Source: Candidatus Latescibacterota bacterium
Lineage (GTDB): Bacteria; Latescibacterota; UBA2968; UBA8231
Assembly (NCBI GenBank): GCA_965208105.1
Contig: OZ242318.1
Coordinates: forward strand, 2,048,001 to 2,112,000
Direction: 5' to 3'
Length of the DNA: 64,000 nucleotides
The number at the start of each line of letters is the position of its first letter. Within the stretch, counting starts at the first letter, position 1. Positions 1 through 64,000 of this stretch are shown here, piece after piece. A program made the translations under genes and the position numbers. Below the pieces are notes generated by a model. The model had not been told where the DNA came from and did no database searches. It saw only the letters and a list, made by a program, of their open reading frames with translations.

Positions 1-1176
1 GCCGACCTTGCCCGCAACCCCAACCGCCTCGCCCGCACTGTTTCGCAGCAGCACGGTTCCCGCCTTGCCGGGTTCGAACGCCAAACCGACCTCCGCCCGT
101 GTCGAGAACCGCTTCCCTTTCGGCAGACTCGTCGCAGGATGCTTGTCGCCGGACACAAGGTCCTGCTCGACATCTTTGGTCCTCCCCGAGGTGTGGAATG
201 TCCGAAGCGAGACCTCCGGAAAGGGGTGGCTGTTTATGAGCCAGCTTCGCTTGCTCTTCTGTCGGGCGTCGCCGATCCACAGGCCGCCTCCCTTTTCGAC
301 GAAACCGCGCAGCTTGCCTAGAAAGGGGTGTCCAGGCGCCATCGCCCGCGAATGATTCAAAAAGAAGGCCACGTTCGCGGTTTCCAGGTAGCCCTCGATG
401 GTTTCGATCTTGCAAGTGCCGTACGCCGGCACCTCGTCGATATCGAACTGCTCTCCTTCGGATAGCACCTTGAGAACGGGATGGAACCCCGTAACCACCC
501 TCAGGCGAGCCGACTGGTCGGGCTTCCACTGAAGCTGCGAACACAGAACTCTCTGGAGGGCCGTCTTCTCCTGGTCGCTCAACCTGTGGACGGTATCTGC
601 TCCGTCCACCGAGTTCTGGCGCGCCAAGTAGTCGACCCTCGCGTTTGCGAACTCTGTGAAACGTTGCTTCTGTTTCGGCGCGATGTGCGGAGCGAAGCTG
701 ACGCCCCATTCCCCGTCCTTAAGTCCGATGACGTGGCTTGGGAACAAGAAGTGTTTCCCCCGGTAATTCCAACGGAAGACGCTCATGCCGGGCGTGTGGC
801 CCGGAAAGTAGAACGCTTCGAGGTCAGAACCAAGCTTCAGCCCCTCGTCGCCGAACTCCTTCGCGGGACACTTCGTCTTCGTGCGAATGCCGGGGCGCTC
901 GGCTTCGTGGTAGCAAAGCTCGCTGCCGAACCGGTCGTAGAGCTGCTGGTGCAGATCGCCGCGCTTGGCGTCGTGGAAGTGGGGGACAAGCTGTAGGCTG
1001 ATACCTCCGAGCTTGTCGATCTCGTCGTAGTAATCCACAACGGACGAACCATTCTTGCAGTGACACACCAGGATGTTCCCCTGTTTTCGGACGAGCAGGT
1101 ATGTGTGACTAATGCCCCTGTCCTTGCGCCTGTGGGGGAAGTCGAACCGGTAGATGTTGGACAAGACGCGTTCCAT
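1..1176 (-). CDS. Cassette gene: MBL-fold-like N-terminal domain fused to a class I GATase/ThuA-like domain (3' end outside window)
   Basis: Own translation (not in ORF track): GGAGG RBS, ATG at 1176, MERVLSNIYRFDFPH...SHTYLLVRKQGNIL...HFHD...FPGHTPG...LRGFVEKGGGLWIGD, open to position 1. Confidence 0.7.
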   Translation of the reverse strand, partial: MERVLSNIYRFDFPHRRKDRGISHTYLLVRKQGNILVCHCKNGSSVVDYYDEIDKLGGISLQLVPHFHDAKRGDLHQQLYDRFGSELCYHEAERPGIRTKTKCPAKEFGDEGLKLGSDLEAFYFPGHTPGMSVFRWNYRGKHFLFPSHVIGLKDGEWGVSFAPHIAPKQKQRFTEFANARVDYLARQNSVDGADTVHRLSDQEKTALQRVLCSQLQWKPDQSARLRVVTGFHPVLKVLSEGEQFDIDEVPAYGTCKIETIEGYLETANVAFFLNHSRAMAPGHPFLGKLRGFVEKGGGLWIGDARQKSKRSWLINSHPFPEVSLRTFHTSGRTKDVEQDLVSGDKHPATSLPKGKRFSTRAEVGLAFEPGKAGTVLLRNSAGEAVGVAGKVG

Positions 1177-1270
1177 GGGTCCTCCATTATAGGGCGAAAC
1201 CGCCGAGTGAAGGATGCGGCCCGAGGTGCCGGCAGCTCCGCAGCTGCGGCTTGGACGCTCTCCTGCTGGC

Positions 1271-1353
1271 GGCTAACGTTTTCGCCGTGCCCGAACCGCG
1301 AATGCGGTTGCGCGAAGGGCGCATGCCCGAAGCCGGACACGGACGTGTTAGCG
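1271..1353 (-). repeat. attC-like site 1 (family A, CCGTGCCC stem)
   Basis: Top strand CGCTAAC-acgt-CCGTGTCC...GGGCACGG-cgaaaac-GTTAGCC; near-identical to the sites at 2060, 2879, 7704 and 10176. Confidence 0.9.
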
Positions 1354-1487
1354 GCTGTGGGCAACCCGGCACATCGGGTTTCTGCACCAGATGGATAGTC
1401 CCAGAGAATCCACGATGAAAGACAACGGAACACTGCAATTGAGTGTTGCCGTTGCCACATGTGATCTTGTTCGATCCACTACTGTGG

Positions 1488-2021
1488 TTACTCGGGTATC
1501 TCGAACACTTTGGCCAAGAAGTCATCTTTGTACCCGTTATTAGCGTCAGCCGTAGGAATTCCCTTGTTTACTGCACTCATTTTCAACGCGGCGTATTCAT
1601 CAAATAAATCAGGATCACTTAGCATTCTGTCTCTGAAAATCATAGCATCTCGGTATCGCTCCGAGTCTCTCGAGGTAATGTGAGCATGTATATTGAATTG
1701 GTTGCCGTCTGTTACGATCCCGGCGAACATGACGGGGGAGCTGTCATTACCCGAAGGCTCTCGCCAATCAGCATCGTGAAAGCCAAGTGATTTCAAAGTA
1801 GAGATGACCGCTGGTATCCTGTGTTCGTCAATGAGGACGAAGATGTCAATGATCGGCTTGCTAACCATGCCGGCAATCGATGTGCTCCCGAAGTGTGCAA
1901 CTTTACATGAAGTGACTTCCGATTCAACCAATTTTTTTATTCTGGAGAATACTCTCCCATAGATTGGATTGTGTGGAAGCATTTTCACGGGTTCGTATCG
2001 GTACCTTACAAGTTGTGTCAC
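1488..2021 (-). CDS. Cassette gene: GrpB/UPF0157 family nucleotidyltransferase-like protein
   Basis: HFGSTSIAGMVSKPIIDI and FRDRM...EYAALK motifs typical of GrpB. Confidence 0.85.
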   Translation of the reverse strand: MTQLVRYRYEPVKMLPHNPIYGRVFSRIKKLVESEVTSCKVAHFGSTSIAGMVSKPIIDIFVLIDEHRIPAVISTLKSLGFHDADWREPSGNDSSPVMFAGIVTDGNQFNIHAHITSRDSERYRDAMIFRDRMLSDPDLFDEYAALKMSAVNKGIPTADANNGYKDDFLAKVFEIPE

Positions 2022-2059
2022 CTCTCACCCTTTCTAACGTCCATTTCTATGCCCATTCC

Positions 2060-2142
2060 CGCTAACGATATCGCCGTGCCCGAACCGCGAATGCGGTTGC
2101 GTAAAGGGCGTAACCCCGAAGCCGGGCACGGACGTGTTAGCC
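2060..2142 (-). repeat. attC-like site 2 (family A)
   Basis: cgctaac...gttagcc palindrome; the stop codon of the 2137-2829 gene lies in its R'' box. Confidence 0.92.
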
Positions 2143-2829
2143 GTTGGGCCCCGCTTTAGAGGACAACCATTGAGCCAGAATCTCGGCGACACTGCTCATT
2201 GCCATCTGAAGATTTGTCTTGAAATCATCAGGTGCGGATTCGTCGGCATCGTCCGTGACTCCTCTCATCTCAAGGTACGGGACTTCGCTGAACCTGCACG
2301 CGCGCGCCCCGCCGGCGCCCTCCCAGGCGACAACCAGAGCTTGAGTCCGCTCACGAACCTGCACTCTCCGACTGGGTTCGACGATGTCCTCATCACCGCT
2401 TGCGATTACACCGAAGTGGACTTCGTGGCCCTCCACAGCCGCCGGCATCCCACGCAAACTCTGGAGCGCTGTCGGATCACCCTCGAATGAGGGCACCGGA
2501 CTGTCGTTGAACCTGTTGATGTAATCGTGCTCAACCGTTCGGGTGCCGACCACCACATCCCCGACGCGCAGTCCATCCGCCAGCCCCCCAGCGGCACCTG
2601 TGCAAATCACGAGGTCCCAACCTGATCCCGCATCCAGAAGATGCTGCAGCTGAACTCCGAACTGAGCCTTGCCTGTGCCACCCACCGCAAGAGTGAGTCC
2701 GAGGTCGGGGAACTGGGTGACAGGCAGCCGCCCTATGGTCTTAGCTCGTTGATCATGCCCGGCCGCCACGAGATCGTCGCGAATGGCTTCCAGCTCTTCT
2801 AGCATTGGTGCTACAGCGGCCACTTGCAT
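2137..2829 (-). CDS. Cassette gene: MTA/SAH nucleosidase (PNP/UDP family 1)
   Basis: VAPMLEELE, GGTGKAQ, TGAAGGL, GDVVVG, ASGDED, WEGAG, RGVTDDAD motifs. Confidence 0.85.
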   Translation of the reverse strand: MQVAAVAPMLEELEAIRDDLVAAGHDQRAKTIGRLPVTQFPDLGLTLAVGGTGKAQFGVQLQHLLDAGSGWDLVICTGAAGGLADGLRVGDVVVGTRTVEHDYINRFNDSPVPSFEGDPTALQSLRGMPAAVEGHEVHFGVIASGDEDIVEPSRRVQVRERTQALVVAWEGAGGARACRFSEVPYLEMRGVTDDADESAPDDFKTNLQMAMSSVAEILAQWLSSKAGPNG

Positions 2830-2878
2830 CTAATTCACATCCCAAGTGTCCCTTTGTGCTTCCCTTAGGGGGCCTTTC

Positions 2879-2952
2879 GGCTAACGTCCCCGCCGTGCCC
2901 GAACCGCGAAGCGGTTGCGCGGAGGGCGTAGCCGGGCACGGTCGTGTTAGCT
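2879..2952 (-). repeat. attC-like site 3 (family A, shortened)
   Basis: ggctaac...gttagct; contains the stop codon of the 2947-3435 gene. Confidence 0.92.
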
Positions 2953-3435
2953 GCTGGCTCTGTTCTCTCTCAGCCAATTTCTCAAGAAATCTGCTCTATC
3001 TGACCTGCCAAGTGCTTCGTACGCCGAACACTCGTAAGCCAAGTTTAGCACAGGAACCTGAATGCCTTCCGTTTCGACTGACAGTCTGTGCTCTGCAGGA
3101 TCAATTGGGTCCTCCCATGATCCATCTGAAAGAAGTTTTTGCACATCTCCCATGATCTCTACTCGTACTCCTCCGATTTCAAGCACACCAAAGTGAGATC
3201 GGATATTGCCAGAAGTCGAAAAACCTACCTTCTCGGTGGAGTACTCGCACAAGAGGTCTTCGATTTTGTAGGCCCCCGCGCCATCTGTTTGGAGATCAAT
3301 ATCGTGGACATCCACCGGCACTCCTTGCAATCGAAAACCCAAACTGCCGGTGATTGCCCAATTCACGTCGGCCCCATCGAGGCGCTCAACGACCTTGGCT
3401 AATGCTTGTCCGATCGTAGTAGGAACTGTAACCAT
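2947..3435 (-). CDS. Cassette gene: nucleotidyltransferase (Pol-beta superfamily, lincosamide/aminoglycoside NTase-like)
   Basis: WAITGSLG...HDIDL (GS + DxD) signature. Confidence 0.75.
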   Translation of the reverse strand: MVTVPTTIGQALAKVVERLDGADVNWAITGSLGFRLQGVPVDVHDIDLQTDGAGAYKIEDLLCEYSTEKVGFSTSGNIRSHFGVLEIGGVRVEIMGDVQKLLSDGSWEDPIDPAEHRLSVETEGIQVPVLNLAYECSAYEALGRSDRADFLRNWLRENRASS

Positions 3436-3451
3436 GTGCTTCGGAGCTTGC

Positions 3452-3552
3452 AGCTAACGTATTGCCAGTTTGCGAACGCCGAGCTTGTCGAGGCGTTTCC
3501 CGAAGGGACAAGGCGCCAAAAGGCGCCGAAGCGCAACACCGTGCTGTTATGC
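3452..3552 (-). repeat. attC-like site 4 (family B, CGGTTTGCG stem)
   Basis: agctaac...gttatgc; similar to the sites at 4271, 6804, 9502 and 12505. Confidence 0.9.
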
Positions 3553-3568
3553 GAAGATCGCCCTGACC

Positions 3569-4219
3569 CTAGTTCCGAGAACGTTCCAAAGCCAATCTTG
3601 CTCCCAATCCAACAAATATCACCCCTGCAAGACGCTGAATGGCCATCATGGCCCGAGTCGATGGCCGGAGCGCCCTTGACATCCTTGCAGCAAAGGTCGC
3701 CACAACTAGGCACCAAACAGTACCAGTGAATACGAACGTGCTACCCAAGACAAAGAATGCGAATGGTCTATAAGAGCTACTAGCGTCGATAAACTGGGGC
3801 AGAAATGCCAGAAAGAACATTGCAACCTTCGGGTTTAGGAGATTCGTGACTATGCCTCGCCGATATGTTGTCGTGACCCCTCTGAGATGCATTCCTTCGT
3901 TCGAACAAATGTCTGTCGACTGTCGGCGAAGCAGCATATCAACTCCCAAGTATACGAGGTACGCAGCGCCGAGTAGCTTCACTGCTGCGAAGGCAGCTGG
4001 CGACGTGGTTATTATGGCCGAGAGTCCCAGTGTTGCTAGCGCAAGATGAATAACGCCACCCGTGCTGACGCCGAGTGCTGATGCAAGCCCTGATATCCGA
4101 CCCTCCGCGACGCTGCGCGTGACGATGTAGATGGTATCCTGACCTGGTGTGATATTCAGAATAATGCCCGCCGTTACGAACACCCAGAAATTTACAATGC
4201 CGAGTGATTGGATATCCAT
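3569..4219 (-). CDS. Cassette gene: LysE/RhtB family exporter
   Basis: ITPGQD, GAAYLVYLG and NLLNPKVAMFFLAFLPQF motifs. Start at MDIQSL (alternative start 4243). Confidence 0.92.
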   Translation of the reverse strand: MDIQSLGIVNFWVFVTAGIILNITPGQDTIYIVTRSVAEGRISGLASALGVSTGGVIHLALATLGLSAIITTSPAAFAAVKLLGAAYLVYLGVDMLLRRQSTDICSNEGMHLRGVTTTYRRGIVTNLLNPKVAMFFLAFLPQFIDASSSYRPFAFFVLGSTFVFTGTVWCLVVATFAARMSRALRPSTRAMMAIQRLAGVIFVGLGARLALERSRN

Positions 4220-4270
4220 GTCCACCTCACAAATATGTTCCAAAATTTGACGAATCTACGGAGCGAATTC

Positions 4271-4361
4271 ACATAACGTTATGCCGGTTTGCGAACCCAC
4301 GAAGTGAATTGCCAAAGGCTAAGGCGCGAACAGCGCCGAAGCGCAAACCGTGCTGTTACCC
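4271..4361 (-). repeat. attC-like site 5 (family B; degenerate R'')
   Basis: acataac...gttaccc. Confidence 0.85.
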
Positions 4362-4390
4362 GATGTGTCAAACCACCCGACGCGCCGGCG

Positions 4391-4771
4391 CTACTTCACT
4401 GGCTCTCGAGGAACGGCACGAATTGCATCATCTAGCTGGCGCGACAATGGCGAAAATTCGGCACCAGATTTCGGATCAATCACTGCAATCGTGTAGTCAA
4501 CTGTGGTATCAGCGTAAACCTGAACAACCTTGTAGTCGATGGACGGGTTCGGATCCACAACGCGGATTGAATACTTAGCGCCCAACTCAGGAACATGCAC
4601 ATGGCGCATTTGTTTCAAAGCGTGCTCGACCCTTCGAACCGAAGACGAGTCACCTTGAACGACCAGCGATAATGGCTCTTCAGCGGGCTCGTCGCAGCTA
4701 GTCACCAGGAGTGCCCCTACTGCTGAACAGATAATCCAGAGTCGTGGTCGCATCATGTTCTGATCTCGCAT
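4391..4771 (-). CDS. Cassette gene: hypothetical lipoprotein
   Basis: Signal peptide with lipobox-like LVTSC; ATG directly after GTTATAGGAA. Confidence 0.65.
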   Translation of the reverse strand: MRDQNMMRPRLWIICSAVGALLVTSCDEPAEEPLSLVVQGDSSSVRRVEHALKQMRHVHVPELGAKYSIRVVDPNPSIDYKVVQVYADTTVDYTIAVIDPKSGAEFSPLSRQLDDAIRAVPREPVK

Positions 4772-4774
4772 TTC

Positions 4775-4865
4775 CTATAACGGGTTGCCGATGTGCGAAC
4801 TCGCGGAGCGAGTTGGCGAAGCCCCAAGGCCCGAATGGGCCGCAGCGCACAACGCGCTGTTATAC
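4775..4865 (-). repeat. attC-like site 6 (family B variant)
   Basis: ctataac...gttatac with the 4/7 spacer geometry. Confidence 0.88.
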
Positions 4866-4906
4866 GGCGTGAATCTCTGCTTCAGATTGAGCGCTATTTT
4901 CCTTAC

Positions 4907-5242
4907 TCAAATAGAGCAGTGTTGAGCCACGGGCACGACATCCGCCTGGCTCCGATCGTCCGAACCGGCCAGTCGAATCATCGTCGACTCATGGAGGAAG
5001 TCGTCGATGTCAAACCGTCTTGTAGGCCCGGGCAAGCCAAAGGACTGCTGCTCGAGCCCCTTCGCGAGTGAGGACTTGCCAGCGCAGTTCATCCCAGGGA
5101 TGCCAACGAGGTAATGCCGGGCGACTCCCTCAGCTCCTTCCGCGATCCGCTGGGCCACATGGTTCAGCAGGCCCGACTGTCGGACGCGAACGGTCGTGGT
5201 GTCTTGATCCGTCATCTCGCTTCCGATCTCACGACTCGGCAT
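4907..5242 (-). pseudogene. Truncated P-loop (uridine kinase-like) gene
   Basis: LVGIPGMNCAGKSS Walker A and DIDDFLH, then a stop after only ~100 aa. Confidence 0.55.
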
Positions 5243-5269
5243 GGGCCGCCATGCCTGATGGTTGCAAAT

Positions 5270-5328
5270 GGATAACGTCGCGGATCAGGCGCGGCTACTC
5301 GCCGTCGCCTGCATCCGGCTGGTTCGGC
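5270..5328 (-). repeat. Canonical 59-bp attC with extrahelical G (foreign type)
   Basis: Top strand GCCGAAC-cagcc-GGATgCAGGCG...CGCCTGATCC-gcgac-GTTATCC: 5/5 spacers and one unpaired G in L''. Confidence 0.88.
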
Positions 5329-6707
5329 GACCCTTCGTTCACATTTCGGAACCTGAAACTGTAAAGATCGGTATCCTTCATCTCGAATCGCAGACGAATA
5401 GTCTGTCCAGCCAACCGCTTCACATCGCTGCCGCTCTTCCAGGCAACGACGCAATCGATTTCGTCGCCTTTTAGGAGGCGGCATGCAACCAGTCCAAAGC
5501 CGTCGAGCGGCGTGCCTCTTTCGTCCTGGACTTCCACTCGCAGACTGCCGCCTTCCCGTGTAACGAAGTTCAGGACAAGTTGCCCGCCATCGAACGTGAT
5601 GGGCTTGGTCACCAATTCGCCCCCTTGGGTCCCGGCCCGGACTGATGCAAATCCGTCAACCCGGTACGTGAACCGGCGCAGCCTGGACTGTCCGGCGTCC
5701 TCGTACCCTTCGGAAGCATAGACGGAGACCTCCTTGTCTCCGGTCCGCACTATCCCCCACTGCATGTAATTGCCGCGATTGCCCTGGCGATCTTTCGGAG
5801 CGGTACGCGGGATCACCGGTTCCTTGCCCCAGAAATAGAACCGACGCCCGTTGCGACTGGCCATCAAGTAGGGCTCCGTCGATTCATCTTTCATCAGCCG
5901 CGTCGGAAAGCCGATATAGATTTGCGGTGCCCGCTCGTACGGCAGCACGGCGTTCGTGTACAGTTGAAACCCATCGCCGTAGACATCGGTGTTGGCGTAC
6001 GACAAACGTTCTGACCGGTCGTATTGCCATCTCTCGAAATCGTCTGAGGTAACAGTACGAATCATGCGCTGCTGGCCGTCCCACTCACGAAAAAACATGA
6101 CGTATGTCTTACGCAATGCATCCCAGAAAACCAGGTTCTGGGAATCGAAGAAGTGGCGTTGCCCCACGTGGATCTTTCCATCCGGAACAAGAGTCGGGTC
6201 ACCCTTATTGACCGGATGCCAATGAATGGCGTCCGACGACACGTAACCGTAAAGGGCGGCACTCCCCCGCTCCGCGATTGCCTTGTACCGGGCATGGGAC
6301 GGGCAGTCTGGATTGGTGTCTTTGAAGGGCGTGAAAGCGCTCGTGCCCAGCCTGGGATCGGAACCCAGAATCAGGTTGTTGGTTTTCGAGCCGGCGAACT
6401 CCACTAGTCCAAGACTTGGCTTATGCCAATGGATACCATCAGTACTTTGCGCATAACCCACACGGGGATTCTTCCAGTCGTCCCGGCGGCGGCCGGAAGC
6501 GCGATAGTACATCCGGTACGTCTCTGCATCTTTGAATATGGTAGCAGACATCGATGTGCAACCCTCCCACTGCGCGTCATACACCGCCGCCACCTCCCGC
6601 GGCACGGGTCTATGCAAATGCAGACGGACATCGTCCCCAATCCTGTCGATCAGCGCGTCATCTACAAACAACTGCCTGCGGTCCGCGATACTCTTCGGTT
6701 GTGTCAT
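5295..6707 (-). CDS. Cassette gene: five-bladed beta-propeller glycoside hydrolase-like protein (GH32/GH43 clan)
   Basis: AGGAGG RBS then MTQPKSIADRRQLFVDD; YAQSTDGIHW, SSDAIHW and FDSQN repeats. The C-terminus reads into the attC. Confidence 0.75.
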   Translation of the reverse strand: MTQPKSIADRRQLFVDDALIDRIGDDVRLHLHRPVPREVAAVYDAQWEGCTSMSATIFKDAETYRMYYRASGRRRDDWKNPRVGYAQSTDGIHWHKPSLGLVEFAGSKTNNLILGSDPRLGTSAFTPFKDTNPDCPSHARYKAIAERGSAALYGYVSSDAIHWHPVNKGDPTLVPDGKIHVGQRHFFDSQNLVFWDALRKTYVMFFREWDGQQRMIRTVTSDDFERWQYDRSERLSYANTDVYGDGFQLYTNAVLPYERAPQIYIGFPTRLMKDESTEPYLMASRNGRRFYFWGKEPVIPRTAPKDRQGNRGNYMQWGIVRTGDKEVSVYASEGYEDAGQSRLRRFTYRVDGFASVRAGTQGGELVTKPITFDGGQLVLNFVTREGGSLRVEVQDERGTPLDGFGLVACRLLKGDEIDCVVAWKSGSDVKRLAGQTIRLRFEMKDTDLYSFRFRNVNEGSPNQPDAGDGE

Positions 6708-6803
6708 TTCTCCTCCTTGTGCCATGGCGGTCTGGCCGCCCAACAAGGCCAAAGCGACTTTCAAAATGCATTATAATAACACCAATTCGTTTTTTCTCAT
6801 GCC

Positions 6804-6900
6804 GTATAACGTTGTGCCGGTTTGCGAACGCCGAGCTTGTTGAGGCGTTGCCGAAGGCCAAGCCGCCGTAGGCGGCGAAGCGGAAACAGGTGTGTTAGAT
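6804..6900 (-). repeat. attC-like site 8 (family B)
   Basis: gtataac...gttagat. Confidence 0.9.
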
Positions 6901-6949
6901 GAAGTGGGATTCAAACCAATGCCAAATCTGCATAGAAAACATCTTGAGA

Positions 6950-7594
6950 TCAGTCGCCGGTGCCTTGTCCGGTCAGTTGCGTCGTTTGGTTCAACGGCTT
7001 TCTCGCCACGGCCTTGTTGATTGGGTGCGTGTGCCGAATACTACCCGGATGCTCATCCTCAATGGTGTAGCTCTCTTCTAATTCGATGTCCCAATCCTCA
7101 TAGAGTGAGAACAATTTGCCTTCTTGGAACAGTCCGAGGCAGTGCGCTTCCAGATCCGCTGGCGGAGGAATCCTGTCAGTGAAAACGACAACGACGTTCG
7201 TGCCGCCCGGAATTGTATGAGACTTGAATTCCGAGACTAACTTCATCCATTGTTTTCGAGCGATCAGATGCAGACACCCGTGCGAGACAATGAGGTCGAA
7301 CTTGCCAGAGAATGAATACTGACGCATATCAGCGACATCGGCGCGTATGCTGATTCCATCACGGTCCGCCAGCATTTGCAACTTCCGGATGCCTGACTCC
7401 GAAATATCGACTGCCGTAACATCAAACCCCTGCTTCGCAAGGAAGAGTGCATTCCGTCCTTCTCCGCAACCTAAGTCCAAAACTTTTGCTCCCTGCACCA
7501 TCTGATTTGCAAGTTCTAGGATCTCAGCACTCGGATCGCCAAATGTCTTAGCCTCAAGATCCGCGTACCCTTTGGTCCATGGAAAATCAATCAT
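6950..7594 (-). CDS. Cassette gene: class I SAM methyltransferase (TehB-like)
   Basis: VLDLGCGEGRNALFLAKQGFDVTAVDIS; C-terminal HPG..H.H. Start MIDFPW (ORF extends to 7705). Confidence 0.88.
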   Translation of the reverse strand: MIDFPWTKGYADLEAKTFGDPSAEILELANQMVQGAKVLDLGCGEGRNALFLAKQGFDVTAVDISESGIRKLQMLADRDGISIRADVADMRQYSFSGKFDLIVSHGCLHLIARKQWMKLVSEFKSHTIPGGTNVVVVFTDRIPPPADLEAHCLGLFQEGKLFSLYEDWDIELEESYTIEDEHPGSIRHTHPINKAVARKPLNQTTQLTGQGTGD

Positions 7595-7703
7595 CGAATT
7601 CACTGGCTGTCGAACTTGCGCTTGAGTGGCGACTATGAAAGTATATCTCCAGAAAAATATTGGGAGATACACTGCAAGGCCCCGACTATACTTTTCCCAT
7701 TTC

Positions 7704-7785
7704 ATCTAACGTTCTCGCCGTGCCCGAACCGCGAAGCGGTTGCGCGAAGGGCGAAAGCACGAAGCCGGGCACGGACGTGTTACCT
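7704..7785 (-). repeat. attC-like site 9 (family A)
   Basis: atctaac...gttacct. Confidence 0.92.
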
Positions 7786-7831
7786 GCCGTGGCCATCCTG
7801 CACGAATGAAAAATTCCTCGTAGCAGCCGAT

Positions 7832-8629
7832 TCACACCTCTGGCTTAAAGCCTACGGCGCGACACCACGCAAAGGCCGCATAGGCATCGGGAGATACCGA
7901 CCACTCCTCCCAGGCTTCGGTTATTGCTTTCAACTCGTCATCTGTAGCAAGTCCGTGTTCTTGCGCGTTCTGAACAAAGGCTCCGTCCTGGAAGTAGTGC
8001 ACTTGTCTGCTCCCAAACGTCTTCACTTTGTCCTCAGTTCCATAGCAGAGATATTTGGAAGTGGCAGTCACATCATTAAAACTCGCGCCATTCAATAGAC
8101 CGCGAAGTTCGCGGCCGCAATATGGACCGCCGGTGCCTTTCAGAGTCCAGAGCTGCTCTCGAATTGAATAGCTGCGTCGAAGTAAGGACGAACGTGGTCC
8201 GCTGACGATGAAACCACCGTATTCCACGTCTGCGATTCCTAATACCCCACCGGGTTTGAGGACGCGCTTCACCTCCAGGAGTGCGTCTTGTGGGCGATCC
8301 AGGGTCTCGGCCACCGAGTGGCAGAGGCAGGCATCGAAGCTATTGTCTGCGAAATCGAGTTTGTAAACATCACCGACGCAAAAATCAATGTTTCCAATCG
8401 CGTGGACGCGAGCATACGTTTCAGCATCTCCGAAACCATCATCGCTAAGATCAACACCGACTACGCTACGCACCTTCTCGGCCACACCCAAAGCAATGCT
8501 TCCGCCACCGCATCCTACGTCCAGGACTTTGAACTCTGGTGCCAAGTGTGGAAACAGGAACTCGGCATAATCGTCCGCGTTCCGGCCGGCCATGTAGTCT
8601 TCAAAGCTCATGCCAAAGGTGTCTTCCAA
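7832..8629 (-). CDS. Cassette gene: class I SAM-dependent methyltransferase (UbiE-like)
   Basis: VLDVGCGGG, LDFADNSFD and RVLKPGG motifs. Confidence 0.9.
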   Translation of the reverse strand: MEDTFGMSFEDYMAGRNADDYAEFLFPHLAPEFKVLDVGCGGGSIALGVAEKVRSVVGVDLSDDGFGDAETYARVHAIGNIDFCVGDVYKLDFADNSFDACLCHSVAETLDRPQDALLEVKRVLKPGGVLGIADVEYGGFIVSGPRSSLLRRSYSIREQLWTLKGTGGPYCGRELRGLLNGASFNDVTATSKYLCYGTEDKVKTFGSRQVHYFQDGAFVQNAQEHGLATDDELKAITEAWEEWSVSPDAYAAFAWCRAVGFKPEV

Positions 8630-8645
8630 TGCGGAAAGCCATGGC

Positions 8646-8803
8646 AGGTAACGTTCTTAAGTGGCCGAACTGGCAAAGCCACAACTCATCCTAACCGCTG
8701 TGCCGCTCGGGCAGCCACTACTCCTTCCCAACGTCCGCACGTTAGGGCCAGTTGGGACGGAGGCCGCCGCAGGGCGGCCGCAGCCGGCCACTGTGTGTTA
8801 TGC
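8646..8803 (-). repeat. attC-like site 10 (long, 158 bp, unique sequence)
   Basis: aggtaac...gttatgc; AGTGGCCG/CGGCCACT stem with the same 4/7 spacers. Confidence 0.8.
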
Positions 8804-8856
8804 GAAGGTGCCCCCCGAGGCTACCCGCACCGCGTTCCACTACCCTCACAATGCTG

Positions 8857-9450
8857 TCATGTCGAGGTCCTCAATAGATGACGAACGGGCTCGTCAGACC
8901 ACAGCTGCACCTCAATGAACCGCTCCACAGGTGTCCCCCAGTAGTTGTCGTATTCAACTCGAGGCATTCCGTACTCCCCGATCACGGCCTCAAGTTCATC
9001 GATGAGGTACACGCGATCGTGATACGGTCTCGCCTCCTGGCGCGGGATTCCGAAATCCGCCCCGAAACCCATGGCCTCGAAACTGTCAGAATAGGTGAAG
9101 CTAGTGACGGGTGACGGGAGGTCGTTCAGAGCGACCACGACTTCCTTGGTGTCGGGAGCGAGCTGCTTGAACCACTCGGATCTACCCAGGACAAAGTAGT
9201 GTGGAGCGCTCCGCTCGGGCCGTCCGCCCCGGGCGACGAAGAGGCCTCGGAGCCGTTCCTCCGTCAGCCGTCGCATTTCAATATACTTGCGGCCGAACGG
9301 CCGCTTGTGATCACGGACTCGTCGGAGTTCCTGAAGCCCCTGCCGCACACCCTCAAGGTCTGTCTCAGCGAGGTCTGACAGGTTCAGAAACGGATGTCTG
9401 TCGGACAGGTGATAGTGCGTTACGAATTCTGGAATCTTCAATCGCGCCAT
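8857..9450 (-). CDS. Cassette gene: hypothetical protein
   Basis: 197-aa ORF filling a cassette, GGAG RBS; no family recognised. Confidence 0.75.
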   Translation of the reverse strand: MARLKIPEFVTHYHLSDRHPFLNLSDLAETDLEGVRQGLQELRRVRDHKRPFGRKYIEMRRLTEERLRGLFVARGGRPERSAPHYFVLGRSEWFKQLAPDTKEVVVALNDLPSPVTSFTYSDSFEAMGFGADFGIPRQEARPYHDRVYLIDELEAVIGEYGMPRVEYDNYWGTPVERFIEVQLWSDEPVRHLLRTST

Positions 9451-9501
9451 CTCCGACTACCGCTAGGACCCCTCCCTTCCAAATACGTTCCTGGCACTTT
9501 T

Positions 9502-9591
9502 GCATAACGTTCTGCCGGTTTGCGAACCCGCGCAGCGGGTTGCCGAAGGCCAAGGCGCGTCTGCGCCGCAGCGAAAACCGATGTGTTATCT
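9502..9591 (-). repeat. attC-like site 11 (family B)
   Basis: gcataac...gttatct. Confidence 0.9.
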
Positions 9592-9634
9592 GACATGCAA
9601 TTCGGTGAGCTCCAAGTCGAATAGATGCATTCCT

Positions 9635-10084
9635 CTATACGAACTCCTGAGCACGTACAGTGAATGGTGAAGTTGTATATGACTGAAACAAAACCCGCCC
9701 ATCAAATGACAGAAGCTGCCGAAGCCTTCGGCTGTAGCCAGGGTGATCTATCATCTTATCGGCATCTGTCTTCTGAACCCACGAAACATCAAGAGTCTCC
9801 TCTCCAATCCGGGCGTCGCCAGACAACCAAGATCCAAGGAAATCGAAAATAACTCGACGCTCACTAAGGTTGGTATACACCCCAACAAGTCGATTAGCCG
9901 AGGCCAGGATGTTGGCCTCTTCTCTGACTTCACGGATGACCCCATCGAGGATGGACTCACCTTCCTCTATTTGGCCACCTGGAAACTCCCACCCCCTTCG
10001 TGGGGTTTTAACCAGAAGGACATCGTCTCCTCGTTCCACGAGAATTCCAGCAGCGACGATATGTTTCGGTGGGTTCGGATGCAT
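9635..10084 (-). CDS. Cassette gene: NUDIX hydrolase
   Basis: Nudix box PGGQIEEGESILDGVIREVREEAN. Confidence 0.92.
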   Translation of the reverse strand: MHPNPPKHIVAAGILVERGDDVLLVKTPRRGWEFPGGQIEEGESILDGVIREVREEANILASANRLVGVYTNLSERRVIFDFLGSWLSGDARIGEETLDVSWVQKTDADKMIDHPGYSRRLRQLLSFDGRVLFQSYTTSPFTVRAQEFV

Positions 10085-10175
10085 TTGTTGCCTTCAGGAT
10101 GACCTTAAATTCCGGTCGATTCGGAATATCCAACCGGACGGGGATGGTAAGATAGTAGCCAAAAAAATGCATGTC

Positions 10176-10258
10176 AGATAACGTTCTCGCCGTGCCCGAA
10201 CCGCGAATGCGGTTGCGCGAAGGGCGAATGCCCGAAGCCGGGCACGGACGTGTTATAG
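10176..10258 (-). repeat. attC-like site 12 (family A)
   Basis: agataac...gttatag. Confidence 0.92.
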
Positions 10259-10302
10259 GATGTGCCAGATTGGGTGGAGGGGAAAGACATTCCACCAGCA
10301 CA

Positions 10303-10799
10303 TTATGTCCAATATTTTCGGCAGATAAAGGCCAATTCATAGAGAGCCGCGAAATCCTGGTCGTCAGCGGAAAACAGATCTGTTGCCTTATCGTACTCGA
10401 TAGTCCGCACTTCAGTGATCGAACCTCCCGCACATGAATGGGGTGGGGGAAATGAGGTAGCCTGGGCTGGGCCTCTTGTGAAACGCAATGGTACATCCCG
10501 ATCGGTTTGACGTGGCTCAAAGCTGCGCCCGTTTCCTCCATCATTTCCCGATGTGCAGCCTGCAACTAGCTCTCCCCAGGTTCCAGCGTCCCGCCAGGCA
10601 ACACCCACCTGCCATTCTCGCGACGGGTCACGAGGCACTCAGTCGCCGAGACAAATGGAATTACATAGGACGAGCCGCAACACGAATCTACGACTTCGCG
10701 ATCGAAATTGACGAAATCAATGCCCTGCCTCCCGCGATCCCGCAATGCTGGAAGATCTCGGACAAATCTGTCGAAATCTGAGTCATCCAGAGATTTCAC
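10303..10799 (-). pseudogene. Cassette gene: NUDIX hydrolase, disrupted
   Basis: LPGGTLEPGES*LQAAHREMMEETG: in-frame TAG at 10566-10568 inside the Nudix box, plus a frameshift/deletion near 10437. Confidence 0.8.
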
Positions 10800-10822
10800 A
10801 GCACTTCCCTATCTGGCATTTC

Positions 10823-10910
10823 CTATAACGTTCCCGCGGGCTGCGAACCCGTGCAGCGGGTTTTCTGCGAAGGCGCGAATGCGCCGAAGCCGTAGCCCGT
10901 CGTGTTAGCC
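10823..10910 (-). repeat. attC-like site 13 (family C, CGGGCTGCG stem)
   Basis: ctataac...gttagcc. Confidence 0.88.
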
Positions 10911-10962
10911 GTGTGTGCAGCCCGCACTGGCCTTGCCAGGACGGCAAGGCCTCTTGATTTGC

Positions 10963-11514
10963 TTAGGCATCCGTGGGACCAGGCGACCAGCCGATCGATT
11001 GGGCCCAACCGTCCGCACGGGACATGATTTCCCAGATTATTGGATTTTTTGAATCGGTGTACCTCTTCCTGTCCTCTCGGTACTTCATAGCCAACTCCCG
11101 TTTAACCTTCTCGTAACGTTTCTGCTCTTCCAAGTGTTCTCGGAGATAGTCACGAAACAACAAGGCGAACTGCTCAGACCAGCTGCCAGCCTTGCGGACG
11201 TGGATATGTGTTCGTCTCTTCCCTGGCAGTTCTCGAAAATACCGCTTTGTCCTTTCAGGGTTGTCCTTCCGCCAGATGTAGCCAATTTGCTCCAGCGGAA
11301 CTCGAAACGGATCAACGGGGTCGAGTTCCTTCACTGAAATCTGCACATCAATGATGGGCTTGGCTGCCAGACCTGCGATTGAGGTAGATCCAATATGGTC
11401 AATCCGGATCGCCACGTTCCCAAGAGCTTCCTTCATCCTGATCCCGAGCTCGCGGAAGAGCATTGGCCACTCATCCGAGTAGTCCTTGATCTCAATCACG
11501 TAAGGTGTCGTCAT
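10963..11514 (-). CDS. Cassette gene: GrpB/UPF0157 family protein
   Basis: IDHIGSTSIAGLAAKPIIDVQ, HIHV and LLFRDYLR motifs; start MTTPY. Confidence 0.92.
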   Translation of the reverse strand: MTTPYVIEIKDYSDEWPMLFRELGIRMKEALGNVAIRIDHIGSTSIAGLAAKPIIDVQISVKELDPVDPFRVPLEQIGYIWRKDNPERTKRYFRELPGKRRTHIHVRKAGSWSEQFALLFRDYLREHLEEQKRYEKVKRELAMKYREDRKRYTDSKNPIIWEIMSRADGWAQSIGWSPGPTDA

Positions 11515-11584
11515 TGATCGACTGCTCAGTTCATGGATTTGGCGGCGCAGGAGGCGCCGCCGCATTCTTTGCGGGCTGCATTAC

Positions 11585-11687
11585 GGCTAACGTTCTCGCG
11601 GGCTGCGAACCTGCCGCAGGCAGGTTTCCTGCGAAGGCCGAATGGCCGGAGCCGCAGCCCGCCGCAGCGTAAACCGCTGTGTTATCG
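11585..11687 (-). repeat. attC-like site 14 (hybrid family B/C)
   Basis: ggctaac...gttatcg; family C body with an extra family B arm. Confidence 0.85.
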
Positions 11688-11712
11688 GAAGGTCAATACA
11701 TCCCTCGCGTGC

Positions 11713-12489
11713 CTACTTGACCGCCAAAAGGTTGATCCTGCGGAAGGTTTCGAAACACGTGCCATCCGTTTGACGCGTCTCCTCAACCATTCGTTTTGTT
11801 ACAACCTCGTGAAATCGACTCCCTGTTTCAGAATCGAGGTACTGCTTGAATGGTATCACTGCCGGATGGTCAACCCAACCTAACATTGTCTGCGTATCGG
11901 GGAAGAATCGATCAGCGTTCTCTCCCCATACCCGCAGACTCGAAAAGGATGAGTTTCCTACGAGCTTCTCGTATGCTTCCACTGAAGGCATGTACCAAGG
12001 CCATTCGAAATCTGAAAAAGCTCCGGAAAATTCCTCGCTGGCCATTACCTCCAAGGCTACACGATTGAACGTGCCGCAGTTCCCCTCACCTGCAAAATTA
12101 ACCCTAACTACGCCAGAGCGTTTGAGAGCACGACAAAAGATCTCGAGGAGCATCTGGTGGTCCTTGATCCAGTGCAAAGTGGCATTGGAGAATATCACAT
12201 CGAACTCGTCCTGAAATTCTGCGTCGAGAATATCGATCAGTCGGAACGAAAGATTGGCTCGGTGGATATTCTGTGCCGCCTCGATCATTCCTTCAGAGGT
12301 GTCGATTCCAACAACTGAACCGGCGGAAACTGCGTCAGCGAGATTCGCGGTGAGGGTGCCGTCGCCGCAACCTACATCCAGAATGCACTCGTTGCCGGCG
12401 AGATCAAGTTCGTCGATCAATCGCGCTCCCCATTCTTTCTGGTGAGCGGACGTCTCCTGGTAGCGCTTTCCGTCGAAATCTACTCTCAA
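11713..12489 (-). CDS. Cassette gene: trans-aconitate methyltransferase-like SAM methyltransferase
   Basis: ILDVGCGDG and FDVIFSNATLHWIKD. Probable TTG start at 12489; the ORF-track extension reads through the attC. Confidence 0.85.
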   Translation of the reverse strand: MRVDFDGKRYQETSAHQKEWGARLIDELDLAGNECILDVGCGDGTLTANLADAVSAGSVVGIDTSEGMIEAAQNIHRANLSFRLIDILDAEFQDEFDVIFSNATLHWIKDHQMLLEIFCRALKRSGVVRVNFAGEGNCGTFNRVALEVMASEEFSGAFSDFEWPWYMPSVEAYEKLVGNSSFSSLRVWGENADRFFPDTQTMLGWVDHPAVIPFKQYLDSETGSRFHEVVTKRMVEETRQTDGTCFETFRRINLLAVK

Positions 12490-12504
12490 CTCACTTTGAC
12501 TTTC

Positions 12505-12600
12505 CGATAACGTTCCGCCGGTTTGCGAACGCCGAGCTTGACGAAGGGTTGCCGAAGGCCAAGGCGCGACAGCGCCGCAGCGCAAACCGTGCTGTTAGAT
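12505..12600 (-). repeat. attC-like site 15 (family B)
   Basis: cgataac...gttagat. Confidence 0.92.
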
Positions 12601-12624
12601 GAAGCTCTCTCAGAAGTCAGATCT

Positions 12625-12990
12625 TTACGCGTCAATGGCTTCACGTGTAACGGATGGTTCGAAAAAACGCTCCTGGAACTCCGTCAAAGCCAGGATCTGC
12701 TCGTCTGAGTAGTCTCTACCGGCAGGTACGACAATGAGCTTATCATCATCGTCGTCCGATCGTTGAATGACGGCGATACATCTGCCTGTAAAAGCCTCTA
12801 TCGGTTTGAAGACACCCAGGATATAGGCGTCCATATTTTCTCCGTCAGGCGCCGGAACGTCCGGAAGAAATCCGTAGTTGACAGGATAGATGAAGCCCGC
12901 TTCAGGATGCCTGGAGCCAAGGGGTCGATCAATCGTAAGATCGACCATTTCTCCGATGAACTTCCTCGCATCCACGAAATTCCCCGCCAT
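12625..12990 (-). CDS. First cassette gene: short inorganic pyrophosphatase family protein
   Basis: YPVNYGFLP, DGENMDAY and DDDDDKLI motifs. Confidence 0.88.
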   Translation of the reverse strand: MAGNFVDARKFIGEMVDLTIDRPLGSRHPEAGFIYPVNYGFLPDVPAPDGENMDAYILGVFKPIEAFTGRCIAVIQRSDDDDDKLIVVPAGRDYSDEQILALTEFQERFFEPSVTREAIDA

Positions 12991-13043
12991 GGTCGTTTAA
13001 TCTCCCAGCCATGTTGAAGTGAGGCAACGCTGCTCCGAGTTTC

Positions 13044-13080
13044 ATCTAACTGCCTGTATGCGAACCATTGGTTCGTATAA
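13044..13080 (-). other. attI-like primary recombination site (crossover G/TT at 13050/13049)
   Basis: The last GTTAGAT is not preceded by an attC stem; it lies between the first cassette and the integrase. Confidence 0.75.
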
Positions 13081-13260
13081 TGGCCGCCAAGTGCTACCTA
13101 TCTGAAACGAAGGTACCTATTGTTGTGAACAGTCGCAACCAGTATCCTCGAGGTCGTATATTCTCGTAACTCTTTGCGACTGTTCGAGATATATCGATTC
13201 TTCTGAGGTCCGGCGCATCTGGCATGCATTTCTCTGGCAAAGGTTTGGAGTATGCACGCA

Positions 13261-14190
13261 ATGCGGAAATATCGCGGACACCCGGGCCTGACCGATGAAG
13301 AGGTAGCTGTCCTCAGCCGGGTCGAGTTGGAGCTGAAGCTGAGGGGATACGCCAGGAAGACGCGGAAGTCGTACATGGGCCACTGCCGGCGATTCCTTCA
13401 ATGGAAACGGGGCTACCGCGGCTAAGGGCAGGAGGAAGTGCGGTCGCATCTGGGTTGGCTCCTCGCCCGGGGGGTGAGCCGCTCCGCCTTCAACACCACC
13501 TACAGTGCCTTGAGCTTTCTCTATAGGGAAGTTCTGATGCAGCCCGCCTCCCTGGAGAGGCTGCGAAGACCGAGGGGCGGACGGCAGCTTCCCGAAATCC
13601 TCAGCCAGCGGGAAGTGCTGCGTATCCTCGATTCTCTCCGCAATCCGAAGCACCGGCTCATCCTTGCCCTGCTGTATGCCGGGGGCCTGCGTGTGGGAGA
13701 GGTCGTGCGTCTCAAGGTGAGCGATATCGACAGCGATCGCATGCTGATCCGCGTTCGCCAAGGCAAGGGACGAAAAGACCGATATACCTTGCTGCCCCGG
13801 TCGATTCTCGAGGATCTCCGGTCTTACTGGAAGGCGTACCGGCCGTCGACATGGCTGTACCCCGGAGCCCGGGAAGGACGGCATCTCACCGAACGGTCGG
13901 TGCAGAAGATGTTCTCCCGTGCGGTCGTCGCCGCGGGAATCCGCAAACGGGTGACCGTGCACACCCTGAGACACAGCTTTGCGACGCACCTGCTCGAAGG
14001 GGGAACCGATCTGCGCTACATCCAGGAGCTCCTCGGGCACAGAAACTCGAAAACGACGGAAATCTACACCCACGTGCAGCGCAAGGACCTGGTGCGCATC
14101 GAGAGTCCGCTCGACGCGCTGTTGGGTCACGGCGGTAGCCCTGAGCAGGTTAGAGGACGCACCTTTCCGCGCCACGGCGATGAGAGGTGA
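13261..14190 (+). pseudogene. Integron-associated tyrosine recombinase (N-terminal SAM-like + catalytic domain) with in-frame TAA at codon 55
   Basis: MRKYRGHPG...ELKLRGYARKTRKSYMGH...YRG*GQEEVRSHL; catalytic GLRVGE, GKGRKDR, HTLRHSFATHLLE, LLGH and TTEIYTH are intact. Confidence 0.88.
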
Positions 14191-14406
14191 TGGGTTAAAC
14201 GATCGCTGGTCCTCGTTGTCCTGTAGCTGTCCATCTGGTGATAGATGATTCCGGTAGGCTAGACGACGGATATGCAGACCTCGTCGAGGTCGATAGCGGG
14301 TTCTTCAGCACCCACTGACCTGATGCCCTTGAGACCAGGAGCGAATTGGGTTTAATTTCCCATCTTCCATGCAGGTTACGATCTTCCATGTTAGGAGGAT
14401 GACGCC

Positions 14407-15267
14407 ATGTCGGTCCAATTCGATCCCGCATTCAAGGCCCGGCCGACTCAGGACGAACTGAGCCGAATGGAGCGCGACCTGCGCTTCTTCCCGAGCACCG
14501 TCGATGACCCGTCCACCCTCACAGCCGGCCAGGTCGCCGCTTTCAACCGGGACGGTTATCTCAAGGGCTTTCGCATTTTCGACGCCGCCGGGATCGCCGG
14601 GCACCGGGCATTCTTCGACGGCCAGCTGCGCAAGGTCCAGGCCGCCGGCTACGGCAGCTTCTCCATCAGCTCGGCGCACCTCAAGTTCGCCAAGGTCTAC
14701 GACCTGATGCTTCATCCCGGTATCCTCGCTCACGTCCACGATCTCCTCGGCCCCGAGCTCGTCGGCCTGGCCTCGCACTACTTCTGCAAGCTGCCCAGGG
14801 ACGGCACCACCGTCTCCTGGCACCAGGACGCCAGCTACTGGCCGCTGACCCCGTCGAAGACGGCCACCGTCTGGCTGGCCATCGACGACGCCGATACCGG
14901 CAATGGCTGCATGCGCTTCGTCGCGGGCTCGCACCTCCACGGCCAGCTCGAATTCCGCCCCAGCGACGCCGCCGAAAACAACGTCCTCGATCAGACGGTG
15001 GACGAGGTGGAGCGCTATGGCGAGATCGTCGACGTCGAGCTCGAGGCCGGCGAAATCTCAATCCACTCCGACCTGCTGTTGCACAGCTCGCACTACAACG
15101 AGTCGGACCGCCGCCGTTGCGGCCTGACCCTTCGCTACTGCACTCCCGACGTGCGCGCCATCCCCGGCTACGCCTGGGAGAAGGAGGGGGTGCTGATCAA
15201 CGCCTCCGACCCGTCCGGCCACTGGGGCAATCCGCCAAGGCCCGCGAGGGACTACGAGGCGGCCTGA
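14407..15267 (+). CDS. Phytanoyl-CoA dioxygenase (PhyH) family Fe(II)/2OG oxygenase
   Basis: WHQDASYWP, GCMRFVAGSH and LLHSS..N.SDRRR. Confidence 0.92.
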   Translation: MSVQFDPAFKARPTQDELSRMERDLRFFPSTVDDPSTLTAGQVAAFNRDGYLKGFRIFDAAGIAGHRAFFDGQLRKVQAAGYGSFSISSAHLKFAKVYDLMLHPGILAHVHDLLGPELVGLASHYFCKLPRDGTTVSWHQDASYWPLTPSKTATVWLAIDDADTGNGCMRFVAGSHLHGQLEFRPSDAAENNVLDQTVDEVERYGEIVDVELEAGEISIHSDLLLHSSHYNESDRRRCGLTLRYCTPDVRAIPGYAWEKEGVLINASDPSGHWGNPPRPARDYEAA

Positions 15268-15334
15268 GCCGCCTGGCGCAAACCGCAGGGACTTCACCTC
15301 CCCGGGTCTGCACAGACCAAGCCGTCGGAGCGCC

Positions 15335-16780
15335 GTGAAACCAGGCAATTTCCTCTTCATCCTGTCCGACCAGCACCAGCGGCTCGCCAGCGGCTGCTAC
15401 GGCCATCCGCTGGTGCAGACCCCGCACCTGGACGCCCTGGCCGCGCGCGGCACCCGCTTCGGGAACGCCTACACCAACTGCCCGATCTGCGTCCCCGCCC
15501 GCGCCTCGCTGGCCACCGGCCGCTACGTACACCGGATCGGCTACTGGGACAACGGGCATCCCTATGACGGCACCCCCGTCTCCTGGCACCGGCGCCTGCG
15601 CCAACAGGGCTTCCGCTGCGACTCGATCGGCAAGCTGCACTTCAAGGGGCAGGGCGCGGACCACGGATTCGGCGAGGAGATCGAGCCCTTGCACGTGGTG
15701 GACGGCGTCGGCGATGTCCTCGGCTGCATCCGCGATCGCCCTCCCCTCCGCGACAAGCACGGCGAGCTTGGACGGGCGGGCCCGGGCGATTCGACCTATC
15801 TGCGCTACGACGCCCGCTGCGCCGAACACGCCCTGCGCTGGCTCGCCGCGCACCGCGGCGATTCCAGACCCTGGGTGGTCTTCCTCAATTTCGTCTGCCC
15901 CCATCCACCCTACATCGCGCCGCCGGAGATCTACGCCCGATACCCGCCCGCTGACCTTCCCCTGCCGCCGCAGTGGACGCCCGACACCTGGCCCGGCCAT
16001 CTGGCGATGGACTACTTCCGCCGCTTTTTCCGCTTCGACCAGGGGCACAGCGAGGAGACGGTGCGGCGAGTTACAGCCGCCTACTATGGGACCACGACCT
16101 ATCTCGACCGTCAGATCGGCCGCGTGCTCGCCGCGCTCGACGACTATGGCCTGATGGACTCCACCCGCGTGCTCTATACTTCCGACCACGGCGAGTGCCT
16201 GGGCGCCAGGGGCATCTTCGGCAAGTTCACGCTATACGACGAAGCCGCTGCCGTTCCCATGATCATGGCGGGGCCTGAGGTTCCGGAGGGCAAGGTGGTG
16301 CAGACTCCAGTCTCTTTGGTGGATTGCTTCCCCACGGCCCTGGAGTGCGTCGGGGCTGAACTGGCCGGCGAAGACCTGCCCGGCCGCTCGCTGTGGCAGA
16401 TCGCGCTGGAGGACGATCACGAGCGCACGGTCTTCAGCGAGTATCACGCCCTGGGCACCGAGCACGGCAGCTACATGCTGCGCCGCATGCGCTACAAGTA
16501 CAACCACTACGTCGGCGCGCCGCCGCAGCTTTTCGACATGGCGGAGGATCCCGAGGAGCTCAACGACTTGTCAGGCAGGCCGGATCACCAGGACCTGCTG
16601 CGGGACTGCGAAAGGGAATTGCGCGCCATGCTCGACCCGGAAGCGGTGGACGGGCGCGCCCATGCCAGCCAGCGGGCCACCATCGAGGCGGCGGGAGGGA
16701 CTGCAGCGGTAATCCGGCGCGGCGCCTTCGACCACTCGCCGACCCCTGGGGAAAAGGCCGCGTTCAGGGCGCACGGATGA
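15335..16780 (+). CDS. Formylglycine sulfatase (choline-sulfatase-like)
   Basis: SDQH, CPICVPARASLATG (CxPxR), GKLH and SDHGE. Confidence 0.93.
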   Translation: MKPGNFLFILSDQHQRLASGCYGHPLVQTPHLDALAARGTRFGNAYTNCPICVPARASLATGRYVHRIGYWDNGHPYDGTPVSWHRRLRQQGFRCDSIGKLHFKGQGADHGFGEEIEPLHVVDGVGDVLGCIRDRPPLRDKHGELGRAGPGDSTYLRYDARCAEHALRWLAAHRGDSRPWVVFLNFVCPHPPYIAPPEIYARYPPADLPLPPQWTPDTWPGHLAMDYFRRFFRFDQGHSEETVRRVTAAYYGTTTYLDRQIGRVLAALDDYGLMDSTRVLYTSDHGECLGARGIFGKFTLYDEAAAVPMIMAGPEVPEGKVVQTPVSLVDCFPTALECVGAELAGEDLPGRSLWQIALEDDHERTVFSEYHALGTEHGSYMLRRMRYKYNHYVGAPPQLFDMAEDPEELNDLSGRPDHQDLLRDCERELRAMLDPEAVDGRAHASQRATIEAAGGTAAVIRRGAFDHSPTPGEKAAFRAHG

Positions 16781-16864
16781 CGATGGGCAGCAACCGTTGA
16801 TCGAGCTGATGCGCGAGCGTTGGGCGGAACCGCAGGCCGATTCGCCCGGACCTATTGCTCCGCC

Positions 16865-18118
16865 TTATTCCGCCGTCATCACCGGCGACTCGGCGGCGCG
16901 GGCGTGGAGGTCGGCGAATTCGGCGCTGCCGTCGTCGTCGAGCAATTCGGTGCTCGATCCCCATTCGTCGACGGGGTGGTTGCCGCCCTCGAAGAAGGTC
17001 CACTTCTGTGCGGAGTTGGCAAAGTAGAGGTTGATACCGCCGGCGCGGGTGACCTTGACCAGCCGTTTGGGCAGGCTGTGGTCGGCTTTTTCCACGCGGT
17101 ACTTCGCCAGCGCCCCTTCGTCGATCTCAACGCCCAGACCCGGCGCTTCGGGCACCCGGGCGTGGCCGCCGATGACCTCGATCCGCTTTTTGAGCAGGCT
17201 GTGCTCGTAGAGCTCGTGGCAGGTGATTGTCGGCCACTGGGCCTGGACCAGCACTGCGCTCAGGTGCAGCGAAAGTGCGGTGGTCGGCCCGGCACCGACC
17301 ATCTGCAGGAAGAAGGGCATGCGCAGCGCCTCGCAGGTGCAGCCCTGGCTGGTGATCCCGTTGACGCCGCCGACCAGGATCCAGCCGTCGCAGACGCCGC
17401 CCAGCTCCATGGCCTCGCGGGGGTGGATCACGCCGTAGTGATGGGCGATGGCGGTGCTGATCTGGGTGCGCAGGAAGCGGTTGCCGGATGCGTCGTGGCG
17501 CGGTATCGGGTCTTCGAAAATTTTTATCTTGGGGAAGGTTCCCTCCAACTCGCGCAGCAGGGGGATGGCGTTGGAGGCGTTGTTCAAAAAGGCGTTCCAG
17601 TCGGCGTCGATGCGGAAGTGGTCGGGAGTGACGGCGCTGATCTGGCGGATGGTCTCGCGTACGTCGAACCACGGCCGGGTCTTGATCTTTATGCAGGTGT
17701 AGCCGAGTTCGACGGCGGTTTGCGCCTCGATGGCGTACCGTTCCGGCGACATATCGTGGTCCCAGAACGAGATGGCGCACCAGTCGCGGCACTTGCTCCC
17801 CAACAGCCTGTAGAGCGGCACGCCGGCCAGTTTCCCCGCGGCGTCGAAGAGGGCCATCTGCAAGCCGGCGCCCAGGGAGTCGTCCCACATGACGGCAAAG
17901 GGCGACTGGCCGAGAACGCGCTCGTGGGTTTGGACGCGGCCCCAGGTGTAGTTCTGAATGGTCTCGCCCCAGCCGACGACGCCGGCGTCGGTTTCGACCC
18001 GGGTGATCTCAATCTCGGACCAGGTGTGGATGCCGGCGCGTTCCATCTCGCGCCGGACGCGCTCGACAAACGGCACCTGCAGGGTGAAGCGTTCGACGTG
18101 GGTGACAGTGGCAGTCAT
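16865..18118 (-). CDS. Mandelate racemase/muconate lactonizing enzyme (enolase superfamily)
   Basis: Start MTATVTHVERF after AAGGAAGG; GWGE, ALFDAAGKLAGVPLYRLLG, KIK, EDP and PEAPGLGVEID. Confidence 0.88.
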   Translation of the reverse strand: MTATVTHVERFTLQVPFVERVRREMERAGIHTWSEIEITRVETDAGVVGWGETIQNYTWGRVQTHERVLGQSPFAVMWDDSLGAGLQMALFDAAGKLAGVPLYRLLGSKCRDWCAISFWDHDMSPERYAIEAQTAVELGYTCIKIKTRPWFDVRETIRQISAVTPDHFRIDADWNAFLNNASNAIPLLRELEGTFPKIKIFEDPIPRHDASGNRFLRTQISTAIAHHYGVIHPREAMELGGVCDGWILVGGVNGITSQGCTCEALRMPFFLQMVGAGPTTALSLHLSAVLVQAQWPTITCHELYEHSLLKKRIEVIGGHARVPEAPGLGVEIDEGALAKYRVEKADHSLPKRLVKVTRAGGINLYFANSAQKWTFFEGGNHPVDEWGSSTELLDDDGSAEFADLHARAAESPVMTAE

Positions 18119-18351
18119 GGGCGGGCCTTCCTTGGTGTCGGGTGATATGGAGAAGGTAGTGTCGAACGGGGTAGCGGGGGTGTCAAGGCCGGAGGCCCCG
18201 GATCGGGCGCGGAATCGATCTAATGGACCTAGAGGACATGAGGTCGGCCAACCGCGAACCGCGCTGACCGGGGGAGGGGCAGGCTTTATCCGCCCGGGCC
18301 GCGGGCCATCCGCGGCCGCAAGGTTCCACAATCCCAGGAGCTGAGGCCGCC

Positions 18352-19080
18352 ATGCATACATCTGAAGAAATGGAATTCTTTCTCGAGCACGGCTACCTGC
18401 ACGTGCCCGGCGTCCTGGACGCAGATCAACTCGCCCGCTACCGCTCGGCATTCGACCGGGTCTGGGAGCGGGAACAGCCGAGGGTCAATCAGCACAAGCT
18501 TCTGAAGTACCGGGACTTCATCGACCTTATCGAACATCCTGGCATTCTGTCGCGCCAGCAGGCCGTATTCGGCAACCAGACCCAACTGCTGCAGTACGAT
18601 CTGCTGCGCCAGGGCCCCCGCAGCGATGCCCCCGCCCGCCGCTGGCACCGGGATTTCGCCTTCCCGGGCGACAGGCCCCTGAGCGTCAACTCCATCGTCT
18701 ACATGGATGACATGACTCTTGAACGCGGTCCTACCTGCGTGGTGCCCGGCACCCATCGCGGCGAGGCGCACCCTCCCCCGGACCGGACCCACGAACACCT
18801 GCCCGGAGAAGTGGAAGTAACCGCTGCCGCCGGCGACGTGGTCTTCATCAACGGCGCCGTCTGGCATTCCGGAAGCGCCAACCGTTCCGGCGGACTCCGG
18901 CGGGGCATCTTCCTCTATTTCGGCCACTGGTGGATGAAGCGCTATGAAGCCGAAACCGAGTTGCCCTGGCAGATTTTCGAGAACGCCAGCTCCCTGCGCC
19001 TCCAGCTCCTGGGCATCAGGATGCCTGACCGCGACCTCCATATGTACGATCCCCAAGCCCCCATCGAGGGGTCCTCATGA
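18352..19080 (+). CDS. PhyH family dioxygenase
   Basis: WHRDF, GPTCVVPGTH and VWHSGSANRS. Confidence 0.9.
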   Translation: MHTSEEMEFFLEHGYLHVPGVLDADQLARYRSAFDRVWEREQPRVNQHKLLKYRDFIDLIEHPGILSRQQAVFGNQTQLLQYDLLRQGPRSDAPARRWHRDFAFPGDRPLSVNSIVYMDDMTLERGPTCVVPGTHRGEAHPPPDRTHEHLPGEVEVTAAAGDVVFINGAVWHSGSANRSGGLRRGIFLYFGHWWMKRYEAETELPWQIFENASSLRLQLLGIRMPDRDLHMYDPQAPIEGSS

Positions 19081-19199
19081 CGAGCCCGCCTGCCATGTCG
19101 CCACCCTCGTGGGTCTGTCGGCCCGGGGCCTGGACCATGGCGTTGAAGTTGCCCCGGGGAGGCGAATTGTATTTCCAGTAATCCGATTTACCTGTTGCG

Positions 19200-19616
19200 C
19201 TACGGGTTCGGCGGGGATGTGCAGATCAAAACCTCCATGGACTCGTCGCCGGTATTCTCTATTCCATGCTCACACCACGGAGGCAGATGGATGAATGTTC
19301 CTGCCTCCACGGGCACCTTCTCACCGGCGAGGGTCATCGTTCCACTTCCCTTCAGGATCACGTAGCATTCCTCGGTGTGGTGGCTCCCGGGCTCGAGAAC
19401 CACGTGGGGCGGCACGAAAAACACCACCATGCCCAGGTTCTGCGCGGGAGCATTCGGATTGGCGGGATGCACTACGCGGACGCCGATACCCTCACAGCCG
19501 GGGTACTTTACAGGCACCCCGTCCTGGACCGTGACTACATTCGCCAGCACCTGGTGCGCGGGTTTCGGAACAGGCGGTTCCCCTTGATACCCTTTGAACA
19601 TGGTGATCTTTGCCAT
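19200..19616 (-). CDS. Cupin domain protein
   Basis: HHTEECYVILKGSG...PPWCEHGIEN. Confidence 0.88.
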   Translation of the reverse strand: MAKITMFKGYQGEPPVPKPAHQVLANVVTVQDGVPVKYPGCEGIGVRVVHPANPNAPAQNLGMVVFFVPPHVVLEPGSHHTEECYVILKGSGTMTLAGEKVPVEAGTFIHLPPWCEHGIENTGDESMEVLICTSPPNP

Positions 19617-19678
19617 TTCCTCTCCTTTGCAAAAATAAATTCCCGGCACTCGCCGCGTGCGGTCACGCCGGGGCTGAT

Positions 19679-20497
19679 CTACCAGTCTCGCGCATAGCCC
19701 GCGGTCCAGCCCCCGTCTACGGTGATGATGGAACCATTGATGTAGCTTGCATCCGGCGATACGAGAAAGAGCACCGCCGCCGCGATCTCGGCCGTTTGTC
19801 CCGGTCTCCCCAGGGGGATATGCGACAGCAGACTCGCCGCGTTTTCGGTGTATGCGCCGTCCTCACCGTAAAAAAGCGCCTCCGTGCCAAGCGTCAAGGT
19901 AGATCCCGGAGCGACGGCGTTCACCAGGATCCCTTCCGGTCCAAGCTCCAATGCCATTGAACGCGTCAGGTTGGCGACCCCTGCCTTCGCCGCTACGTAG
20001 GCGCTCTGCAGGCGCAGGGGCACCAGTCCTGCGACGGAACTGATGTTCACGATGCGTCCGGTGGCATGCCCGGCGCCGGACTCGCGGTGGGAATCGAGGA
20101 TGTGGGGAATAACCGCACGGCTGGCCGCAAACACGCCGGTGAGGTCTGTTTCCAGGATCCGCTGCCAGTCGTCCAAGGAGTACTGATGAATGGGAACCCT
20201 GTCACTCCGGGTGTTGATTCCGGCATTGTTCACCAGGATGTCGATTCCGCCGAAATGCCCTGCAATCCGAGCGGCCACGTCCTTCATCTCCTCGGCGTCC
20301 GCTACGTTGCCTTCCACGAACTGGCAGGTCCCACCCGCGGCCTCGATTTCTTCGGCGCTTCTCCTTCCCGCCTGTTCGTCGATGTCGACGATGGCCGCCT
20401 GTGCTCCACTGTCGACCAGCGCGTCCACAGTGGAGCGGCCGATGCCATTCGCGCCGCCCGTAACCACGGCCACCTTGCCCTCGAGTTCGACTTTCAC
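19679..20497 (-). CDS. SDR family oxidoreductase
   Basis: TGGANGIG, NNAG and YVAAK. Confidence 0.95.
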   Translation of the reverse strand: MKVELEGKVAVVTGGANGIGRSTVDALVDSGAQAAIVDIDEQAGRRSAEEIEAAGGTCQFVEGNVADAEEMKDVAARIAGHFGGIDILVNNAGINTRSDRVPIHQYSLDDWQRILETDLTGVFAASRAVIPHILDSHRESGAGHATGRIVNISSVAGLVPLRLQSAYVAAKAGVANLTRSMALELGPEGILVNAVAPGSTLTLGTEALFYGEDGAYTENAASLLSHIPLGRPGQTAEIAAAVLFLVSPDASYINGSIITVDGGWTAGYARDW

Positions 20498-20673
20498 GTG
20501 AGTTCTCCTTTTCCTCCCCCGTTCTCCGCAATGGCGGGAGGTGGTGAAGCGCGCCCTTTCTACGGGCAGTGGAACCGGGAACTGATCTCTCTGAAGGTAG
20601 GGTCTACCGCGAATCGGTTCAGGAAGCTATGACCGCCGGTGGCTGCGCGGCGGACTGTGGGGCAGGCTTCCCC

Positions 20674-22143
20674 TCACACGGCATCAGGCGTCCAGATGCG
20701 GCTCTCCCGGGCTTCCAGAAAACCCTGGTTTGCGGGCCGCAGCTTCCAGATCTCGACCCTGCGGATCCTGATGGGAGGGGTGTCCTGCCTGCGGCCGAAG
20801 AGGTATGTCCTCATCTCGCTGCCCCCGTCCCGGTAGGCCATATGGGCGCACAATGCCGCCTGGCGGCCGTTGGCGAACACCTCCACCAGGTACTTGTCGA
20901 TGAAGACGCGCAGCTCCACGTCCTCCCCCGGCGGGAGGTCCGCCACCGCGAACGGCGCCTCGGTTTCGCCCACGCAGAGAGTGCCGGTTTCGGGCCTGAG
21001 CATGATCTGCAGCCCCTCGTCGGTGTCATCGGCGAAGAGTTGGATGCCGAAGCGCTTGCGCTCGGCCTCGGCCCGGTCTACCACTATCCGCGCCTCGAAG
21101 GCGTCGCCCTCCAGGTCGGCGATTCTTGCCGAGGTGTGGTAACCTTCGGCGGGAGGCGACAGCACCACGTCGTTGAAGGTCCGGGGGTCGTAGCGGAGCG
21201 TCTCGAGCTCGCGCAGCGGCTCGATCCTCAGGCGGCCGTCGGCGCCGAGGCTCAACTCGCGCGGCAGCGACTGGACCGTCCTCATGGTGATTTCCGCATC
21301 GAGAGTTCGGAGCCAGGCCCACATCACGCGGCGGCCGTCGCTGGTGAGCACGCTCTCGGGCGCGAAGAAGTCCCGGTAGTAAGGCTGGGTCAGCGATTGG
21401 CCGGGGCGCCGCCAGTTCATGCGTCCATGCTTCTGTGGCACGAACTGCTCCGCGGTCGCGTCCCAGTCGCCGATGTAGTAGCGGCAGCCGACGAAATGAC
21501 TGATGCACAGAAGCACCCACTTGCCGTCGAGCTGAAAGAAATTGGCGCAGGAAATGTCTTCCCCTATGGCCACGTCGGGCATGTCGTGCCTGAGGAAGGG
21601 CCCTACGTAGCTCCACTCGACGAGATCGGCGGACTTGCACAGGGGAACGTTTTCCGCCGCGGAATAGGCGTAGTAGCTGTCGCCGACGCGGAAGCAGTCC
21701 GGGTCGGCGAGCAGGCCCACGTCCCGGCCGTCGGGGCCGCCCTTGGGCAGCACGGGATAGGGCTTCTCCCAGCTGCCGAGGTCGTTGTCCCTGGCGATGG
21801 CGATGTAGGAATGCCCGGGCTCGGACAGGCCGGCGTAGATCGCCGCGGGCCGTCCTTCTTTGGTGAGGAAGCCAGTGCCGCTGAAGGTTCCGTGGCCGGT
21901 GAAGGAGGGCTGCAGCCTGGTGGGCTGCCATGACCAGTGCAGCATGTCCGGGCTGGTCACGTGGACGAAGGAGTAGGAAAACTCTCCCCGCCAGGGGTGC
22001 CGCAGGATGTAGTGGAGATGGTAGGTGCCGTTTAGACAGAAGGCGAGGTTGGGGTCTCCGGGCGCGCTGTCGCCGCCCGGATGCATCAGGTGGTAGTTGA
22101 GTGCCAGTTCGTCGGAGACCACGGTTTCGTCGGTTTGTAGCAT
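20674..22143 (-). CDS. Glycoside hydrolase family 32-like protein
   Basis: GDPN, FSG, ADP and SCANFF (RDP/EC motifs degenerate); C-terminal beta-sandwich LRVFIDKYLVEVFAN. Confidence 0.85.
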   Translation of the reverse strand: MLQTDETVVSDELALNYHLMHPGGDSAPGDPNLAFCLNGTYHLHYILRHPWRGEFSYSFVHVTSPDMLHWSWQPTRLQPSFTGHGTFSGTGFLTKEGRPAAIYAGLSEPGHSYIAIARDNDLGSWEKPYPVLPKGGPDGRDVGLLADPDCFRVGDSYYAYSAAENVPLCKSADLVEWSYVGPFLRHDMPDVAIGEDISCANFFQLDGKWVLLCISHFVGCRYYIGDWDATAEQFVPQKHGRMNWRRPGQSLTQPYYRDFFAPESVLTSDGRRVMWAWLRTLDAEITMRTVQSLPRELSLGADGRLRIEPLRELETLRYDPRTFNDVVLSPPAEGYHTSARIADLEGDAFEARIVVDRAEAERKRFGIQLFADDTDEGLQIMLRPETGTLCVGETEAPFAVADLPPGEDVELRVFIDKYLVEVFANGRQAALCAHMAYRDGGSEMRTYLFGRRQDTPPIRIRRVEIWKLRPANQGFLEARESRIWTPDAV

Positions 22144-22162
22144 CAAGGCTGCCCTCCCGGAC

Positions 22163-22954
22163 TCAGGCGGTTCTTTCCCGGAGCGCCGCCTCGACGGCGC
22201 GAGCCAGGGCGGGCAGCAGCTGCGTCACTTCGCCCTCGAGTCGCATGTCGGCGAGCCGGTCGTGGGCGGTCTGCCCGCGGTTGATGATCGCATAGCGGGC
22301 GCCGGCCGCCGCGGCGGCCAGAGGCACGCCGGCAGCGGGATGCACTTCCAGGGTGGAGCCGATCGCCAGCACGAGATCGGCGCGGCGCGCGGCGTCCAAC
22401 GCCCGCTGCAGCTCCGCCTGCGGCATCGGCTGACCGAAAGACACTGTCGCGGTCTTCAGGACACCCCCGCAGGCCCGGCAGCGCGGACAGTCGCCCGTGG
22501 CCTCGAACTCCTCCAGGGCCGGCTCCGGCGCGCTGCGCTCTCCGCAGGAAAGGCATTCGGCGGCCCGGTTGGTGCCGTGCAGTTCGACCACCCGCGCGGG
22601 GTCGTGACCTGCATCCTGATGCAGGCCGTCCACGTTCTGAGTCACCAGGGTATCCAGCTTGCCGAGCCGCTCCAGCGCGACCAGCGCCAAGTGCCCGGCG
22701 TTGGGACGCGCCCGGGCGAAATCCCGGTGCCCGTCGGCCTTGTAGCGCCAATGCTCGCGGCGCGCGTGTTCCGAGGCGAGGAAGTCCTGGAACAACACCG
22801 GGCGGCGCTGCTTCCAGGTCCCCTGCGGGCCGCGGAAATCGGGGATCCCCGAGGCGGTGGACATTCCCGCCCCGGTGAACGCCAGCACTCGCTCGGCCTG
22901 AGTTACCGCCGCCGCCAGATGGTGCATCGTTCCAGCTTCCGCCGCCATCATCAA
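22163..22954 (-). CDS. cobB: Sir2 family NAD-dependent deacylase
   Basis: TGAGMSTASGIPDFRG, TQNVDGLH, ELHG and two CxxC. Confidence 0.92.
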   Translation of the reverse strand: MMMAAEAGTMHHLAAAVTQAERVLAFTGAGMSTASGIPDFRGPQGTWKQRRPVLFQDFLASEHARREHWRYKADGHRDFARARPNAGHLALVALERLGKLDTLVTQNVDGLHQDAGHDPARVVELHGTNRAAECLSCGERSAPEPALEEFEATGDCPRCRACGGVLKTATVSFGQPMPQAELQRALDAARRADLVLAIGSTLEVHPAAGVPLAAAAAGARYAIINRGQTAHDRLADMRLEGEVTQLLPALARAVEAALRERTA

Positions 22955-23145
22955 CGCCTCGTCTTCCTGGCCCCGTCCATGATCGTCTCCATCGAGGCTG
23001 TAACAATCCCCTTTTCTCCATAGACGGTTCGGGAGGGTGACCCTGCAAAGCGAAAAAACAACCTCGCGCAGGGGAGGTCAAGGCGGCCATTGTTGGCCCG
23101 CAGCGGAAATTCTATATTTCGCCGCAGACAAAGGACGGAATTCCA

Positions 23146-24141
23146 ATGATCATCAGGACCAGGGCCTACGCGCGGGCGGGTCTGGTGGGCAATCCATCGG
23201 ATGGATACTTCGGCAAAACCATCAGCATAATTGTGAAGAACTACTGCGCCGAGGTGACCCTCTACGAAACCCCGCACCTGGAGATTCTGCCGGCGCAGCA
23301 GGACTCCCTGCGGCACGAATCGATGAAGCAACTGGCCTCGGAGGTCGAACTCTACGGTTACTACGGCGGCGTGCGCCTGCTGAAGGCGGCCATAAAGCGG
23401 TTCTACGACTATTGCCGGGAGAACTCGATCGACCTGCCGGAGCGCAACTTCTCCGTCGAATACCGCACCGACGTGCCGCAGCGGGTCGGGCTGGCTGGCT
23501 CGAGCGCGATCATCACCGCCACCCTGCGCGCCATGATGCGGTTTTTCCAGGTCTCAATCGAACTGCAGCAACTGGCCAACCTCACCCTGTCGGTGGAGAC
23601 CCGCGAGCTCGGGCTGCCTGCCGGGTTGCAGGACCGCGTAATCCAAGCCTACGAGGGCTGCGTTTACATGGACTTCTCGCGCGAGCTGATGGAGAGCCGC
23701 GGCTACGGCGACTACGAGGCCGTAGACCCCGAGCTGCTGCCGCCGCTGTACGTCGCCTGGCTCGGCCGCCTCTCCGAGGGAACCGAGGTGTTCCATTCGA
23801 ACATCAAGGGGCGCTGGGAAGCCGGCGAGCCCGAGGTTGTGAATGCCATGGACGACTTCGCCGCATATACCGAGGAAGTCCGCGGCCTTCTGCTGGATGG
23901 AAGGGGGGAGGAGATCGGACCGGTCCTCGACCGCAACTTCGACCGCCGCGCCTCCATATATCAGATCAGCGCGCAAAATCTCGAAATGATCCGCCGCGCG
24001 CGGGAAACCGGCGCCAGCGCCAAGTTTGCCGGCTCCGGAGGCGCCATCATCGGCACCTATCCGGACGAGGATGCCTACCGCGCCCTGCAGCGCACCCTTG
24101 CCGCCATCGGCGCCACCGTCATAAAGCCGGAGATCGCCTGA
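23146..24141 (+). CDS. GHMP kinase (glucuronokinase-like)
   Basis: ARAGLVGNPSDGYFGK, PQRVGLAGSSA, AGLQDRVIQ and KFAGSGGA. Confidence 0.88.
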   Translation: MIIRTRAYARAGLVGNPSDGYFGKTISIIVKNYCAEVTLYETPHLEILPAQQDSLRHESMKQLASEVELYGYYGGVRLLKAAIKRFYDYCRENSIDLPERNFSVEYRTDVPQRVGLAGSSAIITATLRAMMRFFQVSIELQQLANLTLSVETRELGLPAGLQDRVIQAYEGCVYMDFSRELMESRGYGDYEAVDPELLPPLYVAWLGRLSEGTEVFHSNIKGRWEAGEPEVVNAMDDFAAYTEEVRGLLLDGRGEEIGPVLDRNFDRRASIYQISAQNLEMIRRARETGASAKFAGSGGAIIGTYPDEDAYRALQRTLAAIGATVIKPEIA

Positions 24142-24345
24142 CAACCAGCTAGACCTGGTTGTCCTCGTCGCCATCCGATCCCTGCCGTGGCTCTCCGGGG
24201 ATCGTATTGCCCAGCGGCCATTCCCCACGCGCTCCCTCCCTCCGCAACTCGTCCGCCTCCCGACGCGGGCATCCGCTTGGCCCTCCGCCTCGAATGGATT
24301 CCGAGAGCGGCCTGTTCGGGAGTTCGATCGTCGCTTCAGAAGCCC

Positions 24346-25407
24346 TCAACCATGGCGCTCGCGCAGGATCTCCGCCGCCCGGCACATGGCTTTGAACTTC
24401 CGGCAGGCTTCGTCCAGGGTAACCGGGTTGTCGGGGTCCGAAGGCACAAAGCCGCAATCGGGATGCAGAACGATGCGCTCCTTGCCGACATAGCGCATGG
24501 CTTCCTCCACCCTCGCGGCCACCTCTTCCGGGCGCTCGACCCTGCGCTCGTAGCGGTCGATACATCCGAAACCCAGCCGCGGTCCTTCGGGGAAACGGGT
24601 CAGGGCCTCCAGCGGGCCGGCGACCGCTGTGGCGTACTCCATGGAAATGATGCCGGCGCGGAGCCTGGCAAGGGCCGGCATGATCAGCTCCGGATGGCCT
24701 ACCTGCACCCGGCCCCTGTGGGCGTGGCACAGATGGACCCCGGTGTCCATCCCCTCGATCCCTTCCAGCGTCTGGTTTATCAGGCCGGCGCAGCGGTCCA
24801 GCTCTGACTGCACGTCGCCAATCCCCTCCCTCTCCTGGTAGCGGCGCTGGACGAGCCGGCTGAGCCAGGGTTCGTCCAGCTGTATCGTGTCAGCCCCGGC
24901 CTCGCGAATCAGCTCGATCTCCCGGCGCAGCAGGGGCACGCATGCCTCCATGAACCCCTCGCGGGTAGGGTACGCCGCCCTGGAGCGCTCATGGTCCCAC
25001 AAGCGCCTGCCCACGAGGTAGGGCCCGGGCAAGGTGGCCTTCACCCGCCGCCGCGTGCGCCGGCGCACGAAGCGGATCTCCTCGGCGACGATGGGGCGGT
25101 GGTACTCCATCGGAGCCACCACCACCGGGGTTTGTGATCCTTCCTCGAAACCGCGCACGCGCTCGGCGAACACCGCGACGTAACTCAGGCGGCGCCACTC
25201 CCCATCGGTGATCTCGTCCAACCCTGCCCGCTCCTGCAGCGCCAGGGAGGTCTCGACCGCCCCGTCGAGGAGGCGGCCGGCATCCTCCTCTGAAATGCGG
25301 CCGCACCTGCGGTCGTCGATGACTTCCCGCACCCGGGCGGGCTGCGGCAGGCTGCCGATTACGGTGGTAGGAAAAAGCGAGTCCACGACGATGAGTCCCT
25401 CCTTCAA
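24346..25407 (-). CDS. Cobalamin-independent methionine synthase II (MetE C-terminal) family protein
   Basis: TTVIGSLP, TDGEWRR, IQLDEP, HLC and HPDCGF. Confidence 0.88.
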   Translation of the reverse strand: MKEGLIVVDSLFPTTVIGSLPQPARVREVIDDRRCGRISEEDAGRLLDGAVETSLALQERAGLDEITDGEWRRLSYVAVFAERVRGFEEGSQTPVVVAPMEYHRPIVAEEIRFVRRRTRRRVKATLPGPYLVGRRLWDHERSRAAYPTREGFMEACVPLLRREIELIREAGADTIQLDEPWLSRLVQRRYQEREGIGDVQSELDRCAGLINQTLEGIEGMDTGVHLCHAHRGRVQVGHPELIMPALARLRAGIISMEYATAVAGPLEALTRFPEGPRLGFGCIDRYERRVERPEEVAARVEEAMRYVGKERIVLHPDCGFVPSDPDNPVTLDEACRKFKAMCRAAEILRERHG

Positions 25408-25461
25408 AGCTCGGCAAAACCGGTGTGCCGCGGCAGGAAGGCAATATTGGTCTTTCCCCCG

Positions 25462-27336
25462 TCAAAGATCGGCGGCAGAGCGCCGCGGGGTCTGACCGTT
25501 CGTGCCCCAGTCGAGCCCGGGACGCAAATCCGCCACCGCTTCGGCCACCTGGCCCATATGGGTGCCGTCCACGGTTGCATCCAGGGTGAAAGCCTGGCGG
25601 CGGTAGGTTGCAGGTTGGCCGGCGGGCACCCGCAAAACGAAGTCGACCACCTGCTTATCACCGGGAGCCGCCGTGATCCTGCCGCGGTCCGGGCTGGCGG
25701 ACCAGCCCGCGGGCAAAACGAGGTGGTACTCAAGTGTCGATTCCCTGTCGAAGATGTTTTCGTACCAAACCTGCATCCGCACCTGCCCGCCGGGTGCCAC
25801 CGGCGGCTGGTAGGGATAGAGGAAGATGTAGTCGGGATAGATGGCCTGCTCGAGCACTGCGGGCGCGGCCAGATCGCGCCAGTGCTCCTGCTCCTTGAAA
25901 CACCAGTCGTGAAAGCCGCGCCAGTCCTCCGGGCCCATCTCGTGGGGACCGCCGTGGCCGGGGCAGGCGATCTCTGGCTGGTGCTCCAGATAGAGCCTGC
26001 CGGTTATTTCGTGGGAATTCGCGTGCACATGGTTGCGCCAGACATTGTTGGAAACATACCGTCCTTCGCCGCGCAAACCCACCTCATCGCCCGAAAACGC
26101 CACCCTCCTGCCGTCGATCTCGCCAAACATCGCCATGTGGTAGTCGGCGTGTCCCGGCGAATGAAATACCTGAAACTCGTACTCCTCCCATTTGAACCTC
26201 TCGCCCTGGGCCAGGCCCCGTTCGATCGCCACCGGTTCCGGGTAGGTGCAGCCCAGCTTGTAGCCGTGGGGGTGGCGCATGATGTCCACCATGTTCTCGA
26301 AACACCAGACGCGGGTGCCGTGGTGCCGCTGCAGGTAGGGCAGGCCGTTCACGTGGTCGTCGTGGTAGTGGCTGGGCAGGGCCAGGTCGATCTGCCGGAC
26401 GCCGAAATTGGCGCGCAGCAGGTCGAGGTTGTGCTCCTGCATGCGCAGCCGGTTGCCGGCCTCGAAAAAGACCGAGAACGAGTACATGAAGGTGAGGCTC
26501 TGGGAGCCGTAATCGACGAAAAGGGCCTTGCCCGAGTCGCTGACCACGATCCAGGTATTGGAGCAGCCGGAGATTTGCAGTAAATGGGGCAAGATGGCCC
26601 TGGGCCCAATGTCGTGGGTAGGCGTGTCGATGCTCCAGCGATGCTGCATGTAGGCGCGGAACTTCTCTTCCAGCGCCTGCAGCGCCGGTCCGGTGTCGCG
26701 CAGGGGGTCGCCGTGGGAGGGACAGAGCAGGCCGCAGCTCTGCTCGCGCATCTTGGCCAGTGAATAGACCATGTAGTCGCAGCCGTCGGCGGACCCATAG
26801 GCGAATTGCAGGTCGTAGAGGGTCTGCACCTTGCCCGGCGCCGCGATCAGATCGCCGCTGAAGCCGACGCGGACACCGTCGATCTGGGCAACCAGGGCAA
26901 TCTGGCCCAATGTGTGGCCCGGAGCAGGCTGGATGAAGAAGCTGTAGGAACCCCATGTAAAGGTCTCGTAATCCTCCAGAACCCGCGCGGTGCGCACGCT
27001 CTGCGCCAGGGTGAAGAAGGTCTGGCGCACATCGTAGATACCGTAGATCTGGCGCGAGCCCCAGAATACCTCCACCTCTTCGAAATAGGGAAGTTCGTGG
27101 GCCGGCACAGCAATGGGGATGTTGCGCTCGTTGGCCAGATGGTCTCCCTGGCACTGGTCGCGGTGGTGGTGGGTGTGCAGAATCCAGTCGACCTGCGCGA
27201 TCCCCAGCGTGGCGAGCTCGTCGAGCACGGCGCCGCTGCCGAAGTCGATGAGCACGGCCCTGGAGCCCTCGCGGACCACGTAGACATTGCAGACATCGCG
27301 GAAGAGAAAGAGATTGTCGGATAGTTTTTCCAGCAT
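25462..27336 (-). CDS. Tandem MBL-fold metallo-hydrolase
   Basis: Two MBL domains (THHHRDQ...PGHT and SHYHDDH...PGHA). Confidence 0.88.
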   Translation of the reverse strand: MLEKLSDNLFLFRDVCNVYVVREGSRAVLIDFGSGAVLDELATLGIAQVDWILHTHHHRDQCQGDHLANERNIPIAVPAHELPYFEEVEVFWGSRQIYGIYDVRQTFFTLAQSVRTARVLEDYETFTWGSYSFFIQPAPGHTLGQIALVAQIDGVRVGFSGDLIAAPGKVQTLYDLQFAYGSADGCDYMVYSLAKMREQSCGLLCPSHGDPLRDTGPALQALEEKFRAYMQHRWSIDTPTHDIGPRAILPHLLQISGCSNTWIVVSDSGKALFVDYGSQSLTFMYSFSVFFEAGNRLRMQEHNLDLLRANFGVRQIDLALPSHYHDDHVNGLPYLQRHHGTRVWCFENMVDIMRHPHGYKLGCTYPEPVAIERGLAQGERFKWEEYEFQVFHSPGHADYHMAMFGEIDGRRVAFSGDEVGLRGEGRYVSNNVWRNHVHANSHEITGRLYLEHQPEIACPGHGGPHEMGPEDWRGFHDWCFKEQEHWRDLAAPAVLEQAIYPDYIFLYPYQPPVAPGGQVRMQVWYENIFDRESTLEYHLVLPAGWSASPDRGRITAAPGDKQVVDFVLRVPAGQPATYRRQAFTLDATVDGTHMGQVAEAVADLRPGLDWGTNGQTPRRSAADL

Positions 27337-27583
27337 AGGTCCGGCTCCTCAGGCCTGGGGCCGTAGATTGGGTTAAAGCTGCAGGCAACCTTAGTTTCTT
27401 CTCGACACGATGGCTCCGATTCCATTCCCCGGACAGCGCCACGGCGTCTTGCCCGGCGGCAACCTATTGTATACACTCGAAACCGCACCTCGTCAACCTG
27501 CCTGAGAACTCCCCCGCCGGTAAGCCCGGGATGGCCTGATTCGGGGCCTCGAACCCCCTGTTTTCTGCGAAAGGAAGGCGAAA

Positions 27584-28675
27584 ATGAACGCTAGATTCCG
27601 CGTCGGCGTCATCGCCAGCGGCCGCATCGCCAGGTCCCACGGACGCGGCTGGAGCCAGTGCGAGCACACCGAGATTGCCGCGATCGCCGATACCCACCCC
27701 GAAGCGCTGGCCAGCTATGCCGAGGACTTCGGGGTCGAGTCCCGCTACCACGATTACCGCGAAATGCTGGACAATGAAGACCTGGACATCGTCAGCGTCT
27801 GTTCATGGGATCCCCACCACGCCGAAATGACCATTGCCGCCTGTTCCCGCAAGCCCAGGGCGGTCCTCTGCGAAAAGCCCATGGCCGTCTCCCTGGGCGA
27901 GGCGGAGGCCATGATCGTTGCCGCCGAACGCAACGGCGTCAAGCTGGCCATCGGCCACCAGCGCCGGTTCTACCCGCGCTGGCGCGAGGCGCGGCGGCTG
28001 ATCGCCGACGGGGCCATCGGCAGGCCGCAGCGCCTGTGGTCGTCGGTCAGGTCCGGACTGATGAACACCGGCACCCACTGCCTGGATTGCCAGCTCTTCG
28101 TCCTTGGAGACCCCCGGGCCGAATGGGTCATGGGAGCGGTCGAACGCCACAGCGACCATCACATCTTCGGGCATAGAGTGGAGGACCGTTGCGCCGGTAT
28201 TATCGGATATCCCGGTGGGGTGGAAGGGGTGATCGAGAACGAGATGAACGATGCCAACCTGGTCGGCGCCGCCATCTACGGCGAAGAGGGAATGATGGTG
28301 GTGGACGACGACAGCCTGCGACTGATGACCGCAGCCACCGGGGGTTGGAGGGAAACCGGACCCGGCGGGCAGGCAGGAGCCGGCAACAGCGACGCCTTTG
28401 CCGAACAGGCCAACGGCATCTGCAGATGGATAGATGGTGAGTTCGACGACTACCCCGGCAAGGCCGAATACGGCAAGTCGGCCACCGAGATCATGATGGC
28501 GCTGTACGAGTCTGCCCGCCTGCACGAGCGCGTTATCCTGCCATTGCAGACCCGGGCAAACCCCCTGGACGTGGCCGTGGAGGAGGGCGTCATCCCGGTA
28601 ACCCGCCCGGGAGTTTGGGACGAGCGCTCTTTCCTGGTTCGAGGCGAAAGCATGAGCTGGATCGGGGACAAATGA
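27584..28675 (+). CDS. Gfo/Idh/MocA family oxidoreductase
   Basis: Rossmann fold N-terminus, CEKPMA and GHQRRF. Confidence 0.92.
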   Translation: MNARFRVGVIASGRIARSHGRGWSQCEHTEIAAIADTHPEALASYAEDFGVESRYHDYREMLDNEDLDIVSVCSWDPHHAEMTIAACSRKPRAVLCEKPMAVSLGEAEAMIVAAERNGVKLAIGHQRRFYPRWREARRLIADGAIGRPQRLWSSVRSGLMNTGTHCLDCQLFVLGDPRAEWVMGAVERHSDHHIFGHRVEDRCAGIIGYPGGVEGVIENEMNDANLVGAAIYGEEGMMVVDDDSLRLMTAATGGWRETGPGGQAGAGNSDAFAEQANGICRWIDGEFDDYPGKAEYGKSATEIMMALYESARLHERVILPLQTRANPLDVAVEEGVIPVTRPGVWDERSFLVRGESMSWIGDK

Positions 28676-29114
28676 CGCGGAGAGCCAGGTGTTGAGCGAC
28701 CTGATCAATGGTGAGCAGGACCCTGGAGACCCTCGCCGCCGCCGAAGCAACCGCCGGATTCGGGCTCGGGAACACAGTGCAGGCGAACTCGGTAGCCGAC
28801 GCCCTCCGTTCATCCTTGTCCGGTTGCCCCGCATGGCTGCCCCTGTAGATGAAATCCAAATGACGCACCTATCAATGCCACCGAGCCTGTACCCAGCCAG
28901 GTTCCAAGGCCTACGGGCTCAGAGGCAGCCGGAATAGAAACCAAGGAACTCCTCCTCGATTTGTAGGCCAGCCTCTCAACTTCGAGCGTCCAGCCGCCCC
29001 GCTCCTGTTCGGTCAGCGCCCAATAGCACCAACTCCGTGTGGCTCATGCCTGAGCCCCGTTCATCTCCTCCGCGCTCCATCTTGAGTAGCGTTCCTCTTC
29101 GGAAAATCGTATAT

Positions 29115-29132
29115 TCAGATGATAATATCTGA
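29115..29132. promoter_or_regulatory. Palindromic operator candidate TCAGAT-N6-ATCTGA upstream of rrf2
   Basis: Perfect 6-bp inverted repeat; a related ATAGAC-N6-ATCCGA lies at 29728-29745 upstream of nap. Confidence 0.45.
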
Positions 29133-29190
29133 GTGAGGTCAAAGATGGATGGTTCAGGTCCATCAGATGGTTCCCAATAGATAGTAGCGC

Positions 29191-29604
29191 ATGCTCCTCT
29201 CCCAATCCGCACGGTACGCCCTGCGCGCCGCCATCTATCTCGCCAAGCGCGACGGCGAGTGGCATCTGAGTCACGAAATTGCTGCTTCCCTTGGCGTGCC
29301 AGCCCAGTATCTTGCAAAGATCCTGAAGGACTTGACCCGTCATGGGGTGCTGACTTCCACCCGAGGACGGGGTGGCGGGTTCCGTCTGGCCCATCCCGCG
29401 GGGCAAATCGACTTGCTGCGTGTTGTCCAGGCCATCGATGTCCAGCGTTTCGACAAGCATTGCGTCCTCGGACTCCCCGACTGCTCCGATGAGAGGCCCT
29501 GCGTCCTGCACGAGTCGTGGAGCCACCTCCGCGATGAGATCTTGCGGATGCTGAAGGACACCTATCTTTCTGACCTATCCCGAGGACATCCACTCCGCGC
29601 CTGA
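29191..29604 (+). CDS. Rrf2 family transcriptional regulator (3-Cys, Fe-S type)
   Basis: YALRA, STRGRGGGFRLA and CVLGLPDCSDERPCVLH. Confidence 0.93.
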   Translation: MLLSQSARYALRAAIYLAKRDGEWHLSHEIAASLGVPAQYLAKILKDLTRHGVLTSTRGRGGGFRLAHPAGQIDLLRVVQAIDVQRFDKHCVLGLPDCSDERPCVLHESWSHLRDEILRMLKDTYLSDLSRGHPLRA

Positions 29605-29793
29605 AGCCAGCCTCGCCAACCGCTTCTCCCAATTCGGTCTCTGAGGGTCCGGCAGCTCAAGAACCAGATCCTACCACTTGAGTTCCATGACAGGCCCACT
29701 CGAACCTGATTAGAGACCACTGGGTAAATAGACAAACATATCCGAATATATTATATTAATCTTAATCTCTCAACTCATTTGAAGGGGACAACC

Positions 29794-30093
29794 GTGCCTG
29801 TCTGCAGCTATCTCGTCTTCCCTCGGCCCGGCGCCTCGGGCTTGGCTGGGCGGCTAGCGACCTTGCCGGGGTGTTTGGTGACGCCGGCCGAGAACGCCGA
29901 GGTGCTCATCCTGGTGACCGAGACCGCCGACGAGACCGCCGATGAAGAGCTGCGCGACACGTTGCGATTGGAGGATGACATCCAGTGCCTGGTGCTGACC
30001 TTCGGTGAGGTGGACCAGGATCCGGGGCCACGGGCTAGATGGAACCGGAACTGCCAAAAGGGACACGCAACGGCTCACAGGAGAGGCCGATGA
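29794..30093 (+). CDS. napD: NapD-like chaperone
   Basis: Short ferredoxin-like ORF (MPVCSYLV...ILVTET) whose stop overlaps the napA start (ATGA). Confidence 0.65.
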   Translation: MPVCSYLVFPRPGASGLAGRLATLPGCLVTPAENAEVLILVTETADETADEELRDTLRLEDDIQCLVLTFGEVDQDPGPRARWNRNCQKGHATAHRRGR

Positions 30094-32447
30094 CCGAACC
30101 ACTGACTCGCAGAGACTTCATGCTCCGCATGGCACACTCTGCCGCGGCCGCGGCGGCGATGAGCCTGATCCCCGGGGTTTCCTTCGCCGCCTGGGAAGAG
30201 CTGGACGCCGACACCAGCGACATCGATTGGCGCAAGACGCCGTGCCGCTTTTGCGGTGTCGGCTGCGGCCTTCTGGTCGGTGTCGCCGCTGGCCGAGCCG
30301 TGGCGGTAAAGGGGGATCCGGCCTCGCCAGTAAACCGGGGGCTCGCCTGTGTCAAAGGCTACCACTCAGTGCAGGCCCTGTATGGCAGCGACCGGCTGAA
30401 GACCGCCTTTGTGCGGCACCAGAGGCGGCTCGTGGAAGTACCCGTGCAGGAGGCCCTCGACCTGGTGGCGGCGAAGATGCGGGAGACGATCGAGGATCAC
30501 GGAAAGGACGCTGTCGCAATCTACGGTTCGGGGCAGTGGACGATCCCCGACGGTTACGTCGCCAGCAAGCTGTTCAAAGGCGCCATCGGCACCAACAACG
30601 TCGAGGCCAACGCCCGCCTGTGCATGGCTTCGGCGGTGACTGGGTTTCTGACGAGTTTCGGCCTCGACGAGCCGATGGGCTGTTATGAAGACATAGACCA
30701 CGCCGATACCTTCGTCATCTGGGGCAACAACATGGCCGAGATGCACCCGGTGCTGTTCTCGCGCATCCTCGACCGAAGGTTGAAACACCCCGACACCGTG
30801 GTCGTCGATTTCGCCACGCGTACCACACGGACGAGTCACGCCGCGGACAAAGCGATCCTGTTCCACCCGCAAACCGATCTGGCCGTGGCCAACGCTATCT
30901 GCCATGAGATCATCGTCCACGGATGGGTGAACCGCGACTTCGTCCGACGCCACGTTGCCTTCAAGGCGGGAAAGACAAAGATCGGCTACGGCCTGGAGGA
31001 CCACTTCTCGTTCAGCGACCAAGCACGCGATATCTCCTTTGAGGACTACCGGCAGTTTCTCGCACAGTACACACCCGAGAAGGTAGAACAGATGTCCGGT
31101 GTCCCGGCCGATGACATCCGCTACCTGGCTGCCCTGTACGGCGATCCGGCACGCAAGGTGGTCTCCTTCTGGTGCATGGGCATGAACCAGCACACCCGCG
31201 GCACGTGGATCAACAACCTGGTCTATAACATCCACTTGCTCACTGGGAAGATCTCCCAGCCGGGCAACGGGCCGTTCTCATTGACCGGCCAGCCGAGCGC
31301 CTGCGGCACGGTGCGCGAGGTCGGCACCATGACCCACAAGTTGCCGCACGGCGTGGTGACCAAGGCGGAGCACCGGGCCCTGGCGGCCAAGATCTGGGGC
31401 GTACCCGTAGACAACATCCCGGCCAAGCCCACTTACCACACGGTGGAGATGTTCCGCGCCCTCGACCGCGGCGATGTGCGCTTCCTGTGGGTCCAGGTCA
31501 CCAACCCGATGGTTACGATGCCGAAGCTGAACCGCTACCGCGACGGAGCGCGCAAGGAAGGGCGCTTCGTCGTCGTGTCGGACGTGTACCCGACGCCCAC
31601 GACCCAGATCGCCGATGTCATTCTGCCGTCGGCCATGTGGATCGAGCGCGAGGGCCTGTACGGTAACTCGGAGCGACGCACCCAGCACTTCGACCAGCTG
31701 GTGGCGCCGCCGGGAGAGGCCATGTCGGATACCTGGCAGCTGATCGAAGTAGCGCGGCGTCTGGGATTCGAGAAGCAGTTCCCCTGGTCCTACGAGACCC
31801 ACATCGGCGCCATCTGGGAGGAATACCGCCAGTTCCACGACACCCCGAAACACGCGATGGCCTCCTACGACGAGCTGCGCCGGCGACCGGGCGTAATGTG
31901 GCCGTTCGTCGATGGCAAGGAGACCCAATGGCGCTACAACAGCGCCCTCGACCCGGCGGCCGACCCGTCCCGCGGCGCCTTCGACTTCTACGGCAAGCCC
32001 GATCACCGGGCGTGGATCTGGCAGCGCCCCTACGAAGAGCCGGCCGAGACGCCGGACGCGGAGTTTCCCTTCTGGCTCAACACCGGCCGCGTCCTCGAGC
32101 ACTGGCACACTGGGTCGATGACCCGGCGCGTGCCCACCCTGCACCGCTCGATGCCCAGCGGCTACGTCGAGCTGAATCCGGCCGATGCCCGCCGTCTGGG
32201 GGTACTGGACGGAGAGGTCGTCCGGCTCGTGTCCCGCCGCGGCCAGCTGGAGCTGCCAGCGCAACTGAACGGCCGCGGGCAACCGCCGCCAGGCCAGGTG
32301 TTCGTGCCGTTCTTTGACGAAGCGCTGCTCATCAACGAGTTGACGCTGGATGCCTTCTGTCCCATCTCGAAGCAACCGGACTACAAGAAGTGCGCCGTGC
32401 GCGTCGAACGCCTGTCACCTGTGGAGAGGGGTCGTGGCGAAGGGTAG
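30090..32447 (+). CDS. napA: Periplasmic nitrate reductase catalytic subunit
   Basis: Tat signal TRRDFM; CRFCGVGC Fe-S motif; NARLCMASA Mo ligand; WHTGSMTRRV; CPISKQPDYKKCAV. Confidence 0.93.
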   Translation: MTEPLTRRDFMLRMAHSAAAAAAMSLIPGVSFAAWEELDADTSDIDWRKTPCRFCGVGCGLLVGVAAGRAVAVKGDPASPVNRGLACVKGYHSVQALYGSDRLKTAFVRHQRRLVEVPVQEALDLVAAKMRETIEDHGKDAVAIYGSGQWTIPDGYVASKLFKGAIGTNNVEANARLCMASAVTGFLTSFGLDEPMGCYEDIDHADTFVIWGNNMAEMHPVLFSRILDRRLKHPDTVVVDFATRTTRTSHAADKAILFHPQTDLAVANAICHEIIVHGWVNRDFVRRHVAFKAGKTKIGYGLEDHFSFSDQARDISFEDYRQFLAQYTPEKVEQMSGVPADDIRYLAALYGDPARKVVSFWCMGMNQHTRGTWINNLVYNIHLLTGKISQPGNGPFSLTGQPSACGTVREVGTMTHKLPHGVVTKAEHRALAAKIWGVPVDNIPAKPTYHTVEMFRALDRGDVRFLWVQVTNPMVTMPKLNRYRDGARKEGRFVVVSDVYPTPTTQIADVILPSAMWIEREGLYGNSERRTQHFDQLVAPPGEAMSDTWQLIEVARRLGFEKQFPWSYETHIGAIWEEYRQFHDTPKHAMASYDELRRRPGVMWPFVDGKETQWRYNSALDPAADPSRGAFDFYGKPDHRAWIWQRPYEEPAETPDAEFPFWLNTGRVLEHWHTGSMTRRVPTLHRSMPSGYVELNPADARRLGVLDGEVVRLVSRRGQLELPAQLNGRGQPPPGQVFVPFFDEALLINELTLDAFCPISKQPDYKKCAVRVERLSPVERGRGEG

Positions 32448-33138
32448 CAAGTCTCGCGGGTCGAAGATTCTAGGCGCCGTGGTGCTCATGCTCGTCGCCA
32501 TCTTCGGCGGGGGCGAGGTGCTGCGCGGCCGCGGCGATGGGGGTCAGCCGCATCAGCGGGACCCGACCCACGGCGTGGGCATCCTCGCCGTGATTCGCGC
32601 CGGCGATGCCGCCCCGCGCACCGATCCCCATGCCACCAGCCTGAGTCCGCAGATGCCCGTCGCTCCCGGCGTGCCGGAACGGACCCTTTCGGCCTACTAC
32701 GAGCGCCGTGCCTATCCAGGAGCTCCCCCTACCGTTCCCCACCCCGTCGACCCAGAGACCAACCGCACGCAGGCCTGCAACGTCTGTCACGCAAAGGGTG
32801 GGTTCACTCCCAAGTTCAACGCCTACGTTCCGGTGACCCCCCATCCGGAGTTGGGCAACTGTCTGCAGTGCCATGTCCAGGGGGCGGTTCCGGCCGCCTC
32901 CTTCGTGCGCGACGAATGGCTCAGCGTGCGCCCCCCGGCGTTGCAGCGGCCCGCGCTGCCCGGAGGCCCACCACCCATGCCGCACGGCCTGCAGCTGCGC
33001 CAAAGGTGCCTTTCCTGCCACGCTGGACCGGCGGCGGTGGCCGCAGTGCGCACCAGCCATCCGGAGCGCGTCAACTGTCAGCAGTGTCACGTGCCGCGGC
33101 GTACGCAGCGCCTGTTTCGCCGCACGGGGATGGAGTGA
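32434..33138 (+). CDS. NapB-like tetraheme cytochrome c
   Basis: RRAYPGAPPTVPH; four CxxCH (CNVCH, CLQCH, CLSCH, CQQCH). Confidence 0.8.
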   Translation: MAKGSKSRGSKILGAVVLMLVAIFGGGEVLRGRGDGGQPHQRDPTHGVGILAVIRAGDAAPRTDPHATSLSPQMPVAPGVPERTLSAYYERRAYPGAPPTVPHPVDPETNRTQACNVCHAKGGFTPKFNAYVPVTPHPELGNCLQCHVQGAVPAASFVRDEWLSVRPPALQRPALPGGPPPMPHGLQLRQRCLSCHAGPAAVAAVRTSHPERVNCQQCHVPRRTQRLFRRTGME

Positions 33139-33141
33139 ACG

Positions 33142-33738
33142 ATGCGCAACGCCTGGACGATCATAGGAGCGTTGTTGCTGGCCGCCTGTGGCGACAGCGG
33201 CGGTCAGGCGCCGGCACCACCGGCCTCGCTCGAGACCAACCAGCAGCGCTCGCGGCAGCTGCACATCCTCGCTGCGGTCGATGTCCAGGAATACACCGGC
33301 CCTGGGGGCAAACCGTTCCGCGTGGCACAACGACGGGGACGCATCACCCAGTATCCCTGCGGTGCGTGCCACGATAGGCCCGTCGTGGAGGAGAGGCCCG
33401 GCGGCCTCTCGCGGCGCTGGTCGCACCTCGACGTTCACCTCGAGCACGCTGCGGCCCTGCACTGCGCAACCTGCCATCGCTACGAAGACCTCAAAGACCT
33501 GCGTCTCATCGACGGCGAGCCAATCGACTTCGACCACAGCTACCTCGTCTGCGCCCAGTGCCACTCGCAGAGGGCGCGCGATTGGGCCGGCGGCGCCCAC
33601 GGCAAGCGCCTGGGCGGCTGGCGCGGAGAGCGGGTCATCGAAAACTGCACCGGTTGCCACGATCCCCACGATCCGGCCTTCCCCCGGCGCATGCCGTCGA
33701 CCTACCCGCAGGTGCCACGCACGGGAGGGAGACGATGA
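33142..33738 (+). CDS. Tetraheme cytochrome c lipoprotein
   Basis: Lipobox LAAC; CGACH, CATCH, CAQCH and CTGCH. Confidence 0.85.
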   Translation: MRNAWTIIGALLLAACGDSGGQAPAPPASLETNQQRSRQLHILAAVDVQEYTGPGGKPFRVAQRRGRITQYPCGACHDRPVVEERPGGLSRRWSHLDVHLEHAAALHCATCHRYEDLKDLRLIDGEPIDFDHSYLVCAQCHSQRARDWAGGAHGKRLGGWRGERVIENCTGCHDPHDPAFPRRMPSTYPQVPRTGGRR

Positions 33739-34784
33739 AGAGACGCTTTCGCTTCGCCAACCTGCGGCGTCTGATGGCGCGTTTTAAAGCGCCCTCTACC
33801 GAGGAAGTCGCTGGCTGTGGCACTGGATGCGAGTGTGCTGGCGAAAGCCGCCGGCATTCGGTCATGGACAAGCCGGTCGGCAGGCGCCGCGCCTTACGCA
33901 TGCTCTTCAGTGGCAGCACCGCCGCCGTTTCAGCGACCGCCGCAGCAGTGAGCGCAACGCAATCAGAAGAGGAGAAGGACGAGAAACTGCTGCAATGGGA
34001 GGAGCGGCTGAAGGGAAACTTCCGCCTCATGTCGGATGGCGAGAAGGCCGAGACCATCGAGCGACTGGAGGAACTGGCGCGGCTTAGGCACGGATTGGAC
34101 GTACACATCAAAGCCGACGCCGCGATCCCCGGCGTGCTTTATGGCTACGCCTTCAACATCTCCAGCTGCAAGGGCTACCGCAATTGCGTCGATGCCTGCG
34201 TGCGCGAAAACAACCTCGATCGGCGAACTGGGACGCAGTACATCCGCATCTTCGAGATGGAAGGCGGGCAGGTCACCTTTGAAGACGGCGACGCCGAGTA
34301 TTTTCACCAAGTTCCGGCGGAGGGCCACTTCTACATGGGCACCCAGTGCTTCCAGTGCGCCAATCCGCCCTGTGTCCCCGTCTGTCCCGTCGGGGCGACC
34401 TGGCAGGAGCCGGACGGCATCACCGTCGTCGACTACGACTGGTGCATCGGCTGTCGCTACTGCGAGGCCGCCTGTCCGTACTGGGCGCGCCGTTTCAACT
34501 GGAGCGAACCGGAGGTGCCGGCCGAACAGATCAACCGCAACCAACACTACCTGGGAAACCGGCTGCGACCGCGCGGTGCGGTGGAAAAGTGCACCTTCTG
34601 TATCCAGCGCTCGCGACAGGGCCAGTTGCCGGCCTGCGCGGAAGCCTGCCCCACGGGGGCTCGCGTGTTCGGCAACCTGCTCGACCCCAACAGCGAGATC
34701 CGCTATGTGCTGGAGAACAAGCGCGTCTTCCGTCTCAAGGAGGACCTCGGCACGGAGCCGAAGTTCTGGTACTATATGGACTAG
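33735..34784 (+). CDS. 4Fe-4S dicluster electron-transfer subunit (NrfC/PsrB-like)
   Basis: CFQCANPPCVPVCP, CIGCRYCEAACPY and KCTFC..PACAEACP. Confidence 0.9.
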   Translation: MKRRFRFANLRRLMARFKAPSTEEVAGCGTGCECAGESRRHSVMDKPVGRRRALRMLFSGSTAAVSATAAAVSATQSEEEKDEKLLQWEERLKGNFRLMSDGEKAETIERLEELARLRHGLDVHIKADAAIPGVLYGYAFNISSCKGYRNCVDACVRENNLDRRTGTQYIRIFEMEGGQVTFEDGDAEYFHQVPAEGHFYMGTQCFQCANPPCVPVCPVGATWQEPDGITVVDYDWCIGCRYCEAACPYWARRFNWSEPEVPAEQINRNQHYLGNRLRPRGAVEKCTFCIQRSRQGQLPACAEACPTGARVFGNLLDPNSEIRYVLENKRVFRLKEDLGTEPKFWYYMD

Positions 34785-34878
34785 AAGTGGGCGAATTACC
34801 ATCCAGAATCCCGAGCAAGCTCACCTTATTCGGAAAATTGGGTGAGCCTTGGGCGGCATCTAGATTCAAGGGGGTCAG

Positions 34879-36108
34879 GTGAAGCTTCTGACCTTCCTGC
34901 GCGATGCCCTGGAAGTGGCGACGACGGGCGGTCGCGGCTATCACACCTGGATGGGTGCGCTCACCTTCGCGATCCTCCTCGGGGCGTACGCCTATTCGGT
35001 GCAGCTGCGCGACGGTCTTGTGGTCACCGGTATGAGCGACCACGTCAGCTGGGGCCTTTACATTGGCAACTTCACCTTCCTCGTCGGCCTGGCGGCAGCG
35101 GCCGTGATGCTGGTATTGCCGGCGTACGTGCTGCACGATATCGACTTCTCCCGCGCCGTGCTCATCGGCAAAGGCGTCGCCGTAGCGGCGCTGACCATGT
35201 GCCTGTGCTTCGTCGTCGTGGATGTGGGCAGACCCGATAACTTGTGGCATCTGGTGCCCGTGCTGGGCTATTTCAACTGGCCGCGGTCGCTGCTGGCATG
35301 GGATATCCTCGTCCTCAGCGGCTACCTCGCGCTCAACCTGCTGGTCCCGCTCTACATCCTCTATGAACACTATCGCGGGCGCGAGCCGGACGAACGGCGC
35401 TACGTTCCATTCGTCTACCTGTCGGTCCTCTGGGCTATCAGCATCCACATCGTCACCGCCTTCTTGCTGGCTGGTCTGCCGGCGCGCCCTTTCTGGCATT
35501 CCGCGCTTCTGGGTCCGCGCTTCCTCGCCTCAGCGTTCGCCGCCGGCCCGGCTTTTATCCTCGTGACGCTGCACCTCATCCGCACGACCACGGGCTACCG
35601 CATCGCCGACCAGACGCTGTCCAAGCTGGCGCTGATCACCACTGTGGCTGCTCAGGTGAATCTCGTCATGCTTGGGTCGGAGATCTTCACCGAGTTCTAC
35701 TTCCCCACGCATCATTCCGCCAGCGCCCGCTACCTGTTCTTCGGACTGCACGGCCACGCCAGCCTGGTATCCTGGATCTGGACGGCGCTAGGCCTCAACC
35801 TGCTGGCCACCTTGTCGCTGACGCTGCACCCGCTGCGGCGCAACCCGCGCATCCTCTATCCCGCTTGCACGGTCCTGTTCGTCGCGGTGTGGATGGAGAA
35901 GGGGATCGGGCTCATCATTCCGGGGTTCGTGCCGTCGCCGCTGGGTGAGATGGTCGAGTACTGGCCCACGTGGGTGGAGTTGGCCGTCACCGCCGGCATT
36001 TGGGCCCTCGGACTGTTTGTCTTTACCACCCTAGTGCGGGTGGCGCTGGCCGTGGAAACCGGCGCCATGCGCTACCTGGATCCAGAAGCCGAAAGAGGCC
36101 GTCCATGA
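34879..36108 (+). CDS. NrfD/PsrC family membrane anchor
   Basis: WGLYIGNFTFLVG, DVGRPD and multiple transmembrane segments. Confidence 0.9.
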   Translation: MKLLTFLRDALEVATTGGRGYHTWMGALTFAILLGAYAYSVQLRDGLVVTGMSDHVSWGLYIGNFTFLVGLAAAAVMLVLPAYVLHDIDFSRAVLIGKGVAVAALTMCLCFVVVDVGRPDNLWHLVPVLGYFNWPRSLLAWDILVLSGYLALNLLVPLYILYEHYRGREPDERRYVPFVYLSVLWAISIHIVTAFLLAGLPARPFWHSALLGPRFLASAFAAGPAFILVTLHLIRTTTGYRIADQTLSKLALITTVAAQVNLVMLGSEIFTEFYFPTHHSASARYLFFGLHGHASLVSWIWTALGLNLLATLSLTLHPLRRNPRILYPACTVLFVAVWMEKGIGLIIPGFVPSPLGEMVEYWPTWVELAVTAGIWALGLFVFTTLVRVALAVETGAMRYLDPEAERGRP

Positions 36109-37253
36109 ATCGGAGCCTGATCGTCTTTGTCCTCGTCATGGGGGCCACTACCGTCACTGCCGCCGACGTTTCAGTGGGCGGCCAAGTTCGCAGCCGCTGG
36201 GAATTGCGAGAAAAAAGCGACGCTGGCAGGGACAACCACACTGCAATGCGCACGCGCCTGCACCTAAGAGCCCAGCACGAAAGCGGCCTGCATGCCTTCG
36301 TGCAATGGCAGGACGTGCGCATTTGGGGAGAGGAGACGCACACGCTGGGTGACTTCAGCGGGGATCACTTGGACCTGCACCACGGGTACGTGCAGTTTGA
36401 CGAGTTGGCCTGCCGATCTTCGCCTAGGTCGCCAGGAGATCAGCCTGGGAGGACAGCGCCTGGTCGGCGCCGTGACTGGACGCAAAAAGGCCGCCCCTTC
36501 GACGCAGCGCGGGTGACTTGGCGCTATGCCGGGTCTTCCATCGACTTGCTGGCAGCGCGCCTCGGCGACGCGACGGCAGGGCCATCGATGCTTCCTTTTT
36601 CGGCGTCTACGCATCTCCGGCGCCGCTGGGAGACAGCCAGGTCTATCTGCTGTTCAACTCCGTCGATTCCGGCACAGACCAACTCACCCTCGGTGCGGGC
36701 CGCGCCAGCCAAGCGGCGGGGTTTACCTATCGTTTGGAAGGAGCGCACCAGACGGGCAGGCGGACTGATTCCGACATGGCCGCCGTCTTCGCTGCGGCGC
36801 GCGCTGGACGCGTGCTCGGCAGGATGCAAGTCGAGATGTGGAACGACTACCTGTCGGGCGACGACGATCTGGACGATGACGAGATCAAGGTCTTCGACAC
36901 CCTTTTCGCCACCAACCACAAGTTTTACGGGTACGTGGATTTCTTCCTGAATATCCCCGAGGACACGGCGGGCCGGGGGTTGCAAGACCCTGGCGATGAA
37001 GGTGAAGACAACGCCGCTCCCTAGATGGACCACAGCCGTCGATCTGCACTCCTTCCGCCTAGCGCAGAAAAGTGGCCTAGGCGAAACCCGTCTGGGAGAG
37101 GAGGTGGACCTTACGATCGGTGCCGACTACCGAGGCGTTGCCCGCTTCACTGGAGGTTTGTCCTACGTGCAGTTCGGAGAGAGTCTCAATGAGATCGATC
37201 CCCTTTCGGACGATGCCCTGTTCGTCTACGCCATGACCGACGTGCGTTTCTGA
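36105..37253 (+). pseudogene. Alginate-export-family outer membrane porin, multiply frameshifted
   Basis: Fragments in different frames: VGGQVRSRWE, LRLGRQEISLGGQRLVGA, DYLSGDD..FDTLFATNHKFYGYVD; C-terminal ...TDVRF. Confidence 0.75.
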
Positions 37254-37312
37254 TAACATCCTCGACCAACAATATGGAGTCATCTCATATGGTAGGAAAG
37301 GAGGGGATCAAT

Positions 37313-37495
37313 TTGATTATCGGACTTCCCAAAGAGATCAAAAATCACGAATACCGGGTAACGCTGACACCTCATGGGACAGCAAGCCTAGTCCGGGAAG
37401 GACATGAGGTCCTCGTTCAGGGTGGAGCAGGAGTCGGTAGCGGCTTTCCAGACGACCAATACCTGGGTGAGGGCGCGCGGGTCATCGACGGCCTA
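37313..37495 (+). pseudogene. ald: Alanine dehydrogenase N-terminal fragment
   Basis: IIGLPKEIKNHEYRV...GHEVLVQGGAGVGSGFPDDQY..GA, then diverges. Confidence 0.8.
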
Positions 37496-37639
37496 GAAAG
37501 AGTGGATACAATCCAACCCAACTCAGGAGGAGAAAGATGACCAGTACCTGATTGATCGCTGTGATCTTTGTCGGGCTGATGAGTGGCCCCGCCTTCGCGG
37601 CCGACGATCCCAGCATTTAGGGGACGACCCGGGCTGACG

Positions 37640-37800
37640 TGCAAGAGGCCGTGAAAGGGAACCGGTCTTCATGCGGCTACCCGGAATCCGCCATTCGTGG
37701 GCATCAATGTCGATCTCGTCCCACCTCGCACCTCGAGCCTCTCCGCTGCGCGCCGCAGTCAGGACGAGGAACTGAAGGCACAATTTCACCGATGAAGATG
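37640..37800 (-). pseudogene. Phage (P4-like) integrase fragment
   Basis: LQFLVLTAARSGEARGARWDEID...WRIPGSRMKTG. Confidence 0.75.
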
Positions 37801-38199
37801 CCCCGGACTCCTCGACGGTTCCCTGGGCCTTGGCGCTTTCCCGGTAGGGTTGCGCAGGGCCCGGTCCGGCATATTGCATCAGTTACGGGATTTTACGAAA
37901 CAGGAAGGAAACTACTGAAACGGGAAGGATGGTGCCGAGGGCCGGAGGAAAACCAACAACGTAGGCCAATAATTTACTAAATGATACAAATCCACCTTGC
38001 CGACTTTTCCCACAATTTTACCCACTAAATTGTCCTAATTTCCCGGATGCAAAGCGCCATTTTGCACAGCTTAGAAAATCCTAAAACCGCTATGTTTACA
38101 TATTGGAACTGTCCCACTAATATTTCGTCTAAGGATGTCCTAATCATTGCAACAAGTGGTCGTTTTACCCTCGAATGTGGAGTTACCCCGGTTTGGTGG

Positions 38200-38370
38200 G
38201 AGAAGTGGACCCCATTCTTTGGACAGCCAGGCAGCCTGATTAAGGTGGATTCCTTGTGGTTGATTTGCTGCCCTGTCCTGCTTTTTCCTGGTTTCTCTGA
38301 GGCCACCTTTCCGACTTGGCTGGAGGGCCGTTTTGCTGGTTGACGGGATAGACCACCCGGGCTTCAGCAC
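38200..38370 (-). mobile_element. Solo remnant of IS3-family right end
   Basis: About 160 bp, clearly similar to 39043-39210 including the IR (GGACCCCATTCTTTGGACAG). Confidence 0.75.
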
Positions 38371-38448
38371 AGCGCGGTAGCTATCCGCGCCCTCCATGTG
38401 GCTTATTCATTGGGGCTCCCGGCCTTCATTGCGATTTATTCTCTCGAG

Positions 38449-39018
38449 TCAAAAGCGGAGCTTGGCAACCGCGGACAAGCCGCCGTGGGACATAGGAGAC
38501 AAGCCAACGGATACGCGGCTATCTTCAGGGGGCCTGCGGGAATATTCAGACATAATCATAGCTCCTGCAATGTGGCCGACGAGAAGAGACGGCCACAACT
38601 CCTCGTTGCTGATCGTCAACGCCACAGCCGTTCCGAAGCCAGCCCAGCCGCCCGCCAATGCGTATAGGAATCGATCCGTTTTGTCTACGCTGCTTATGCC
38701 AAAGGACACTCCGGTCGAATATCCGATCAGAGTGCCCAATGCATATTCAGTTTCTATCCACTGACTAGGGTCGTTCTCGCCTAGGTTCCCTAGTCCAGCC
38801 CCAAGCATTGCGCCAAAGATCCCGAAAACAGATCCGGCAATCAACTTCACTGCAACTCGGTGGTGAGCGCTCGTCATTAGGCTGTCTATCTCATCGCCTT
38901 CAGCCTGCGCATTGTGGGGAGCTGCAAGCAGCATAATTGCCGTGAGAAGGTATTTAGTGCCTGAGACCACGATCCGCCTTCTTTCTGCTTTGCAAAATAG
39001 ACATAGCTTCTGTCCCAT
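38449..39018 (-). CDS. Hypothetical membrane/secreted protein
   Basis: Signal-like segment, Gly-rich hydrophobic helices and C-terminal ...AKLRF. Confidence 0.6.
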   Translation of the reverse strand: MGQKLCLFCKAERRRIVVSGTKYLLTAIMLLAAPHNAQAEGDEIDSLMTSAHHRVAVKLIAGSVFGIFGAMLGAGLGNLGENDPSQWIETEYALGTLIGYSTGVSFGISSVDKTDRFLYALAGGWAGFGTAVALTISNEELWPSLLVGHIAGAMIMSEYSRRPPEDSRVSVGLSPMSHGGLSAVAKLRF

Positions 39019-39042
39019 TTAATTCGATTTTCTATCAGGACA

Positions 39043-40435
39043 CATAGGTAGACCCCAATCTTTGGACAGCCTGGCAGCCTGATTAAGGCGGATTCATCGA
39101 GGTTGATTTACTCCCCTGTCCTGCTTTTTCCTTGTTTCTCTGACGTGTCCTTTCCGACCTGGCTGGAGGGCCGTTTTGCTGGTTGACCACCGGGATAGAC
39201 CACCTGGCCTGAGGCAAGGGTCCACAGCGTTTCTTCCGCGTTCATGCCGCTTTGCGCCCTGTGTAGGCCTCCATCGGCGTCCGGTTCCCCGCCAGGCTGG
39301 AATGAGGTCGATCTTCGTTGTAATACCGCAGCCAGTTCGCGATGGTCTGACGCGCCTGACGCCCATCCTCGAATTCGTGCAGATAAACACACTCGTATTT
39401 GAGAGAGCGCCACAAACGCTCGATGAAGACGTTGTCCCTCCATCGGCCCTTGCCGTCCATGGAGATCTCTACCTCGGCCTGCTCGAGGATCTCGATAAAA
39501 TCGCGGCTCGTAACCTGGCTGCCCTGGTCGGTGTTGAAGATCTCCGGTCGGCCGTAGCGCTCCAGCGCCTCCTGCAGAGCCTCCGGCAAATGGAGCTGTC
39601 CTGGGTGTTGGACAGCCGCCACGCAAGCACCGTGCGCGTCGCCCAGTCCATGACCGCCACCAGGTAAAGGAAGCTCTCGCCGAATCGGAATGTAGGTCAC
39701 GTCCGCACACCACACCTGGTTCGGCCGCTCGATTTTCAGATGGCGAAGACGATACGGATAGACCTGATGGGATCCATCCGGCGAGGAGGTCTGCGGCCGG
39801 CGGTAGATGGCCGTCAGTCCCATCTGTCGCATCAGGCGGCGTACCCGCTTGCGGCCCACTGGGTGCCCTTGGCGCCGAAGATGACGGACCATCTGCCGGG
39901 ACCCAACCCACGGCGTGGCCAGAAACTGCTCATCGATGCAGCGCATCAACTGCCGGTTGAAGGAACTTTCCCCGCAACCCGAGTAGTAATAGGTGGATCG
40001 AGACAGGGCGACCAAGGCGCACTGGCGCACGACAGGGAGCCGGGGATGATTCGGATCGATCATCGCTTCCCTCCGGTCTCGGCTCAACGACCCAAGGCGC
40101 GAGACAAAAAATCGTTCTCGACGATCAGTTGGCCGATCTTGGCGTGCAGCGCCTTGATTTCCGTCTCATGGTCTGCGCTGCCCCGAGAGGTCTTGCGGGC
40201 GAACACCTCGGGCAGGCTCTCCCTGGCCTGCCGCTTCCATTGCGCAATCATGTTGGGATGCAGGTGATGCTTGGAAGCGAGCTCGGCCATCGTCTGGTCG
40301 CCGACCAGCGCCTCCAAGGCGACTTTGGCCTTGAATTGGGCGGAGAAGCTAGGTCGTTTTCCCATGTCACCCTTCCTTCCGTAGAGGGGTTGGACCCACC
40401 TAACATAACTGTCCGATTTCCGGGGTCCACCTCTA
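39043..40435 (-). mobile_element. IS3-family insertion sequence (orfA 40084-40365, orfB 39242-40087, locally frameshifted)
   Basis: FSAQFKAKVALEAL; NDFLSRALG frameshift region; WCADVTYI, NTDQGSQ and DNVFIERLWRSLKYE; IRs at 39043-39069 and 40409-40435. The correct reading AVMDWATRTVLAWRLSNT is in another frame. Confidence 0.9.
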
Positions 40436-40456
40436 AGCGACACCACTTACAACGTT

Positions 40457-40860
40457 TTGGAAGTGGTGGAAAAAAGTGTGGATATTATATGGAAATGGGG
40501 GAATTATGGCCCTGAATACGATTTCAGGGCAGAAGTGGTCAATGTTTCCGATTTGGTTCTGACGGACCTTAAGATTTGTCTCTGCTTGTATAGAAAAACA
40601 GGAAAATCATGGCGTGCACTATCGAACGTCCCCGGACACGCTATCGATACGGGCACCCATCCCGACCGAGAATAGTCCACCCAGGGGAAACTATAACAAT
40701 CAGGGAAACATTCGATGTTCAGGATACGCCCTCAAATGAACAGCCCTTGTTCCCGGCCTACACATTTGAGTTCTCATACAGCATTGTCCCCCCTACAACA
40801 ATCAAAGCCACAAGCTGGGGAACCCTAAAATCGAGAAAGGTGGCCCCCTATGTCTACTGA
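40457..40860 (+). pseudogene. C-terminal remnant of a secreted protein ending in a TTIKATSWGTLK motif
   Basis: Two overlapping frames abutting the IS3 end. Confidence 0.45.
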
Positions 40861-41620
40861 AACTCTGGATGCAGGGCGTCTATACTTCGGAGACTGGCTG
40901 CAGGTCATGCGAGAAGATATTGCATCGGAAACTGTTGATCTCATCTACCTGGACCCCCCCCTTCAATTCCAAGCGTCTCTATAACGCCTATATCGGCGGT
41001 GCTCAATGGGTAGCTTTCACTGATACGTGGAGGTGGAGCGAAGCCATAGGCGACTTTGAAGAGATGGCTTCCCGCGTTGACATGGCCGACCTGATGGAAA
41101 GCTTGCGGACTATTTTGGGAGAAGGCCCCAATCTTGCCTATTTGTCCTACATGGCGAATCGGCTGTATGAATGCCGCCGCGTGCTCAAGGATACGGGCAG
41201 CATTTATCTCCATTGCGACCCCACCTTTTCGCACTATCTCAAGATAGTAATGGACAGGATTTTTGGGTGCGAGAATTTCAAGCGAGAAGTTGTGTGGAGC
41301 AACGAGGATCAGTCAGGCTTTAAATCCCTCGCCTCGAATTGGGTCAGGGGACACGATACACTGCTCTTCTATGCCAGGTCAAGAAAAAGCCTGAAATTTC
41401 ACAAACAATATAGGCCTCTGGACGAAAAGACAATAAAGCGATACGACAAAGTGGATGAGAAAGGCAAGAGATTTAAAATTTACAGAAACAAAGATGGGTC
41501 TGAAAGATGGGTCTGAAAGATGGGTTTACTTGAATGAAGATCGCGGCGCACCCATAGGGAGTGTGTGGTCTGATGTTCCTGGCTTTCAAAAGGAAAATAA
41601 TACAGGGGAGTATATTGGTT
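40850..41620 (+). pseudogene. N6A/N4C DNA methyltransferase (beta class), frameshifted and truncated
   Basis: MSTETLDAGRLYFGDWL...VDLIYLDPPFNS restored by removing one C from C8; GSIYLHCD; 13-bp duplication at 41490-41515; ends before the expected YPTQKP motif. Confidence 0.85.
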
Positions 41621-41897
41621 AGGGAATTATAAACTGTTGCCATTAATTTCCAACCTTGCTCCCGAGAGGAATCCCTCCCTGGGTTTCGGAAGTGTTCAAA
41701 CCCAAGTGCCCGGCAAGCGTCCAGGACGGACCTTCTCAACCGCCAATCGCTTTCTTACCATTCTTGCCTTTATCCCTACCTAGACCTTATGTATTGACGG
41801 GTATATGAAAGACCTCCTCCGATTTCGGTTTTCGGGGGTTATCTTTGGGAAAACTCAGTTCACCCAAAGACCTATCCCCAGCGAAAAGGAGGAGGCC

Positions 41898-43037
41898 ATG
41901 CGTAAATCTACGAAATTCGTCGCCTTGGACATACATAAAGATTCGATCACCGTCGCTCTTACCGGTGAGGGCCTCCAAGGGCCAAAGCTGTATGGAACGA
42001 TACCGTCTACGGGCGCTGCGTTGTCCAAGCTGGCGGGCCAACTGGCCCGTGGTGGGACCTCGTTGCGGTTTTGCTACGAGGCCGGACCCTGCGGCTACGG
42101 CGTCTACCGTCAGCTCACAGCCCTGGGGCACGCCTGCACGGTGGTGGCGCCCTCGCTGATCCCGCGTCGGCCGGGCGACCGCATCAAGACCGACCGCCGC
42201 GATGCTGTGTCTCTGGTGCGGCTTTTCCAACACGGCGAGTTGACCCCCGTGTGGGTGCCCGACGAAGCGCAGGAGGCGATGCGCGATCTGGAGCGCTGCC
42301 GGGAAGACTTCAAGCACGCCGAGCGCCGCGTGCGCCAGCGGCTGAACAGCTTCTTGCAGCGCCACGGCCGGATCTACTCCGGGCGCAGTCGCTGGACCCA
42401 AGCCCACTTTCGCTGGCTGGAGACCCAGCGCTTCGATCATCCGGCCCAGCAGATCGTCTTTCAGGAATACGTGGACGCGGTACAGGAAGCCCAAGGTCGG
42501 ATCCAGGGGTTGGACCAGGCCCTGCAGCAGGCGCTGGAGGGATGGTCTTTGGAAGGGGAGACGCGGGCTATGAGGGCGCTGCGCGGGGTAGACACGCTCA
42601 CCGCGGTTACGACCCTGGCCGAGCTGGGGGACCTCACCCGCTTTGACTCGCCGCGCCAACTGATGGCCTTCGTCGGTCTGGTCCCCAGCGAGCATTCCAG
42701 CGGCTCCCGCCAAAAGCGAGGGGCGATCACCAAGGCGGGCAACGCCCACGTGCGGCGCGTGCTGGTGGAAGCGGCCTGGTGCTATCGCTTTCCCGCCCGC
42801 AAGACGGCCGCCTTGCAACGACGCGCCGAACAGACCGCACCCGCCATACAGGCCATCGCCTGGAAGGCACAGAAACGCCTGTGTGGACGCTATCGACGGC
42901 TGAGTGGGCGAGGGATGCCGAAGAACAAGGTGTGCTGCGCGATCGCGCGGGAGCTTTTGGGTTTCATCTGGGCCATCGCCTGGGAGCAGAAACGCCCCGG
43001 CCGCCTCGTGGCCAGGAGACCTCGGATCGCCGCCTGA
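41898..43037 (+). CDS. IS110 family DEDD recombinase/transposase
   Basis: VALDIHK, YEAGPCG, IKTDRRDA, GLVPSEHSSG and AIARELLGFIWAI. Confidence 0.95.
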   Translation: MRKSTKFVALDIHKDSITVALTGEGLQGPKLYGTIPSTGAALSKLAGQLARGGTSLRFCYEAGPCGYGVYRQLTALGHACTVVAPSLIPRRPGDRIKTDRRDAVSLVRLFQHGELTPVWVPDEAQEAMRDLERCREDFKHAERRVRQRLNSFLQRHGRIYSGRSRWTQAHFRWLETQRFDHPAQQIVFQEYVDAVQEAQGRIQGLDQALQQALEGWSLEGETRAMRALRGVDTLTAVTTLAELGDLTRFDSPRQLMAFVGLVPSEHSSGSRQKRGAITKAGNAHVRRVLVEAAWCYRFPARKTAALQRRAEQTAPAIQAIAWKAQKRLCGRYRRLSGRGMPKNKVCCAIARELLGFIWAIAWEQKRPGRLVARRPRIAA

Positions 43038-43039
43038 TA

Positions 43040-43310
43040 AGCTCATCGTCTCAGAAGCCGGCATAGGACCTTTGCTCATGTAAATCGAAACGGGACAGAA
43101 GGGACCGGTCAGGAGAATCCTCGAAGACACTATGAGGCGCCTTTTCAGGCTGACCCTCGACCCTAGATTGAGGCCGCTCCGCGACGCACCCAGGACAGGC
43201 GGTAGCCAACCCGCGAATATCAGTCGGATCAACCGTCGCTACAGCGTCCCTTCTGTTGCCGAACAAACTATGCAAAGATAACACCCGAAACGACCACCCC
43301 GGAGAGGGTT
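43040..43310 (+). ncRNA. Putative bridge/seek RNA
   Basis: Non-coding end of an IS1111-type element; contains ATATCAGT (also at the right end) and CCTAGA (also at the left junction). Confidence 0.55.
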
Positions 43311-43559
43311 GACAACCGTCAATACATATCAGTGTTGTGTCCTGCAAATAACTTCAATAATTGGAGGGCGCTGAAAGCGTCCATTCTCTCTAGTATTTCA
43401 AAAATTCGGCGCCGCGAAATAATGCAAGGAATTTCCAGGACGCAACACTAGTCTCGAATTTAGAGGCAAAGTCCCCTTTTTTTCGTACTGGACAGACGGA
43501 CTGTAGTGCCTTTGGCCAGGCCCCGATAGCGTACCTTGCGATGGCCCCAAAGGTGCTTG

Positions 43560-44006
43560 ATGACCCCACTTCCACGCTACTACGCACCCATCCGCCACCC
43601 TCTCGTCGGTCCCCTTCCCGGTGTCTCCGGTTATAGGACCTACCCTGCTCCGGCGGTTTCGCGCCGGGACGAGGAGGGCTTCTCCAGTTGCTCGGCATGT
43701 CCTTGCCATCATGCCGTCGCTGCCACCCCGCCGAAGTAAAGCAGCCGTCTCATTCAGCCTTCGGCTGCCCATGCTGCCTTCGCCGTACGGTTGTCGGCTC
43801 GGCCTTCGGGGCTTCGCATTTTCGGGGCCATCTCTGCGTTCACTTTCGTTACGGCCCGATGACTCGCAGTCTCCCCAGGGAGACTCTGTCGATAGGCTTC
43901 AGGATGTTGGTTTCCCGCCACCCTGCTATCCAAGCTACGGGGCCGCTGACTCCTACCCCGGCAGGACTGTCCTCCTGGTGAACATGCCAGCCTTCGCTGG
44001 ACACAC
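43560..44006 (-). mobile_element. Group II intron 5' fragment (DI-DIII), inserted in domain V of another intron
   Basis: Starts GTGTGTCCAGCGAAGGCTGG directly after ...GTCCGGTT; typical AACTGGAGAAGCCC and GGCGGATGGG..CGTAGTAGCG segments; no RT. Confidence 0.7.
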
Positions 44007-44495
44007 AACCGGACATGTGACTCTCGGCGCATTCGGCTCTCCCCATATCCACTCCTATATGTGGCACCTAATCTCCCGTCCACTGGTGCAGCTCCAATTG
44101 CATCCCTCGTACCCGGGACACGGGCACTTCGAGGTCGGGCCACGGTGCGCCCATGTTCATCAGCGACCTCCATGGTATTTGTCGTTGCTGGGAATACGCT
44201 GTTGGGTCCTTCGCCATGTGACCGGCTTCCCCGGCCTCGAACTACTACGACCCCTCCGCCACCTCCCCTCGGTATCGACTTGCGACGAGCCTTCCCGCCG
44301 GTCCGCTCGCGAAGCGGGTGGAGGTGGGGCCGCAGGGAAGGTTCCCACGTTAACTGTCCTACCGTTCGACAGGGGAGGTACCCAACTATGCCTCTGCGGT
44401 ATCGCCACGGCTACGCCGAAGGCTTTCACCGTGGCCTCCCTACCGGCGACCTTTACCCGGCACAGGAGTTCCCAGCACCATTCAAGTCACCGCAC
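44007..44495 (-). mobile_element. ORF-deleted group II intron (GTGCG start to domain V)
   Basis: 5' GTGCGGTGA; 30-aa RT N-terminal remnant MNMGAPWPDLEVPVSRVRGMQLELHQWTGD* (44068-44160); DV GAGAGCCGAATGCGCCGAGAGTCACATGTCCGGTT. Confidence 0.75.
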
Positions 44496-45013
44496 AGGGG
44501 GCGACCTCGACAAAGGCCTGCGGGATGCCGCCCCAGCCGACGTAGAGGGAGAGTTTCTGCTTCTCCTCGGGGTCGGCAGCCGGTGGTTTTCGGCAGGGCT
44601 CTCGCCCTTCAGAGGGTTGGGTGCGGGTCCCCGAGGTTCGGATGTTCCTCCTCGCTCGGGAGAAATATCTCCTGATTCGCCAGTTCGTCCGCCGTCTCGT
44701 GATTCGCTCCGTTCGCCCTCGCGCGGTAATACACTTTGGCCGCCCTCTCCTGCGCCCTCACCACCATCGGCACCAGCTGGCCGTCCTTCTCCAGCTCCCG
44801 GCACATCTTCGGTCGGGCCTCCTTCCACTGCTGCAGGGCCTTCCAGCCCCGCCCGATCAGCTTCTCCCTCGTGTCTTCTTGCTCGTTCATCTCTCTCCTC
44901 CCGCCTGGTAGTGGTCGTTTCAATCCACGCCCCCGCACGGGGGGCGACTTGACGAAGCTGACGGTTGATGGACTGATTGACGTTTCAATCCACGCCCCCG
45001 CACGGGGGGCGAC
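44490..45013 (-). CRISPR. Type I-C mini array: two full repeats (44917-44948, 44982-45013), a 33-bp spacer and a partial third repeat (44490-44505)
   Basis: Repeat GTCGCCCCCCGTGCGGGGGCGTGGATTGAAAC; AT-richer leader 45014-45198 next to cas2. Confidence 0.9.
44609..44890 (-). CDS. Small MGE-type (TnpV-like) protein located between CRISPR repeats
   Basis: AGGAG RBS; MNEQEDTREKLIGRGWKALQQWKEARPKMCRELEKDGQL...; family assignment by resemblance only. Confidence 0.55.
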   Translation of the reverse strand: MNEQEDTREKLIGRGWKALQQWKEARPKMCRELEKDGQLVPMVVRAQERAAKVYYRARANGANHETADELANQEIFLPSEEEHPNLGDPHPTL

Positions 45014-45198
45014 TGTTGCAAGTTAATTCCTTGCGTACCAACACAAAAATTGCGCCACTGCGCGAACCACCAACTGGTGTTTTAGTTTCGCTAGCTACCG
45101 GCACTATCGTGACTCGAATCCCTTTAAGTTCCAATAAGTTATATAGTGCGCGGACCTCCCCGTGTTTACCTGACCGCTTGTGGTTCGCACCAGCCTTC

Positions 45199-45489
45199 TC
45201 ACACAATCAATGTTCCGTTCAAGTCGGTGGCCGGCTTGGCACCGATGTGCTCTACACGTCGCTTCCCATTAGCACCGAGAAAATAATACCTGAGACTGTC
45301 GGTTTCCGGATTGATGATCGCCTCAAGTTGGACCTTCAAGGCGGCCCATTGCGCCGGCTCCACCTCAATCTCGAACACTGAAAACTGCACTCTTTGTCCA
45401 AAATCGCGACAGGTCTTAGCGACACGTCGTAAACGACGTGCGCCGCCATCGGATGTCGTCGAGACATCGTACGTAACGAGAACCATCAT
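45199..45489 (-). CDS. cas2: CRISPR-associated endonuclease Cas2
   Basis: MMVLVTYDVS...GQRVQFSVFE...DSLRYYFLG. Confidence 0.97.
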   Translation of the reverse strand: MMVLVTYDVSTTSDGGARRLRRVAKTCRDFGQRVQFSVFEIEVEPAQWAALKVQLEAIINPETDSLRYYFLGANGKRRVEHIGAKPATDLNGTLIV

Positions 45490-45551
45490 GGTTGTTTGTT
45501 TTTTCTTCCTCGCGGATACGGCTGTCGTTTAAGAGGGTATGTTGAGTAGCC

Positions 45552-46586
45552 TTATTTCCATAACCACGGCGGGTGGGCGTCTAAGTCACCTCGAAGATGC
45601 CGAGCCAGCAATTGCGCTTGGAGATATGGAACCAAGCCGAGTGGTGCCTGCTCCCCAAGAAAAGGATGACGGCGCCCTACACGCTTTCGCTCCTGCCAAG
45701 CACTGAGAACGGTCTTGCGAGCGGCATCGCTCATTGAAACGCTGCCGCCTTCTCGGATTTGGAAGTCTTTAGCGCGTACTTGCCGACGATTGACTAGCGA
45801 TAGCGCGAGCCGGTCAGCCAAGACTGGCCGTAGCTCTTCCATAAGGTCTAACGCCAGACTCGGACGGCCGGGACGATCTCTATGAAAGAAACCCACGGCC
45901 GGATCCAAGCCTACGCTCTCGGCGGCAGAGTTGCAGTCGTGGACGAGAAGGGTATAGAGAAATGAGAGCAGGGCATTCACAGGGTCACGTGGTGGCCGAC
46001 GGTTGCGGCCAGCAAATGCCATCTCTGGTTCGGGTACGCGGATCAGGAGACCAAAGACCGAAAAATAGAGCCGTGCGGCCTCGCCTTCAAAACCTCGTAG
46101 CCTGTCAATACTGTCTTGGCCGTCGCTGATGCGTTGCACAATCTGCCGCAGACGATTCGTCGCGACGGACATAGCTTCGCAGCTAGAAGACTCAAGTTCG
46201 TCGCCATAGTCACGCTGTGCTCTTTGCAGGACGCTTCTCTGATTAGCGATCTTGCCGACGAGAATGCTGCGGACGATTTCTTCCGGTGTGTCGCTGGCTC
46301 CATACTGTGCACGACGCAGCAGTACATTGCCAGAAACTGGTCCCTCGACTCGGGCTTGGAATCGGCCGAATCGACTTAGGAGTACTAAAACGATGCCACC
46401 GGCAGCACATGCTTGGATCAGAGGTGGAGATATATAGATGCTGCCGAACACCACCACGGACCCAAGCATGTGGAATGGCACCCTCACACGTTCCTCGCCC
46501 TCTACTTCCGCGACCAGATTCTCGCCGTCCTTGGTCAGACGTGCTTCAGGCGTAGTAACGTATAGCGTATTGAGCAATCGCCTCAT
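45552..46586 (-). CDS. cas1: Type I-C Cas1
   Basis: MRRLLNTLYVTT; LRGFEGEAA; RNRRPPRDPVNALLSF; DLMEELR. Confidence 0.97.
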   Translation of the reverse strand: MRRLLNTLYVTTPEARLTKDGENLVAEVEGEERVRVPFHMLGSVVVFGSIYISPPLIQACAAGGIVLVLLSRFGRFQARVEGPVSGNVLLRRAQYGASDTPEEIVRSILVGKIANQRSVLQRAQRDYGDELESSSCEAMSVATNRLRQIVQRISDGQDSIDRLRGFEGEAARLYFSVFGLLIRVPEPEMAFAGRNRRPPRDPVNALLSFLYTLLVHDCNSAAESVGLDPAVGFFHRDRPGRPSLALDLMEELRPVLADRLALSLVNRRQVRAKDFQIREGGSVSMSDAARKTVLSAWQERKRVGRRHPFLGEQAPLGLVPYLQAQLLARHLRGDLDAHPPWLWK

Positions 46587-46588
46587 GG

Positions 46589-47221
46589 TTATTCTCCAGG
46601 CTCGACAAGATGCGATGCTAGAGTACGCGTTCGCCAAGCGAGAACCGAACGCTCCATTGCCTTCGGGCGACACTGGTCGAGCAGAGAACAGCCACGGCAC
46701 TTGGCCGCTTCATATTCGGCTGGGGGAGTGCAGCCTTGTGCAAAGAGTGCGGCAACCTGCTCGACGGTCGTCTCGGTCAGGGCGCGGAGTGCGGCGTCAA
46801 AAGACACTTCTTTCCGCCGCTTGGTTTGGCTGTAGTAAAAGGCCCCCATCGGCACCTCTGTACCGGTCAATTCTTCAAGGCACAGTGCCTGAGCGCAGAG
46901 TTGCACCTCGTCGGCTCGATGCACTTTGGCCTTGCCGCGTTTGAACTCGACCGGGAACGGGGTCGTGCCTGTCCGGCTTTCGCGGAATTCAACCATATCG
47001 GCGACGCCTGTAAGATTGAGCCGGATGCTGTAGATCGGGAGTGACATCACCTGACGCACACTCGCCTTGCGCCGGTGCCCTGCCTCGTCAATGACTTGAT
47101 GTAGCACCCGACCTTCGGCGGTAAACCGATTTTCCTCCCAAAGCCGTTCTAATTGGATCAGAGCGCATTGTCTCATACAGTACACCGCATGTTGCAGAGC
47201 CGACACGGGTATTGACTCCAT
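46589..47221 (-). CDS. cas4: Cas4
   Basis: SALQHAVYCMRQ, GVADMVEF, PVEFKRG and CRGCSLLDQC. Start may be further upstream. Confidence 0.95.
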   Translation of the reverse strand: MESIPVSALQHAVYCMRQCALIQLERLWEENRFTAEGRVLHQVIDEAGHRRKASVRQVMSLPIYSIRLNLTGVADMVEFRESRTGTTPFPVEFKRGKAKVHRADEVQLCAQALCLEELTGTEVPMGAFYYSQTKRRKEVSFDAALRALTETTVEQVAALFAQGCTPPAEYEAAKCRGCSLLDQCRPKAMERSVLAWRTRTLASHLVEPGE

Positions 47222-47329
47222 TCTATGCTCTGATCCACGCACCTGCACAGGAGGAGCTCGCCCGGACTGTGTTTCACTCATCGTCATATCCACTCTGTTT
47301 GTTTCATTCAATGTCCCGCACGAAGGCAG

Positions 47330-48274
47330 TTATGAGATCACCTCGATGGCCTCGACATTTGCTGGTATATCGTCTAAGTCGAGTTTCACGCGATAATCGG
47401 CAAAACTGCGAGCAGGCGGCAGGATGCTTTCGCTGCCATTCGTTTCTGTACGCTTCACACTTACCCTCTCAAAAAGCCTATGCGCGGGCGCGTTGCCCAA
47501 GGCACTAGCGTGCTTAAAGGCAATGAGCCGACGGGCAACCATTTCGCCGCGAGCAGCCGAATGGTCGTGCTCAAACATTTGCGTCAGGGAATCCCAGAGA
47601 ACATCGAGATCATCCGGTGAAAAGCCGGTGCGCTCGGCGAGCTTGGCGGATACAAAACCGTGCGCCCTATATAGCCCGTAGGGCACAATGTGTTTGCGGC
47701 CCATGGTGCGGTGCTCGATTCGCTCGTCGCCCTCGTTTGCGTCGTTGGTCTTTCCGCGCTCCTCCTTTTCCTTCTCGTTAGTCGCTGCCATGCGCGTAAT
47801 GGACACTTCGAGTGGTACGATCGGATCAATGGACCGCGCAAAGGTCAGCTGTACTGGGCCGCGTACTTGGCCACAGTTGATACCCATGCCCATTACCGCA
47901 CCGAAGACGCGCACATCAAAGAAATTGTTGCACATGAACCTACGCAGGGAGTCCATTTCCGCGTCGTTTTTTGGGCTTAGTTTCTTGCTGCTCTCGACAT
48001 TCTTGTCATTAGGACGCACAACTTGATACGCCTTTCGGTGTTGCTCGTTGAGCACAGCACCTTCTTGGACGTAGATCGCATAGCCGGACTCGTCGCCTTT
48101 TGCCAGCTCAACGAAATTGCGTATTTTGCGCTTGAGGCAAACATCCGTAACCAAACCGTGGTTGGTTTCCGGGTCGAGGCGCGGGAGGTTTCCCGCATCC
48201 GGATCGCCGTTGGGATTGCCGTTGTTGACGTCGAACAGATAGACGAAATCATAGCGGTGGTTAAGTGCAATCAT
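47330..48274 (-). CDS. cas7: Type I-C Cas7 (Csd2)
   Basis: NGNPNGDPDAGNLPR, TDVCLKRKIRN and GRKHIVPYGLY. Confidence 0.97.
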   Translation of the reverse strand: MIALNHRYDFVYLFDVNNGNPNGDPDAGNLPRLDPETNHGLVTDVCLKRKIRNFVELAKGDESGYAIYVQEGAVLNEQHRKAYQVVRPNDKNVESSKKLSPKNDAEMDSLRRFMCNNFFDVRVFGAVMGMGINCGQVRGPVQLTFARSIDPIVPLEVSITRMAATNEKEKEERGKTNDANEGDERIEHRTMGRKHIVPYGLYRAHGFVSAKLAERTGFSPDDLDVLWDSLTQMFEHDHSAARGEMVARRLIAFKHASALGNAPAHRLFERVSVKRTETNGSESILPPARSFADYRVKLDLDDIPANVEAIEVIS

Positions 48275-50082
48275 TCTTCGTTCTCCTTTTCTTCTTTTTT
48301 GGTGAAGAAAGCGTTTTTCTGGTGGTAGTAGCCAATGGCGAAGAGTGCTTGACGCTCCATCGTAAGCGTTGGCACAAACAGCTTCTCGGGTGTGGAGCAT
48401 TCGTAAATTTGGGTGATGTCCCGGTCAAGGCGAATCTCCGCCCCTCGACTTTTTGGGTCCTTCCGAAGTTTGGCCAAGTGGTTCATGGCGTTGCGTTGCA
48501 AGATAGGAAATACAGAACGCGGCGTGGCCGAAGCCGCCCCATAGTACTTATCGCGTATCGTGGCGTTGACATTGCCACCGAGAGCTTGCCTTTGCGCGTG
48601 CTCAAAGCAAGAAAATAGCCGACCAAGCAAGTAGCCAGGATCGACGTTTGTAGGATCAAGAGACACGAGATCATCCTCCTTTGTTGAGTTTCCAGCCGTG
48701 CGCCGATCGCGGCAAACCACGGCTTTGAGTAAGGCTACGCGCAGGTCCGTTATGGCTTTGTCTGACCGCAGGCGCATGAGAATCGTAGATAACAAGGTCT
48801 GCGGATAGGAACGACCCGTCAGGATGGCGCGCAGCATCTCCCCAGCGAGTTGGGGAGGGATATGTTCGTATGGGTTTTTCACCTTCGTCGTGGCGACCTC
48901 ACGTAGGCAGCGCCGAACGCTCGGCTGCTCTTGGCGTGGCGGCGGGTCAATACGCATATCCCGATAGTGCCAGAGGATATGCTCTGCAATCGTCGCAAAG
49001 TCGTCCTCCAGCCAGAAGCGAATCGAAATACGAGCTGCATTGGGGGCCAATCCCAACACATAAAAGCGCACACCTTGGGGCAAATCTGGACGGATTTCCT
49101 CCATGGGGCGGCCTCTTTTTATTTTTTCGAGGATAGTCTTGATGGCCTGCTCGCTTATTTCGTCGTCTGCGTCATTAGCGTCATTGACGGCGAAGGAAAA
49201 AATGGCCTCGCATTGCGCCTCGGCTTCTGCATCCGAGGCAACAGCCCAGAATACAGTCGAGGCGTCGCCGAGTTGGACTTTGTTTTCGTTGGTACGGAGA
49301 AAGTGGTTGAGCACAGTTGTATAGGCGGCGGCAGCATCCTCACTTACAGGCGCATTATCGCCCTGTTTATGCCCATACGACTCAAAGGCATCTAGATTGA
49401 AAGAGACGATGGACGCGCCGGCAGACTGTGCGCCACGCACCCCCTTGATCGAGGGATGCAAACGGGCGATAGGGGATAGATCTCCGGTCACCAAGCAGAC
49501 GGCTTGGCCCGACTCGTGATCCTGATTCATCTGCGAGGACCAGAGTTGACGTGCGGCCTCGCGGTCATGTATGAAGTTGTGCTCTCCCTTCAACCGGAAC
49601 ACCACATTGGCCCCCTTCATTTCATCTGGCCAGCCGAGGGCGTCGAAGTACTCTGGCTTCCACCATTGCAGGAAACGATAACAAGCCACAAGTCCTGCGT
49701 CGCTATCGTTTTGTAGGGCAAGGTGCCTGTTCTGAAAAGCCTCGTACTGGTTTTTCACCCGCTCGGCACGTCGCTCTCTGGTGTCTGGGTCCTCGCCTTC
49801 CAAGTCTTCCATAGCACCAAGCGCATACGACGCCTTGTCCCAGAGGAAGCTCGGCAACAGCGTTTTACCCGCCCGCTTTTCTGGTCGCGGAACTGAGTAT
49901 CGCGGGGCTACAGGTTTCTTCCCTGAGTGGTCTCGTAGGTCCATAGGCTGACCGTCGGGCTGGCCATCGGCTTTCAGGACGACGCAATAGTCGATCCCCT
50001 GGTCGGAATAGCCGATGGGCGGTACTTTGTCCTCTTTCTCGAGCCGGTGATAGGCTCGCTCAAGAGAAACTAGAATGCTCAT
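48271..50082 (-). CDS. cas8c: Type I-C Cas8c (Csd1)
   Basis: CLVTG, IVSFNLDAFESYG, GYLLGRLF and QALFAIGYYHQ. Confidence 0.96.
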   Translation of the reverse strand: MSILVSLERAYHRLEKEDKVPPIGYSDQGIDYCVVLKADGQPDGQPMDLRDHSGKKPVAPRYSVPRPEKRAGKTLLPSFLWDKASYALGAMEDLEGEDPDTRERRAERVKNQYEAFQNRHLALQNDSDAGLVACYRFLQWWKPEYFDALGWPDEMKGANVVFRLKGEHNFIHDREAARQLWSSQMNQDHESGQAVCLVTGDLSPIARLHPSIKGVRGAQSAGASIVSFNLDAFESYGHKQGDNAPVSEDAAAAYTTVLNHFLRTNENKVQLGDASTVFWAVASDAEAEAQCEAIFSFAVNDANDADDEISEQAIKTILEKIKRGRPMEEIRPDLPQGVRFYVLGLAPNAARISIRFWLEDDFATIAEHILWHYRDMRIDPPPRQEQPSVRRCLREVATTKVKNPYEHIPPQLAGEMLRAILTGRSYPQTLLSTILMRLRSDKAITDLRVALLKAVVCRDRRTAGNSTKEDDLVSLDPTNVDPGYLLGRLFSCFEHAQRQALGGNVNATIRDKYYGAASATPRSVFPILQRNAMNHLAKLRKDPKSRGAEIRLDRDITQIYECSTPEKLFVPTLTMERQALFAIGYYHQKNAFFTKKEEKENEE

Positions 50083-50738
50083 CGCAATACCTCCGGCGAA
50101 CTGGGAGAGGGAATTTCGACAACGCCCTGTTTCATCTCGGCCCAAAAGAAGAGCGGCTGTCGCTCGTTTGCGTGGTCAACATCCAAGAGCATCCAGCCCA
50201 AGTCGCGGCTTTCATCAATTGCCGGCGGCAGGTCGTCGTTCTCAATGAGTGTGTAGTCTGCGACAAATTCTCTCGTTCCGAGACAGGGCTGGTGAAAGCA
50301 CTGCCCGTTCCTAGCTCGGCGATTGAAGATGTCGAGATGCTTGCCCACGTTATCGCTTTCACTCGCTTCGTCCGTTAGGTCAAAGTGCGCTTCAATAGCG
50401 TAATCTACCTCGACTAGAACGGTGGCGGAGCGTTGCTGGCGATCATCCTCAATCTTGGTGTACAGGGTTTCAATGGATCCCTTGTTTTTTGCTGTGCGGA
50501 CGGTCCCCGTGGGAATTTTCTTACCGACTTCGTTGCGCCGAATTGACTGGAACTGAATTGGTTTGAGGACGTGAATACGGTCAATGCGCCAGACGATAGC
50601 CGGCTTCCAGTGAATGGCCTCCAAGATGCCGCGTGCCGCCGAAGGTGTCATTACGTCGTAAGACACTCGCTCGACCTTCATTTCCGGCCGAGTGAAACAG
50701 GCGTATCTGCCTCCCACCCGCAGACGTACTCCAAACAT
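50079..50738 (-). CDS. cas5: Type I-C Cas5 (Cas5d)
   Basis: ACFTRPEMKVERVSYDVMTPSAARGILEAIHWKP. Confidence 0.97.
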   Translation of the reverse strand: MFGVRLRVGGRYACFTRPEMKVERVSYDVMTPSAARGILEAIHWKPAIVWRIDRIHVLKPIQFQSIRRNEVGKKIPTGTVRTAKNKGSIETLYTKIEDDRQQRSATVLVEVDYAIEAHFDLTDEASESDNVGKHLDIFNRRARNGQCFHQPCLGTREFVADYTLIENDDLPPAIDESRDLGWMLLDVDHANERQPLFFWAEMKQGVVEIPSPSSPEVLR

Positions 50739-50801
50739 GGACTAACTCCTTTAATACGGTAATATGGTATTTCGATGCCTCCCGCAGGGAGGCCCTCATC
50801 A

Positions 50802-53023
50802 TTATATCAGCATCGCTTCACTGCCGATCGCATCCGCATCTTCCCAAAGAAGGCCAACATCTTCTCGATAAAGGCTCTTAGTTAGAAGAACGGCAAATTG
50901 ATCGCCGAGGCGTTCTCGTTCCGCAAAATTTACGTGAATATTTTTTACAAGTTGTTCCCGGAAGCGAGGAAAAACTTGCACAATATAAGGCTGGAGCCGC
51001 CGTGCCGCCGTGCCACCCTGCCCAGCCGTTTAGAATCAGCGAGATCACGAACGGCCTTACACGCTTCCTCTTCTCGGGCAACGATCACCGGCTCAAGTCC
51101 GCTCTGGATCAGACGAAACGTCTCGCCAACCTCTCGGAAGGAGAAAGAAGTGCCGTGCTTACTCATCTTGAACTTTTTCAAGAACTCATCGCCAAGCCCT
51201 TCTCCTTTGCGCCAGTACACCTCTTGGAAGTAGTCTTCCATAGCCTCCGGTGACAGCAGGTCATCGTGGCGACCCGTGATGCGCTCCATATCTCCGGCGA
51301 GTTGGCTCAACTCAGCCGGACTGGAATGTTCCGCTGGCCGGAACACGGTAACGATACTGTCTGCAATATCTCGTCGTCCCTCCCTATTGCACCGCCCGGC
51401 GGCTTGAGCAATCGAGTCAAGCCCTGCTTCGGCCCGCCAAACCCTCGGAAAGTCCAGATCAACACCCGCCTCAACCAGCGAGGTAGCAATCAACCGGCAC
51501 GGCCTTCCTGCCTTTAACCGCTGACGCACATCCGCAAGAATGCGGCGGCGATGCGCTGCGTATTGCCGCGTACTCAGATGCACTACGCCATCAATGTCTG
51601 CTTCACACGCTTGCCGAAAGAGGTCCAAGGCGTGTTTCCGACTGTTGACAATAACCATGCCTTGCGCCGTTTGCGCGAGGGTATCGCATAGGCTCTCGTC
51701 GGTGAGTATGCCCTCGTTGGAGATAGTGACGCGAGCGAGCTTCTGGTGCAAGAGCGGCGGGTCAGGTGCGAGTTCGTGGACTTGGACGAAGCCCCCTTTG
51801 AATTCAGGTGCCTTGAGTGCCGGTTGGGTCGCGGTGCAGAGTACGATGGATGAGCCATAGTTGCGAGCCAGTTCCTCGAGGACGGCAACCGATGGCCGCA
51901 GCAAGTGCAGCGGGATGGTCTGCGCTTCGTCGAGGACGATGACCGCACGAGCTAGATTGTGCAGCTTACGGCATCGCGATGGCCGATGGGAGAACAGGCT
52001 TTCAAAGAGTTGGACATTGGTGGTCGCGACGATGGGAGCGGCCCAGTCCTCCATGGCGAGCCGCAATTTTTCGGCACCCTCCCGCTGTGTGAATTTGGTT
52101 TCGTCAATCGCCGAATGGTGTTCGAGGGCGACACCCTCCCCCAGCACATCGCGGAAAATCTCCGCAGTCTGATCAATCACTGAAGTAAAGGGAATCGCAT
52201 AAACGATGCGATCAAGCCCGTGTGCTTTGGCATGATCAAGAGCAAAGGCGAGGGAAGTCAGCGTCTTGCCGCCGCCGGTCGGGACATTGAGCGAGAACAA
52301 GCCCGGAGGGTATTCTGCTTGAGTCCGAACATGCTCCAGAATTTCGCGGCGCAGGCGATTGACCTTACCTATGCTGGCAAGTCCGGTGAAGTGATTATTG
52401 AGTCTATCACATAGCTTATCAACTATTTCGGGAACCACGGGCCAGTCACGGTCAATGGTCTCACCTTTTGCGACAGCGTAAAAGCGTTCGGTGTCGCGGA
52501 AGTCTGCATCAACAAGACACGAGAAGATCATCCGCGTCAGGAAGGAAAGCGAAAATGCTCCGCGATCAGGAGTTATGGTAAAATTTTTTGGGAAGAGACC
52601 GGATACGTCAGGCTCAATTTCTGCCCTCCAGTCTAAAGCAAGGGGATCGAGTGTCTTCTTTAGCCGTTCATCAAGCGAATCAAGCGTGCCGGTATTGCTG
52701 TGCATATCTGGGAGGCCAGCGTGGTGTCCGGCGATGGCATAAGCAATGAGTTGCCCCATTGCCCGATCCTTATTGGTTTCTGCCAAAGTATTTACCAATT
52801 TTGCTCCGGCAGTCGCGTGATCAACCACAGGGCCGCCGTGTAGGCGCTTTTGGAATGCTTCTGTGTACTTGCCAAGATCGTGCAAAAGCCCAGCCAAGCC
52901 CACGGCCTTACCGGCTCCAAACTTGGCACCTAGTGCCTCCGCCTCGGCCTGAACCTTAACTAGGTGCTCCTTTAGTGGCTGCCATTTTTTTTGGTGACAT
53001 TTTAGGGAATGTGCATAGTACAT
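50802..53023 (-). pseudogene. cas3: Cas3 HD nuclease-helicase, C-terminus frameshifted by an 8-bp tandem duplication
   Basis: HDLGK, PTGGGKT, DEAQ and QAAGRCNR. Removing one GCCGCCGT copy (50996-51011) restores VARRLQPYIVQV...LYREDVGLLWE...* ending at 50802. Confidence 0.9.
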
Positions 53024-53193
53024 TCTATGTCCTTATTCATCCTATTCAAGACTATTGACCTGCCCCCACGAATGGTGCCAACTACTTGTATCTTCCAAAT
53101 GGGCTGAAGAGGCTTGCCTCTTGGGCAGGAAGTCCTACGGCGCCGGAGGAAGGTCCAGTAGGACTGATCTTCCAACCTTTACATCATGCACTG

Positions 53194-54330
53194 TTACTCG
53201 AAGGGTTGTAATGTGCCATTTTTTACAATCAGCACCTTCGGCTCATAAATTGCATCCCCGTTGGGGTCAAAAGAGAACTTGCCCAAGATGGTGTCGAGGT
53301 CTCTGAGGGCCGCGAGGGCGTCTCGAATTGAAATTGAATCGATTGATGGGGCCTTCTCCATGGCCGCGGCTAAAATATGAACCGAGGCATACGAAAACGC
53401 AGCGAAGGCGTTCGGCTCGGTGCCGAAAGTCGCTTTATAATTCTCAATAAAGGCTCGATTTCCGGGGGTTTTATCCGTTGGGAGCCACCCTGTAAAGGTG
53501 ATTGCGCCTTCAGCGGCGGCACCTGCCGCTTGCACCTCGAGGTCGGTCAATGAACTGACAATAAAAGGAATGGAGATGCCCAGTTGGCGCCCTTGAGTCA
53601 GGATTTTTGGTTTTTCGGGGGGCAAGGCGGAGACGAAGACCACATCGGGATTCACCTCCTTGATCCGAGTTAATTGGGCCGAGAAGTCGGCGTCGCCACT
53701 TTGGAAGGATTCCGTCGTGAGCACCTCAATATTGTTGGCAGTGAATACTTCCCGCAGGGTCTGGTCGCGATCAGTGGAGAAGAGATCGGTTTCGTCATAC
53801 ATCGTCGCCACCTGTTGATAGCCGAGGGATTCCTGCGTTGCCTTGACTCCTCTGGGAATCACCACATCCGTCGTGAGCGGAATGCGAAAGACGAAGTCGC
53901 CAATCGCGCTCAGTCCGCTGGCCCCAGATGTCGGGCTGATGGCCACGACTTGATGGTCTTGCGCAATCGGAAACGCGGCCTGTGTCGCACTGGAGGACGC
54001 GGGGCCGAGAATGACGGACACGCCCTTTTGGTGGATCAGTTGATTGAAAGCATCTATCGCACCCTCTGGGGTGCTGGCATCATCTTCCATGATGAACTTC
54101 AGGGGTGTCTGCCTGAATTGTGCGGTGTTGACTTCCGCGAGAGCGAGGTTAAAGCCTTGTTGCATGAGTTGGCCTGTAGCAGCCAAGTGTCCAGTTAGAG
54201 GCAAAACGACTCCGATGGCAATCTCGCCGCTCTTATCGGTGGCAGGATCGGTGGTTGGCGGCGTTCGCTCACAGGCGTAAAAACCTATGAGCACGGTGAT
54301 GATTGCCGCAACTAATGCGAAGATTTTCAC
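53194..54330 (-). CDS. Branched-chain amino acid ABC substrate-binding lipoprotein (LivJ/K-like)
   Basis: IGVVLPLTG, DFSAQLTRIK and FSFDPNGD. Confidence 0.9.
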   Translation of the reverse strand: MKIFALVAAIITVLIGFYACERTPPTTDPATDKSGEIAIGVVLPLTGHLAATGQLMQQGFNLALAEVNTAQFRQTPLKFIMEDDASTPEGAIDAFNQLIHQKGVSVILGPASSSATQAAFPIAQDHQVVAISPTSGASGLSAIGDFVFRIPLTTDVVIPRGVKATQESLGYQQVATMYDETDLFSTDRDQTLREVFTANNIEVLTTESFQSGDADFSAQLTRIKEVNPDVVFVSALPPEKPKILTQGRQLGISIPFIVSSLTDLEVQAAGAAAEGAITFTGWLPTDKTPGNRAFIENYKATFGTEPNAFAAFSYASVHILAAAMEKAPSIDSISIRDALAALRDLDTILGKFSFDPNGDAIYEPKVLIVKNGTLQPFE

Positions 54331-54410
54331 TGGTTATTCCCTTGTGATCTTGAAGCGCCTACGCCTTCCCGAGGACCTCAGATATATCCGCCTCCGGGCC
54401 GCCGCACACC

Positions 54411-55712
54411 TCAACGGAATTCAAATTCTTCCTTGTGAACACGACGCGCCGGCACGCCCCGTTTTCTCAACCCGCCGGAGACGGCGGTGACCATCGGCCG
54501 CGGACCGCAGAGGTAATAGCTCCAGTCCCCAAGCGCTCCGCCAAGGTCGGTCTCGATCGTGTCAGCGTCGATCCGTGCGCCGGCGTCGGAGTCGACCAGC
54601 GCGATGGTTACGCTGTCCAGTTCAGCCGAGAGCGACTTCAGTTCGTCGAAGAAAAGCGCCTCCCTGGCCGCACGTACGCAGTAGTAAAGCCGGACAGTCT
54701 TGCCGTGCCCCGGTTCCATCGTGCGCAGTACGGACAAAAAGGGCGTGATCCCTATGCCCCCTGCGACCCATATCTGCTTGTCGGAACCCTTCAGCGGATT
54801 GAACCGTCCATAGGGTCCCTCGACAGCGACATCGGCACCCGCCGCCAGATGGTCGCGCACCCGGCGGGTGTAGTCCCCTAGCACCTTCATGGTGATGCGA
54901 AGTCTGTCTTCCTTCGCCCCGGACGAGATGGTGAAGGGATGCGCTTCCCTGAAACCAGCCGCGTCAATAGTGATGAAGACGAATTGCCCCGGCTCGAAGG
55001 AAAACATCCCATCCTTCGGTTGCAGCACCACTTCGGTCGCACGGTCCAGCCTGTGGACCGCAGCCAGGGTGAAGTGGTGTTTCTCTTTCAGCGGATGAAG
55101 GAACTGCTTGTATAAATAGGCCGCCAATCCGGCCAGCAGCAGCACCGCGAGAACCACTCCGGGAGCGGAGAATAGCGCGATCTCTTCGCCGTCGTAGAGC
55201 ACCAGGAAGACGTGGACGCTGACGACGAAGAAAAACACGCCCATAAACCGGTGAGTCGTGATCCAGCGATGATAGGGAATTTTGCGGTTCAGGGTGAGGA
55301 GAATCAGGAGGGTGAAGCCGATCATCGCGATCAGGCCGAATAGGTCGATGGGCAAGTCTTCCTCTTCATCCAGAGACCCGTTTTCACCGGATACGGCACC
55401 GGTCGCGGCCACTTCTTCCTCCGGCCCGCCGGGGACGGTCGCGAAGTGGGCGATGAAAAGCAGCAGGGCGGCGACGCCAAGATACTTGTGCAGCTTGTAC
55501 ATCCGGTCGAGACCACCAAAGGATGTCTCTACTGCACGTGGGCGCGCCGAAAGAAACAGGCCCAGCGCCATGCAGATCACCGAACAGGAACCGACGAAAT
55601 AGGAAAACTGGGCGGCAAACGGCATGGCCGCCGCTATCACGTGAAACCAGTACAGCGCGGAGTATCCGGCAAACAGCGCCGCGACGCCCCACACACCTTT
55701 TCGCAGATTCAT
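54411..55712 (-). CDS. Ferric reductase-like transmembrane oxidoreductase (FAD/NAD binding)
   Basis: GGLDRMYKLHK, EAHPFTISS, EGPYGRF, AGGIGITPF, CGP and EEFEFR. Confidence 0.9.
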   Translation of the reverse strand: MNLRKGVWGVAALFAGYSALYWFHVIAAAMPFAAQFSYFVGSCSVICMALGLFLSARPRAVETSFGGLDRMYKLHKYLGVAALLLFIAHFATVPGGPEEEVAATGAVSGENGSLDEEEDLPIDLFGLIAMIGFTLLILLTLNRKIPYHRWITTHRFMGVFFFVVSVHVFLVLYDGEEIALFSAPGVVLAVLLLAGLAAYLYKQFLHPLKEKHHFTLAAVHRLDRATEVVLQPKDGMFSFEPGQFVFITIDAAGFREAHPFTISSGAKEDRLRITMKVLGDYTRRVRDHLAAGADVAVEGPYGRFNPLKGSDKQIWVAGGIGITPFLSVLRTMEPGHGKTVRLYYCVRAAREALFFDELKSLSAELDSVTIALVDSDAGARIDADTIETDLGGALGDWSYYLCGPRPMVTAVSGGLRKRGVPARRVHKEEFEFR

Positions 55713-55933
55713 GTAGTCACCGTGAGTCCCTTGTTCATTAACCCTGCCTCTCAGGAAATCAGAGAGGTAATCCAAAGAAGATGCAGACCAGGATTATCGG
55801 CTTGTTTTTGATAGTATTACGTACCCCGGTTTGCAACCTTCAGCGCAATGGATTAGTCCAGCGAGGGGTGAATGCTGTTCTACTGGGGATCTCGGATCAT
55901 TTCCATGGGATTTTGCGATTTCGCTCCTCCCTT

Positions 55934-56188
55934 TTAGCTCATTTCTTCAGAGGGAGTCATTCCCGTCTCAGGTCCGGGTTGTACCAGAATTGGACGGCCA
56001 ATGAGGGTGTCTAACCGATAATTCACGTTGTCGATGCGGGTATTGAAGTCACCGCTCAGGTGGTCAAGGCGCTGATGGATGCCGTCGATTCGACCATTTA
56101 AGCTACGGCTCAGCACAACGTACATGAACCACTGAAAAATCAGAAAAACCACCAAAAAGACTGGGATAACCAGGATTTCATCACTCAT
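55934..56188 (-). CDS. Small membrane-anchored coiled-coil protein
   Basis: One TM helix then RIDGIHQRLD...RIDNVNYRLD heptads; GGAG RBS. Confidence 0.6.
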   Translation of the reverse strand: MSDEILVIPVFLVVFLIFQWFMYVVLSRSLNGRIDGIHQRLDHLSGDFNTRIDNVNYRLDTLIGRPILVQPGPETGMTPSEEMS

Positions 56189-56209
56189 GATGTTGTTCTC
56201 CTTTCTCCA

Positions 56210-56332
56210 TTAGATTTGTCCCTCCAGGTGCCGATCAACGCCCTCATTGATTCGATCGATCTTTCCGTCTAGGTCTTTCCAAATGAACAGCGTCCACCCC
56301 GCCACAATGGCTGGGGTCAGATAGGCCTCCAT
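56210..56332 (-). CDS. 40-aa membrane-anchored peptide
   Basis: Own translation MEAYLTPAIVAGWTLFIWKDLDGKIDRINEGVDRHLEGQI*. Confidence 0.4.
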   Translation of the reverse strand: MEAYLTPAIVAGWTLFIWKDLDGKIDRINEGVDRHLEGQI

Positions 56333-56360
56333 TTCGCGGTCATTTCTACGGACCTTATCC

Positions 56361-58178
56361 CTATTCGGTTCCCGTCAGTTGGATCTGGAGACTCCGGGTC
56401 CCTTCGATATACAGACCGATTTCCTCCTCCGTGGAAATCGCTGCCACCGTGTTATCGGGGAAATCCGTTGGCCCTGGGTCACCAAGGGAACCCGGCGGCG
56501 CCGTGACACCACCGTCAGTAACGCCCCCCTCGTCCAGAAGATCGGGGGATGCGGAAAACCTCAGGCGCGCCTTCAAGATGATGTTCTCATCGGGTTGGTT
56601 CAGGCGGGAGAAGACCTCCTCCAGCGTTTCTTCTCCATCTCCGAGGTTCACCAATTCAAACGGACCGCCGCCGAAAAACCCTCCGTCCTCATTTCCCAGG
56701 GTGGCGGCGGAAGCCACCTCGAGCTCGTACCGACCCGGAGGGATCGTATCCGGTAGGGCGAGTTCCAGCCCGATTTCCCGGTCGATACGCCGGCCCACGC
56801 GCAACGAGACCGAAAGGGGCAGCGTGCTTCCCAGGCCGGCCACGGTGTCTGCGGTGACCTCCACCACCTGGGCGAAGCGAGGTTCCGGAATCATTTCCAG
56901 GTGGACCTCCGCCTCGCTGACCTCCACGGCGTAGTCGTTCCTCGTCATCAGTTCAGATAGCGCGAACGACAAATCGCCGGAGGCCGCGCCGACCAAGGAG
57001 AAAAGTCTTCCCTCCGGTTCCGCGTAGAGGCGGGTGCGGGCAAGCACCGAGTCGGTGCCGGAAAAGGAGATATTCGTTGTAATCTGGACGCTATGGTTCG
57101 GTTCGTTCTCGATCCGGTTGGTCAAGGGATTGAATACGGCAGTCAGGAGAAGACTGGCTGTGAAATACGAGTCGAGGCCGAAGGTGGGCATCCGGTGGGT
57201 CAGTTCGAGCTCGCTTCCGGAGGCGAAGGTGTATTTGCTCAAAATGGGCACCAGTTCGGGCTCCTCGCCGAGCACGCCGCTCACGGCGGGCAGGTGGTCC
57301 TCGGTCAGGATGCCCTGCACCGTCGGGTTCAAGGTCGCAAACTTGAAGGGAGCGTAAATGTTGGAGACCTCTCCGAGCACCTTGCCTTCGATAATGGGAA
57401 GCGCAGTGGATCCCAGGCTGGACAGAGGATGTCCGAACCCATATACCCGGTCGCCGGCGATGTAGGATATGGTCCCGAGTGCCGCGGAGGTGGTTTCACC
57501 GAGCAGCAGGCCGACCACCAGCGGCCGGCCGGCCTCAAAGCTTTCCTGGCGGTCGAGAGTAAGGCCGGCCGAGAGGGCCTCCCCAAAGGGGAACGAGCCC
57601 CCTCCGTTCACCGGTTGCAGACCGTTGGCTCCAGTGCTCACCAGGGGGATTTCCAGTGGAGTGACCCTGCCGCCGTCCCACGTGGCCGCGGGTTTGGCCA
57701 CCGGCACCGTTCCCCGGGAGCCGATCACCCATTCTATAGGGGTAGCAAAGCTGTAGTAAGGCGGCTTGTCCTGAGCATTGAATGCATAGGCGATGGCGCC
57801 AAGAGTGCCCTTTTCGCTAAAGACTGGGGAACCACTCATGCCCCGGGCGATGCCTCCGAGTTGGATCAGCACCGGGTCCGAGGATTCCACCATGATAATG
57901 GGCATGGGCGGCAGAAAATCGTCGACCACCTGGACAAAGAGCATTTCCAGATCGGCGAGCTGGCCGTTGGCGAACTCGGTGCGCAGGTACAGGGGAGTCC
58001 CTGGGGCCATGGCGCGTACCGAGTCGATCGGAACGACCGCCGAGAGATCCCAAGGCATCAGTTCACCGCTGGGACGCAATATCGGATCTTTCGGCGCGAC
58101 CGGTGTCGAATCCTCGTCGTCTTTTCCGCAGGACCAAAGGCAAATCACGAACGCGAGCAGGGCCCATCGAATCGTCAT
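56361..58178 (-). CDS. SpoIVB peptidase S55 domain lipoprotein
   Basis: Lipobox LWSC; GGIARGMSGSPV and GFGHP. Confidence 0.8.
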   Translation of the reverse strand: MTIRWALLAFVICLWSCGKDDEDSTPVAPKDPILRPSGELMPWDLSAVVPIDSVRAMAPGTPLYLRTEFANGQLADLEMLFVQVVDDFLPPMPIIMVESSDPVLIQLGGIARGMSGSPVFSEKGTLGAIAYAFNAQDKPPYYSFATPIEWVIGSRGTVPVAKPAATWDGGRVTPLEIPLVSTGANGLQPVNGGGSFPFGEALSAGLTLDRQESFEAGRPLVVGLLLGETTSAALGTISYIAGDRVYGFGHPLSSLGSTALPIIEGKVLGEVSNIYAPFKFATLNPTVQGILTEDHLPAVSGVLGEEPELVPILSKYTFASGSELELTHRMPTFGLDSYFTASLLLTAVFNPLTNRIENEPNHSVQITTNISFSGTDSVLARTRLYAEPEGRLFSLVGAASGDLSFALSELMTRNDYAVEVSEAEVHLEMIPEPRFAQVVEVTADTVAGLGSTLPLSVSLRVGRRIDREIGLELALPDTIPPGRYELEVASAATLGNEDGGFFGGGPFELVNLGDGEETLEEVFSRLNQPDENIILKARLRFSASPDLLDEGGVTDGGVTAPPGSLGDPGPTDFPDNTVAAISTEEEIGLYIEGTRSLQIQLTGTE

Positions 58179-58933
58179 GTCCGTTTTTCCTGTTTTCTCA
58201 TGAGGTTATGTCAGGCAGATTCGGAATGATACGTTAGGGGCTTAAATCTTTCAGCATCTGCAATATTTCAAGCCTGGCCCTACCTTCTTCCACGCCAAGT
58301 CTATTGTTTTCGGAATTTCCTACTTTGAGGTATTGACAACGAAAAAGAGGAGCGGAATGAATAAGATTACTCGCAAGCATCAATATAGAGAGCCAAAGCC
58401 CGAGCAACTTCTTCTTTCTCCACGAGAGGCGAAGCGTATTCTTGATCTGCCACCACTATCCCCAGCAAGTGATCCTTCAAACGCTGCTTTGTCTCCCAAT
58501 CCAGGCAAAGGATTAGCTTCATCAATGCCAGTGAAGTAGCAACGCTAAATTCGGGGTCTCGTAAGGGCCTATCATCGTTTCTTGGGTCCACGGTTTTCCT
58601 ACTCCTTCTTTCATTATGGATGGCCCAGCCAGGCGCGGAGTGCATCCCCATAGAATTTACACTCCGCGGAGAGAATGGCCTGGCTGGTGGGAATGGATGG
58701 GGCCTGCGACACCCCCAAGAAACTCCCCCGAGTCCTTTTCGCGCCGCATTGCTGGTCCCATCCCTATTCAAAAAGGATATCAAGCATTGCCTGAATTACT
58801 TACGGCTGAAGCCGTGCGGAAGAGAGCGGTAGGCCAACTAGTGCGCTGTTAATGAGTCGGCATTGAGTTTTAGACCTTGGCCAGTGATACCACGAAGAAA
58901 GAAAAATTACAAGTCTGAATACTTAACAGCGCA

Positions 58934-59197
58934 CTAGAGATTAAACCCGATCCGTCTTTTGCTGTCCAAAAGAGAATTGACTGCCTCGATAAGCGCCTCA
59001 ACAACCTCATTTTGTTTATCAATTCTTTCCTCCAAGACTTCAACGCGGGACGCAAGGCCGCCGGGCTCCCACCCATCTAGCTTCTTCAGCCGTTCAATGG
59101 CTTCGGTGATCAGCTTTACGTCTTCGGGAGTTTTGCTCTTGTAATCCCATTGCAGTCTTTCCTGAAGCCTCTCTATTTCCTTGTCAAATTGCCCCAT
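58934..59197 (-). CDS. Hypothetical coiled-coil protein
   Basis: 87-aa ORF ending in KRRIGF; stop codon lies in the 15-bp repeat copy. Confidence 0.55.
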   Translation of the reverse strand: MGQFDKEIERLQERLQWDYKSKTPEDVKLITEAIERLKKLDGWEPGGLASRVEVLEERIDKQNEVVEALIEAVNSLLDSKRRIGFNL

Positions 59198-59206
59198 TTT
59201 TATTGA

Positions 59207-59686
59207 TTAGCCAGAAACCAGAATCGCTATCTCCACATTCTCGGTTTCTTCAGAGTAGCCTAACAGGAAAGCAAGATCCAGCAAGTACAGGTTGGGATCG
59301 CTTATAACGATAACCCCATCGGATACGGCAATTATCGGAGTCAGCCATTCATCTGCCTCTTCTGAAAACGCTACGTCCGCCAGTAAGAGATAGCCCACTG
59401 GGACATAGGCTGCTTGTCCTGAAGTCAACTCTACCTTGATATAGAGACCCAGAAAGCTTTCCGGCGTTATCCTTGGGTCTGCTATGCTGATATTGCCATT
59501 CAGATCATAGGCAGACGTAGACAGAGTTATTTCGATCAGAACTCCATCCCTGGGTGGTCCGGTTGCGCCTCTTGGACCTGTCTCCCCTTGCGGACCTTGG
59601 GGGCCAATTGGCCCCGCAGGTCCTTCGGGGCCTTCGCAGGCTACTACTCCCAAAGCAAAGCAAACTAAGAGAATGATATTGCGCAT
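59207..59686 (-). CDS. Collagen-like repeat lipoprotein
   Basis: MRNIILL...VVAC then (Gly-X-Y)n GPEGPAGPIGPQGPQGETGPRGATGPP. Confidence 0.8.
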   Translation of the reverse strand: MRNIILLVCFALGVVACEGPEGPAGPIGPQGPQGETGPRGATGPPRDGVLIEITLSTSAYDLNGNISIADPRITPESFLGLYIKVELTSGQAAYVPVGYLLLADVAFSEEADEWLTPIIAVSDGVIVISDPNLYLLDLAFLLGYSEETENVEIAILVSG

Positions 59687-59793
59687 GGTTCTTCCTTCCT
59701 TGGAGTGGGAGACATCGGAAAGATATCCGGCAAGTGCACTTGTTTTCAATCTTGGCGAGCCCCCCGATGAATGGTAGGGCGGCTTCTTTTTAG

Positions 59794-60036
59794 TTAGGGG
59801 CCTGCGGTGCGCCACGTCCCAACTACAGGATGGGGACGAGATTGTGTGACGCACCGCCCGACTAGCCCCCAATCCACCATATGGCCCCTGTGACCGTGAA
59901 TAAGTAACTGCGGAGGACATGCGGGGAACCATTGCCCCCGCTTCATGTTCACTTTAGGATTTCCGTGTTCCTTGCACTCGCATTGATAGACGCCCGATTG
60001 CTGGAAGGTTTGCCAAGTAGACGCATCGCGACCCAT
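59794..60036 (-). CDS. Small zinc-ribbon (YjzC-like) protein
   Basis: SGVYQCEC...KRGQWFPAC. Confidence 0.45.
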   Translation of the reverse strand: MGRDASTWQTFQQSGVYQCECKEHGNPKVNMKRGQWFPACPPQLLIHGHRGHMVDWGLVGRCVTQSRPHPVVGTWRTAGP

Positions 60037-60062
60037 GTTATTTCCTTTGAATGGCAGGCCGG

Positions 60063-60287
60063 CTATCCCACCAGTAACCATATAACGAAGGCGAAAATTG
60101 CTACTACCATAGCTATTCCAGGCAGAAATATGATCCACACGGCGATATAATCAACGATGTCCCTTATGCTTCCTTTTTTCCCTGGGCCCCTTTGCTCGTC
60201 CAAATACCTAAGAATAGTGATAGCCGCGATGGCAACTAGTGGCCCAACGAGCAGGACCCAAGCAGCGATTTCACCAAGAACGTCCAT
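60063..60287 (-). CDS. Small two-TM membrane protein
   Basis: Two hydrophobic helices. Confidence 0.45.
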   Translation of the reverse strand: MDVLGEIAAWVLLVGPLVAIAAITILRYLDEQRGPGKKGSIRDIVDYIAVWIIFLPGIAMVVAIFAFVIWLLVG

Positions 60288-61711
60288 TCAATAGATTTTA
60301 TTCATATTGGGCTTCAAGAAGACACTACCTTAGGTGAAAGCCAGCCCATCCCCGTTTAGGGTGTAATGGCCCAGTGTTCCGGAGTCTTCGGTCAAATCAA
60401 CGAAGGCCTGCGACGCCTCCTCCGGCACCCAGGAAGGGCGCAACTGCTTGGGCCTTTTATGCGGGACCTACCTCCATTGGTCCCAGTAGATGAAGATTTG
60501 ATAGAGAATGATTTTCGGGACCATGGCGTGGCGCACGCTCCCTTGCACTCGAACCCGCTTCCAGTCGTATCCAGCGCCCACCCAGGGCAAAACTTCAAGC
60601 CCGCCTTGTTCCCCTTCCCATTCATACCACCTGTATTGTTGCATTACTTCATGGATTAGGCCAAGGTCCATATATAAAACAGTCCCTGCCCGATCTTCTC
60701 TCCTGGATAGCGTAAGGCACTGAGCTTCAGGTTATTCACATCCACTCAATTTCCTGAAATTCCCATTGCCTGCTCCATCCCCTCAGGTTCTTATGGCCAT
60801 AGGAGCGATAAAGTCCCGCATTGCCCCCTATTTGATCGAACAGGGGAACGTCGGTCCCTTTCATCCCTCCATGCCGACTCTTTAACAGCGCACTAGTTGC
60901 CTCCCCCTTGGCGCTCTTCGCGCCTCTCTTTTCTTCTCCTGAAAAAATCAAACCCTAGTCCGAGGATCAGCACGGCAACCCCAATCAGCAGCAATACCGC
61001 AATGTAGTCCCACAAAGGCTCCATACCTACGACCTATCCACCTTCATCTGCCACAGTTCATGGCGTAGCTGTCTGACCCAATGCAGAATCAGAAAGATGA
61101 CGACCAATAGGGCCAAATAGAACAGGCACTTGATCGACGCGCCAATCTTGAAAAACCATTCCAGAAATTCCGGTGGGTTTTAAATTTCCTTGTTTCCTTC
61201 AATACACCTCCATCGTCTTTGGCCAGCGCTGTAAAGCCGGTAGGGGAAGGCAATCGATGGGCTCGGCAGGCCATTGCTTTGCCCATCCCCCGCGCGAATG
61301 GTTCTTTGCCACCTTGGAAGGTGACCTTCTTGATCGCTATCCCTTCCGCTCTCAGGCCTAGGCTCGCATTGCCCTTTTCCGTTGTGCTGAGTGTATTGAG
61401 GGTTGATACAACCTCCCTCGCCGCCCCTTCACCAAAGACCAGGGGAACTCCAATGTTCGGCGATCCACGTACCTGGAGGGAATCGATAGTGTAAATTGGA
61501 ATCCCCTTGATATTCCTTCTGGTTAATTTACATGTTCTTGAATGATATTTTTATGGAAATTGGCCTTGGTTTGGTGGTATTTTGGTGGAAATGCGAGAAT
61601 TCATCTATTTTTGGTTGTCGGGTCCAGGCGACGGGGCATCCCTGCTGCGGCGGAAGCGCTATTTGACGGTGGGACCCCCAAGGATCAGGATCCTCACTCA
61701 GGAGGAGAGCC

Positions 61712-64000
61712 ATGAGGCCGGCTGAAGAATTGGAACGAGAAAACAGGGCGTTGCGGGAGCGTCTGGCCCAATCTATCGAGGTCAGCCTGCGCATCAACGA
61801 GAGTCTCGATTTCAACACCGTACTGCAAGGGGTCCTGGACTCGGCCCGGTCGCTGACGGGGGCCCGGTATGGGGTGATTACGGTGGGAGACGGTTCGGGG
61901 CAACCGGAGGACTTCCTCTCCTCGGGGTTGACGGCCGGGGAGGCGGACCAACTGTGGGACCTGCCCGACGGCCCGCGCCTGTTCGAGTATCTCGGCGGCC
62001 TTTCAACACCGCTGCGGCTGGCGGACCTTCTGGTCCACCTCTCCTCGTTGGGCCTTCCCGACCATTTCCCTCTCGTGGCGGTGACCCCGAAGTTCTCCTT
62101 CCTTGGCGCTCCGATTCTCCACCAAGGCCAGCGGGTGGGGAACATCTACCTGGGCAAGAAGGAAGCGGGCGAGGAGTTCACCGAGGCCCATGAGGAGACC
62201 CTGGTCCTGTTCGCCGCGCAAGCCGCCATGGTCCTATCCAACGCCCGCAGATACCGGGATGAGCAGCGGACCCGAATGGATCTGGAGACGCTGATAAACA
62301 CCTCACCGGTGGGGGTGATCCTCTGGGACGTGAGGACCGGCAGGCCGGTTTCGTTCAACCGGGAAGTCCGAAGGATCGTCGACGGCCTGCGCAATCCGGA
62401 CCAGTCGCCCGGAGATCTCCTCCAGATTTTGACCTTGCGGCGCGGAGACGGGCGAGAGGTCTCCGTTGCCCAGACGCTGAGCGACTGTGAAACCGTGCGG
62501 GTCGAGGAGATCGTCCTGCGGGTGCCCGACGGCCGGTCGGTCACAGTGCTTCTCAATGCGACGCCGATCCGCTCGGAGGAGAACGGCGAGGTGGAGTCGG
62601 CGGTGATGACGCTGCAGGACATGACCCCTCTGATGGAGGTAGAGCGCCTGCGGGCCGAGTTTCTCGCCATGGTGAGCCACGAGTTGCGCGCCCCTCTGAC
62701 CTCCATCAAGGGTTCCACGGCCACGGTGTTGGGCGACCCCTCTACCCTGAGCGCGGCCGAGATGATTCAGTTCTTTCGCCTCATCAACCGTCAGGCCGAC
62801 CATATGAGTGGCCTGATCAAGGACCTGCTGGACGTGGGCCGCATCGAGACGGGCACCTTGCAGATCGATCCAACCCCCACCTCGGTGGCCGGCCTGGTGG
62901 ACCAGGCCCGCAACACCTTTTTGGGTGGGGTGAAATCAGGAAACCTTCGGATCGAACTGGCGGTCGATCTTCCCCGGGTGATGGCGGACAGGGGGCGCAT
63001 CGTCCAGGTGTTGGGCAACCTGCTGTCCAACGCGTTCCGGCACTCTCCCCAATGGGGGGCACCCGTCCTGGTTTCGGCGGTGGAGGAGGAGGTTCACGTG
63101 GCGGTATCCGTTACGGACCGGGGCCGGGGAGTTTCGGCCGAGCAGTTGCCGCACCTGTTTCGCAGGTTCCCCCGCTTCAACGGGGAAGACGGGGAGGGGA
63201 AGTGGGGGGCAGGCCTGGGCTTGGCCATCTGCAAAGGCATCGTGGAATCCCACGGGGGCCGAATCTGGGCCGAAAGCGAAGGGGAGGGCCGGGGGACGCG
63301 CATCACCTTCACCCTCCCCATCGTCGAGGAAGCCGCCATGGTCGTTGCGGGGGAAGCCGAATCCGGCTCCCCTCGCCGACAGGGCGGGAAGAGGCCGACC
63401 CCCATCCTGGTGGTGGACGATGACCCGCAGACCCTGCTGAGCGCGCGGGATACCTTGTCGAAAGCGGGGTACCAGACGGTGGCCACCGGCGATCCGGCGG
63501 AGGTACCCCTCCTTCTGGAGGAGCACCGTCCCCACCTGGTGCTTTTGGACCTGATGCTGCCCGAGGTCGACGGCATCGAGCTGATGCGGCAGATGTTCGA
63601 AATAACCACCTTGCCGGTCCTCATCCTGTCCGCCTATAGCCAGGAAGAGGTGATGGTCCGGGCCCTCGACGCCGGGGCGGCGGATTACGTGGTCAAGCCC
63701 TTCTCTCCGAATGAACTGACGGCCCGGATCCGGGCAGCCCTGCGCCGGGGCGCCTCACGAACCGAGCCGACCGAACCCTGCCTCTTGGGAGATCTGGCCA
63801 TAGACTACGTGGGACGGCGGGTGACGGTGGGAGGGCGGCGGGCGCGGTTGACCAACATCGAGTACCGGTTGCTGGTGGAGCTATCGGTCCATCTCGGCAG
63901 TGTAGTGACCTACCGGGAGCTGCTGCAGCGGGTCTGGAGGGGGAAGGCCCCGTCCGACCTGCGGTCGCTGCGCTCCGCGGTGAAGAGCCTACGCCGCAAG
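61712..64000 (+). CDS. Hybrid sensor GAF-PAS-HisKA-HATPase-REC-winged helix (3' end outside window)
   Basis: Own translation after AGGAGG: MRPAEELERENRALRERL...FLAMVSHELRAPLTSIKG...NLLSNA...GAGLGLAICKGIVESHGG...ILVVDDD...LLDLMLP...DYVVKPF. Confidence 0.9.
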   Translation, partial: MRPAEELERENRALRERLAQSIEVSLRINESLDFNTVLQGVLDSARSLTGARYGVITVGDGSGQPEDFLSSGLTAGEADQLWDLPDGPRLFEYLGGLSTPLRLADLLVHLSSLGLPDHFPLVAVTPKFSFLGAPILHQGQRVGNIYLGKKEAGEEFTEAHEETLVLFAAQAAMVLSNARRYRDEQRTRMDLETLINTSPVGVILWDVRTGRPVSFNREVRRIVDGLRNPDQSPGDLLQILTLRRGDGREVSVAQTLSDCETVRVEEIVLRVPDGRSVTVLLNATPIRSEENGEVESAVMTLQDMTPLMEVERLRAEFLAMVSHELRAPLTSIKGSTATVLGDPSTLSAAEMIQFFRLINRQADHMSGLIKDLLDVGRIETGTLQIDPTPTSVAGLVDQARNTFLGGVKSGNLRIELAVDLPRVMADRGRIVQVLGNLLSNAFRHSPQWGAPVLVSAVEEEVHVAVSVTDRGRGVSAEQLPHLFRRFPRFNGEDGEGKWGAGLGLAICKGIVESHGGRIWAESEGEGRGTRITFTLPIVEEAAMVVAGEAESGSPRRQGGKRPTPILVVDDDPQTLLSARDTLSKAGYQTVATGDPAEVPLLLEEHRPHLVLLDLMLPEVDGIELMRQMFEITTLPVLILSAYSQEEVMVRALDAGAADYVVKPFSPNELTARIRAALRRGASRTEPTEPCLLGDLAIDYVGRRVTVGGRRARLTNIEYRLLVELSVHLGSVVTYRELLQRVWRGKAPSDLRSLRSAVKSLRRK

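What the first reader, a model, noticed from the sequence alone, without database searches (positions are those of the whole stretch)
1..14190. Non-canonical integron: I2-less tyrosine recombinase beside a large array of attC-like sites that mostly lack extrahelical bases
Seen: 14 native att sites, an attI and a divergent recombinase with intact R-K-H-R-H-Y residues. Only 59 aa separate KDR from HTLRH, and there is no ALERKY-type block. Known: integron integrases carry an insertion of roughly 35-40 aa there (helix I2) that reads the extrahelical bases of folded single-stranded attC. Seen: native sites use R''-4 nt-L''...L'-7 nt-R' with directly paired L stems (CCGTGCCC/GGGCACGG; CGGTTTGCG/CGCAAACCG; AGTGGCCG/CGGCCACT), instead of 5/5-6 spacers plus a bulged G. 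Site 4 is the one exception, with an extra G. This geometry holds across at least four dissimilar sequence types. Inference: enzyme and sites co-evolved into a distinct cassette system that IntI-domain-based tools may call a CALIN next to a 'XerD-like' gene. I cannot establish from here whether it is already described.
Basis: partly seen in the sequence, partly recalled or inferred. Interest (0 to 1): 0.92.

Follow-up and report, generated by a model that had tools for sequence, protein, structure and literature searches.

The report
Integron-like cassette array without I2
This is a large chromosomal array of mobile gene cassettes built like an integron, but its recombinase belongs to a widespread family that lacks the protein insert thought essential for integrons, so it may show how integrons arose.

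Summary
Window 1-13050 carries 14 folded att sites between single genes on the minus strand. An attI follows, then a divergent tyrosine recombinase gene (13252-14190) broken by one in-frame TAA. The array runs about 21 kb further left; a model found 35 sites in the 34 kb searched. The recombinase is most like integron integrases (VchIntIA, TIGR02249), but it lacks their ~41-residue I2/ALERKY insert and scores below the family cut-off. The genome has no canonical IntI.

The sites carry the cassette signature. The outer triplet of each R' is complementary to the next R'' in 12 of 14 junctions, against 0 of 14 within sites. Their shape differs from canonical attC: a 7/4 spacer with a 4-nt bulge on the R'-L' arm, an unbroken 9-bp L stem, and at most one bulged base.

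Related genomes with canonical IntI have attC sites with two bulged bases. Homologues (43-91% identical) in Bacillota, Bacteroidota, Nitrospirota, Archaea and other phyla sit beside arrays of the same kind. Of 32 loci with at least 3 kb downstream, 24 had two or more sites.

Ten literature searches found no description. I read it as a distinct I2-less integron lineage. How it recombines is inferred, not shown.

The parts
13252..14190 (+). Tyrosine recombinase gene, IntI-like but without the I2 insert; interrupted by one in-frame stop
   Evidence: Pfam Phage_integrase 140.1 bits plus Phage_int_SAM_4. TIGR02249 234.9 bits, below the 265 cut-off, in 2 stretches. Best PDB sequence match is VchIntIA 2a3v, with query 190-209 opposite chain 178-239. 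Alignment A4 shows the missing 31+10 residues.
13423..13425 (+). In-frame TAA, codon 58 of the recombinase
   Evidence: Contigs of 3 of 4 runs laid read a sense codon here; the fourth reads as the window does. The 98% identical database protein P0001 is uninterrupted.
13044..13251 (.). attI: conserved region between the crossover box (ATCTAAC on +, 13044-13050) and the recombinase start
   Evidence: Five genomes (G000, G001, G016, G014, G010) align from TAAC to the start codon and not at all to the left of it. The box is fully complementary to R'' of the first cassette. An X2 contig matches 13048-13716 and then runs on unlike.
13052..13084 (.). Imperfect palindrome inside attI, 4 nt from the crossover box
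   Evidence: Arms 13052-13067 and 13069-13084. Changes are compensatory between genomes in the attI alignment. Role unknown.
1..13043 (-). Cassette array (the part inside the window); continues about 21 kb left of the window
   Evidence: One ORF per interval on the minus strand. 21 further model matches in L134, and a site at genome position 2,026,779. GC is 0.53-0.57 here against 0.66 beyond 14 kb.
12505..12600 (-). att site 1 (CGGTTTGCG type)
   Evidence: 63.7 bits
11585..11687 (-). att site 2, composite: extra hairpin on the R''-L'' arm
   Evidence: 60.9 bits over 11585-11675
10823..10910 (-). att site 3 (CGGGCTGCG type)
   Evidence: 80.4 bits
10176..10258 (-). att site 4 (CCGTGCCCG type)
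   Evidence: 81.9 bits
9502..9591 (-). att site 5
   Evidence: 73.4 bits
8646..8803 (-). att site 6, long (158 nt), AGTGGCCG type
   Evidence: 44.2 bits
7704..7785 (-). att site 7
   Evidence: 78.2 bits
6804..6900 (-). att site 8
   Evidence: 68.2 bits
4775..4865 (-). att site 9
   Evidence: 56.5 bits
4271..4361 (-). att site 10
   Evidence: 64.8 bits
3452..3552 (-). att site 11, the one with an extra base inside the L stem
   Evidence: 52.3 bits
2879..2952 (-). att site 12
   Evidence: 61.3 bits
2060..2142 (-). att site 13
   Evidence: 74.0 bits
1271..1353 (-). att site 14
   Evidence: 75.7 bits
12625..12990 (-). cassette 1 ORF, pyrophosphatase-like
   Evidence: Pfam PF00719, 34.1 bits
11713..12585 (-). 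cassette 2 ORF, methyltransferase. The listed TTG start lies inside att site 1, so the true start is probably further in.
   Evidence: Pfam Methyltransf_31, 73.8 bits
10963..11565 (-). cassette 3 ORF, GrpB
   Evidence: Pfam PF04229, 164.8 bits
10303..10638 (-). cassette 4 ORF, no family
9635..10084 (-). cassette 5 ORF, NUDIX
8857..9450 (-). cassette 6 ORF, no family
7832..8629 (-). cassette 7 ORF, methyltransferase
6950..7705 (-). cassette 8 ORF, TehB-like methyltransferase
4907..6764 (-). cassette 9: two ORFs (5295-6764 and 4907-5242) with an R'-like remnant near 5278 between them
   Evidence: R' of site 8 and R'' of site 9 are complementary.
4391..4771 (-). cassette 10 ORF, no family
3569..4243 (-). 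cassette 11 ORF, LysE translocator
2947..3435 (-). cassette 12 ORF, aminoglycoside-2''-adenylyltransferase-like (PF10706)
   Evidence: 89.7 bits
2137..2829 (-). cassette 13 ORF, PNP_UDP_1 phosphorylase
1488..2021 (-). cassette 14 ORF, GrpB
1..1176 (-). next cassette ORF, runs off the window

Best explanation
This is a sedentary chromosomal integron of a distinct lineage. Its integrase belongs to a large, IntI-related, XerA-like family of tyrosine recombinases that never had, or no longer has, the I2 insert.

Shown:
- The platform has the integron layout: recombinase gene, attI, then promoterless one-gene cassettes, each ending in an imperfect hairpin site.
- The cassettes were assembled by site-specific exchange inside the R box. 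The variable outer triplet of each R' matches the R'' of the next cassette.
- Conservation of attI stops exactly at the TAAC core.

Inferred:
- As in integrons, the bottom strand of the att site (window + strand) folds. One monomer binds the R helix, which includes an almost invariant G.T pair next to AAC. Another binds the unbroken 9-bp L stem.
- Exchange with attI or another att site happens at AA|C.
- Strand and polarity are set by a strongly asymmetric central spacer, a 4-nt bulge on the R'-L' arm, rather than by L-box extrahelical bases docked on I2.

In this assembly the recombinase carries a premature stop, so the array is probably frozen here. Other populations and sister genomes carry intact copies.
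For: Relatedness to IntI without I2:
- The best NCBIfam hit is TIGR02249, below its cut-off and split in two stretches.
- The best PDB hit by sequence (164.4 bits) and by fold (Foldseek E 1.4e-16; model pLDDT 81) is VchIntIA, ahead of XerA.
- The insert is absent in A4 and in 73 of 80 distant loci measured at 58-62 residues. Of the other seven, four could not be measured and three apparent 101-residue values were a pattern artefact. NCBIfam aligns those three, and one of the four (L042), without any insert.

Cassette signature:
- 12 of 14 window junctions have perfectly complementary outer triplets, against 0 of 14 within sites.
- In distant arrays the figures are 50 of 79 against 19 of 129.

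attI:
- Five genomes are conserved from TAAC to the start codon only.

Folded site:
- On 81 model-aligned sites, 88.4% of cells pair against 69.6% in shuffles (0 of 500 shuffles as high).
- 20 of 25 pairs change on both sides; slid controls reach 42.9% at most. The MAFFT alignment gives 82.4% against 70.5%.
- The G.T pair is present in 77 of 81 sites.
- The bottom strand is more stable than the top in 11 of 14 window sites and 98 of 135 distant sites.

Linkage of enzyme and array:
- Sites occur at 0.448 per kb downstream of 80 distant homologues, 0.060 per kb upstream and 0.065 per kb in shuffles.
- 113 of 135 downstream sites have the same spacer asymmetry.
- ORFs lie on the recombinase strand in 59 of 61 cassettes.

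No canonical IntI:
- None in G000, in G001, G010, G014 or G016, or in 5 named carriers.

Contrast:
- Canonical IntI arrays in the same bacterial family, and class 1 attC sites, have 2-3 bulged bases and near-symmetric spacers.

Turnover:
- G000 and its congener G001 share attI (87% over 214 nt) but no cassette.
- In other metagenome runs, contigs join cassettes in other orders. 12 of the 15 listed joints have both ends inside the att sites.
Against: - No recombination was observed directly.
- In IntI1, I2 is reported as necessary, and single-strand recombination is said to be exclusive to I2-bearing enzymes (PMC7790495, passages read). An I2-less enzyme doing the same is therefore unproven.
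- The window's own gene is broken.
- The joints come from contigs laid at 90% likeness across repeated att sites, so they may be assembly paths.
- 8 of the 32 distant loci with 3 kb or more downstream had fewer than two sites.
- Some family members have another context: a Sinorhizobium plasmid copy sits beside an IS91 transposase with no array.
- My scanner needs YAAC...GTTR cores and an ungapped stem, which favours bulge-free sites. The gapped rescan reduces that bias but does not remove it.
- The canonical comparison set is small (18 sites) and may hold a few false sites.
- The tree backbone is unresolved, so it does not show whether the I2-less state is ancestral.
Confidence: 0.72

Rival explanations
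1. The same element, but the recombinase works like a Xer or XerA enzyme on double-stranded DNA, with two strand exchanges between directly repeated R' junctions. The hairpins would then be incidental, for example terminators or cassette insulators.
For: - The protein has the XerA architecture. Distant members pass the NF040815 cut-off, at 221-239 bits against 220.
- XerA structures are the next-best fold matches.
- It lacks I2, which in IntI is said to block the second exchange (PMC4792948, passages read).
- The R' junction reads as a short AAC|GTT palindrome in most sites.
Against: - Strand-specific features are conserved across phyla and matter only in a folded single strand. These are the G.T pair (which would be A.C on the other strand) in 77 of 81 sites, the one-sided 4-nt bulge, and the more stable bottom strand.
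- The L stems keep pairing through compensatory changes while their sequence drifts.
- No second inverted binding arm lies 6-8 bp from the R box in duplex form.
Confidence: 0.15
2. A CALIN: the array was built by a canonical IntI that has been lost or lives elsewhere. The neighbouring Xer-like gene has nothing to do with it.
For: - Cury et al. [quoted passage not shown]
- CALINs are common.
- 8 of 41 related genomes do encode canonical IntI.
Against: - The same pairing of gene and array type recurs in four close relatives and in 24 of 32 distant loci across phyla.
- A conserved attI abuts the gene.
- Carriers lack canonical IntI.
- Canonical IntI in the same bacterial family go with a different site type.
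- In G008, which has both enzymes, each sits beside its own site type.
Confidence: 0.05
3. A decayed integron: an IntI that lost I2 secondarily and is dead, leaving a fossil array.
For: - The window gene has a stop and G010's copy is frameshifted.
- The tree cannot exclude loss of I2.
Against: - The I2-less form is a large conserved family: 4058 clusters at 50% identity with E up to 1e-30.
- The catalytic residues are invariant.
- Copies are intact in G001, G014 and G016.
- Cassette content has turned over completely between congeners.
Confidence: 0.05

Closest known systems
Integrons (IntI integrase, attI, attC cassette arrays), e.g. class 1 and the Vibrio cholerae superintegron
   Same: - The layout is the same: recombinase, attI, then co-oriented promoterless cassettes.
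- The sites are R''-L''...L'-R' hairpins with YAAC/GTTR cores.
- A G follows AAC of R' on the bottom strand, as Bouvier 2009 notes for attC (PMC2727003).
- The outer triplet of the R box travels with the next cassette.
- The cassette genes are typical: GrpB, methyltransferases, NUDIX, an ANT(2'')-like gene.
- The enzyme's best sequence and fold match is VchIntIA.
   Different: - It has no I2/ALERKY insert and scores below TIGR02249's cut-off.
- The spacer is 7/4 rather than about 6/5. The L stem is unbroken, with 0-1 bulged bases instead of 2-3.
- In most of the family the gene points the same way as the array; the window's clade is divergent.
- It occurs in phyla where integrons are reported as rare, such as Bacillota and Bacteroidota (PMC9024848, passages read).
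Archaeal XerA / NCBIfam NF040815 'site-specific tyrosine recombinase/integron integrase'
   Same: Same domain architecture and length, with no insert. The window protein scores 211.9 bits and distant members 221-239 bits. 4a8e and 5hxy are the next-best structures.
   Different: XerA is known for resolving chromosome dimers at a single dif site (recalled, not tested here). These genes abut multi-site cassette arrays and an attI. The window protein is below the model's cut-off of 220.
IS91-associated tyrosine recombinases
   Same: About 44% identical, also without the insert.
   Different: They are followed directly by an IS91 family transposase and have no array (L137). The window has no such transposase next to the gene; the next gene is a PhyH dioxygenase.
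CALIN (clusters of attC sites lacking an integron integrase)
   Same: Domain-based tools would probably file this array so, since no gene here has the IntI-specific region (PMC4889954, passages read).
   Different: A related recombinase and a conserved attI are attached to it, and that link recurs across genomes.

Membership tests
Integron integrase (IntI; TIGR02249 / IntegronFinder definition) | Tyrosine recombinase fold with the catalytic R-K-H-R-H-Y residues | tested here: met
   PF00589 at 140.1 bits. Invariant R147, K172, H237, R240, H263 and Y272.
Integron integrase (IntI; TIGR02249 / IntegronFinder definition) | IntI-specific additional domain near patch III (I2 helix, ALERKY block) | tested here: not met
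   The 31+10 residue insert of IntI1 and three other IntI is absent. Query 190-209 lies opposite VchIntIA 178-239. The model has no extra helix between 193 and 211.
Integron integrase (IntI; TIGR02249 / IntegronFinder definition) | Score over the curated family cut-off | tested here: not met
   TIGR02249 gives 234.9 bits against a cut-off of 265. A canonical relative scores 465.6.
Integron integrase (IntI; TIGR02249 / IntegronFinder definition) | Match to IntegronFinder's intI_Cterm profile | not testable with these tools
   The profile is not on hand. Absence of the region it models predicts a miss.
Integron (element) | attI next to the integrase gene, with the crossover at a GTT/AAC core | tested here: met
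   In five genomes conservation stops at TAAC. The box is complementary to R'' of cassette 1.
Integron (element) | Array of cassettes bounded by R''-L''...L'-R' hairpin sites, with the R' outer triplet belonging to the next cassette | tested here: met
   14 sites in the window. 12 of 14 junctions are complementary against 0 of 14 within sites.
Integron (element) | Two or three extrahelical bases on the R''-L'' arm of attC (Bouvier 2009) | tested here: not met
   Two or more extra bases: 0 of 22 close-clade sites and 8 of 138 distant sites, against 13 of 18 canonical sites. 10 of 14 window sites can bulge one base in the spacer.
Integron (element) | Detection by IntegronFinder's attC covariance model | not testable with these tools
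   The model is not on hand. Rfam holds no match in 1-14400.
Integron (element) | Recombination of the folded bottom strand, resolved by replication | not testable with these tools
   Only indirect signs: the G.T pair, the one-sided bulge and the more stable bottom strand.
XerA (NF040815) | Score over the curated cut-off | tested here: not met
   211.9 bits (P0001: 210.7) against a cut-off of 220. Distant array-linked members do pass, at 221-239 bits.
XerC / XerD | Score over the curated cut-off | tested here: not met
   TIGR02224 gives 180 against 335; TIGR02225 gives 181.9 against 329.6. The genome's own Xer-like genes lie outside the IntI-like group in the tree (SH-aLRT 94, on long branches).
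IS91-associated integrase | IS91 family transposase gene directly downstream | tested here: not met
   The downstream gene is a PhyH dioxygenase. The Sinorhizobium example has the transposase.

The most novel reading that the evidence does not exclude
Integron-type cassette capture does not need the I2 domain. A large XerA-like sister or ancestral family of IntI runs cassette arrays with bulge-poor, spacer-asymmetric att sites. It is present in Bacillota, Bacteroidota, Nitrospirota, Atribacterota, Spirochaetota, Ignavibacteriota and Archaea, and on at least one mobilizable plasmid. Canonical integrons would then be one derived branch that added I2 and L-box extrahelical bases. That would answer the 'chicken-and-egg' question of which came first, attC or I2 (posed in PMC4792948).
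Probability: 0.45. Interest if true: 0.95.

Novelty: new variant of a known kind. Interest (0 to 1): 0.88.

Why it matters
The field defines integron integrases by the I2 insert, and its detection tools are built on that definition. Passages I read say the following:
- I2 and single-strand recombination occur only together (PMC7790495).
- No intermediates are known (PMC7790495).
- The origin of I2 and attC is an open chicken-and-egg problem (PMC4792948).

If this family is active, several things follow:
- att-type cassette arrays predate or bypass I2.
- The natural range of integron-like gene capture extends to phyla where integrons are reported as nearly absent.
- Many CALINs gain a candidate enzyme.
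- The origin question becomes testable with cultured, harmless carriers.

It also offers a second, simpler structure-specific recombination system for synthetic biology.

Tried and rejected
Tools and searches that did not deliver:
- The listing of cluster members and the search of earlier findings were closed, so I give no organism names for P0001-P0015 and used no earlier notes.
- The single genome-contig scan was saturated by a common motif. It returned only relatives at 43-58% identity. Close relatives came from the genome search instead.
- Rfam gave no match in 1-14400. The simple scan found no sigma-70-like promoter or terminator in 12900-13400.
- I could not identify the organism. The window's sulfatase and CRISPR genes do not name it, and I ran no further search on it.
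- XerA, E. coli XerC/XerD and IS91-linked sequences were not put in the tree, so the family's outer limits are untested.
- IntegronFinder's models were not on hand.
- Supplements were closed. Supplementary Figures S1 and S5 of Cury 2016, which list the 50 recombinases found near attC sites, may hold members of this family.
- Ten literature searches found no description. Subscription journals are not covered.

My own errors, corrected:
- A pattern match suggested that three distant members (L026, L045, L052) had a 101-residue spacing, that is, an I2 insert. NCBIfam aligns them in one stretch without an insert, so this was an artefact. The 'I2plus' labels for those three rows in the tree are therefore wrong. 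I2 occurs only in the canonical clade of 9 rows (SH-aLRT 99).
- 'Stops inside' for G016 and G014 are their natural stop codons.

Weak or negative results:
- Model R1 found nothing in 9 loci beside canonical IntI. It also missed 7 I2-less arrays (L042, L043, L063, L082, L054, L045, L138), so its silence on canonical sites is weak evidence.
- There is no synteny downstream of the recombinase between G000 and four relatives.
- G011's contig was too short to show an array.
- The run listing is no evidence of habitat. Stretches of the window without cover in X1, X2, X5 and X23 are not counted as absence. Only contigs that join across are used, and those with the caveat of repeats and 90% likeness.
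- The tree backbone is a polytomy (41 of 102 inner branches open). I did not run a test of whether the I2-less rows form one clade.

Full report
**What is there.** The left 14 kb of the window has 53-57% G+C, against about 66% beyond it. On the minus strand it holds a run of single ORFs, each followed by an imperfect inverted repeat. Fourteen such sites lie between 1271 and 12600. A covariance model built from 30 sites of this and related genomes recovers exactly these 14 in the window, all on the plus strand, with E from 7e-21 to 1.3e-09. At 13252-14190 on the plus strand lies a 312-codon tyrosine recombinase gene with one in-frame TAA at codon 58. The 208 bases between it and the first cassette are the attI.

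**The array is larger than the finding.** The 20 kb to the left of the window (L134) holds 21 more model matches, and a further site lies at genome position 2,026,779. A crude scan of the whole one-contig genome (4.85 Mb) gave 32 sites:
- 18 in this array;
- 3 near 1.04-1.08 Mb;
- 3 near 2.74 Mb;
- 8 scattered ones of unlike geometry.

The repeats are therefore far from random.

**The recombinase.**
- Pfam sees Phage_integrase plus the SAM_4 N-domain.
- Among NCBI's curated families the best is TIGR02249 'integron integrase', at 234.9 bits. That is under its cut-off of 265, and the match comes in two stretches that skip the middle of the profile.
- The best solved structure by sequence is the Vibrio cholerae integron integrase 2a3v. 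Residues 190-209 of the query face residues 178-239 of the chain.
- An AlphaFold model of the 98% identical, uninterrupted database protein P0001 (pLDDT 81) again matches 2a3v best (E 1.4e-16), then archaeal XerA.
- In an alignment with IntI1, a cyanobacterial plasmid IntI and two IntI of related genomes, all four canonical proteins carry a 31+10 residue insert with the LPxALxRKYPxA..W.W block. The window protein and four family members do not.
- The catalytic residues are all present.

It is therefore IntI-like, and it lacks I2.

**The genome has no canonical IntI.** All 7 matches to TIGR02249 are below the cut-off, and the best is this gene.

**The sites behave as cassette boundaries.** Read on the minus strand, each site is xxxTAAC, 4 nt, a 9-10 nt L'' stem, a variable branched middle, L', 7 nt, then GTTAxxx.
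- The three outer bases of each R' are perfectly complementary to the outer bases of the next site's R'' in 12 of 14 junctions. That count includes attI to site 1.
- The two ends of one and the same site match in 0 of 14; the chance rate is 1 in 64.

This is what integron cassettes look like, because exchange inside the R box leaves the outer triplet with the following cassette.

**The attI is real.** Its region aligns among five genomes, G000, G001, G016, G014 and G010. The alignment runs from the TAAC core to the recombinase start codon and not at all to the left of TAAC, where each genome has a different first cassette.

**The cassette genes are typical.** They include three methyltransferases, two GrpB, a NUDIX, a LysE, a phosphorylase, a pyrophosphatase-like protein and an aminoglycoside-2''-adenylyltransferase-like protein.

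**How the sites differ from attC.** Folding the plus (bottom) strand with DNA parameters gives the following in most sites:
- an R helix that ends in a G.T pair;
- a 4-nt bulge on the 5' (R'-L') arm;
- a 2-bp helix, in which CG/CG and GC/GC covary;
- one bulged base on the 3' arm, in 10 of 14 sites;
- an unbroken 9-bp L stem and a branched top.

Three controls show the canonical pattern:
- The class 1 attC sites of aadB and blaVIM-1 have spacers of 6 and 5 nt, with 2 and 3 single-base bulges on the 3' arm.
- So do the attC sites beside canonical IntI in four genomes of the same bacterial family: two bulges 6 nt apart.
- Bouvier et al. 2009 define extrahelical bases as lying on the R''-L'' arm (PMC2727003, passages read).

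A gapped rescan gives these counts:

| Site set | n | Two or more extra bases on the R''-L'' arm | Dominant spacer asymmetry |
|---|---|---|---|
| Canonical | 18 | 13 | +1 in 11 |
| Close clade | 22 | 0 (16 have exactly one) | +4 in 17 |
| Distant I2-less | 138 | 8 | +2 to +4 in 121 |

'No extrahelical base' needs the qualifier that one base in the spacer can bulge.

**The hairpin is conserved as a structure.**
- On the MAFFT alignment of 30 sites, 82.4% of cells pair, against 70.5% in shuffles (0 of 500 as high).
- On 81 model-aligned sites, 88.4% pair against 69.6%, and 20 of 25 pairs change on both sides. Slid controls reach 42.9% at most. This alignment leans towards the model.
- The base after AAC on the bottom strand is G, and its partner is T, in 77 of 81 sites. 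On the top strand that would be an A.C mismatch.
- The same two letters hold in 120 and 114 of 135 distant sites.
- The bottom strand folds more stably than the top in 11 of 14 window sites and 98 of 135 distant sites.

**The link between enzyme and array recurs.** A search of 5.8 billion proteins found a close clade at 74-98% identity. Below it lies a very large family at 50-60%, none with the insert in the 17 homologues aligned with the window's own protein. A full HMMER pass counts 4058 clusters (50% identity) at E up to 1e-30.

Among 40 related genomes:
- G001 (91% identical), G016 and G014 have intact copies.
- G010's copy is frameshifted before the catalytic tyrosine.

All four have arrays of the same site type on the attI side, with 6, 5, 5 and 13 model matches. 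None has a canonical IntI. Eight other relatives do. In G008, which has both kinds of enzyme, each sits beside its own kind of site.

For 80 distant loci from named genomes (43-58% identity):
- Sites occur at 0.448 per kb downstream of the gene, 0.060 per kb upstream and 0.065 per kb in shuffled sequence.
- 113 of 135 downstream sites have the longer spacer on the R' side.
- 24 of the 32 loci with 3 kb or more downstream have two or more sites.
- 59 of 61 cassette ORFs are on the recombinase strand.
- 50 of 79 consecutive junctions have complementary triplets.

Carriers include Desulfitobacterium (12 sites in 9 kb), Clostridia, Flavobacteriaceae, Spirosomataceae, Ignavibacteriota, Nitrospirota, Atribacterota, Spirochaetota and an Altarchaeum. 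A mobilizable Pontibacter plasmid also carries one. None of the five named carriers searched has a canonical IntI.

In most of the family the array lies downstream of the gene. The window's clade has the divergent, 'classical' arrangement.

**Limits of the family.**
- A Sinorhizobium plasmid member (44% identical) sits beside an IS91 transposase and has no array.
- Distant members pass NCBI's NF040815 model, named for archaeal XerA.
- In a quick tree of 105 proteins the canonical IntI form one clade (SH-aLRT 99) on a long stem. That stem rises from an unresolved comb of I2-less groups. The whole is set apart from this genome's own Xer-like genes (94, on long branches).
- The tree therefore cannot say whether I2-less is ancestral.

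**Signs of activity.**
- G000 and its congener G001 share 87% of attI and a 91% identical recombinase, but not one cassette in 20 kb against 41 kb.
- The stretch, or parts of it, is held by 24 public runs from 9 studies, labelled sponge or marine metagenome.
- Contigs of four runs were laid on it. The stop codon reads as a sense codon in three and as in the window in one.
- 12 of the 15 listed joints have both ends inside my att sites, two more lie within 13 nt, and one is unrelated.
- One contig follows attI up to the crossover box and then continues into other sequence.

These are contigs across repeats, laid at 90% likeness, so I count them as weak support for cassette shuffling.

**Mechanism (inferred).** The folded bottom strand probably offers an R helix and an L stem about one recombinase footprint apart. 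The two spacer arms sum to 11 nt here (7+4), as in the class 1 controls (6+5). Bouvier et al. report two relevant results for attC:
- attC sites stripped of extrahelical bases still recombine, with less strand choice.
- The unpaired central spacer can then set polarity.

Here the spacer is made strongly one-sided and the L-box bulges are dropped. That fits an enzyme with no I2 to dock them. How the second strand exchange is avoided without I2, or whether it is avoided, is open. The main rival is therefore a duplex, Xer-like reaction.

**Known or new.** The following passages were read:
- Cury et al. 2016: recombinases without intI_Cterm near attC 'are not IntI'. They saw 50 of 18,808 co-localised; four were intermediate, each with fewer than three attC sites.
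- IntegronFinder 2.0: integrons are extremely rare in Firmicutes and few in Bacteroidetes.
- Ghaly et al. 2022: archaeal IntI have the additional domain.
- Escudero et al. 2016 pose the I2/attC chicken-and-egg paradox.
- Escudero et al. 2020: I2 and single-strand recombination are exclusive to IntI, and no intermediates are known.

Ten full-text searches gave no description of I2-less array-linked recombinases. I could not see supplements or subscription journals.

**Verdict.** I file it as a new variant of a known kind, an integron-like system that fails two defining features of integrons, with high interest.

Noticed in passing
window 48271-53023 (-): Type I-C CRISPR-Cas genes: Cas8c/Csd1 (570.6 bits) and a Cas3 HD-helicase.
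   Followed up: no
genome G000:C1 1,041,319-1,079,646 and 2,738,875-2,746,464 (outside the window): Two small satellite clusters of three att sites each. They are of the same type and orientation as the main array and look like CALINs.
   Followed up: partly
window 13052-13084: A palindrome inside attI, 4 nt from the crossover box, keeps its symmetry through compensatory changes in five genomes. Its GAAC...GTTC core recalls LexA-type operators, but that resemblance is recalled and not tested. It could be a regulator site or the second recombinase-binding arm.
   Followed up: partly
R' junction of the att sites, e.g. window 10176-10190: The bases before R' read RAAC, so the junction is a short AAC|GTT palindrome in duplex form. 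This holds in 12 of 14 window sites and in about 77 of 135 distant sites. Its meaning is unknown.
   Followed up: partly
window 11585-11687: Site 2 is composite. A second L''-like segment forms its own small hairpin on the R''-L'' arm, as if two site types had been fused.
   Followed up: no
window ~5270-5284: An R'-like remnant (..ACGTTAT..) with no partner lies between the two ORFs of cassette 9. It may be a decayed site that fused two cassettes.
   Followed up: no
window 4271-4865: This is the only junction whose triplets do not match at all: site 9 R' against site 10 R'', 0 of 3. A site or a cassette may have been lost here.
   Followed up: no
L138 (Pontibacter kalidii plasmid pls1) 8359-14800: A family member (47% identical, 485 aa with a long N-terminal extension) sits on a mobilizable plasmid. 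It is followed by co-oriented small ORFs, an IS110 insertion, and two 3/6-type sites with complementary triplets.
   Followed up: partly
L137 (Sinorhizobium fredii plasmid) 5013-7067: A 44% identical relative lies directly upstream of an IS91 family transposase and has no array. This is a different use of the same protein family.
   Followed up: partly
alignments A1 and A3: Many distant family members carry an extra N-terminal region of about 80-100 residues with conserved Y..G..W......W..P. The window's clade lacks it.
   Followed up: no
window 38001-42000 and 58001-62000: Two further low-G+C stretches (0.51-0.56, against about 0.65 around them). They may be other acquired DNA.
   Followed up: no
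window 2947-3435 (-): One cassette encodes a protein of the aminoglycoside-2''-adenylyltransferase family (PF10706), the family of the class 1 cassette gene aadB.
   Followed up: no

Follow-up and report, generated by a model that had tools for sequence, protein, structure and literature searches.

Locus architecture

Gene cassettes in an array of a Candidatus Latescibacterota bacterium are bracketed by inverted repeats that differ from one cassette to the next, which raises the question of what these ends are and what they might do. The window, a stretch of 64,000 nucleotides of this genome, contains a one-directional cassette array running leftwards on the minus strand from position 13050, a divergent gene on the plus strand for an IntI-like tyrosine recombinase without the IntI-specific domain (13252-14190), and an attI-like region (13044-13251, minus strand) with the palindrome CGAACC-N3-GGTTCG. 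Integrase gene, attI site and one-way array make up the architecture of an integron, and the integrase orthologues in seven genomes likewise adjoin, and are divergent from, such arrays. The window holds 14 cassettes and 14 attC sites (74-158 nt), imperfect hairpins bounded by RYYYAAC and GTTRRRY boxes, that is, of the integron attC type (57-141 nt). A genome search with the attC model R1 gave 84 matches in the own genome.

The earlier note had listed ten inverted-repeat pairs at the cassette ends, and all ten were recovered at their coordinates. Counting from attI, with every cassette on the minus strand, the first one (12511-13049; ORF 12625-12990; attC 12505-12600) has stem halves at 12594-12607 and 13037-13050 that match at 13/16 positions (13/14 over the 14-nt halves). 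It is followed by a methyltransferase cassette (11591-12510; attC 11585-11687; halves 11681-11696 and 12496-12511; 15/16), whose ORF, listed as 11713-12585, is probably shorter, and by a GrpB cassette (10829-11590; ORF 10963-11565; attC 10823-10910; halves 10904-10926 and 11570-11591), in which 9 and 11 matched positions surround a 3-versus-2-nt bubble and the fold has 9 extension bp. Next come the cassette 10182-10828 (ORF 10303-10638; attC 10176-10258; halves 10252-10270 and 10811-10829; 17/19), a NUDIX cassette with a perfect pair (9508-10181; ORF 9635-10084; attC 9502-9591; halves 9585-9599 and 10168-10182; 15/15) and the cassette 8652-9507 with its long attC at 8646-8803 (ORF 8857-9450; halves 8797-8812 and 9493-9508; 14/16). 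The methyltransferase cassette 7710-8651 (ORF 7832-8629; attC 7704-7785) has a pair that the earlier note missed (7779-7793 and 8638-8652; 14/15), and another methyltransferase cassette (6810-7709; ORF 6950-7705; attC 6804-6900; halves 6894-6909 and 7695-7710) matches at 15/16, with position 11 as the single mismatch. A second missed pair (4859-4872 and 6797-6810; 13/14) encloses the two-gene cassette 4781-6809 (ORFs 4907-5242 and 5295-6764; attC 4775-4865); this places the hairpin at 5270-5328 inside the cassette, where it marks no boundary. Further left lie an aminoglycoside-2''-adenylyltransferase-like cassette (2885-3457; ORF 2947-3435, Pfam PF10706; attC 2879-2952; halves 2946-2962 and 3442-3458; 14/17), a PNP_UDP_1 cassette (2066-2884; ORF 2137-2829; attC 2060-2142; halves 2136-2152 and 2869-2885; 14/17) and a second Pfam-annotated GrpB cassette (1277-2065; ORF 1488-2021; attC 1271-1353; halves 1347-1363 and 2050-2066), matching at 13/16 (14/17 over 17 positions) with a bubble at 9-11 and 8 extension bp in the fold.

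The stem is missing from 2/14 cassettes. In the LysE cassette (3458-4276; ORF 3569-4243; attC 3452-3552) the ends 3546/4277 pair to position 10 only (9/10) and then fall out of register. In the cassette 4277-4780 (ORF 4391-4771; attC 4271-4361) the ends 4355/4781 match to position 4 only, with the 7-nt box itself mismatched and 0 extension bp.

An integrase without the IntI-specific domain

The integrase scored best against the family TIGR02249 (NCBIfam), but at 234.2 bits it stays below the cut-off of 265, and the match covers only profile positions 2-179 and 235-315. A protein alignment revealed that 7/7 family members lack about 41 residues of the IntI-specific region, which 5/5 canonical IntI possess. 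This additional domain of IntI, about 35 amino acids near patch III, is thought to define integron integrases. The protein matches PF00589 at 8.2e-41 and carries the catalytic R-K-H-R-H-Y residues, of which R147, K172 and R240 are invariant and H237, H263 and Y272 nearly invariant in the alignment. A quick maximum-likelihood tree of 42 proteins placed the 15 canonical IntI in one clade at 99% SH-aLRT and the window integrase outside it, within a sister group of domain-less recombinases (80% support; outgroups on long branches). Among solved structures, the best sequence match is PDB 2a3v, the VchIntIA-VCR complex (1.4e-46), and the XerA structure 4a8e matches at 4.3e-38. Similar to Xer and archaeal XerA recombinases, the protein has a SAM-like N-terminal domain and a catalytic domain with no insertion near patch III. 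However, it scores below the equivalog cut-offs for XerA (211.6 vs 220), XerD (181.5 vs 329.6) and XerC (179.7 vs 335.15), and its gene heads a cassette array instead of lying at a chromosome-dimer resolution site. The score against NF040815 is 211.6 bits.

No canonical IntI was found in the own genome by profile search, and within the phylum it occurs in 17/168 genomes. Two genomes hold both canonical IntI and this lineage's attC type, not adjacent to each other, and canonical IntI may act there in trans on these sites. In Cury et al. 2016 (PMC4889954) an attC cluster lacking an integron integrase is a CALIN, and under the rule PF00589 plus intI_Cterm the present array would count as a CALIN with a non-IntI recombinase next to it. 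The same study found domain-less recombinases beside fewer than three attC sites and judged them not to be IntI, whereas the recombinase here stands at the head of about 60 attC sites, and its orthologues likewise head arrays in seven genomes.

The window gene contains a nonsense codon (TAA, 13423-13425), in frame, at which P0001 and contigs of runs X7 and X2 have a sense codon. Stop codons also interrupt the orthologues of G103 and G106, two overlapping matches in G102 suggest a frameshift, and G104 and G101 yielded partial matches only. Therefore, many such arrays may be inactive fossils.

Cassette ends pair beyond the R box

With position 1 set at the G of the conserved GTT, the cassette ends of the window match at 81/126 of positions 8-16, against 49.4 ± 5.2 in shuffled pairings (0 of 20000). 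Pairs with an imperfect 7-nt box were removed before counting (29/73, 25/67 and 69/147, the last including duplicates). For the own genome, this left 44 cassettes with a perfect box from 73 adjacent attC pairs, the 29 others being dropped because they probably span a missed site. Positions 12-16 gave 165 matches in these arrays, with 79.7 ± 7.3 expected, and 285 in 11 related genomes, with 135.9 ± 8.9 expected (0 of 5000 shuffles in both cases). Chance is thus excluded as the source of the complementarity, which is cassette-specific. Positions 12-16 each use three to four Watson-Crick pair types, and complementarity declines gradually over positions 16-19. As in integron attC sites, the R'' box finds its complement in the 5' end of its own cassette and not in the neighbouring R': over positions 4-7 the mean match is 3.64 of 4 with the cognate 5' end, 1.93 with the same-site partner and 2.10 with non-cognate ends. 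In 41/44 cassettes the ORF stop lies at least 17 nt before the end of R'', so that the extension is usually non-coding. Part of it is family consensus and not private, namely G8 and, in about half of the cassettes, T12/G13.

Two earlier remarks were borne out, namely that mismatches cluster at positions 9-11 and that cassette starts have an A at position 11. Position 11 matches in only 6/44 cassettes; read on the bottom strand it is a conserved T·G wobble, found in 36/44 cassettes of the own genome and 65/78 of the relatives (82-83%), and read on the top strand it is an A·C mismatch. Position 8 is a conserved G:C pair. These data show that the stem is cassette-specific, kept through different base pairs and common to arrays in 12 genomes. 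Taken as a whole, the evidence is best explained if the "terminal inverted repeats" are the split outer stem of this lineage's attC hairpin, which we consider probable.

Such a stem might also be frozen history, if cassettes were born with a complete long hairpin that the crossover merely splits, the pairing reflecting youth instead of need. The gradual fading at the outer positions would agree with this, Cury 2016 (PMC4889954) gives the mechanism of cassette genesis as unknown, and present-day selection may be weak because several integrases are broken. However, the architecture is fixed over 12 genomes in its G:C at 8, its T·G at 11 and its varied pairs at 12-16, the ORFs leave the extension region free, and one particular mismatch of one polarity is not expected to survive in a decaying relic, which makes this origin unlikely.

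Comparison with canonical integrons

The main canonical control comprised one bacterial class and class 1 integrons; a second sampling, from two other groups, yielded too small a number of attC for use. In 42 cassettes beside full-profile IntI, match rates at positions 8-11 are 0.79, 0.64, 0.69 and 0.48, pairing extends to about position 10-12 and is at background by position 13, and positions 12-16 give no signal (53 matches vs 49.7 expected; 1528 of 5000 shuffles). The median scored helix is 16 in this lineage and 10 in the canonical set (Mann-Whitney p = 8e-11). Ten class 1 cassettes have helices 3-12 long and match at 0-2 of 5 in positions 12-16, with 12 positions paired in aadB and catB8. 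Equally long extensions, which would have counted against the earlier claim, are therefore not the norm in canonical cassettes. That claim, of repeats reaching well beyond the 7-bp core, stands in that they are longer than canonical ones; since canonical pairing also runs to about 10-12, passing 7 bp alone is not unusual.

The sites also differ in their extrahelical bases. In canonical attC these occupy positions 16, (20) and 23/24 of the '' arm, six bp apart, according to Nivina 2016 (PMC5027507). Our script recovered such bulges in 86 canonical sites, at 16 (30 sites), 20 (12) and 23/24 (18+13), and found none at 16/20/23-24 in 60 attC of the own genome, where one base instead bulges out at position 11 on the '' arm (30 sites) and 3-4 nt do so at position 9 on the ' arm (35 sites). 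The proposal that the stem acts "in place of extrahelical bases" thus agrees with the absence of the canonical bulges, but other bulges are present.

Classical integrons, class 1 and sedentary chromosomal alike, share with this locus the divergent integrase, attI, the one-way array of mostly single-gene, promoterless-looking cassettes, the imperfect hairpin with its two boxes, the R'' box matching its own 5' end and a stop codon sometimes inside R''. They differ in an integrase that has the IntI-specific region, belongs to the IntI clade and exceeds the TIGR02249 cut-off, in the position of the bulges, and in an R-arm helix of about 10 bp, compared with about 16 bp and a T·G wobble at 11 here. 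The long stem could still be an ordinary feature if all attC sites paired beyond the box and the array were a sedentary integron or CALIN served by canonical IntI, an enzyme that does occur in the phylum; canonical cassettes, aadB and catB8 among them, indeed pair past the box. Against this stand the absence of signal at positions 12-16 in two canonical sets, the lack of canonical IntI in the own genome, the different bulge pattern, and the finding of a single attC by model R1 (E = 0.0066) in 20 canonical-IntI flanks from 13 genomes of the phylum, so that we regard it as quite unlikely.

Folds of the reconstructed junctions

Folding of the circle junctions, a check that the earlier note had suggested, gave a hairpin that continues for about 9 bp beyond the 7 bp of the R box, and the folds, together with the pair types per position, support the small internal bubble or wobble proposed at positions 9-11. 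The joining ends form an extension of at least 5 bp in 13/14 window cassettes. Over the 14 cassettes, the mean free energy is -35.4 kcal/mol for the circle junction, -26.5 for the array context (Wilcoxon p = 0.0002) and -26.4 with the 7-bp box only. The bottom-strand junction is more stable than the top-strand one (-32.8) by 2.6 kcal/mol (p = 0.0006), and only the bottom strand of canonical attC recombines. In these folds, which are predictions of the energy model only, the central spacer leaves 3-5 nt of the ' arm and 0-1 nt of the '' arm unpaired; canonical attC have an unpaired spacer of 5-6 nt on each arm.

Inverted repeats at both ends of a gene could also pair in the cassette transcript, as a stability stem or terminator with no role in DNA recombination. 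Yet the strand of the ORFs is the top one, which has the A·C mismatch at position 11, the wobble-compatible version being antisense, the halves are 400-1900 nt apart, and the repeats abut the crossover triplet exactly; a role in RNA is accordingly very improbable.

Mobility of the cassettes

Alignment of the attI region from seven genomes revealed conservation up to GTTA (13050-13047, minus strand), followed by a different first cassette in each. Second copies in G000 were found for the cassettes 2066-2884 (2037308-2038181, 97.8%) and 7710-8651 (2043542-2044529, 95.7%), and the first cassette with the attI region recurs at 1079553-1080249. In run X7, one contig joins the cassette 2066-2884 to 9504, and another, of 1957 nt, spans exactly 4856-6812, the two-gene cassette. 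Together these copies, contigs and the alignment support the view that the cassettes are mobile units; the crossover falls within the invariant GTTA, consistent with the proposed G/TT without fixing the base. That each unit is a small transposable element bracketed by its terminal inverted repeats is hardly credible, as copies of one transposon family have their repeats in common but each unit here has its own, target-site duplications are absent, an attC hairpin with AAC/GTT boxes is present in every unit, and the array adjoins an attI site and a tyrosine recombinase.

A proposed mechanism

In the split-stem reading, crossover inside the conserved GTTA would leave one half of the stem at the 5' start of the linear cassette and the other just upstream of its own R'' box. 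The halves would meet only in an excised cassette, circular or single-stranded, lengthening the R-arm duplex from 7 to about 16 bp, some six bp more than in classical integrons, with position 11 of the recombining bottom strand as a T·G wobble or 1-nt bulge. Since the extension cannot pair in the array context, selection would operate during insertion (circle x attI).

The canonical extrahelical bases are read by the IntI domain, and both are missing here, the bases from the attC sites and the domain from the adjacent, syntenic integrase. Ordinary tyrosine recombinases need a full-length duplex arm. If the Xer-like integrase shares this need, the long stem would supply such an arm on the folded strand, and the asymmetric bulges and a wobble that favours the bottom strand may jointly help to choose strand and orientation. 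A partial parallel is the entry of the CTX phage into dif1, where the substrate of XerC/XerD, tyrosine recombinases with no IntI-type domain, is single-stranded DNA folded into a hairpin; its full-length arms and unpaired centre imitate a duplex site. That case involves a single phage attachment site and the host Xer pair, with no attI/attC system, unlike the cassette array of the Latescibacterota locus.

We tentatively propose, at somewhat less than even confidence, that the locus represents an undescribed working class of integron-like gene capture, in which an I2-less Xer-like integrase, having never had the I2 domain or having done without it, reads a folded site through a full-length duplex R arm, while the T·G wobble and the asymmetric bulges set strand and orientation. 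No published description of such a system was found in the literature. Escudero 2016 (PMC4792948) describes the origin of attC hairpins and of the IntI domain as a "chicken-and-egg" problem, to which the proposed class, if real, would offer a natural answer.

The cassette array and its attC sites

Segment 1271-13050 of the window belongs to a large cassette array, of which it is the end nearest the integrase; both the cassette ORFs and the top strands of the attC sites lie on the minus strand. On this strand the attC sites are laid out as R''(nnnTAAC)-5 nt-L''...L'-6 nt-R'(GTTAnnn), and R'' contains a stop codon in some of the cassettes. The attC finder initially used, which relied on an ungapped 8-mer stem, was discarded as too strict. 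A covariance model, termed R1, was built from 13 window sites with 7-nt boxes and without flanks, and its search against the window's own genome (G000) revealed 84 attC sites, about 60 of them in a main array from 2011280 to 2060600 and the remainder in smaller clusters. The literature links group II introns to integron cassettes. An Rfam scan of the whole window yielded no attC family, the sole match being a group II intron (domain D1-D4, RF02003, 107 bits) at 43844-43980 on the minus strand, 30 kb from the array. The sequencing runs that contain the stretch carry the labels marine, sponge and coral reef metagenome. The cassette products include a member of the aminoglycoside-2''-adenylyltransferase family PF10706 (2947-3435, minus strand, 2.7e-25), three SAM methyltransferases, two GrpB proteins, one NUDIX protein, one LysE transporter and one phosphorylase.

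The cassette ends pair beyond the R box

To analyze the pairing, the bases downstream of each GTTA on the plus strand were compared with the reverse-complemented bases leading up to the next TAAC. Positions are counted from the G of the conserved GTT as position 1, and the extension is the pairing beyond the 7-nt R box. All ten end pairs claimed in the earlier note hold, with the match counts reported there, and two further pairs were found at 7779/8652 and 4859/6810. The latter pair makes the 59-nt AAC...GTT hairpin at 5270-5328 internal to a two-gene cassette. This hairpin separates the two ORFs, and neither neighbour matches its box flanks; it may represent a dead or foreign attC incorporated into the cassette by fusion. 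The ends of the cassette 3546/4277 pair up to position 10 only. Those of the cassette 4355/4781 (window 4277-4780) are unmatched even in the 7-nt box (GTTACCC versus GTTATAG), and this cassette may have arisen by an off-register or non-cognate exchange.

In the window, positions 8-16 show 81 matches out of 126, against 49.4 ± 5.2 upon random pairing of the ends (0 of 20000 randomizations). The partner within the same attC of the array performs about as a random partner, with 3.57 versus 3.24 matches of 9. Among 73 adjacent site pairs of the own genome, 44 with a perfect 7-nt box were kept and 29, which probably span a missed site, were dropped; the 44 cassettes gave 165 matches at positions 12-16, compared with 79.7 ± 7.3 expected (0/5000).

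The extension has a regular anatomy in these 44 cassettes. Position 8 is a G:C pair in 43, and positions 9 and 10 are paired in 84% and 61%, respectively. At position 11 only 14% are Watson-Crick pairs, and in 36 of the 44 a T of the bottom-strand 5' arm faces a G of the 3' arm; on the top strand the equivalent of this T·G wobble is an A·C mismatch. Some cassettes, such as 10904/11591, have instead a bubble with one extra base on the R'' side. Pairing resumes at positions 12-16 (89, 80, 77, 68 and 61%), each position using three or four different Watson-Crick pairs, and falls to background from position 20 onwards. An ATG is found at positions 11-13 of 20 of the 44 cassette starts, but it was rejected as the ORF start, as the longest ORF begins there in a single cassette. 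At the other end, 41 of the 44 cassettes have an ORF that stops at least 17 nt short of the R'' end; therefore, the extension is non-coding.

The related genomes show the same pattern. R1-type attC sites occur in 51 of 151 genomes of the phylum. In twelve stretches from 11 relatives, 171 sites form 147 adjacent pairs; 78 of these pairs are distinct and have a perfect box. These give 285 matches at positions 12-16 against 135.9 ± 8.9 (0/5000) and the T:G at position 11 in 65 of the 78 cassettes, counts that are not independent because three genomes of one genus share cassettes.

Comparison with canonical integrons

The earlier note held that its reading would fail if equally long extensions were the norm in canonical integron cassettes. 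Twenty stretches upstream of integrases matching the whole TIGR02249 profile above its cut-off, from another bacterial class, served as the control. Their attC sites were located by a constrained hairpin scan, which recovered the window's own sites as a positive control. Out of 67 adjacent pairs, 42 with a perfect box match at positions 4-7 were kept and 25 dropped. Their cognate ends pair at positions 8-12 with frequencies of 0.79, 0.64, 0.69, 0.48 and 0.36 and reach background from position 13; positions 12-16 give 53 matches versus 49.7 ± 5.6 (1528/5000), thus no signal. The scored helix has a median of 10 (maximum 13) in the canonical set compared with 16 in the own genome (Mann-Whitney p = 8e-11), whereas the uninterrupted run length does not differ between them (p = 0.19). 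Ten class 1 cassettes from five plasmids have helices 3-12 positions long and match at 0-2 of the 5 positions 12-16; the plasmid integrons in L233 (qnrVC4 array) and L229 (Kovacikia plasmid) were excluded for uncertain bounds, and two of the four cassettes in L231 were bounded. Pairing that runs somewhat past the 7-bp box is thus ordinary; the second tier at positions 12-16 and the fixed wobble are not.

The textbook pairing length of cassette ends is 7. A side result of the control, small but general, is that the canonical cassettes' own ends pair over about 10-12 positions (loci L164-L183 and L230-L235) rather than 7, for which the available parts of the literature contained no statement.

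Two further control sets were tried. The flanks of canonical IntI from the same phylum (20 stretches, 13 genomes), intended as the closest control, were unusable, with one weak R1 match, and a generic AAC...GTT hairpin scan of them gave GC-rich noise and no arrays. A second canonical sampling of 10 IntI loci from two other groups yielded at most two hairpins per locus, too few to count.

The extrahelical bases were compared by one script that walks the outer stem of each folded bottom strand in both site sets. In the predicted folds of 86 canonical sites, single bulges on the '' arm are found at 16 (30), 20 (12), 23 (18) and 24 (13). Positions 16, 20 and 23/24 on this arm are the extrahelical-base positions given in PMC5027507. 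The predicted folds of 60 own-genome sites show no enrichment at these positions with the same script; they have instead one bulged base at 11'' (30) and a bulge of 3-4 nt at 9' (35).

Folding of the circle junctions

Each of 14 window cassettes was rebuilt as a circle junction, with its end joined to its own start and 17-nt flanks, and folded with DNA parameters, as the earlier note had proposed. At least five pairs beyond the box are present in 13 of the 14 minimum-energy structures. The bottom strand of the circle junction has a mean free energy of -35.4 kcal/mol, compared with -26.5 kcal/mol in the array context (Wilcoxon p = 0.0002), -26.4 kcal/mol for the 7-bp box only and -32.8 kcal/mol for the top strand of the circle junction (p = 0.0006 for bottom versus top). 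Together, the pairing statistics and the folds support the proposal of a long hairpin in the excised circle, with a small wobble or bubble at positions 9-11.

The adjacent integrase

To the right of the array and the attI-like region lies a divergent tyrosine recombinase gene (13252-14190) with an in-frame TAA at 13423-13425. A sense codon takes the place of this stop in P0001, the closest relative protein, as it does in contigs from two metagenome runs; contigs from run X19, probably the source, do not differ from the window. The break is therefore a strain polymorphism. Intact relatives of 309 aa exist. The best family is the integron integrase model TIGR02249, below cut-off (234 versus 265 bits), covered at profile positions 2-179 and 235-315 only. 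Alignment of the window protein with six close relatives of 294-309 aa (73-98% identity) and five canonical IntI showed that about 41 residues, present in all five canonical IntI, are missing from the other seven, which retain the catalytic residues. Among solved structures, VchIntIA (2a3v) matches best, over two stretches, and XerA comes next. A quick tree built from 42 proteins, with its outgroups on long branches, places canonical IntI in a clade at 99% support and the window family outside it, grouped with other recombinases lacking the extra domain at 80% support. G000 has no canonical IntI, and the protein cluster listing gave no names for the family. A search of genome contigs for relatives returned distant generic recombinases (40-58% identity) through the common catalytic motif, which were discarded.

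Orthologues of the integrase (76-98% identity) adjoin arrays, divergently oriented, in G000 and six related genomes (G107, G103, G106, G040, G104 and G102). Those in G103 and G106 carry stop codons, the two overlapping matches in G102 suggest a frameshift, and those in G104 and G101 are partial matches only. In addition, domain-less relatives of 53-58% identity adjoin arrays in G087, G058 and G099. The contig G041:C1 encodes a 314-aa recombinase in six copies, with 45-46% identity to the window integrase; one adjoins an attC array, and they are therefore probably a separate multi-copy mobile element.

The attI region and cassette mobility

Seven genomes share the attI-like intergenic region as far as GTTA, immediately after which each continues into a different first cassette. 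Therefore, the crossover lies somewhere within GTTA, which is compatible with the G/TT step claimed in the earlier note. A conserved palindrome CGAACC-N3-GGTTCG in attI (window 13051-13110) is located 10 nt from the crossover and resembles the attC inner hairpin and L arm, as well as repressor boxes of the GAAC...GTTC type. By eye, G8 and A9-A11 at the cassette starts look like the GAA within CGAACC, the conserved motif of the L arm, and attI resembles the 3' half of attC without the 4-nt bulge.

The view of the cassettes as real mobile units is supported by their recurrence with new neighbours and by reordered joints. Two window cassettes have second copies elsewhere in the same array, 97.8% and 95.7% identical and flanked by different neighbours. 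The first cassette together with attI (window 12508-13203) is duplicated with 92.7% identity at G000:C1:1079553-1080249, at the end of a second attC cluster, where no integrase match was found. The sponge metagenome run X7 contains the same cassettes in another order, with joints within attC (2887 to 9504 and 6839 to 12546), and one of its contigs is exactly the two-gene cassette; as assembled contigs, these show presence rather than frequency. No junction of a circularized single cassette appeared among the contigs, a result that does not count against circles, as contigs of this kind do not reveal circular or rare forms.

Discussion

The observation of extended cassette-end pairing is confirmed, and the structural inference and the mobility are supported. 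We propose that the repeats form the outer stem of the R arm in the attC hairpin, split by the crossover. As both halves lie within one cassette, pairing between them is possible only once it is excised, and this, together with their upkeep through varied base pairs, points to selection at the step between the circle and attI. The domain-less recombinase might bind the R arm as a full-length duplex, and the T·G wobble, which is A·C on the other strand, might contribute with the asymmetric bulges to the choice of strand and orientation.

In the current account of integron recombination, the extrahelical bases of attC are partnered with the IntI-specific I2 domain, which is the defining feature of integrons in software and reviews. 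PMC4889954 defines IntI by the extra domain and judges recombinases without it, found beside fewer than three attC, not to be IntI; its Supplementary Figure S1 may show related recombinases. PMC4792948 takes I2 to have co-evolved with the extrahelical bases and poses a chicken-and-egg question. Literature searches covering abstracts and passages of PMC5027507, PMC4889954, PMC4792948 and PMC7439510 revealed neither attC stems extended past the R box nor arrays headed by domain-less integrases.

Here, an array of about 60 sites lacks both the extrahelical bases and I2, as do related arrays of at least 11 other genomes, and its hairpin architecture is different from the canonical one and equally regular. 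If the adjacent recombinase is the active enzyme, I2 would not be required for the capture of hairpin cassettes, and many CALINs, the attC clusters lacking an integron integrase, may be full systems of a different type. A concrete, mutable candidate for the choice of strand and orientation would then be the long R arm, with the wobble on one of its strands.

What the first reader, a model, noticed from the sequence alone, without database searches (positions are those of the whole stretch)
4859..6810. Cassette inside a cassette: a canonical-attC glycosidase cassette nested in a native cassette
Seen: the end at 4859 (GTTATACGGCGTGAA) pairs with 6810 (GTTATACGGCATGAG, 13/15), not with the nearer site at 5276. 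Inside, a unit runs from GTTGGGCGGCC (6744) through RBS and the GH gene to a textbook 59-bp attC with a bulged G (5270-5328); its R'' pairs 9/11 with the 6744 site. The 62 bp upstream are AT-rich with a TATAAT (6770-6775). Inference: a classical-integron cassette integrated at a secondary or attI-like GTT inside a native cassette, which would be cross-talk between two cassette systems. The outer cassette may carry its own promoter and landing site.
Basis: partly seen in the sequence, partly recalled or inferred. Interest (0 to 1): 0.78.

Follow-up and report, generated by a model that had tools for sequence, protein, structure and literature searches.

The report
Gene cassette nested inside another cassette
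In the chromosome of a sponge-associated bacterium, a 1.5-kb mobile gene unit (a sugar-cleaving-enzyme-like gene with its own recombination hairpin) sits inside another cassette of an integron-like gene array, and the two now travel as one unit; this is an uncommon variant of known integron off-target insertion.

Summary
The window's first 13 kb is an integron-like cassette array on the minus strand, with attI near 13050. The cassette start at 6810 matches the R'' flank at 4859 (13/15, 10 contiguous). Only 18 of 1089 non-cognate pairs match as well, and 20 of 23 ordinary cassettes obey this start/R'' rule. A 59-nt attC at 5270-5328 is real. A contig from another genus of the same family carries the GH unit at 96.5% identity, and homology ends exactly at that attC's GACGTTA. 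In three other metagenome studies 4778-6810 lies on one contig, with different neighbours in one, and a fourth bridges the inner junction; none separates GH from the P-loop ORF. So "cassette in a cassette" is supported (about 0.7). Three corrections apply. The shared unit starts at 6775, not 6744. Both junctions carry GTTAT, which fits the known secondary-site consensus. Joining at G6780/T5275 restores a 129-aa outer ORF. The 6744 GTTGGGC is probably the older cassette end, 36 nt inside the unit. The promoter claim is not above chance, no empty site was found, and "two cassette systems" is plausible but unproven. The array's own integrase lacks the IntI-specific domain and carries a stop codon.

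The parts
6805..6897 (-). attC of the upstream (TehB-like methyltransferase) cassette. Its R' G at 6810 is the crossover that starts the outer cassette.
   Evidence: Contigs of other runs stop matching at 6810-6813 (X2 rec27, X12 rec6, X13 rec12).
6777..6809 (-). First 33 nt of the outer native-type cassette K (TTATACGGC...). Contains ATG 6800-6798. Not shared with L019.
   Evidence: Pairs with K's own R'' flank: 10 contiguous, 9/12. Homology to L019 starts only at 6775.
6776..6780 (-). GTTAT, left junction copy. Proposed crossover G6780|TT.
   Evidence: The same 5 nt occur at the right junction 5276-5272. Fits the secondary-site consensus GWTMW/GNT quoted in PMC4618277.
5277..6775 (-). GH unit shared at 96.5% with a contig of another genus (L019) and with metagenome contig L025.
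   Evidence: 52 differences in 1504 columns, evenly spread. The rest of L019 is unrelated to this genome.
6745..6775 (-). 31-nt AT-rich 5' extension of the unit (TATAAT at 6775-6770). Travels with the GH cassette. Origin unknown.
   Evidence: Identical in L019. 35.5% GC. No other copy in the genome, in the fetched loci, or in viral contigs.
6734..6744 (-). GTTGGGCGGCC: probable original canonical 5' end (G|TT) of the GH cassette.
   Evidence: 9/11 to the reverse complement of the inner R''. Present in L019 and L025 too. In run X12 the G is replaced (6744 C>A on the + strand).
5295..6707 (-). ORF of 470 aa: a GH32/GH43-like two-domain protein (beta-propeller plus beta-sandwich). RBS GGAGGAG lies upstream. 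The stop lies in the attC loop.
   Evidence: Pfam GH32N E 0.0014, below cut-off. AlphaFold model pLDDT 72. Foldseek top hits are GH43/GH32 enzymes, E 1e-10, TM 0.35-0.47. More than 50 paralogues in the genome.
5270..5328 (-). Short classical attC of the GH cassette. R'' GCCGAAC at 5328-5322, R' GTTATCC at 5276-5270, bulged G.
   Evidence: Fold. Homology to L019 ends at GACGTTA. Family of 16 aligned members from this phylum, 15 with the bulge.
5272..5276 (-). GTTAT, right junction copy (crossover G5276|TT).
4866..5275 (-). Remainder of outer cassette K, with the 111-aa P-loop ORF 4907-5242. The ORF matches only the first ~80 positions of a 217-position nucleoside/nucleotide kinase model.
   Evidence: Joining G6780 to T5275 by coordinates gives one 129-aa ORF from ATG 6800.
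4775..4865 (-). K's native-type attC. R'' ends at 4859. R' G at 4781 starts the next cassette.
   Evidence: Contigs of other runs begin to match at 4770-4778.
13252..14190 (+). Context: the array's integrase. IntI-like, but lacks the IntI-specific insert and has an in-frame TAA. attI crossover near 13050.

Best explanation
A native-type cassette K of this integron-like array runs from 6809 to 4781. It has its own ~90-nt attC and an ORF that once began at ATG 6800. A 1.5-kb unit interrupted K after its seventh codon. That unit is a GH32/43-like gene followed by a short classical attC.

The most likely mechanism is integrase-type site-specific recombination. The partners would be the circular unit's attC R' site (G|TT) and a secondary GTTAT site inside K. 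This is the same chemistry as known secondary-site or attG insertions. The insertion left GTTAT at both junctions, at 6780-6776 and 5276-5272.

The inserted unit was itself already non-canonical. Its canonical cassette end (G|TTGGGC at 6744, which pairs with its R'') lies 36 nt inside the unit. The unit therefore carried a short AT-rich piece from an earlier location.

After insertion the inner attC has a hybrid R' (GTTATCC) that no longer pairs with its R''. The outer ends remain a matched pair, so the composite now moves as one two-gene cassette.

Shown: the outer pairing, the real inner attC boundary, horizontal sharing of the inner unit, and co-travel of the composite. Inferred: the enzyme, the exact crossover, and the order of events.
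For: 1. Start/R'' rule. 20 of 23 cassettes of 1200 bp or less have at least 7 contiguous matches between their first bases and the reverse complement of their own R'' flank. Among non-cognate pairs, 81 of 1089 reach 7 and 18 of 1089 reach 10. Pair 6810/4859 has 10 contiguous. Both 'two-cassette' pairings fail, with 3 and 5 contiguous.

2. Shared unit. L019 comes from another genus of the same family. It holds window 6775-5273 at 96.5% identity and nothing else from this genome. Homology ends at the inner attC's GACGTTA.

3. Junctions. GTTAT lies at both junctions and fits the GWTMW/GNT secondary-site consensus (PMC4618277 passage; PMC10127599 passages).

4. Reading frame. Joining G6780|T5275 by coordinates gives a 129-aa ORF from ATG 6800 that runs in frame into the 111-aa ORF. 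Joining at 6744 gives 9 aa.

5. Metagenome contigs (4 runs from 4 studies).
- X19 rec19 covers 4778-6835.
- X2 rec27 covers 4770-6810, with unlike sequence on both sides.
- X12 rec6 ends at 6812 and continues into 597 other letters.
- X12 rec5 bridges 5276.
- No listed joint separates GH from K.

6. Distribution. The GH unit occurs in only 2 of 168 genomes of the phylum.

7. The inner attC belongs to a conserved family, 16 rows aligned.
Against: - No empty K cassette was found. The 4 laid runs show no joint that skips the insert (tables truncated). No K homologue turned up in 168 phylum genomes or in the JGI metagenome scan. The 5.8-billion-protein search returned only 2 near-identical proteins, both starting at the downstream ATG.
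- In L019 the left end of the shared unit has no G|TT. The sequence there is ...ATCA|TATAATGC where the window has ...GTTAT|TATAATGC. At least one of the two left junctions is therefore not a clean integrase product, or it was altered later.
- L019 has a GTTCGGC 34 nt upstream of the homology start. This is the same offset as the window's 6810 GTT, and it equals the reverse complement of the window's R''. That could mean an ordinary cassette with a swapped 5' end.
- The frame restoration has roughly a 1-in-5 chance expectation.
- The start/R'' rule has exceptions, 3 of 23.
- The only integrase in this genome's array is broken and lacks the IntI-specific domain, so the acting enzyme is unknown.
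Confidence: 0.7

Rival explanations
1. Two ordinary neighbouring cassettes: GH from 6809 to 5276 with a short attC, and the P-loop ORF from 5275 to 4781 with a long attC. On this view the 6810/4859 match is chance or reflects a shared attC subfamily.
For: - The inner attC is a genuine recombination boundary.
- Arrays normally mix cassettes.
- The rule has 3 exceptions in 23.
- The 8-mer GTTATACG also starts another cassette, at -1991.
- L019 has a GTT at the same 34-nt offset upstream of the shared part.
Against: - Both cassettes would break the rule at once, while the crossed pairing fits at a level reached by 18 of 1089 non-cognate pairs.
- The independent GH copy lacks 6776-6809.
- GH and the P-loop ORF stay joined in the contigs that span 5276, while the outer neighbours change.
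- The frame is restored across the insert.
Confidence: 0.15
2. The GH unit reached K by a process other than integrase recombination. Candidates are illegitimate or short-homology recombination, or a deletion that fused parts of three cassettes. The GTTAT repeat would then be incidental.
For: - The left end of the shared unit in L019 has no G|TT.
- L019 is not a cassette array. It shows repeated integrase 3' fragments and an indel polymorphism against L025.
- One X19 contig seems to join 4394 to 5298 with 18 other letters, which looks like a deletion-type variant (table 5c).
Against: - The right end is exactly at the attC G|TT in both contexts.
- GTTAT at both junctions fits the known secondary-site consensus.
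- A simple deletion model does not explain why K's start pairs with K's R''.
Confidence: 0.12
3. Assembly artefact: a chimeric join in a repeat-rich array.
For: Arrays of similar attCs are prone to misassembly.
Against: Contigs from independent runs of other studies carry the same 4778-6835 and 4770-6810 structure, with 8-9 differences.
Confidence: 0.02

Closest known systems
Secondary-site insertion of integron cassettes (aadB in RSF1010/pIE723, Recchia and Hall 1995; Francia et al. 1993). Seen here only as citations and summarising passages in PMC10127599, PMC1382264 and PMC4618277.
   Same: - A cassette with its attC is inserted precisely at a short GWTMW/GNT site outside attI/attC.
- The crossover is at G|TT.
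- The resulting hybrid site is expected to trap the cassette (PMC1382264 passage).
   Different: - The target here lies inside another cassette of an array.
- The trapped cassette therefore regains mobility as a passenger of the outer cassette.
- The inserted unit carries 36 extra nt 5' of its canonical end.
attG insertions of cassettes into genomes (Loot et al. 2024, Nat Microbiol). Seen only as a reference and a one-sentence description in PMC12901181; paper not read.
   Same: Integrase-mediated insertion of attC cassettes at non-classical genomic sites.
   Different: Those insertions are genome-wide targets studied with IntI1 and related enzymes. Here the site is in a cassette of an array whose own integrase lacks the IntI-specific domain.
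Fused or multi-gene cassettes formed by loss of an attC (Partridge et al. 2009 types as summarised in PMC12901181; abstract of PMC4670013 in the listing).
   Same: Two genes end up travelling in one cassette.
   Different: No attC was lost here. The inner attC is intact, with stem and bulge conserved, and sits between the two genes.
Sedentary chromosomal integrons and CALINs (IntegronFinder paper in the listing; CALIN passage in PMC8618304).
   Same: - A long chromosomal array of cassettes with similar attCs, more than 43 kb here.
- Further attC clusters elsewhere in the genome without an integrase.
   Different: The adjacent integrase lacks the segment that defines IntI (profile positions ~180-234 of TIGR02249) and is broken in this genome.

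Membership tests
Integron gene cassette (inner GH unit) | attC: imperfect hairpin bounded by R'' (..AAC) and R' (GTT..) with extrahelical base(s) | tested here: met
   59 nt, -28.2 kcal/mol, bulged G and C on the 5' arm. Stem and bulge are conserved in 15 of 16 family members. 9 of 16 keep GTT at R'.
Integron gene cassette (inner GH unit) | 3' boundary at G|TT of R', shown by different downstream neighbours | tested here: met
   The window and L019 diverge right after GACGTTA.
Integron gene cassette (inner GH unit) | 5' boundary at G|TT, with first bases complementary to own R'' | tested here: inconclusive
   G|TTGGGC at 6744 pairs 9/11 with R''. But the piece shared between genomes starts 31 nt further upstream, at 6775.
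Integron gene cassette (outer K, 6809-4781) | Start pairs with own R''. Boundaries behave as recombination points in other arrays. | tested here: met
   10 contiguous, 9/12. Contigs of other runs change neighbours at 6810-6813 and 4770-4778.
Secondary-site / attG-type insertion by an integron integrase | Target matches GWTMW/GNT, with precise junctions at G|TT on both sides | tested here: met
   GTTAT at 6780-6776 and 5276-5272. Consensus quoted from PMC4618277.
Secondary-site / attG-type insertion by an integron integrase | Existence of the uninterrupted target (empty site) | tested here: not met
   Not found in 168 phylum genomes, in the JGI metagenome scan, in the protein database, or in 4 laid runs. 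These are samples, so absence is not shown.
Secondary-site / attG-type insertion by an integron integrase | Catalysis by IntI | not testable with these tools
   Needs a recombination assay.
Canonical integron (IntI plus attI plus attC array) | Integrase with the IntI-specific additional domain (TIGR02249 over cut-off) | tested here: not met
   - The window integrase matches profile positions 2-179 and 235-315 only, at 130 + 106 bits against a cut-off of 265, and has a TAA inside.
- No hit over the cut-off anywhere in the genome.
- An alignment with 6 canonical IntIs of the phylum shows the missing ~40 residues.
Canonical integron (IntI plus attI plus attC array) | Divergent integrase, attI crossover, same-strand cassettes each ending in an attC | tested here: met
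   A conserved attI palindrome lies next to the integrase in 4 of 5 relatives' loci.
Fused cassette by attC loss | First attC truncated or missing | tested here: not met
   The inner attC is complete.
Glycoside hydrolase clan of 5-bladed beta-propellers (GH32/GH43/GH130-like) | Family-level sequence match over curated cut-off | tested here: not met
   Pfam GH32N 18.7 bits against 22.1. NCBIfam GH130-type models are far below cut-off. No PDB sequence hit.
Glycoside hydrolase clan of 5-bladed beta-propellers (GH32/GH43/GH130-like) | Fold: beta-propeller plus C-terminal beta-sandwich | tested here: met
   Model pLDDT 72, pTM 0.70. Foldseek top 50 are dominated by GH43/GH32/GH130 enzymes, E 1e-10 to 1e-8, TM 0.35-0.47. 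Catalytic residues were not checked.

The most novel reading that the evidence does not exclude
Two integron lineages coexist in this sponge-associated family.
- Canonical IntI goes with short classical attCs.
- A conserved IntI-like recombinase lacks the domain that, in canonical IntI, reads the extrahelical bases (recalled from the VchIntIA structure work, not from a call). It goes with long attCs and a palindromic attI.

On this reading the nested cassette is a fossil of cross-talk. A cassette built for the canonical system was inserted into a cassette of the second system. It is now disseminated among sponge symbionts by the second system's recombination sites. Nesting at GTTAT sites near cassette 5' ends would then be a general route to multi-gene cassettes that keeps both attCs.
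Probability: 0.25. Interest if true: 0.75.

Novelty: new variant of a known kind. Interest (0 to 1): 0.55.

Why it matters
Off-target insertion of cassettes is known from plasmids and from laboratory assays. It is usually treated as a dead end for the cassette.

Here a natural example shows a different outcome. The trapped cassette lands inside another cassette and keeps moving as its passenger. The composite is found in sponge, coral and marine metagenomes from several studies. That is a simple route to two-gene cassettes without attC loss. It also shows that array annotation by attC counting can mis-split units.

The context adds interest. The host arrays are served by an integrase that lacks the hallmark IntI domain. 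If that enzyme is active, the definition of an integron integrase would need widening.

Tried and rejected
- **Empty site.** Instead I looked for K by protein and by DNA.
  - 168 phylum genomes: only G000, plus two weak unrelated hits.
  - DNA of 4866-6809 in the same 168 genomes: only G000 and G140.
  - JGI metagenome scan with K: none of 426 pattern matches confirmed.
  - Protein database: 2 hits, both near-identical and both starting at the downstream ATG.
  - Read laying on 4 runs: no joint listed that skips the insert. The tables are truncated ("188 more" loose ends, "264 more" pieces), so this does not show absence.
- **Third context for the GH unit.**
  - The genome-contig scan gave L019 plus relatives at 24-37%.
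  - The metagenome scan gave L025, which is the same context as L019 at 97%.
  - The 32-nt leader pattern found 0 matches in viral contigs.
  - blastn-short of the leader against all fetched loci gave only 10-15-nt chance matches.
- **Idea that the short attC family has consensus R'' GCCCAAC** (equal to the reverse complement of GTTGGGC). Rejected: only 2 of 16 aligned members have it. R'' varies by cassette, as expected.
- **Idea that L019's right-hand 150-nt repeats are attCs.** Rejected: they end in terminator-like hairpins.
- **Promoter.** 1 promoter-like site against 1.3 expected.
- **Rfam.** 0 matches in 1-14500. I do not know whether Rfam holds an attC model, so this says nothing.
- **PDB by sequence.** 0 hits for the GH protein.
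- **attC detection.** I used a home-made fold-based finder, not IntegronFinder's model. It gives many false positives in GC-rich DNA, so I curated 33 native attCs (TAAC...GTTA plus 3 added by hand).
  - Ten start/R'' pairs longer than 1200 bp were left out of the 20-of-23 count, because unlisted attCs lie between them.
  - Two of those ten pair well: 6810/4859 and 1277/-194.
- **Literature.** A search for six phrasings of "nested" or "cassette within cassette" together with "integron" returned 2 papers, neither on the subject. This covers only the open-access library and only those phrasings. Supplements were closed and not consulted.
- The 31.7-kb ENA contig that carries P0001 could therefore not be inspected.
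Full report
**Setting**

The window is G000:C1:2048001-2112000 of a 4.85-Mb single-contig genome. Its first ~13 kb has lower GC than the rest, 55% against 60%. This stretch is the integrase-proximal end of a cassette array on the minus strand.

- The array extends at least 30 kb beyond the window start.
- Cassettes end in similar 74-103-nt hairpins, bounded by ..TAAC and GTTA.. .
- The first crossover (attI side) is at about 13050.
- A tyrosine recombinase gene lies divergently at 13252-14190.
- The stretch 4700-6900 is held, at 73-87% of sampled words, in sponge, coral and marine metagenome runs from nine studies. The organism is therefore a sponge-associated bacterium.
- A contig of a MAG titled "uncultured Gemmatimonadaceae bacterium" (L019) belongs to the same family as G000 according to the genome search.

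**Checking the observation**

To judge whether 13/15 means anything, I tested the underlying rule. A cassette's first bases, which complete the R' half-site in the circular form, should pair with that cassette's own R'' flank.

- I curated 33 native attCs.
- 20 of 23 cassettes of 1200 bp or less have at least 7 contiguous matching bases.
- Among 1089 non-cognate combinations, 81 reach 7 and 18 reach 10.
- Ten longer intervals were left out, because attCs missing from my list lie inside most of them.
- The pair 6810/4859 has 10 contiguous matches and 9 of 12 at positions 5-16. 20 of 1089 non-cognate pairs reach 9 of 12.
- If the region were two ordinary cassettes, both would break the rule. Start 6810 against the inner R'' gives 3 contiguous. 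Start 5276 against R''(4859) gives 5 contiguous and 4/12.

The inner hairpin at 5328-5270 folds well (-28.2 kcal/mol). It belongs to a conserved family.

- Copies at 81-88% identity over 44-68 nt occur in other genomes of the phylum.
- In a 16-row alignment, 15 rows keep the one-base bulge and 9 keep GTT at R'.

**Comparative evidence**

*Copy in another genus.* A scan of one genome per species found a 93%-identical protein on L019.

- At the DNA level, L019 3546-5049 matches window 6775-5273 at 96.5%. There are 52 differences in 1504 columns, evenly spread.
- Nothing else on the 10-kb locus resembles G000. The best neighbour gene has 47% amino-acid identity to a distant G000 locus.
- L019's genome is in another genus of the same family.
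- The unit occurs in 2 of 168 genomes of the phylum.
- On the 3' side the two contexts diverge right after GACGTTA, which is at the G|TT of the inner attC. The attC is therefore a true recombination boundary.
- On the 5' side homology begins at TATAATGC (6775).
- The metagenome contig L025 is the same context as L019 and adds no independent junction.

*Contigs from four runs of four studies, laid on 2800-9600.*

- X19 record 19 (2058 nt) covers 4778-6835 with 8 differences.
- X2 record 27 (2456 nt) matches 4770-6810 and has unlike sequence on both sides.
- X12 record 6 matches 5557-6812, then has 597 other letters before 7699.
- X13 has a joint from 6813 to 9537.
- X12 record 5 (5233-5574) bridges the inner junction.
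- No listed joint or loose end separates GH from the P-loop ORF at 5276.
- No listed joint skips the insert.

The composite 6809-4781 therefore behaves as one cassette whose neighbours vary.

**Where the insertion junction is**

- The window has GTTAT immediately left of the shared unit (6780-6776) and GTTAT at the inner attC's R' (5276-5272).
- Joining G6780 to T5275 by coordinates gives a single 129-aa ORF. It starts at ATG 6800, which is nt 11-13 of the cassette, and runs in frame into the 111-aa P-loop ORF.
- Joining at 6744 gives a 9-codon ORF.
- Four of 34 other cassettes also start their main ORF (over 100 aa) within the first 20 nt.
- GTTAT fits the secondary-site consensus GWTMW/GNT quoted in a review (PMC4618277, passage read). 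It also agrees with the GNT/GTTRRRY description in PMC10127599 (passages read).

I therefore place the crossover at G6780|TT.

The 6744 motif is still meaningful. GTTGGGCGGCC pairs 9/11 with the inner R''. In my scoring, 6 of 234 GTT sites in the array do as well, and the leader holds 3 GTT sites. The motif lies a typical 35 nt before the GH start codon and its RBS.

The simplest reading is as follows. The canonical GH cassette ran from TTGGGC to the attC. The 36 nt in front of it (TTAT plus the 31-nt AT-rich piece) were picked up from an earlier location, when the unit was excised through an upstream GTT. This last step is inference.

**What does not fit**

- In L019 the bases before TATAATGC are ATCA, not TTAT, and there is no G|TT at that junction. 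At least one left junction is not a clean integrase product or was altered later.
- L019 has GTTCGGC exactly 34 nt upstream of the shared part, the same offset as the window's 6810. This 7-mer equals the reverse complement of the window's inner R''. The two 34-nt stretches are only 12/34 identical by my reading. I treat this as coincidence (roughly a few percent), but it keeps the "ordinary cassette with a replaced 5' end" reading alive.
- In run X12 the G of the 6744 GTT is changed.
- No uninterrupted K was found anywhere.
- One X19 contig appears to join 4394 to 5298 with 18 other letters (table 5c). I could not resolve it.

**The genes**

- The 470-aa ORF (6707-5295) has only sub-threshold family hits: Pfam GH32N at E 0.0014, and NCBIfam GH130-type models.
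- It has more than 50 paralogues in G000, the best at 36% identity.
- ESM-Atlas neighbours are mostly unnamed clusters from Planctomycetota and Poribacteria.
- An AlphaFold model from an 8-sequence alignment (pLDDT 72) matches GH43, GH32 and GH130 enzymes first (E 1e-10, TM 0.35-0.47). "Glycosidase-like" is reasonable at fold level. Activity is untested.
- The P-loop ORF aligns only with the first ~80 positions of a 217-position kinase model and may be a remnant.

**The integrase context and the "two systems" idea**

- The window integrase matches the integron-integrase model TIGR02249 only at profile positions 2-179 and 235-315. It contains an in-frame TAA.
- Nothing in the genome passes the model's cut-off.
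- In the phylum, 17 of 168 genomes have a full-length match.
- A second, domain-less class occurs in many genomes. Five copies, from four other genera plus the same-genus genome G001 (G001, G010, G014, G016, G118), are 84-93% identical to the window's. They lack about 40 residues that all six aligned canonical IntIs have. Two of these five (G010, G118) appear frame-shifted.
- In G001, G010, G014 and G016 this gene lies beside native-type attC matches.
- Four of five fetched loci carry the same palindromic attI sequence as the window.
- A canonical IntI locus of the same family (L055) is flanked by two 58-59-nt classical attCs.

A two-lineage picture is therefore plausible. The GH cassette's attC looks like the classical kind. 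Nothing here shows which enzyme inserted it.

**Comparison with what is known**

- Precise insertion of cassettes at secondary sites is long known. It is said to leave a non-functional 59-be that blocks further movement (PMC1382264 passage; Recchia and Hall 1995 seen only as a citation).
- Insertion at genomic attG sites has been described recently (Loot et al. 2024, seen only as cited and summarised in PMC12901181).
- Multi-gene cassettes are usually explained by attC loss (PMC4670013 abstract in the listing; Partridge's types as summarised).

This case differs. The target is another cassette, both attCs survive, and the composite is demonstrably circulating.

A phrase search for nested cassettes found nothing relevant. 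That is a weak statement about the literature.

**Verdict**

This is a real feature and a new variant of a known kind. The nested reading has confidence of about 0.7 and interest of 0.55. The main open points are the missing empty site, the non-canonical left end, and the identity of the enzyme.

Noticed in passing
window 13030-14190 (+); loci L059-L063: - The array's integrase is IntI-like but lacks the IntI-specific insert (TIGR02249 positions ~180-234).
- It has an in-frame TAA in this genome.
- The same domain-less gene, 84-93% identical, lies beside native-type attC arrays in the same-genus genome G001 and in genomes of four other genera.
- A conserved palindromic attI (..TAAC|TGC.TGTATGCGAACC.TTGGTTCGCATAATGG..) accompanies it in four of the five fetched loci.
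- This may be an integron lineage that standard definitions would file as CALIN.
   Followed up: partly
window 4272-4781 (-): The cassette with the 126-aa lipoprotein-like ORF breaks the start/R'' rule. Its start GTTATAGGAAATGCGA against the R'' reverse complement GTTACCCGATGTGTCA gives 4 contiguous and 5/12. It may be a chimeric or repaired cassette.
   Followed up: no
window 4394 / 5298 (run X19, table 5c): A contig (depth 15.2) joins 4394 to 5298 with 18 other letters between. This may be a deletion variant in which the GH gene is followed by the attC of 4272-4361.
   Followed up: no
genome C1 about 1.038-1.086 Mb and 2.738-2.764 Mb (outside the window): Further clusters of native-type attC matches occur without a related integrase nearby. 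Isolated short-type attC-like hairpins also occur, for example at C1:1058127-1058174.
   Followed up: partly
L019 1722-1860, 3149-3271, 5256-5415; 5866-8689: In the other genome, each of three same-strand genes, the GH unit included, is followed by a copy or fragment of the 3' end of a phage-type integrase gene. L025 lacks one 411-bp repeat-containing block. Further on, four ~150-nt repeats ending in terminator-like hairpins separate minus-strand genes.
   Followed up: partly
window 44473-45014: Three copies of a 34-nt repeat, two of them identical and 65 nt apart (family D11). Possibly a very short CRISPR-like array.
   Followed up: no
window 38205-38344 and 39048-39187: A 140-nt direct repeat at 89% identity, 843 nt apart (family D10).
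   Followed up: no
window cassette starts (for example 10829, 10182, 8652, 6810, 4781): 12 of 34 cassette starts have ATG at nt 11-13, mirrored by CAT/CGT in the R'' flank. The paired region of these attCs therefore extends about 16 nt beyond the classical 7-nt core.
   Followed up: partly
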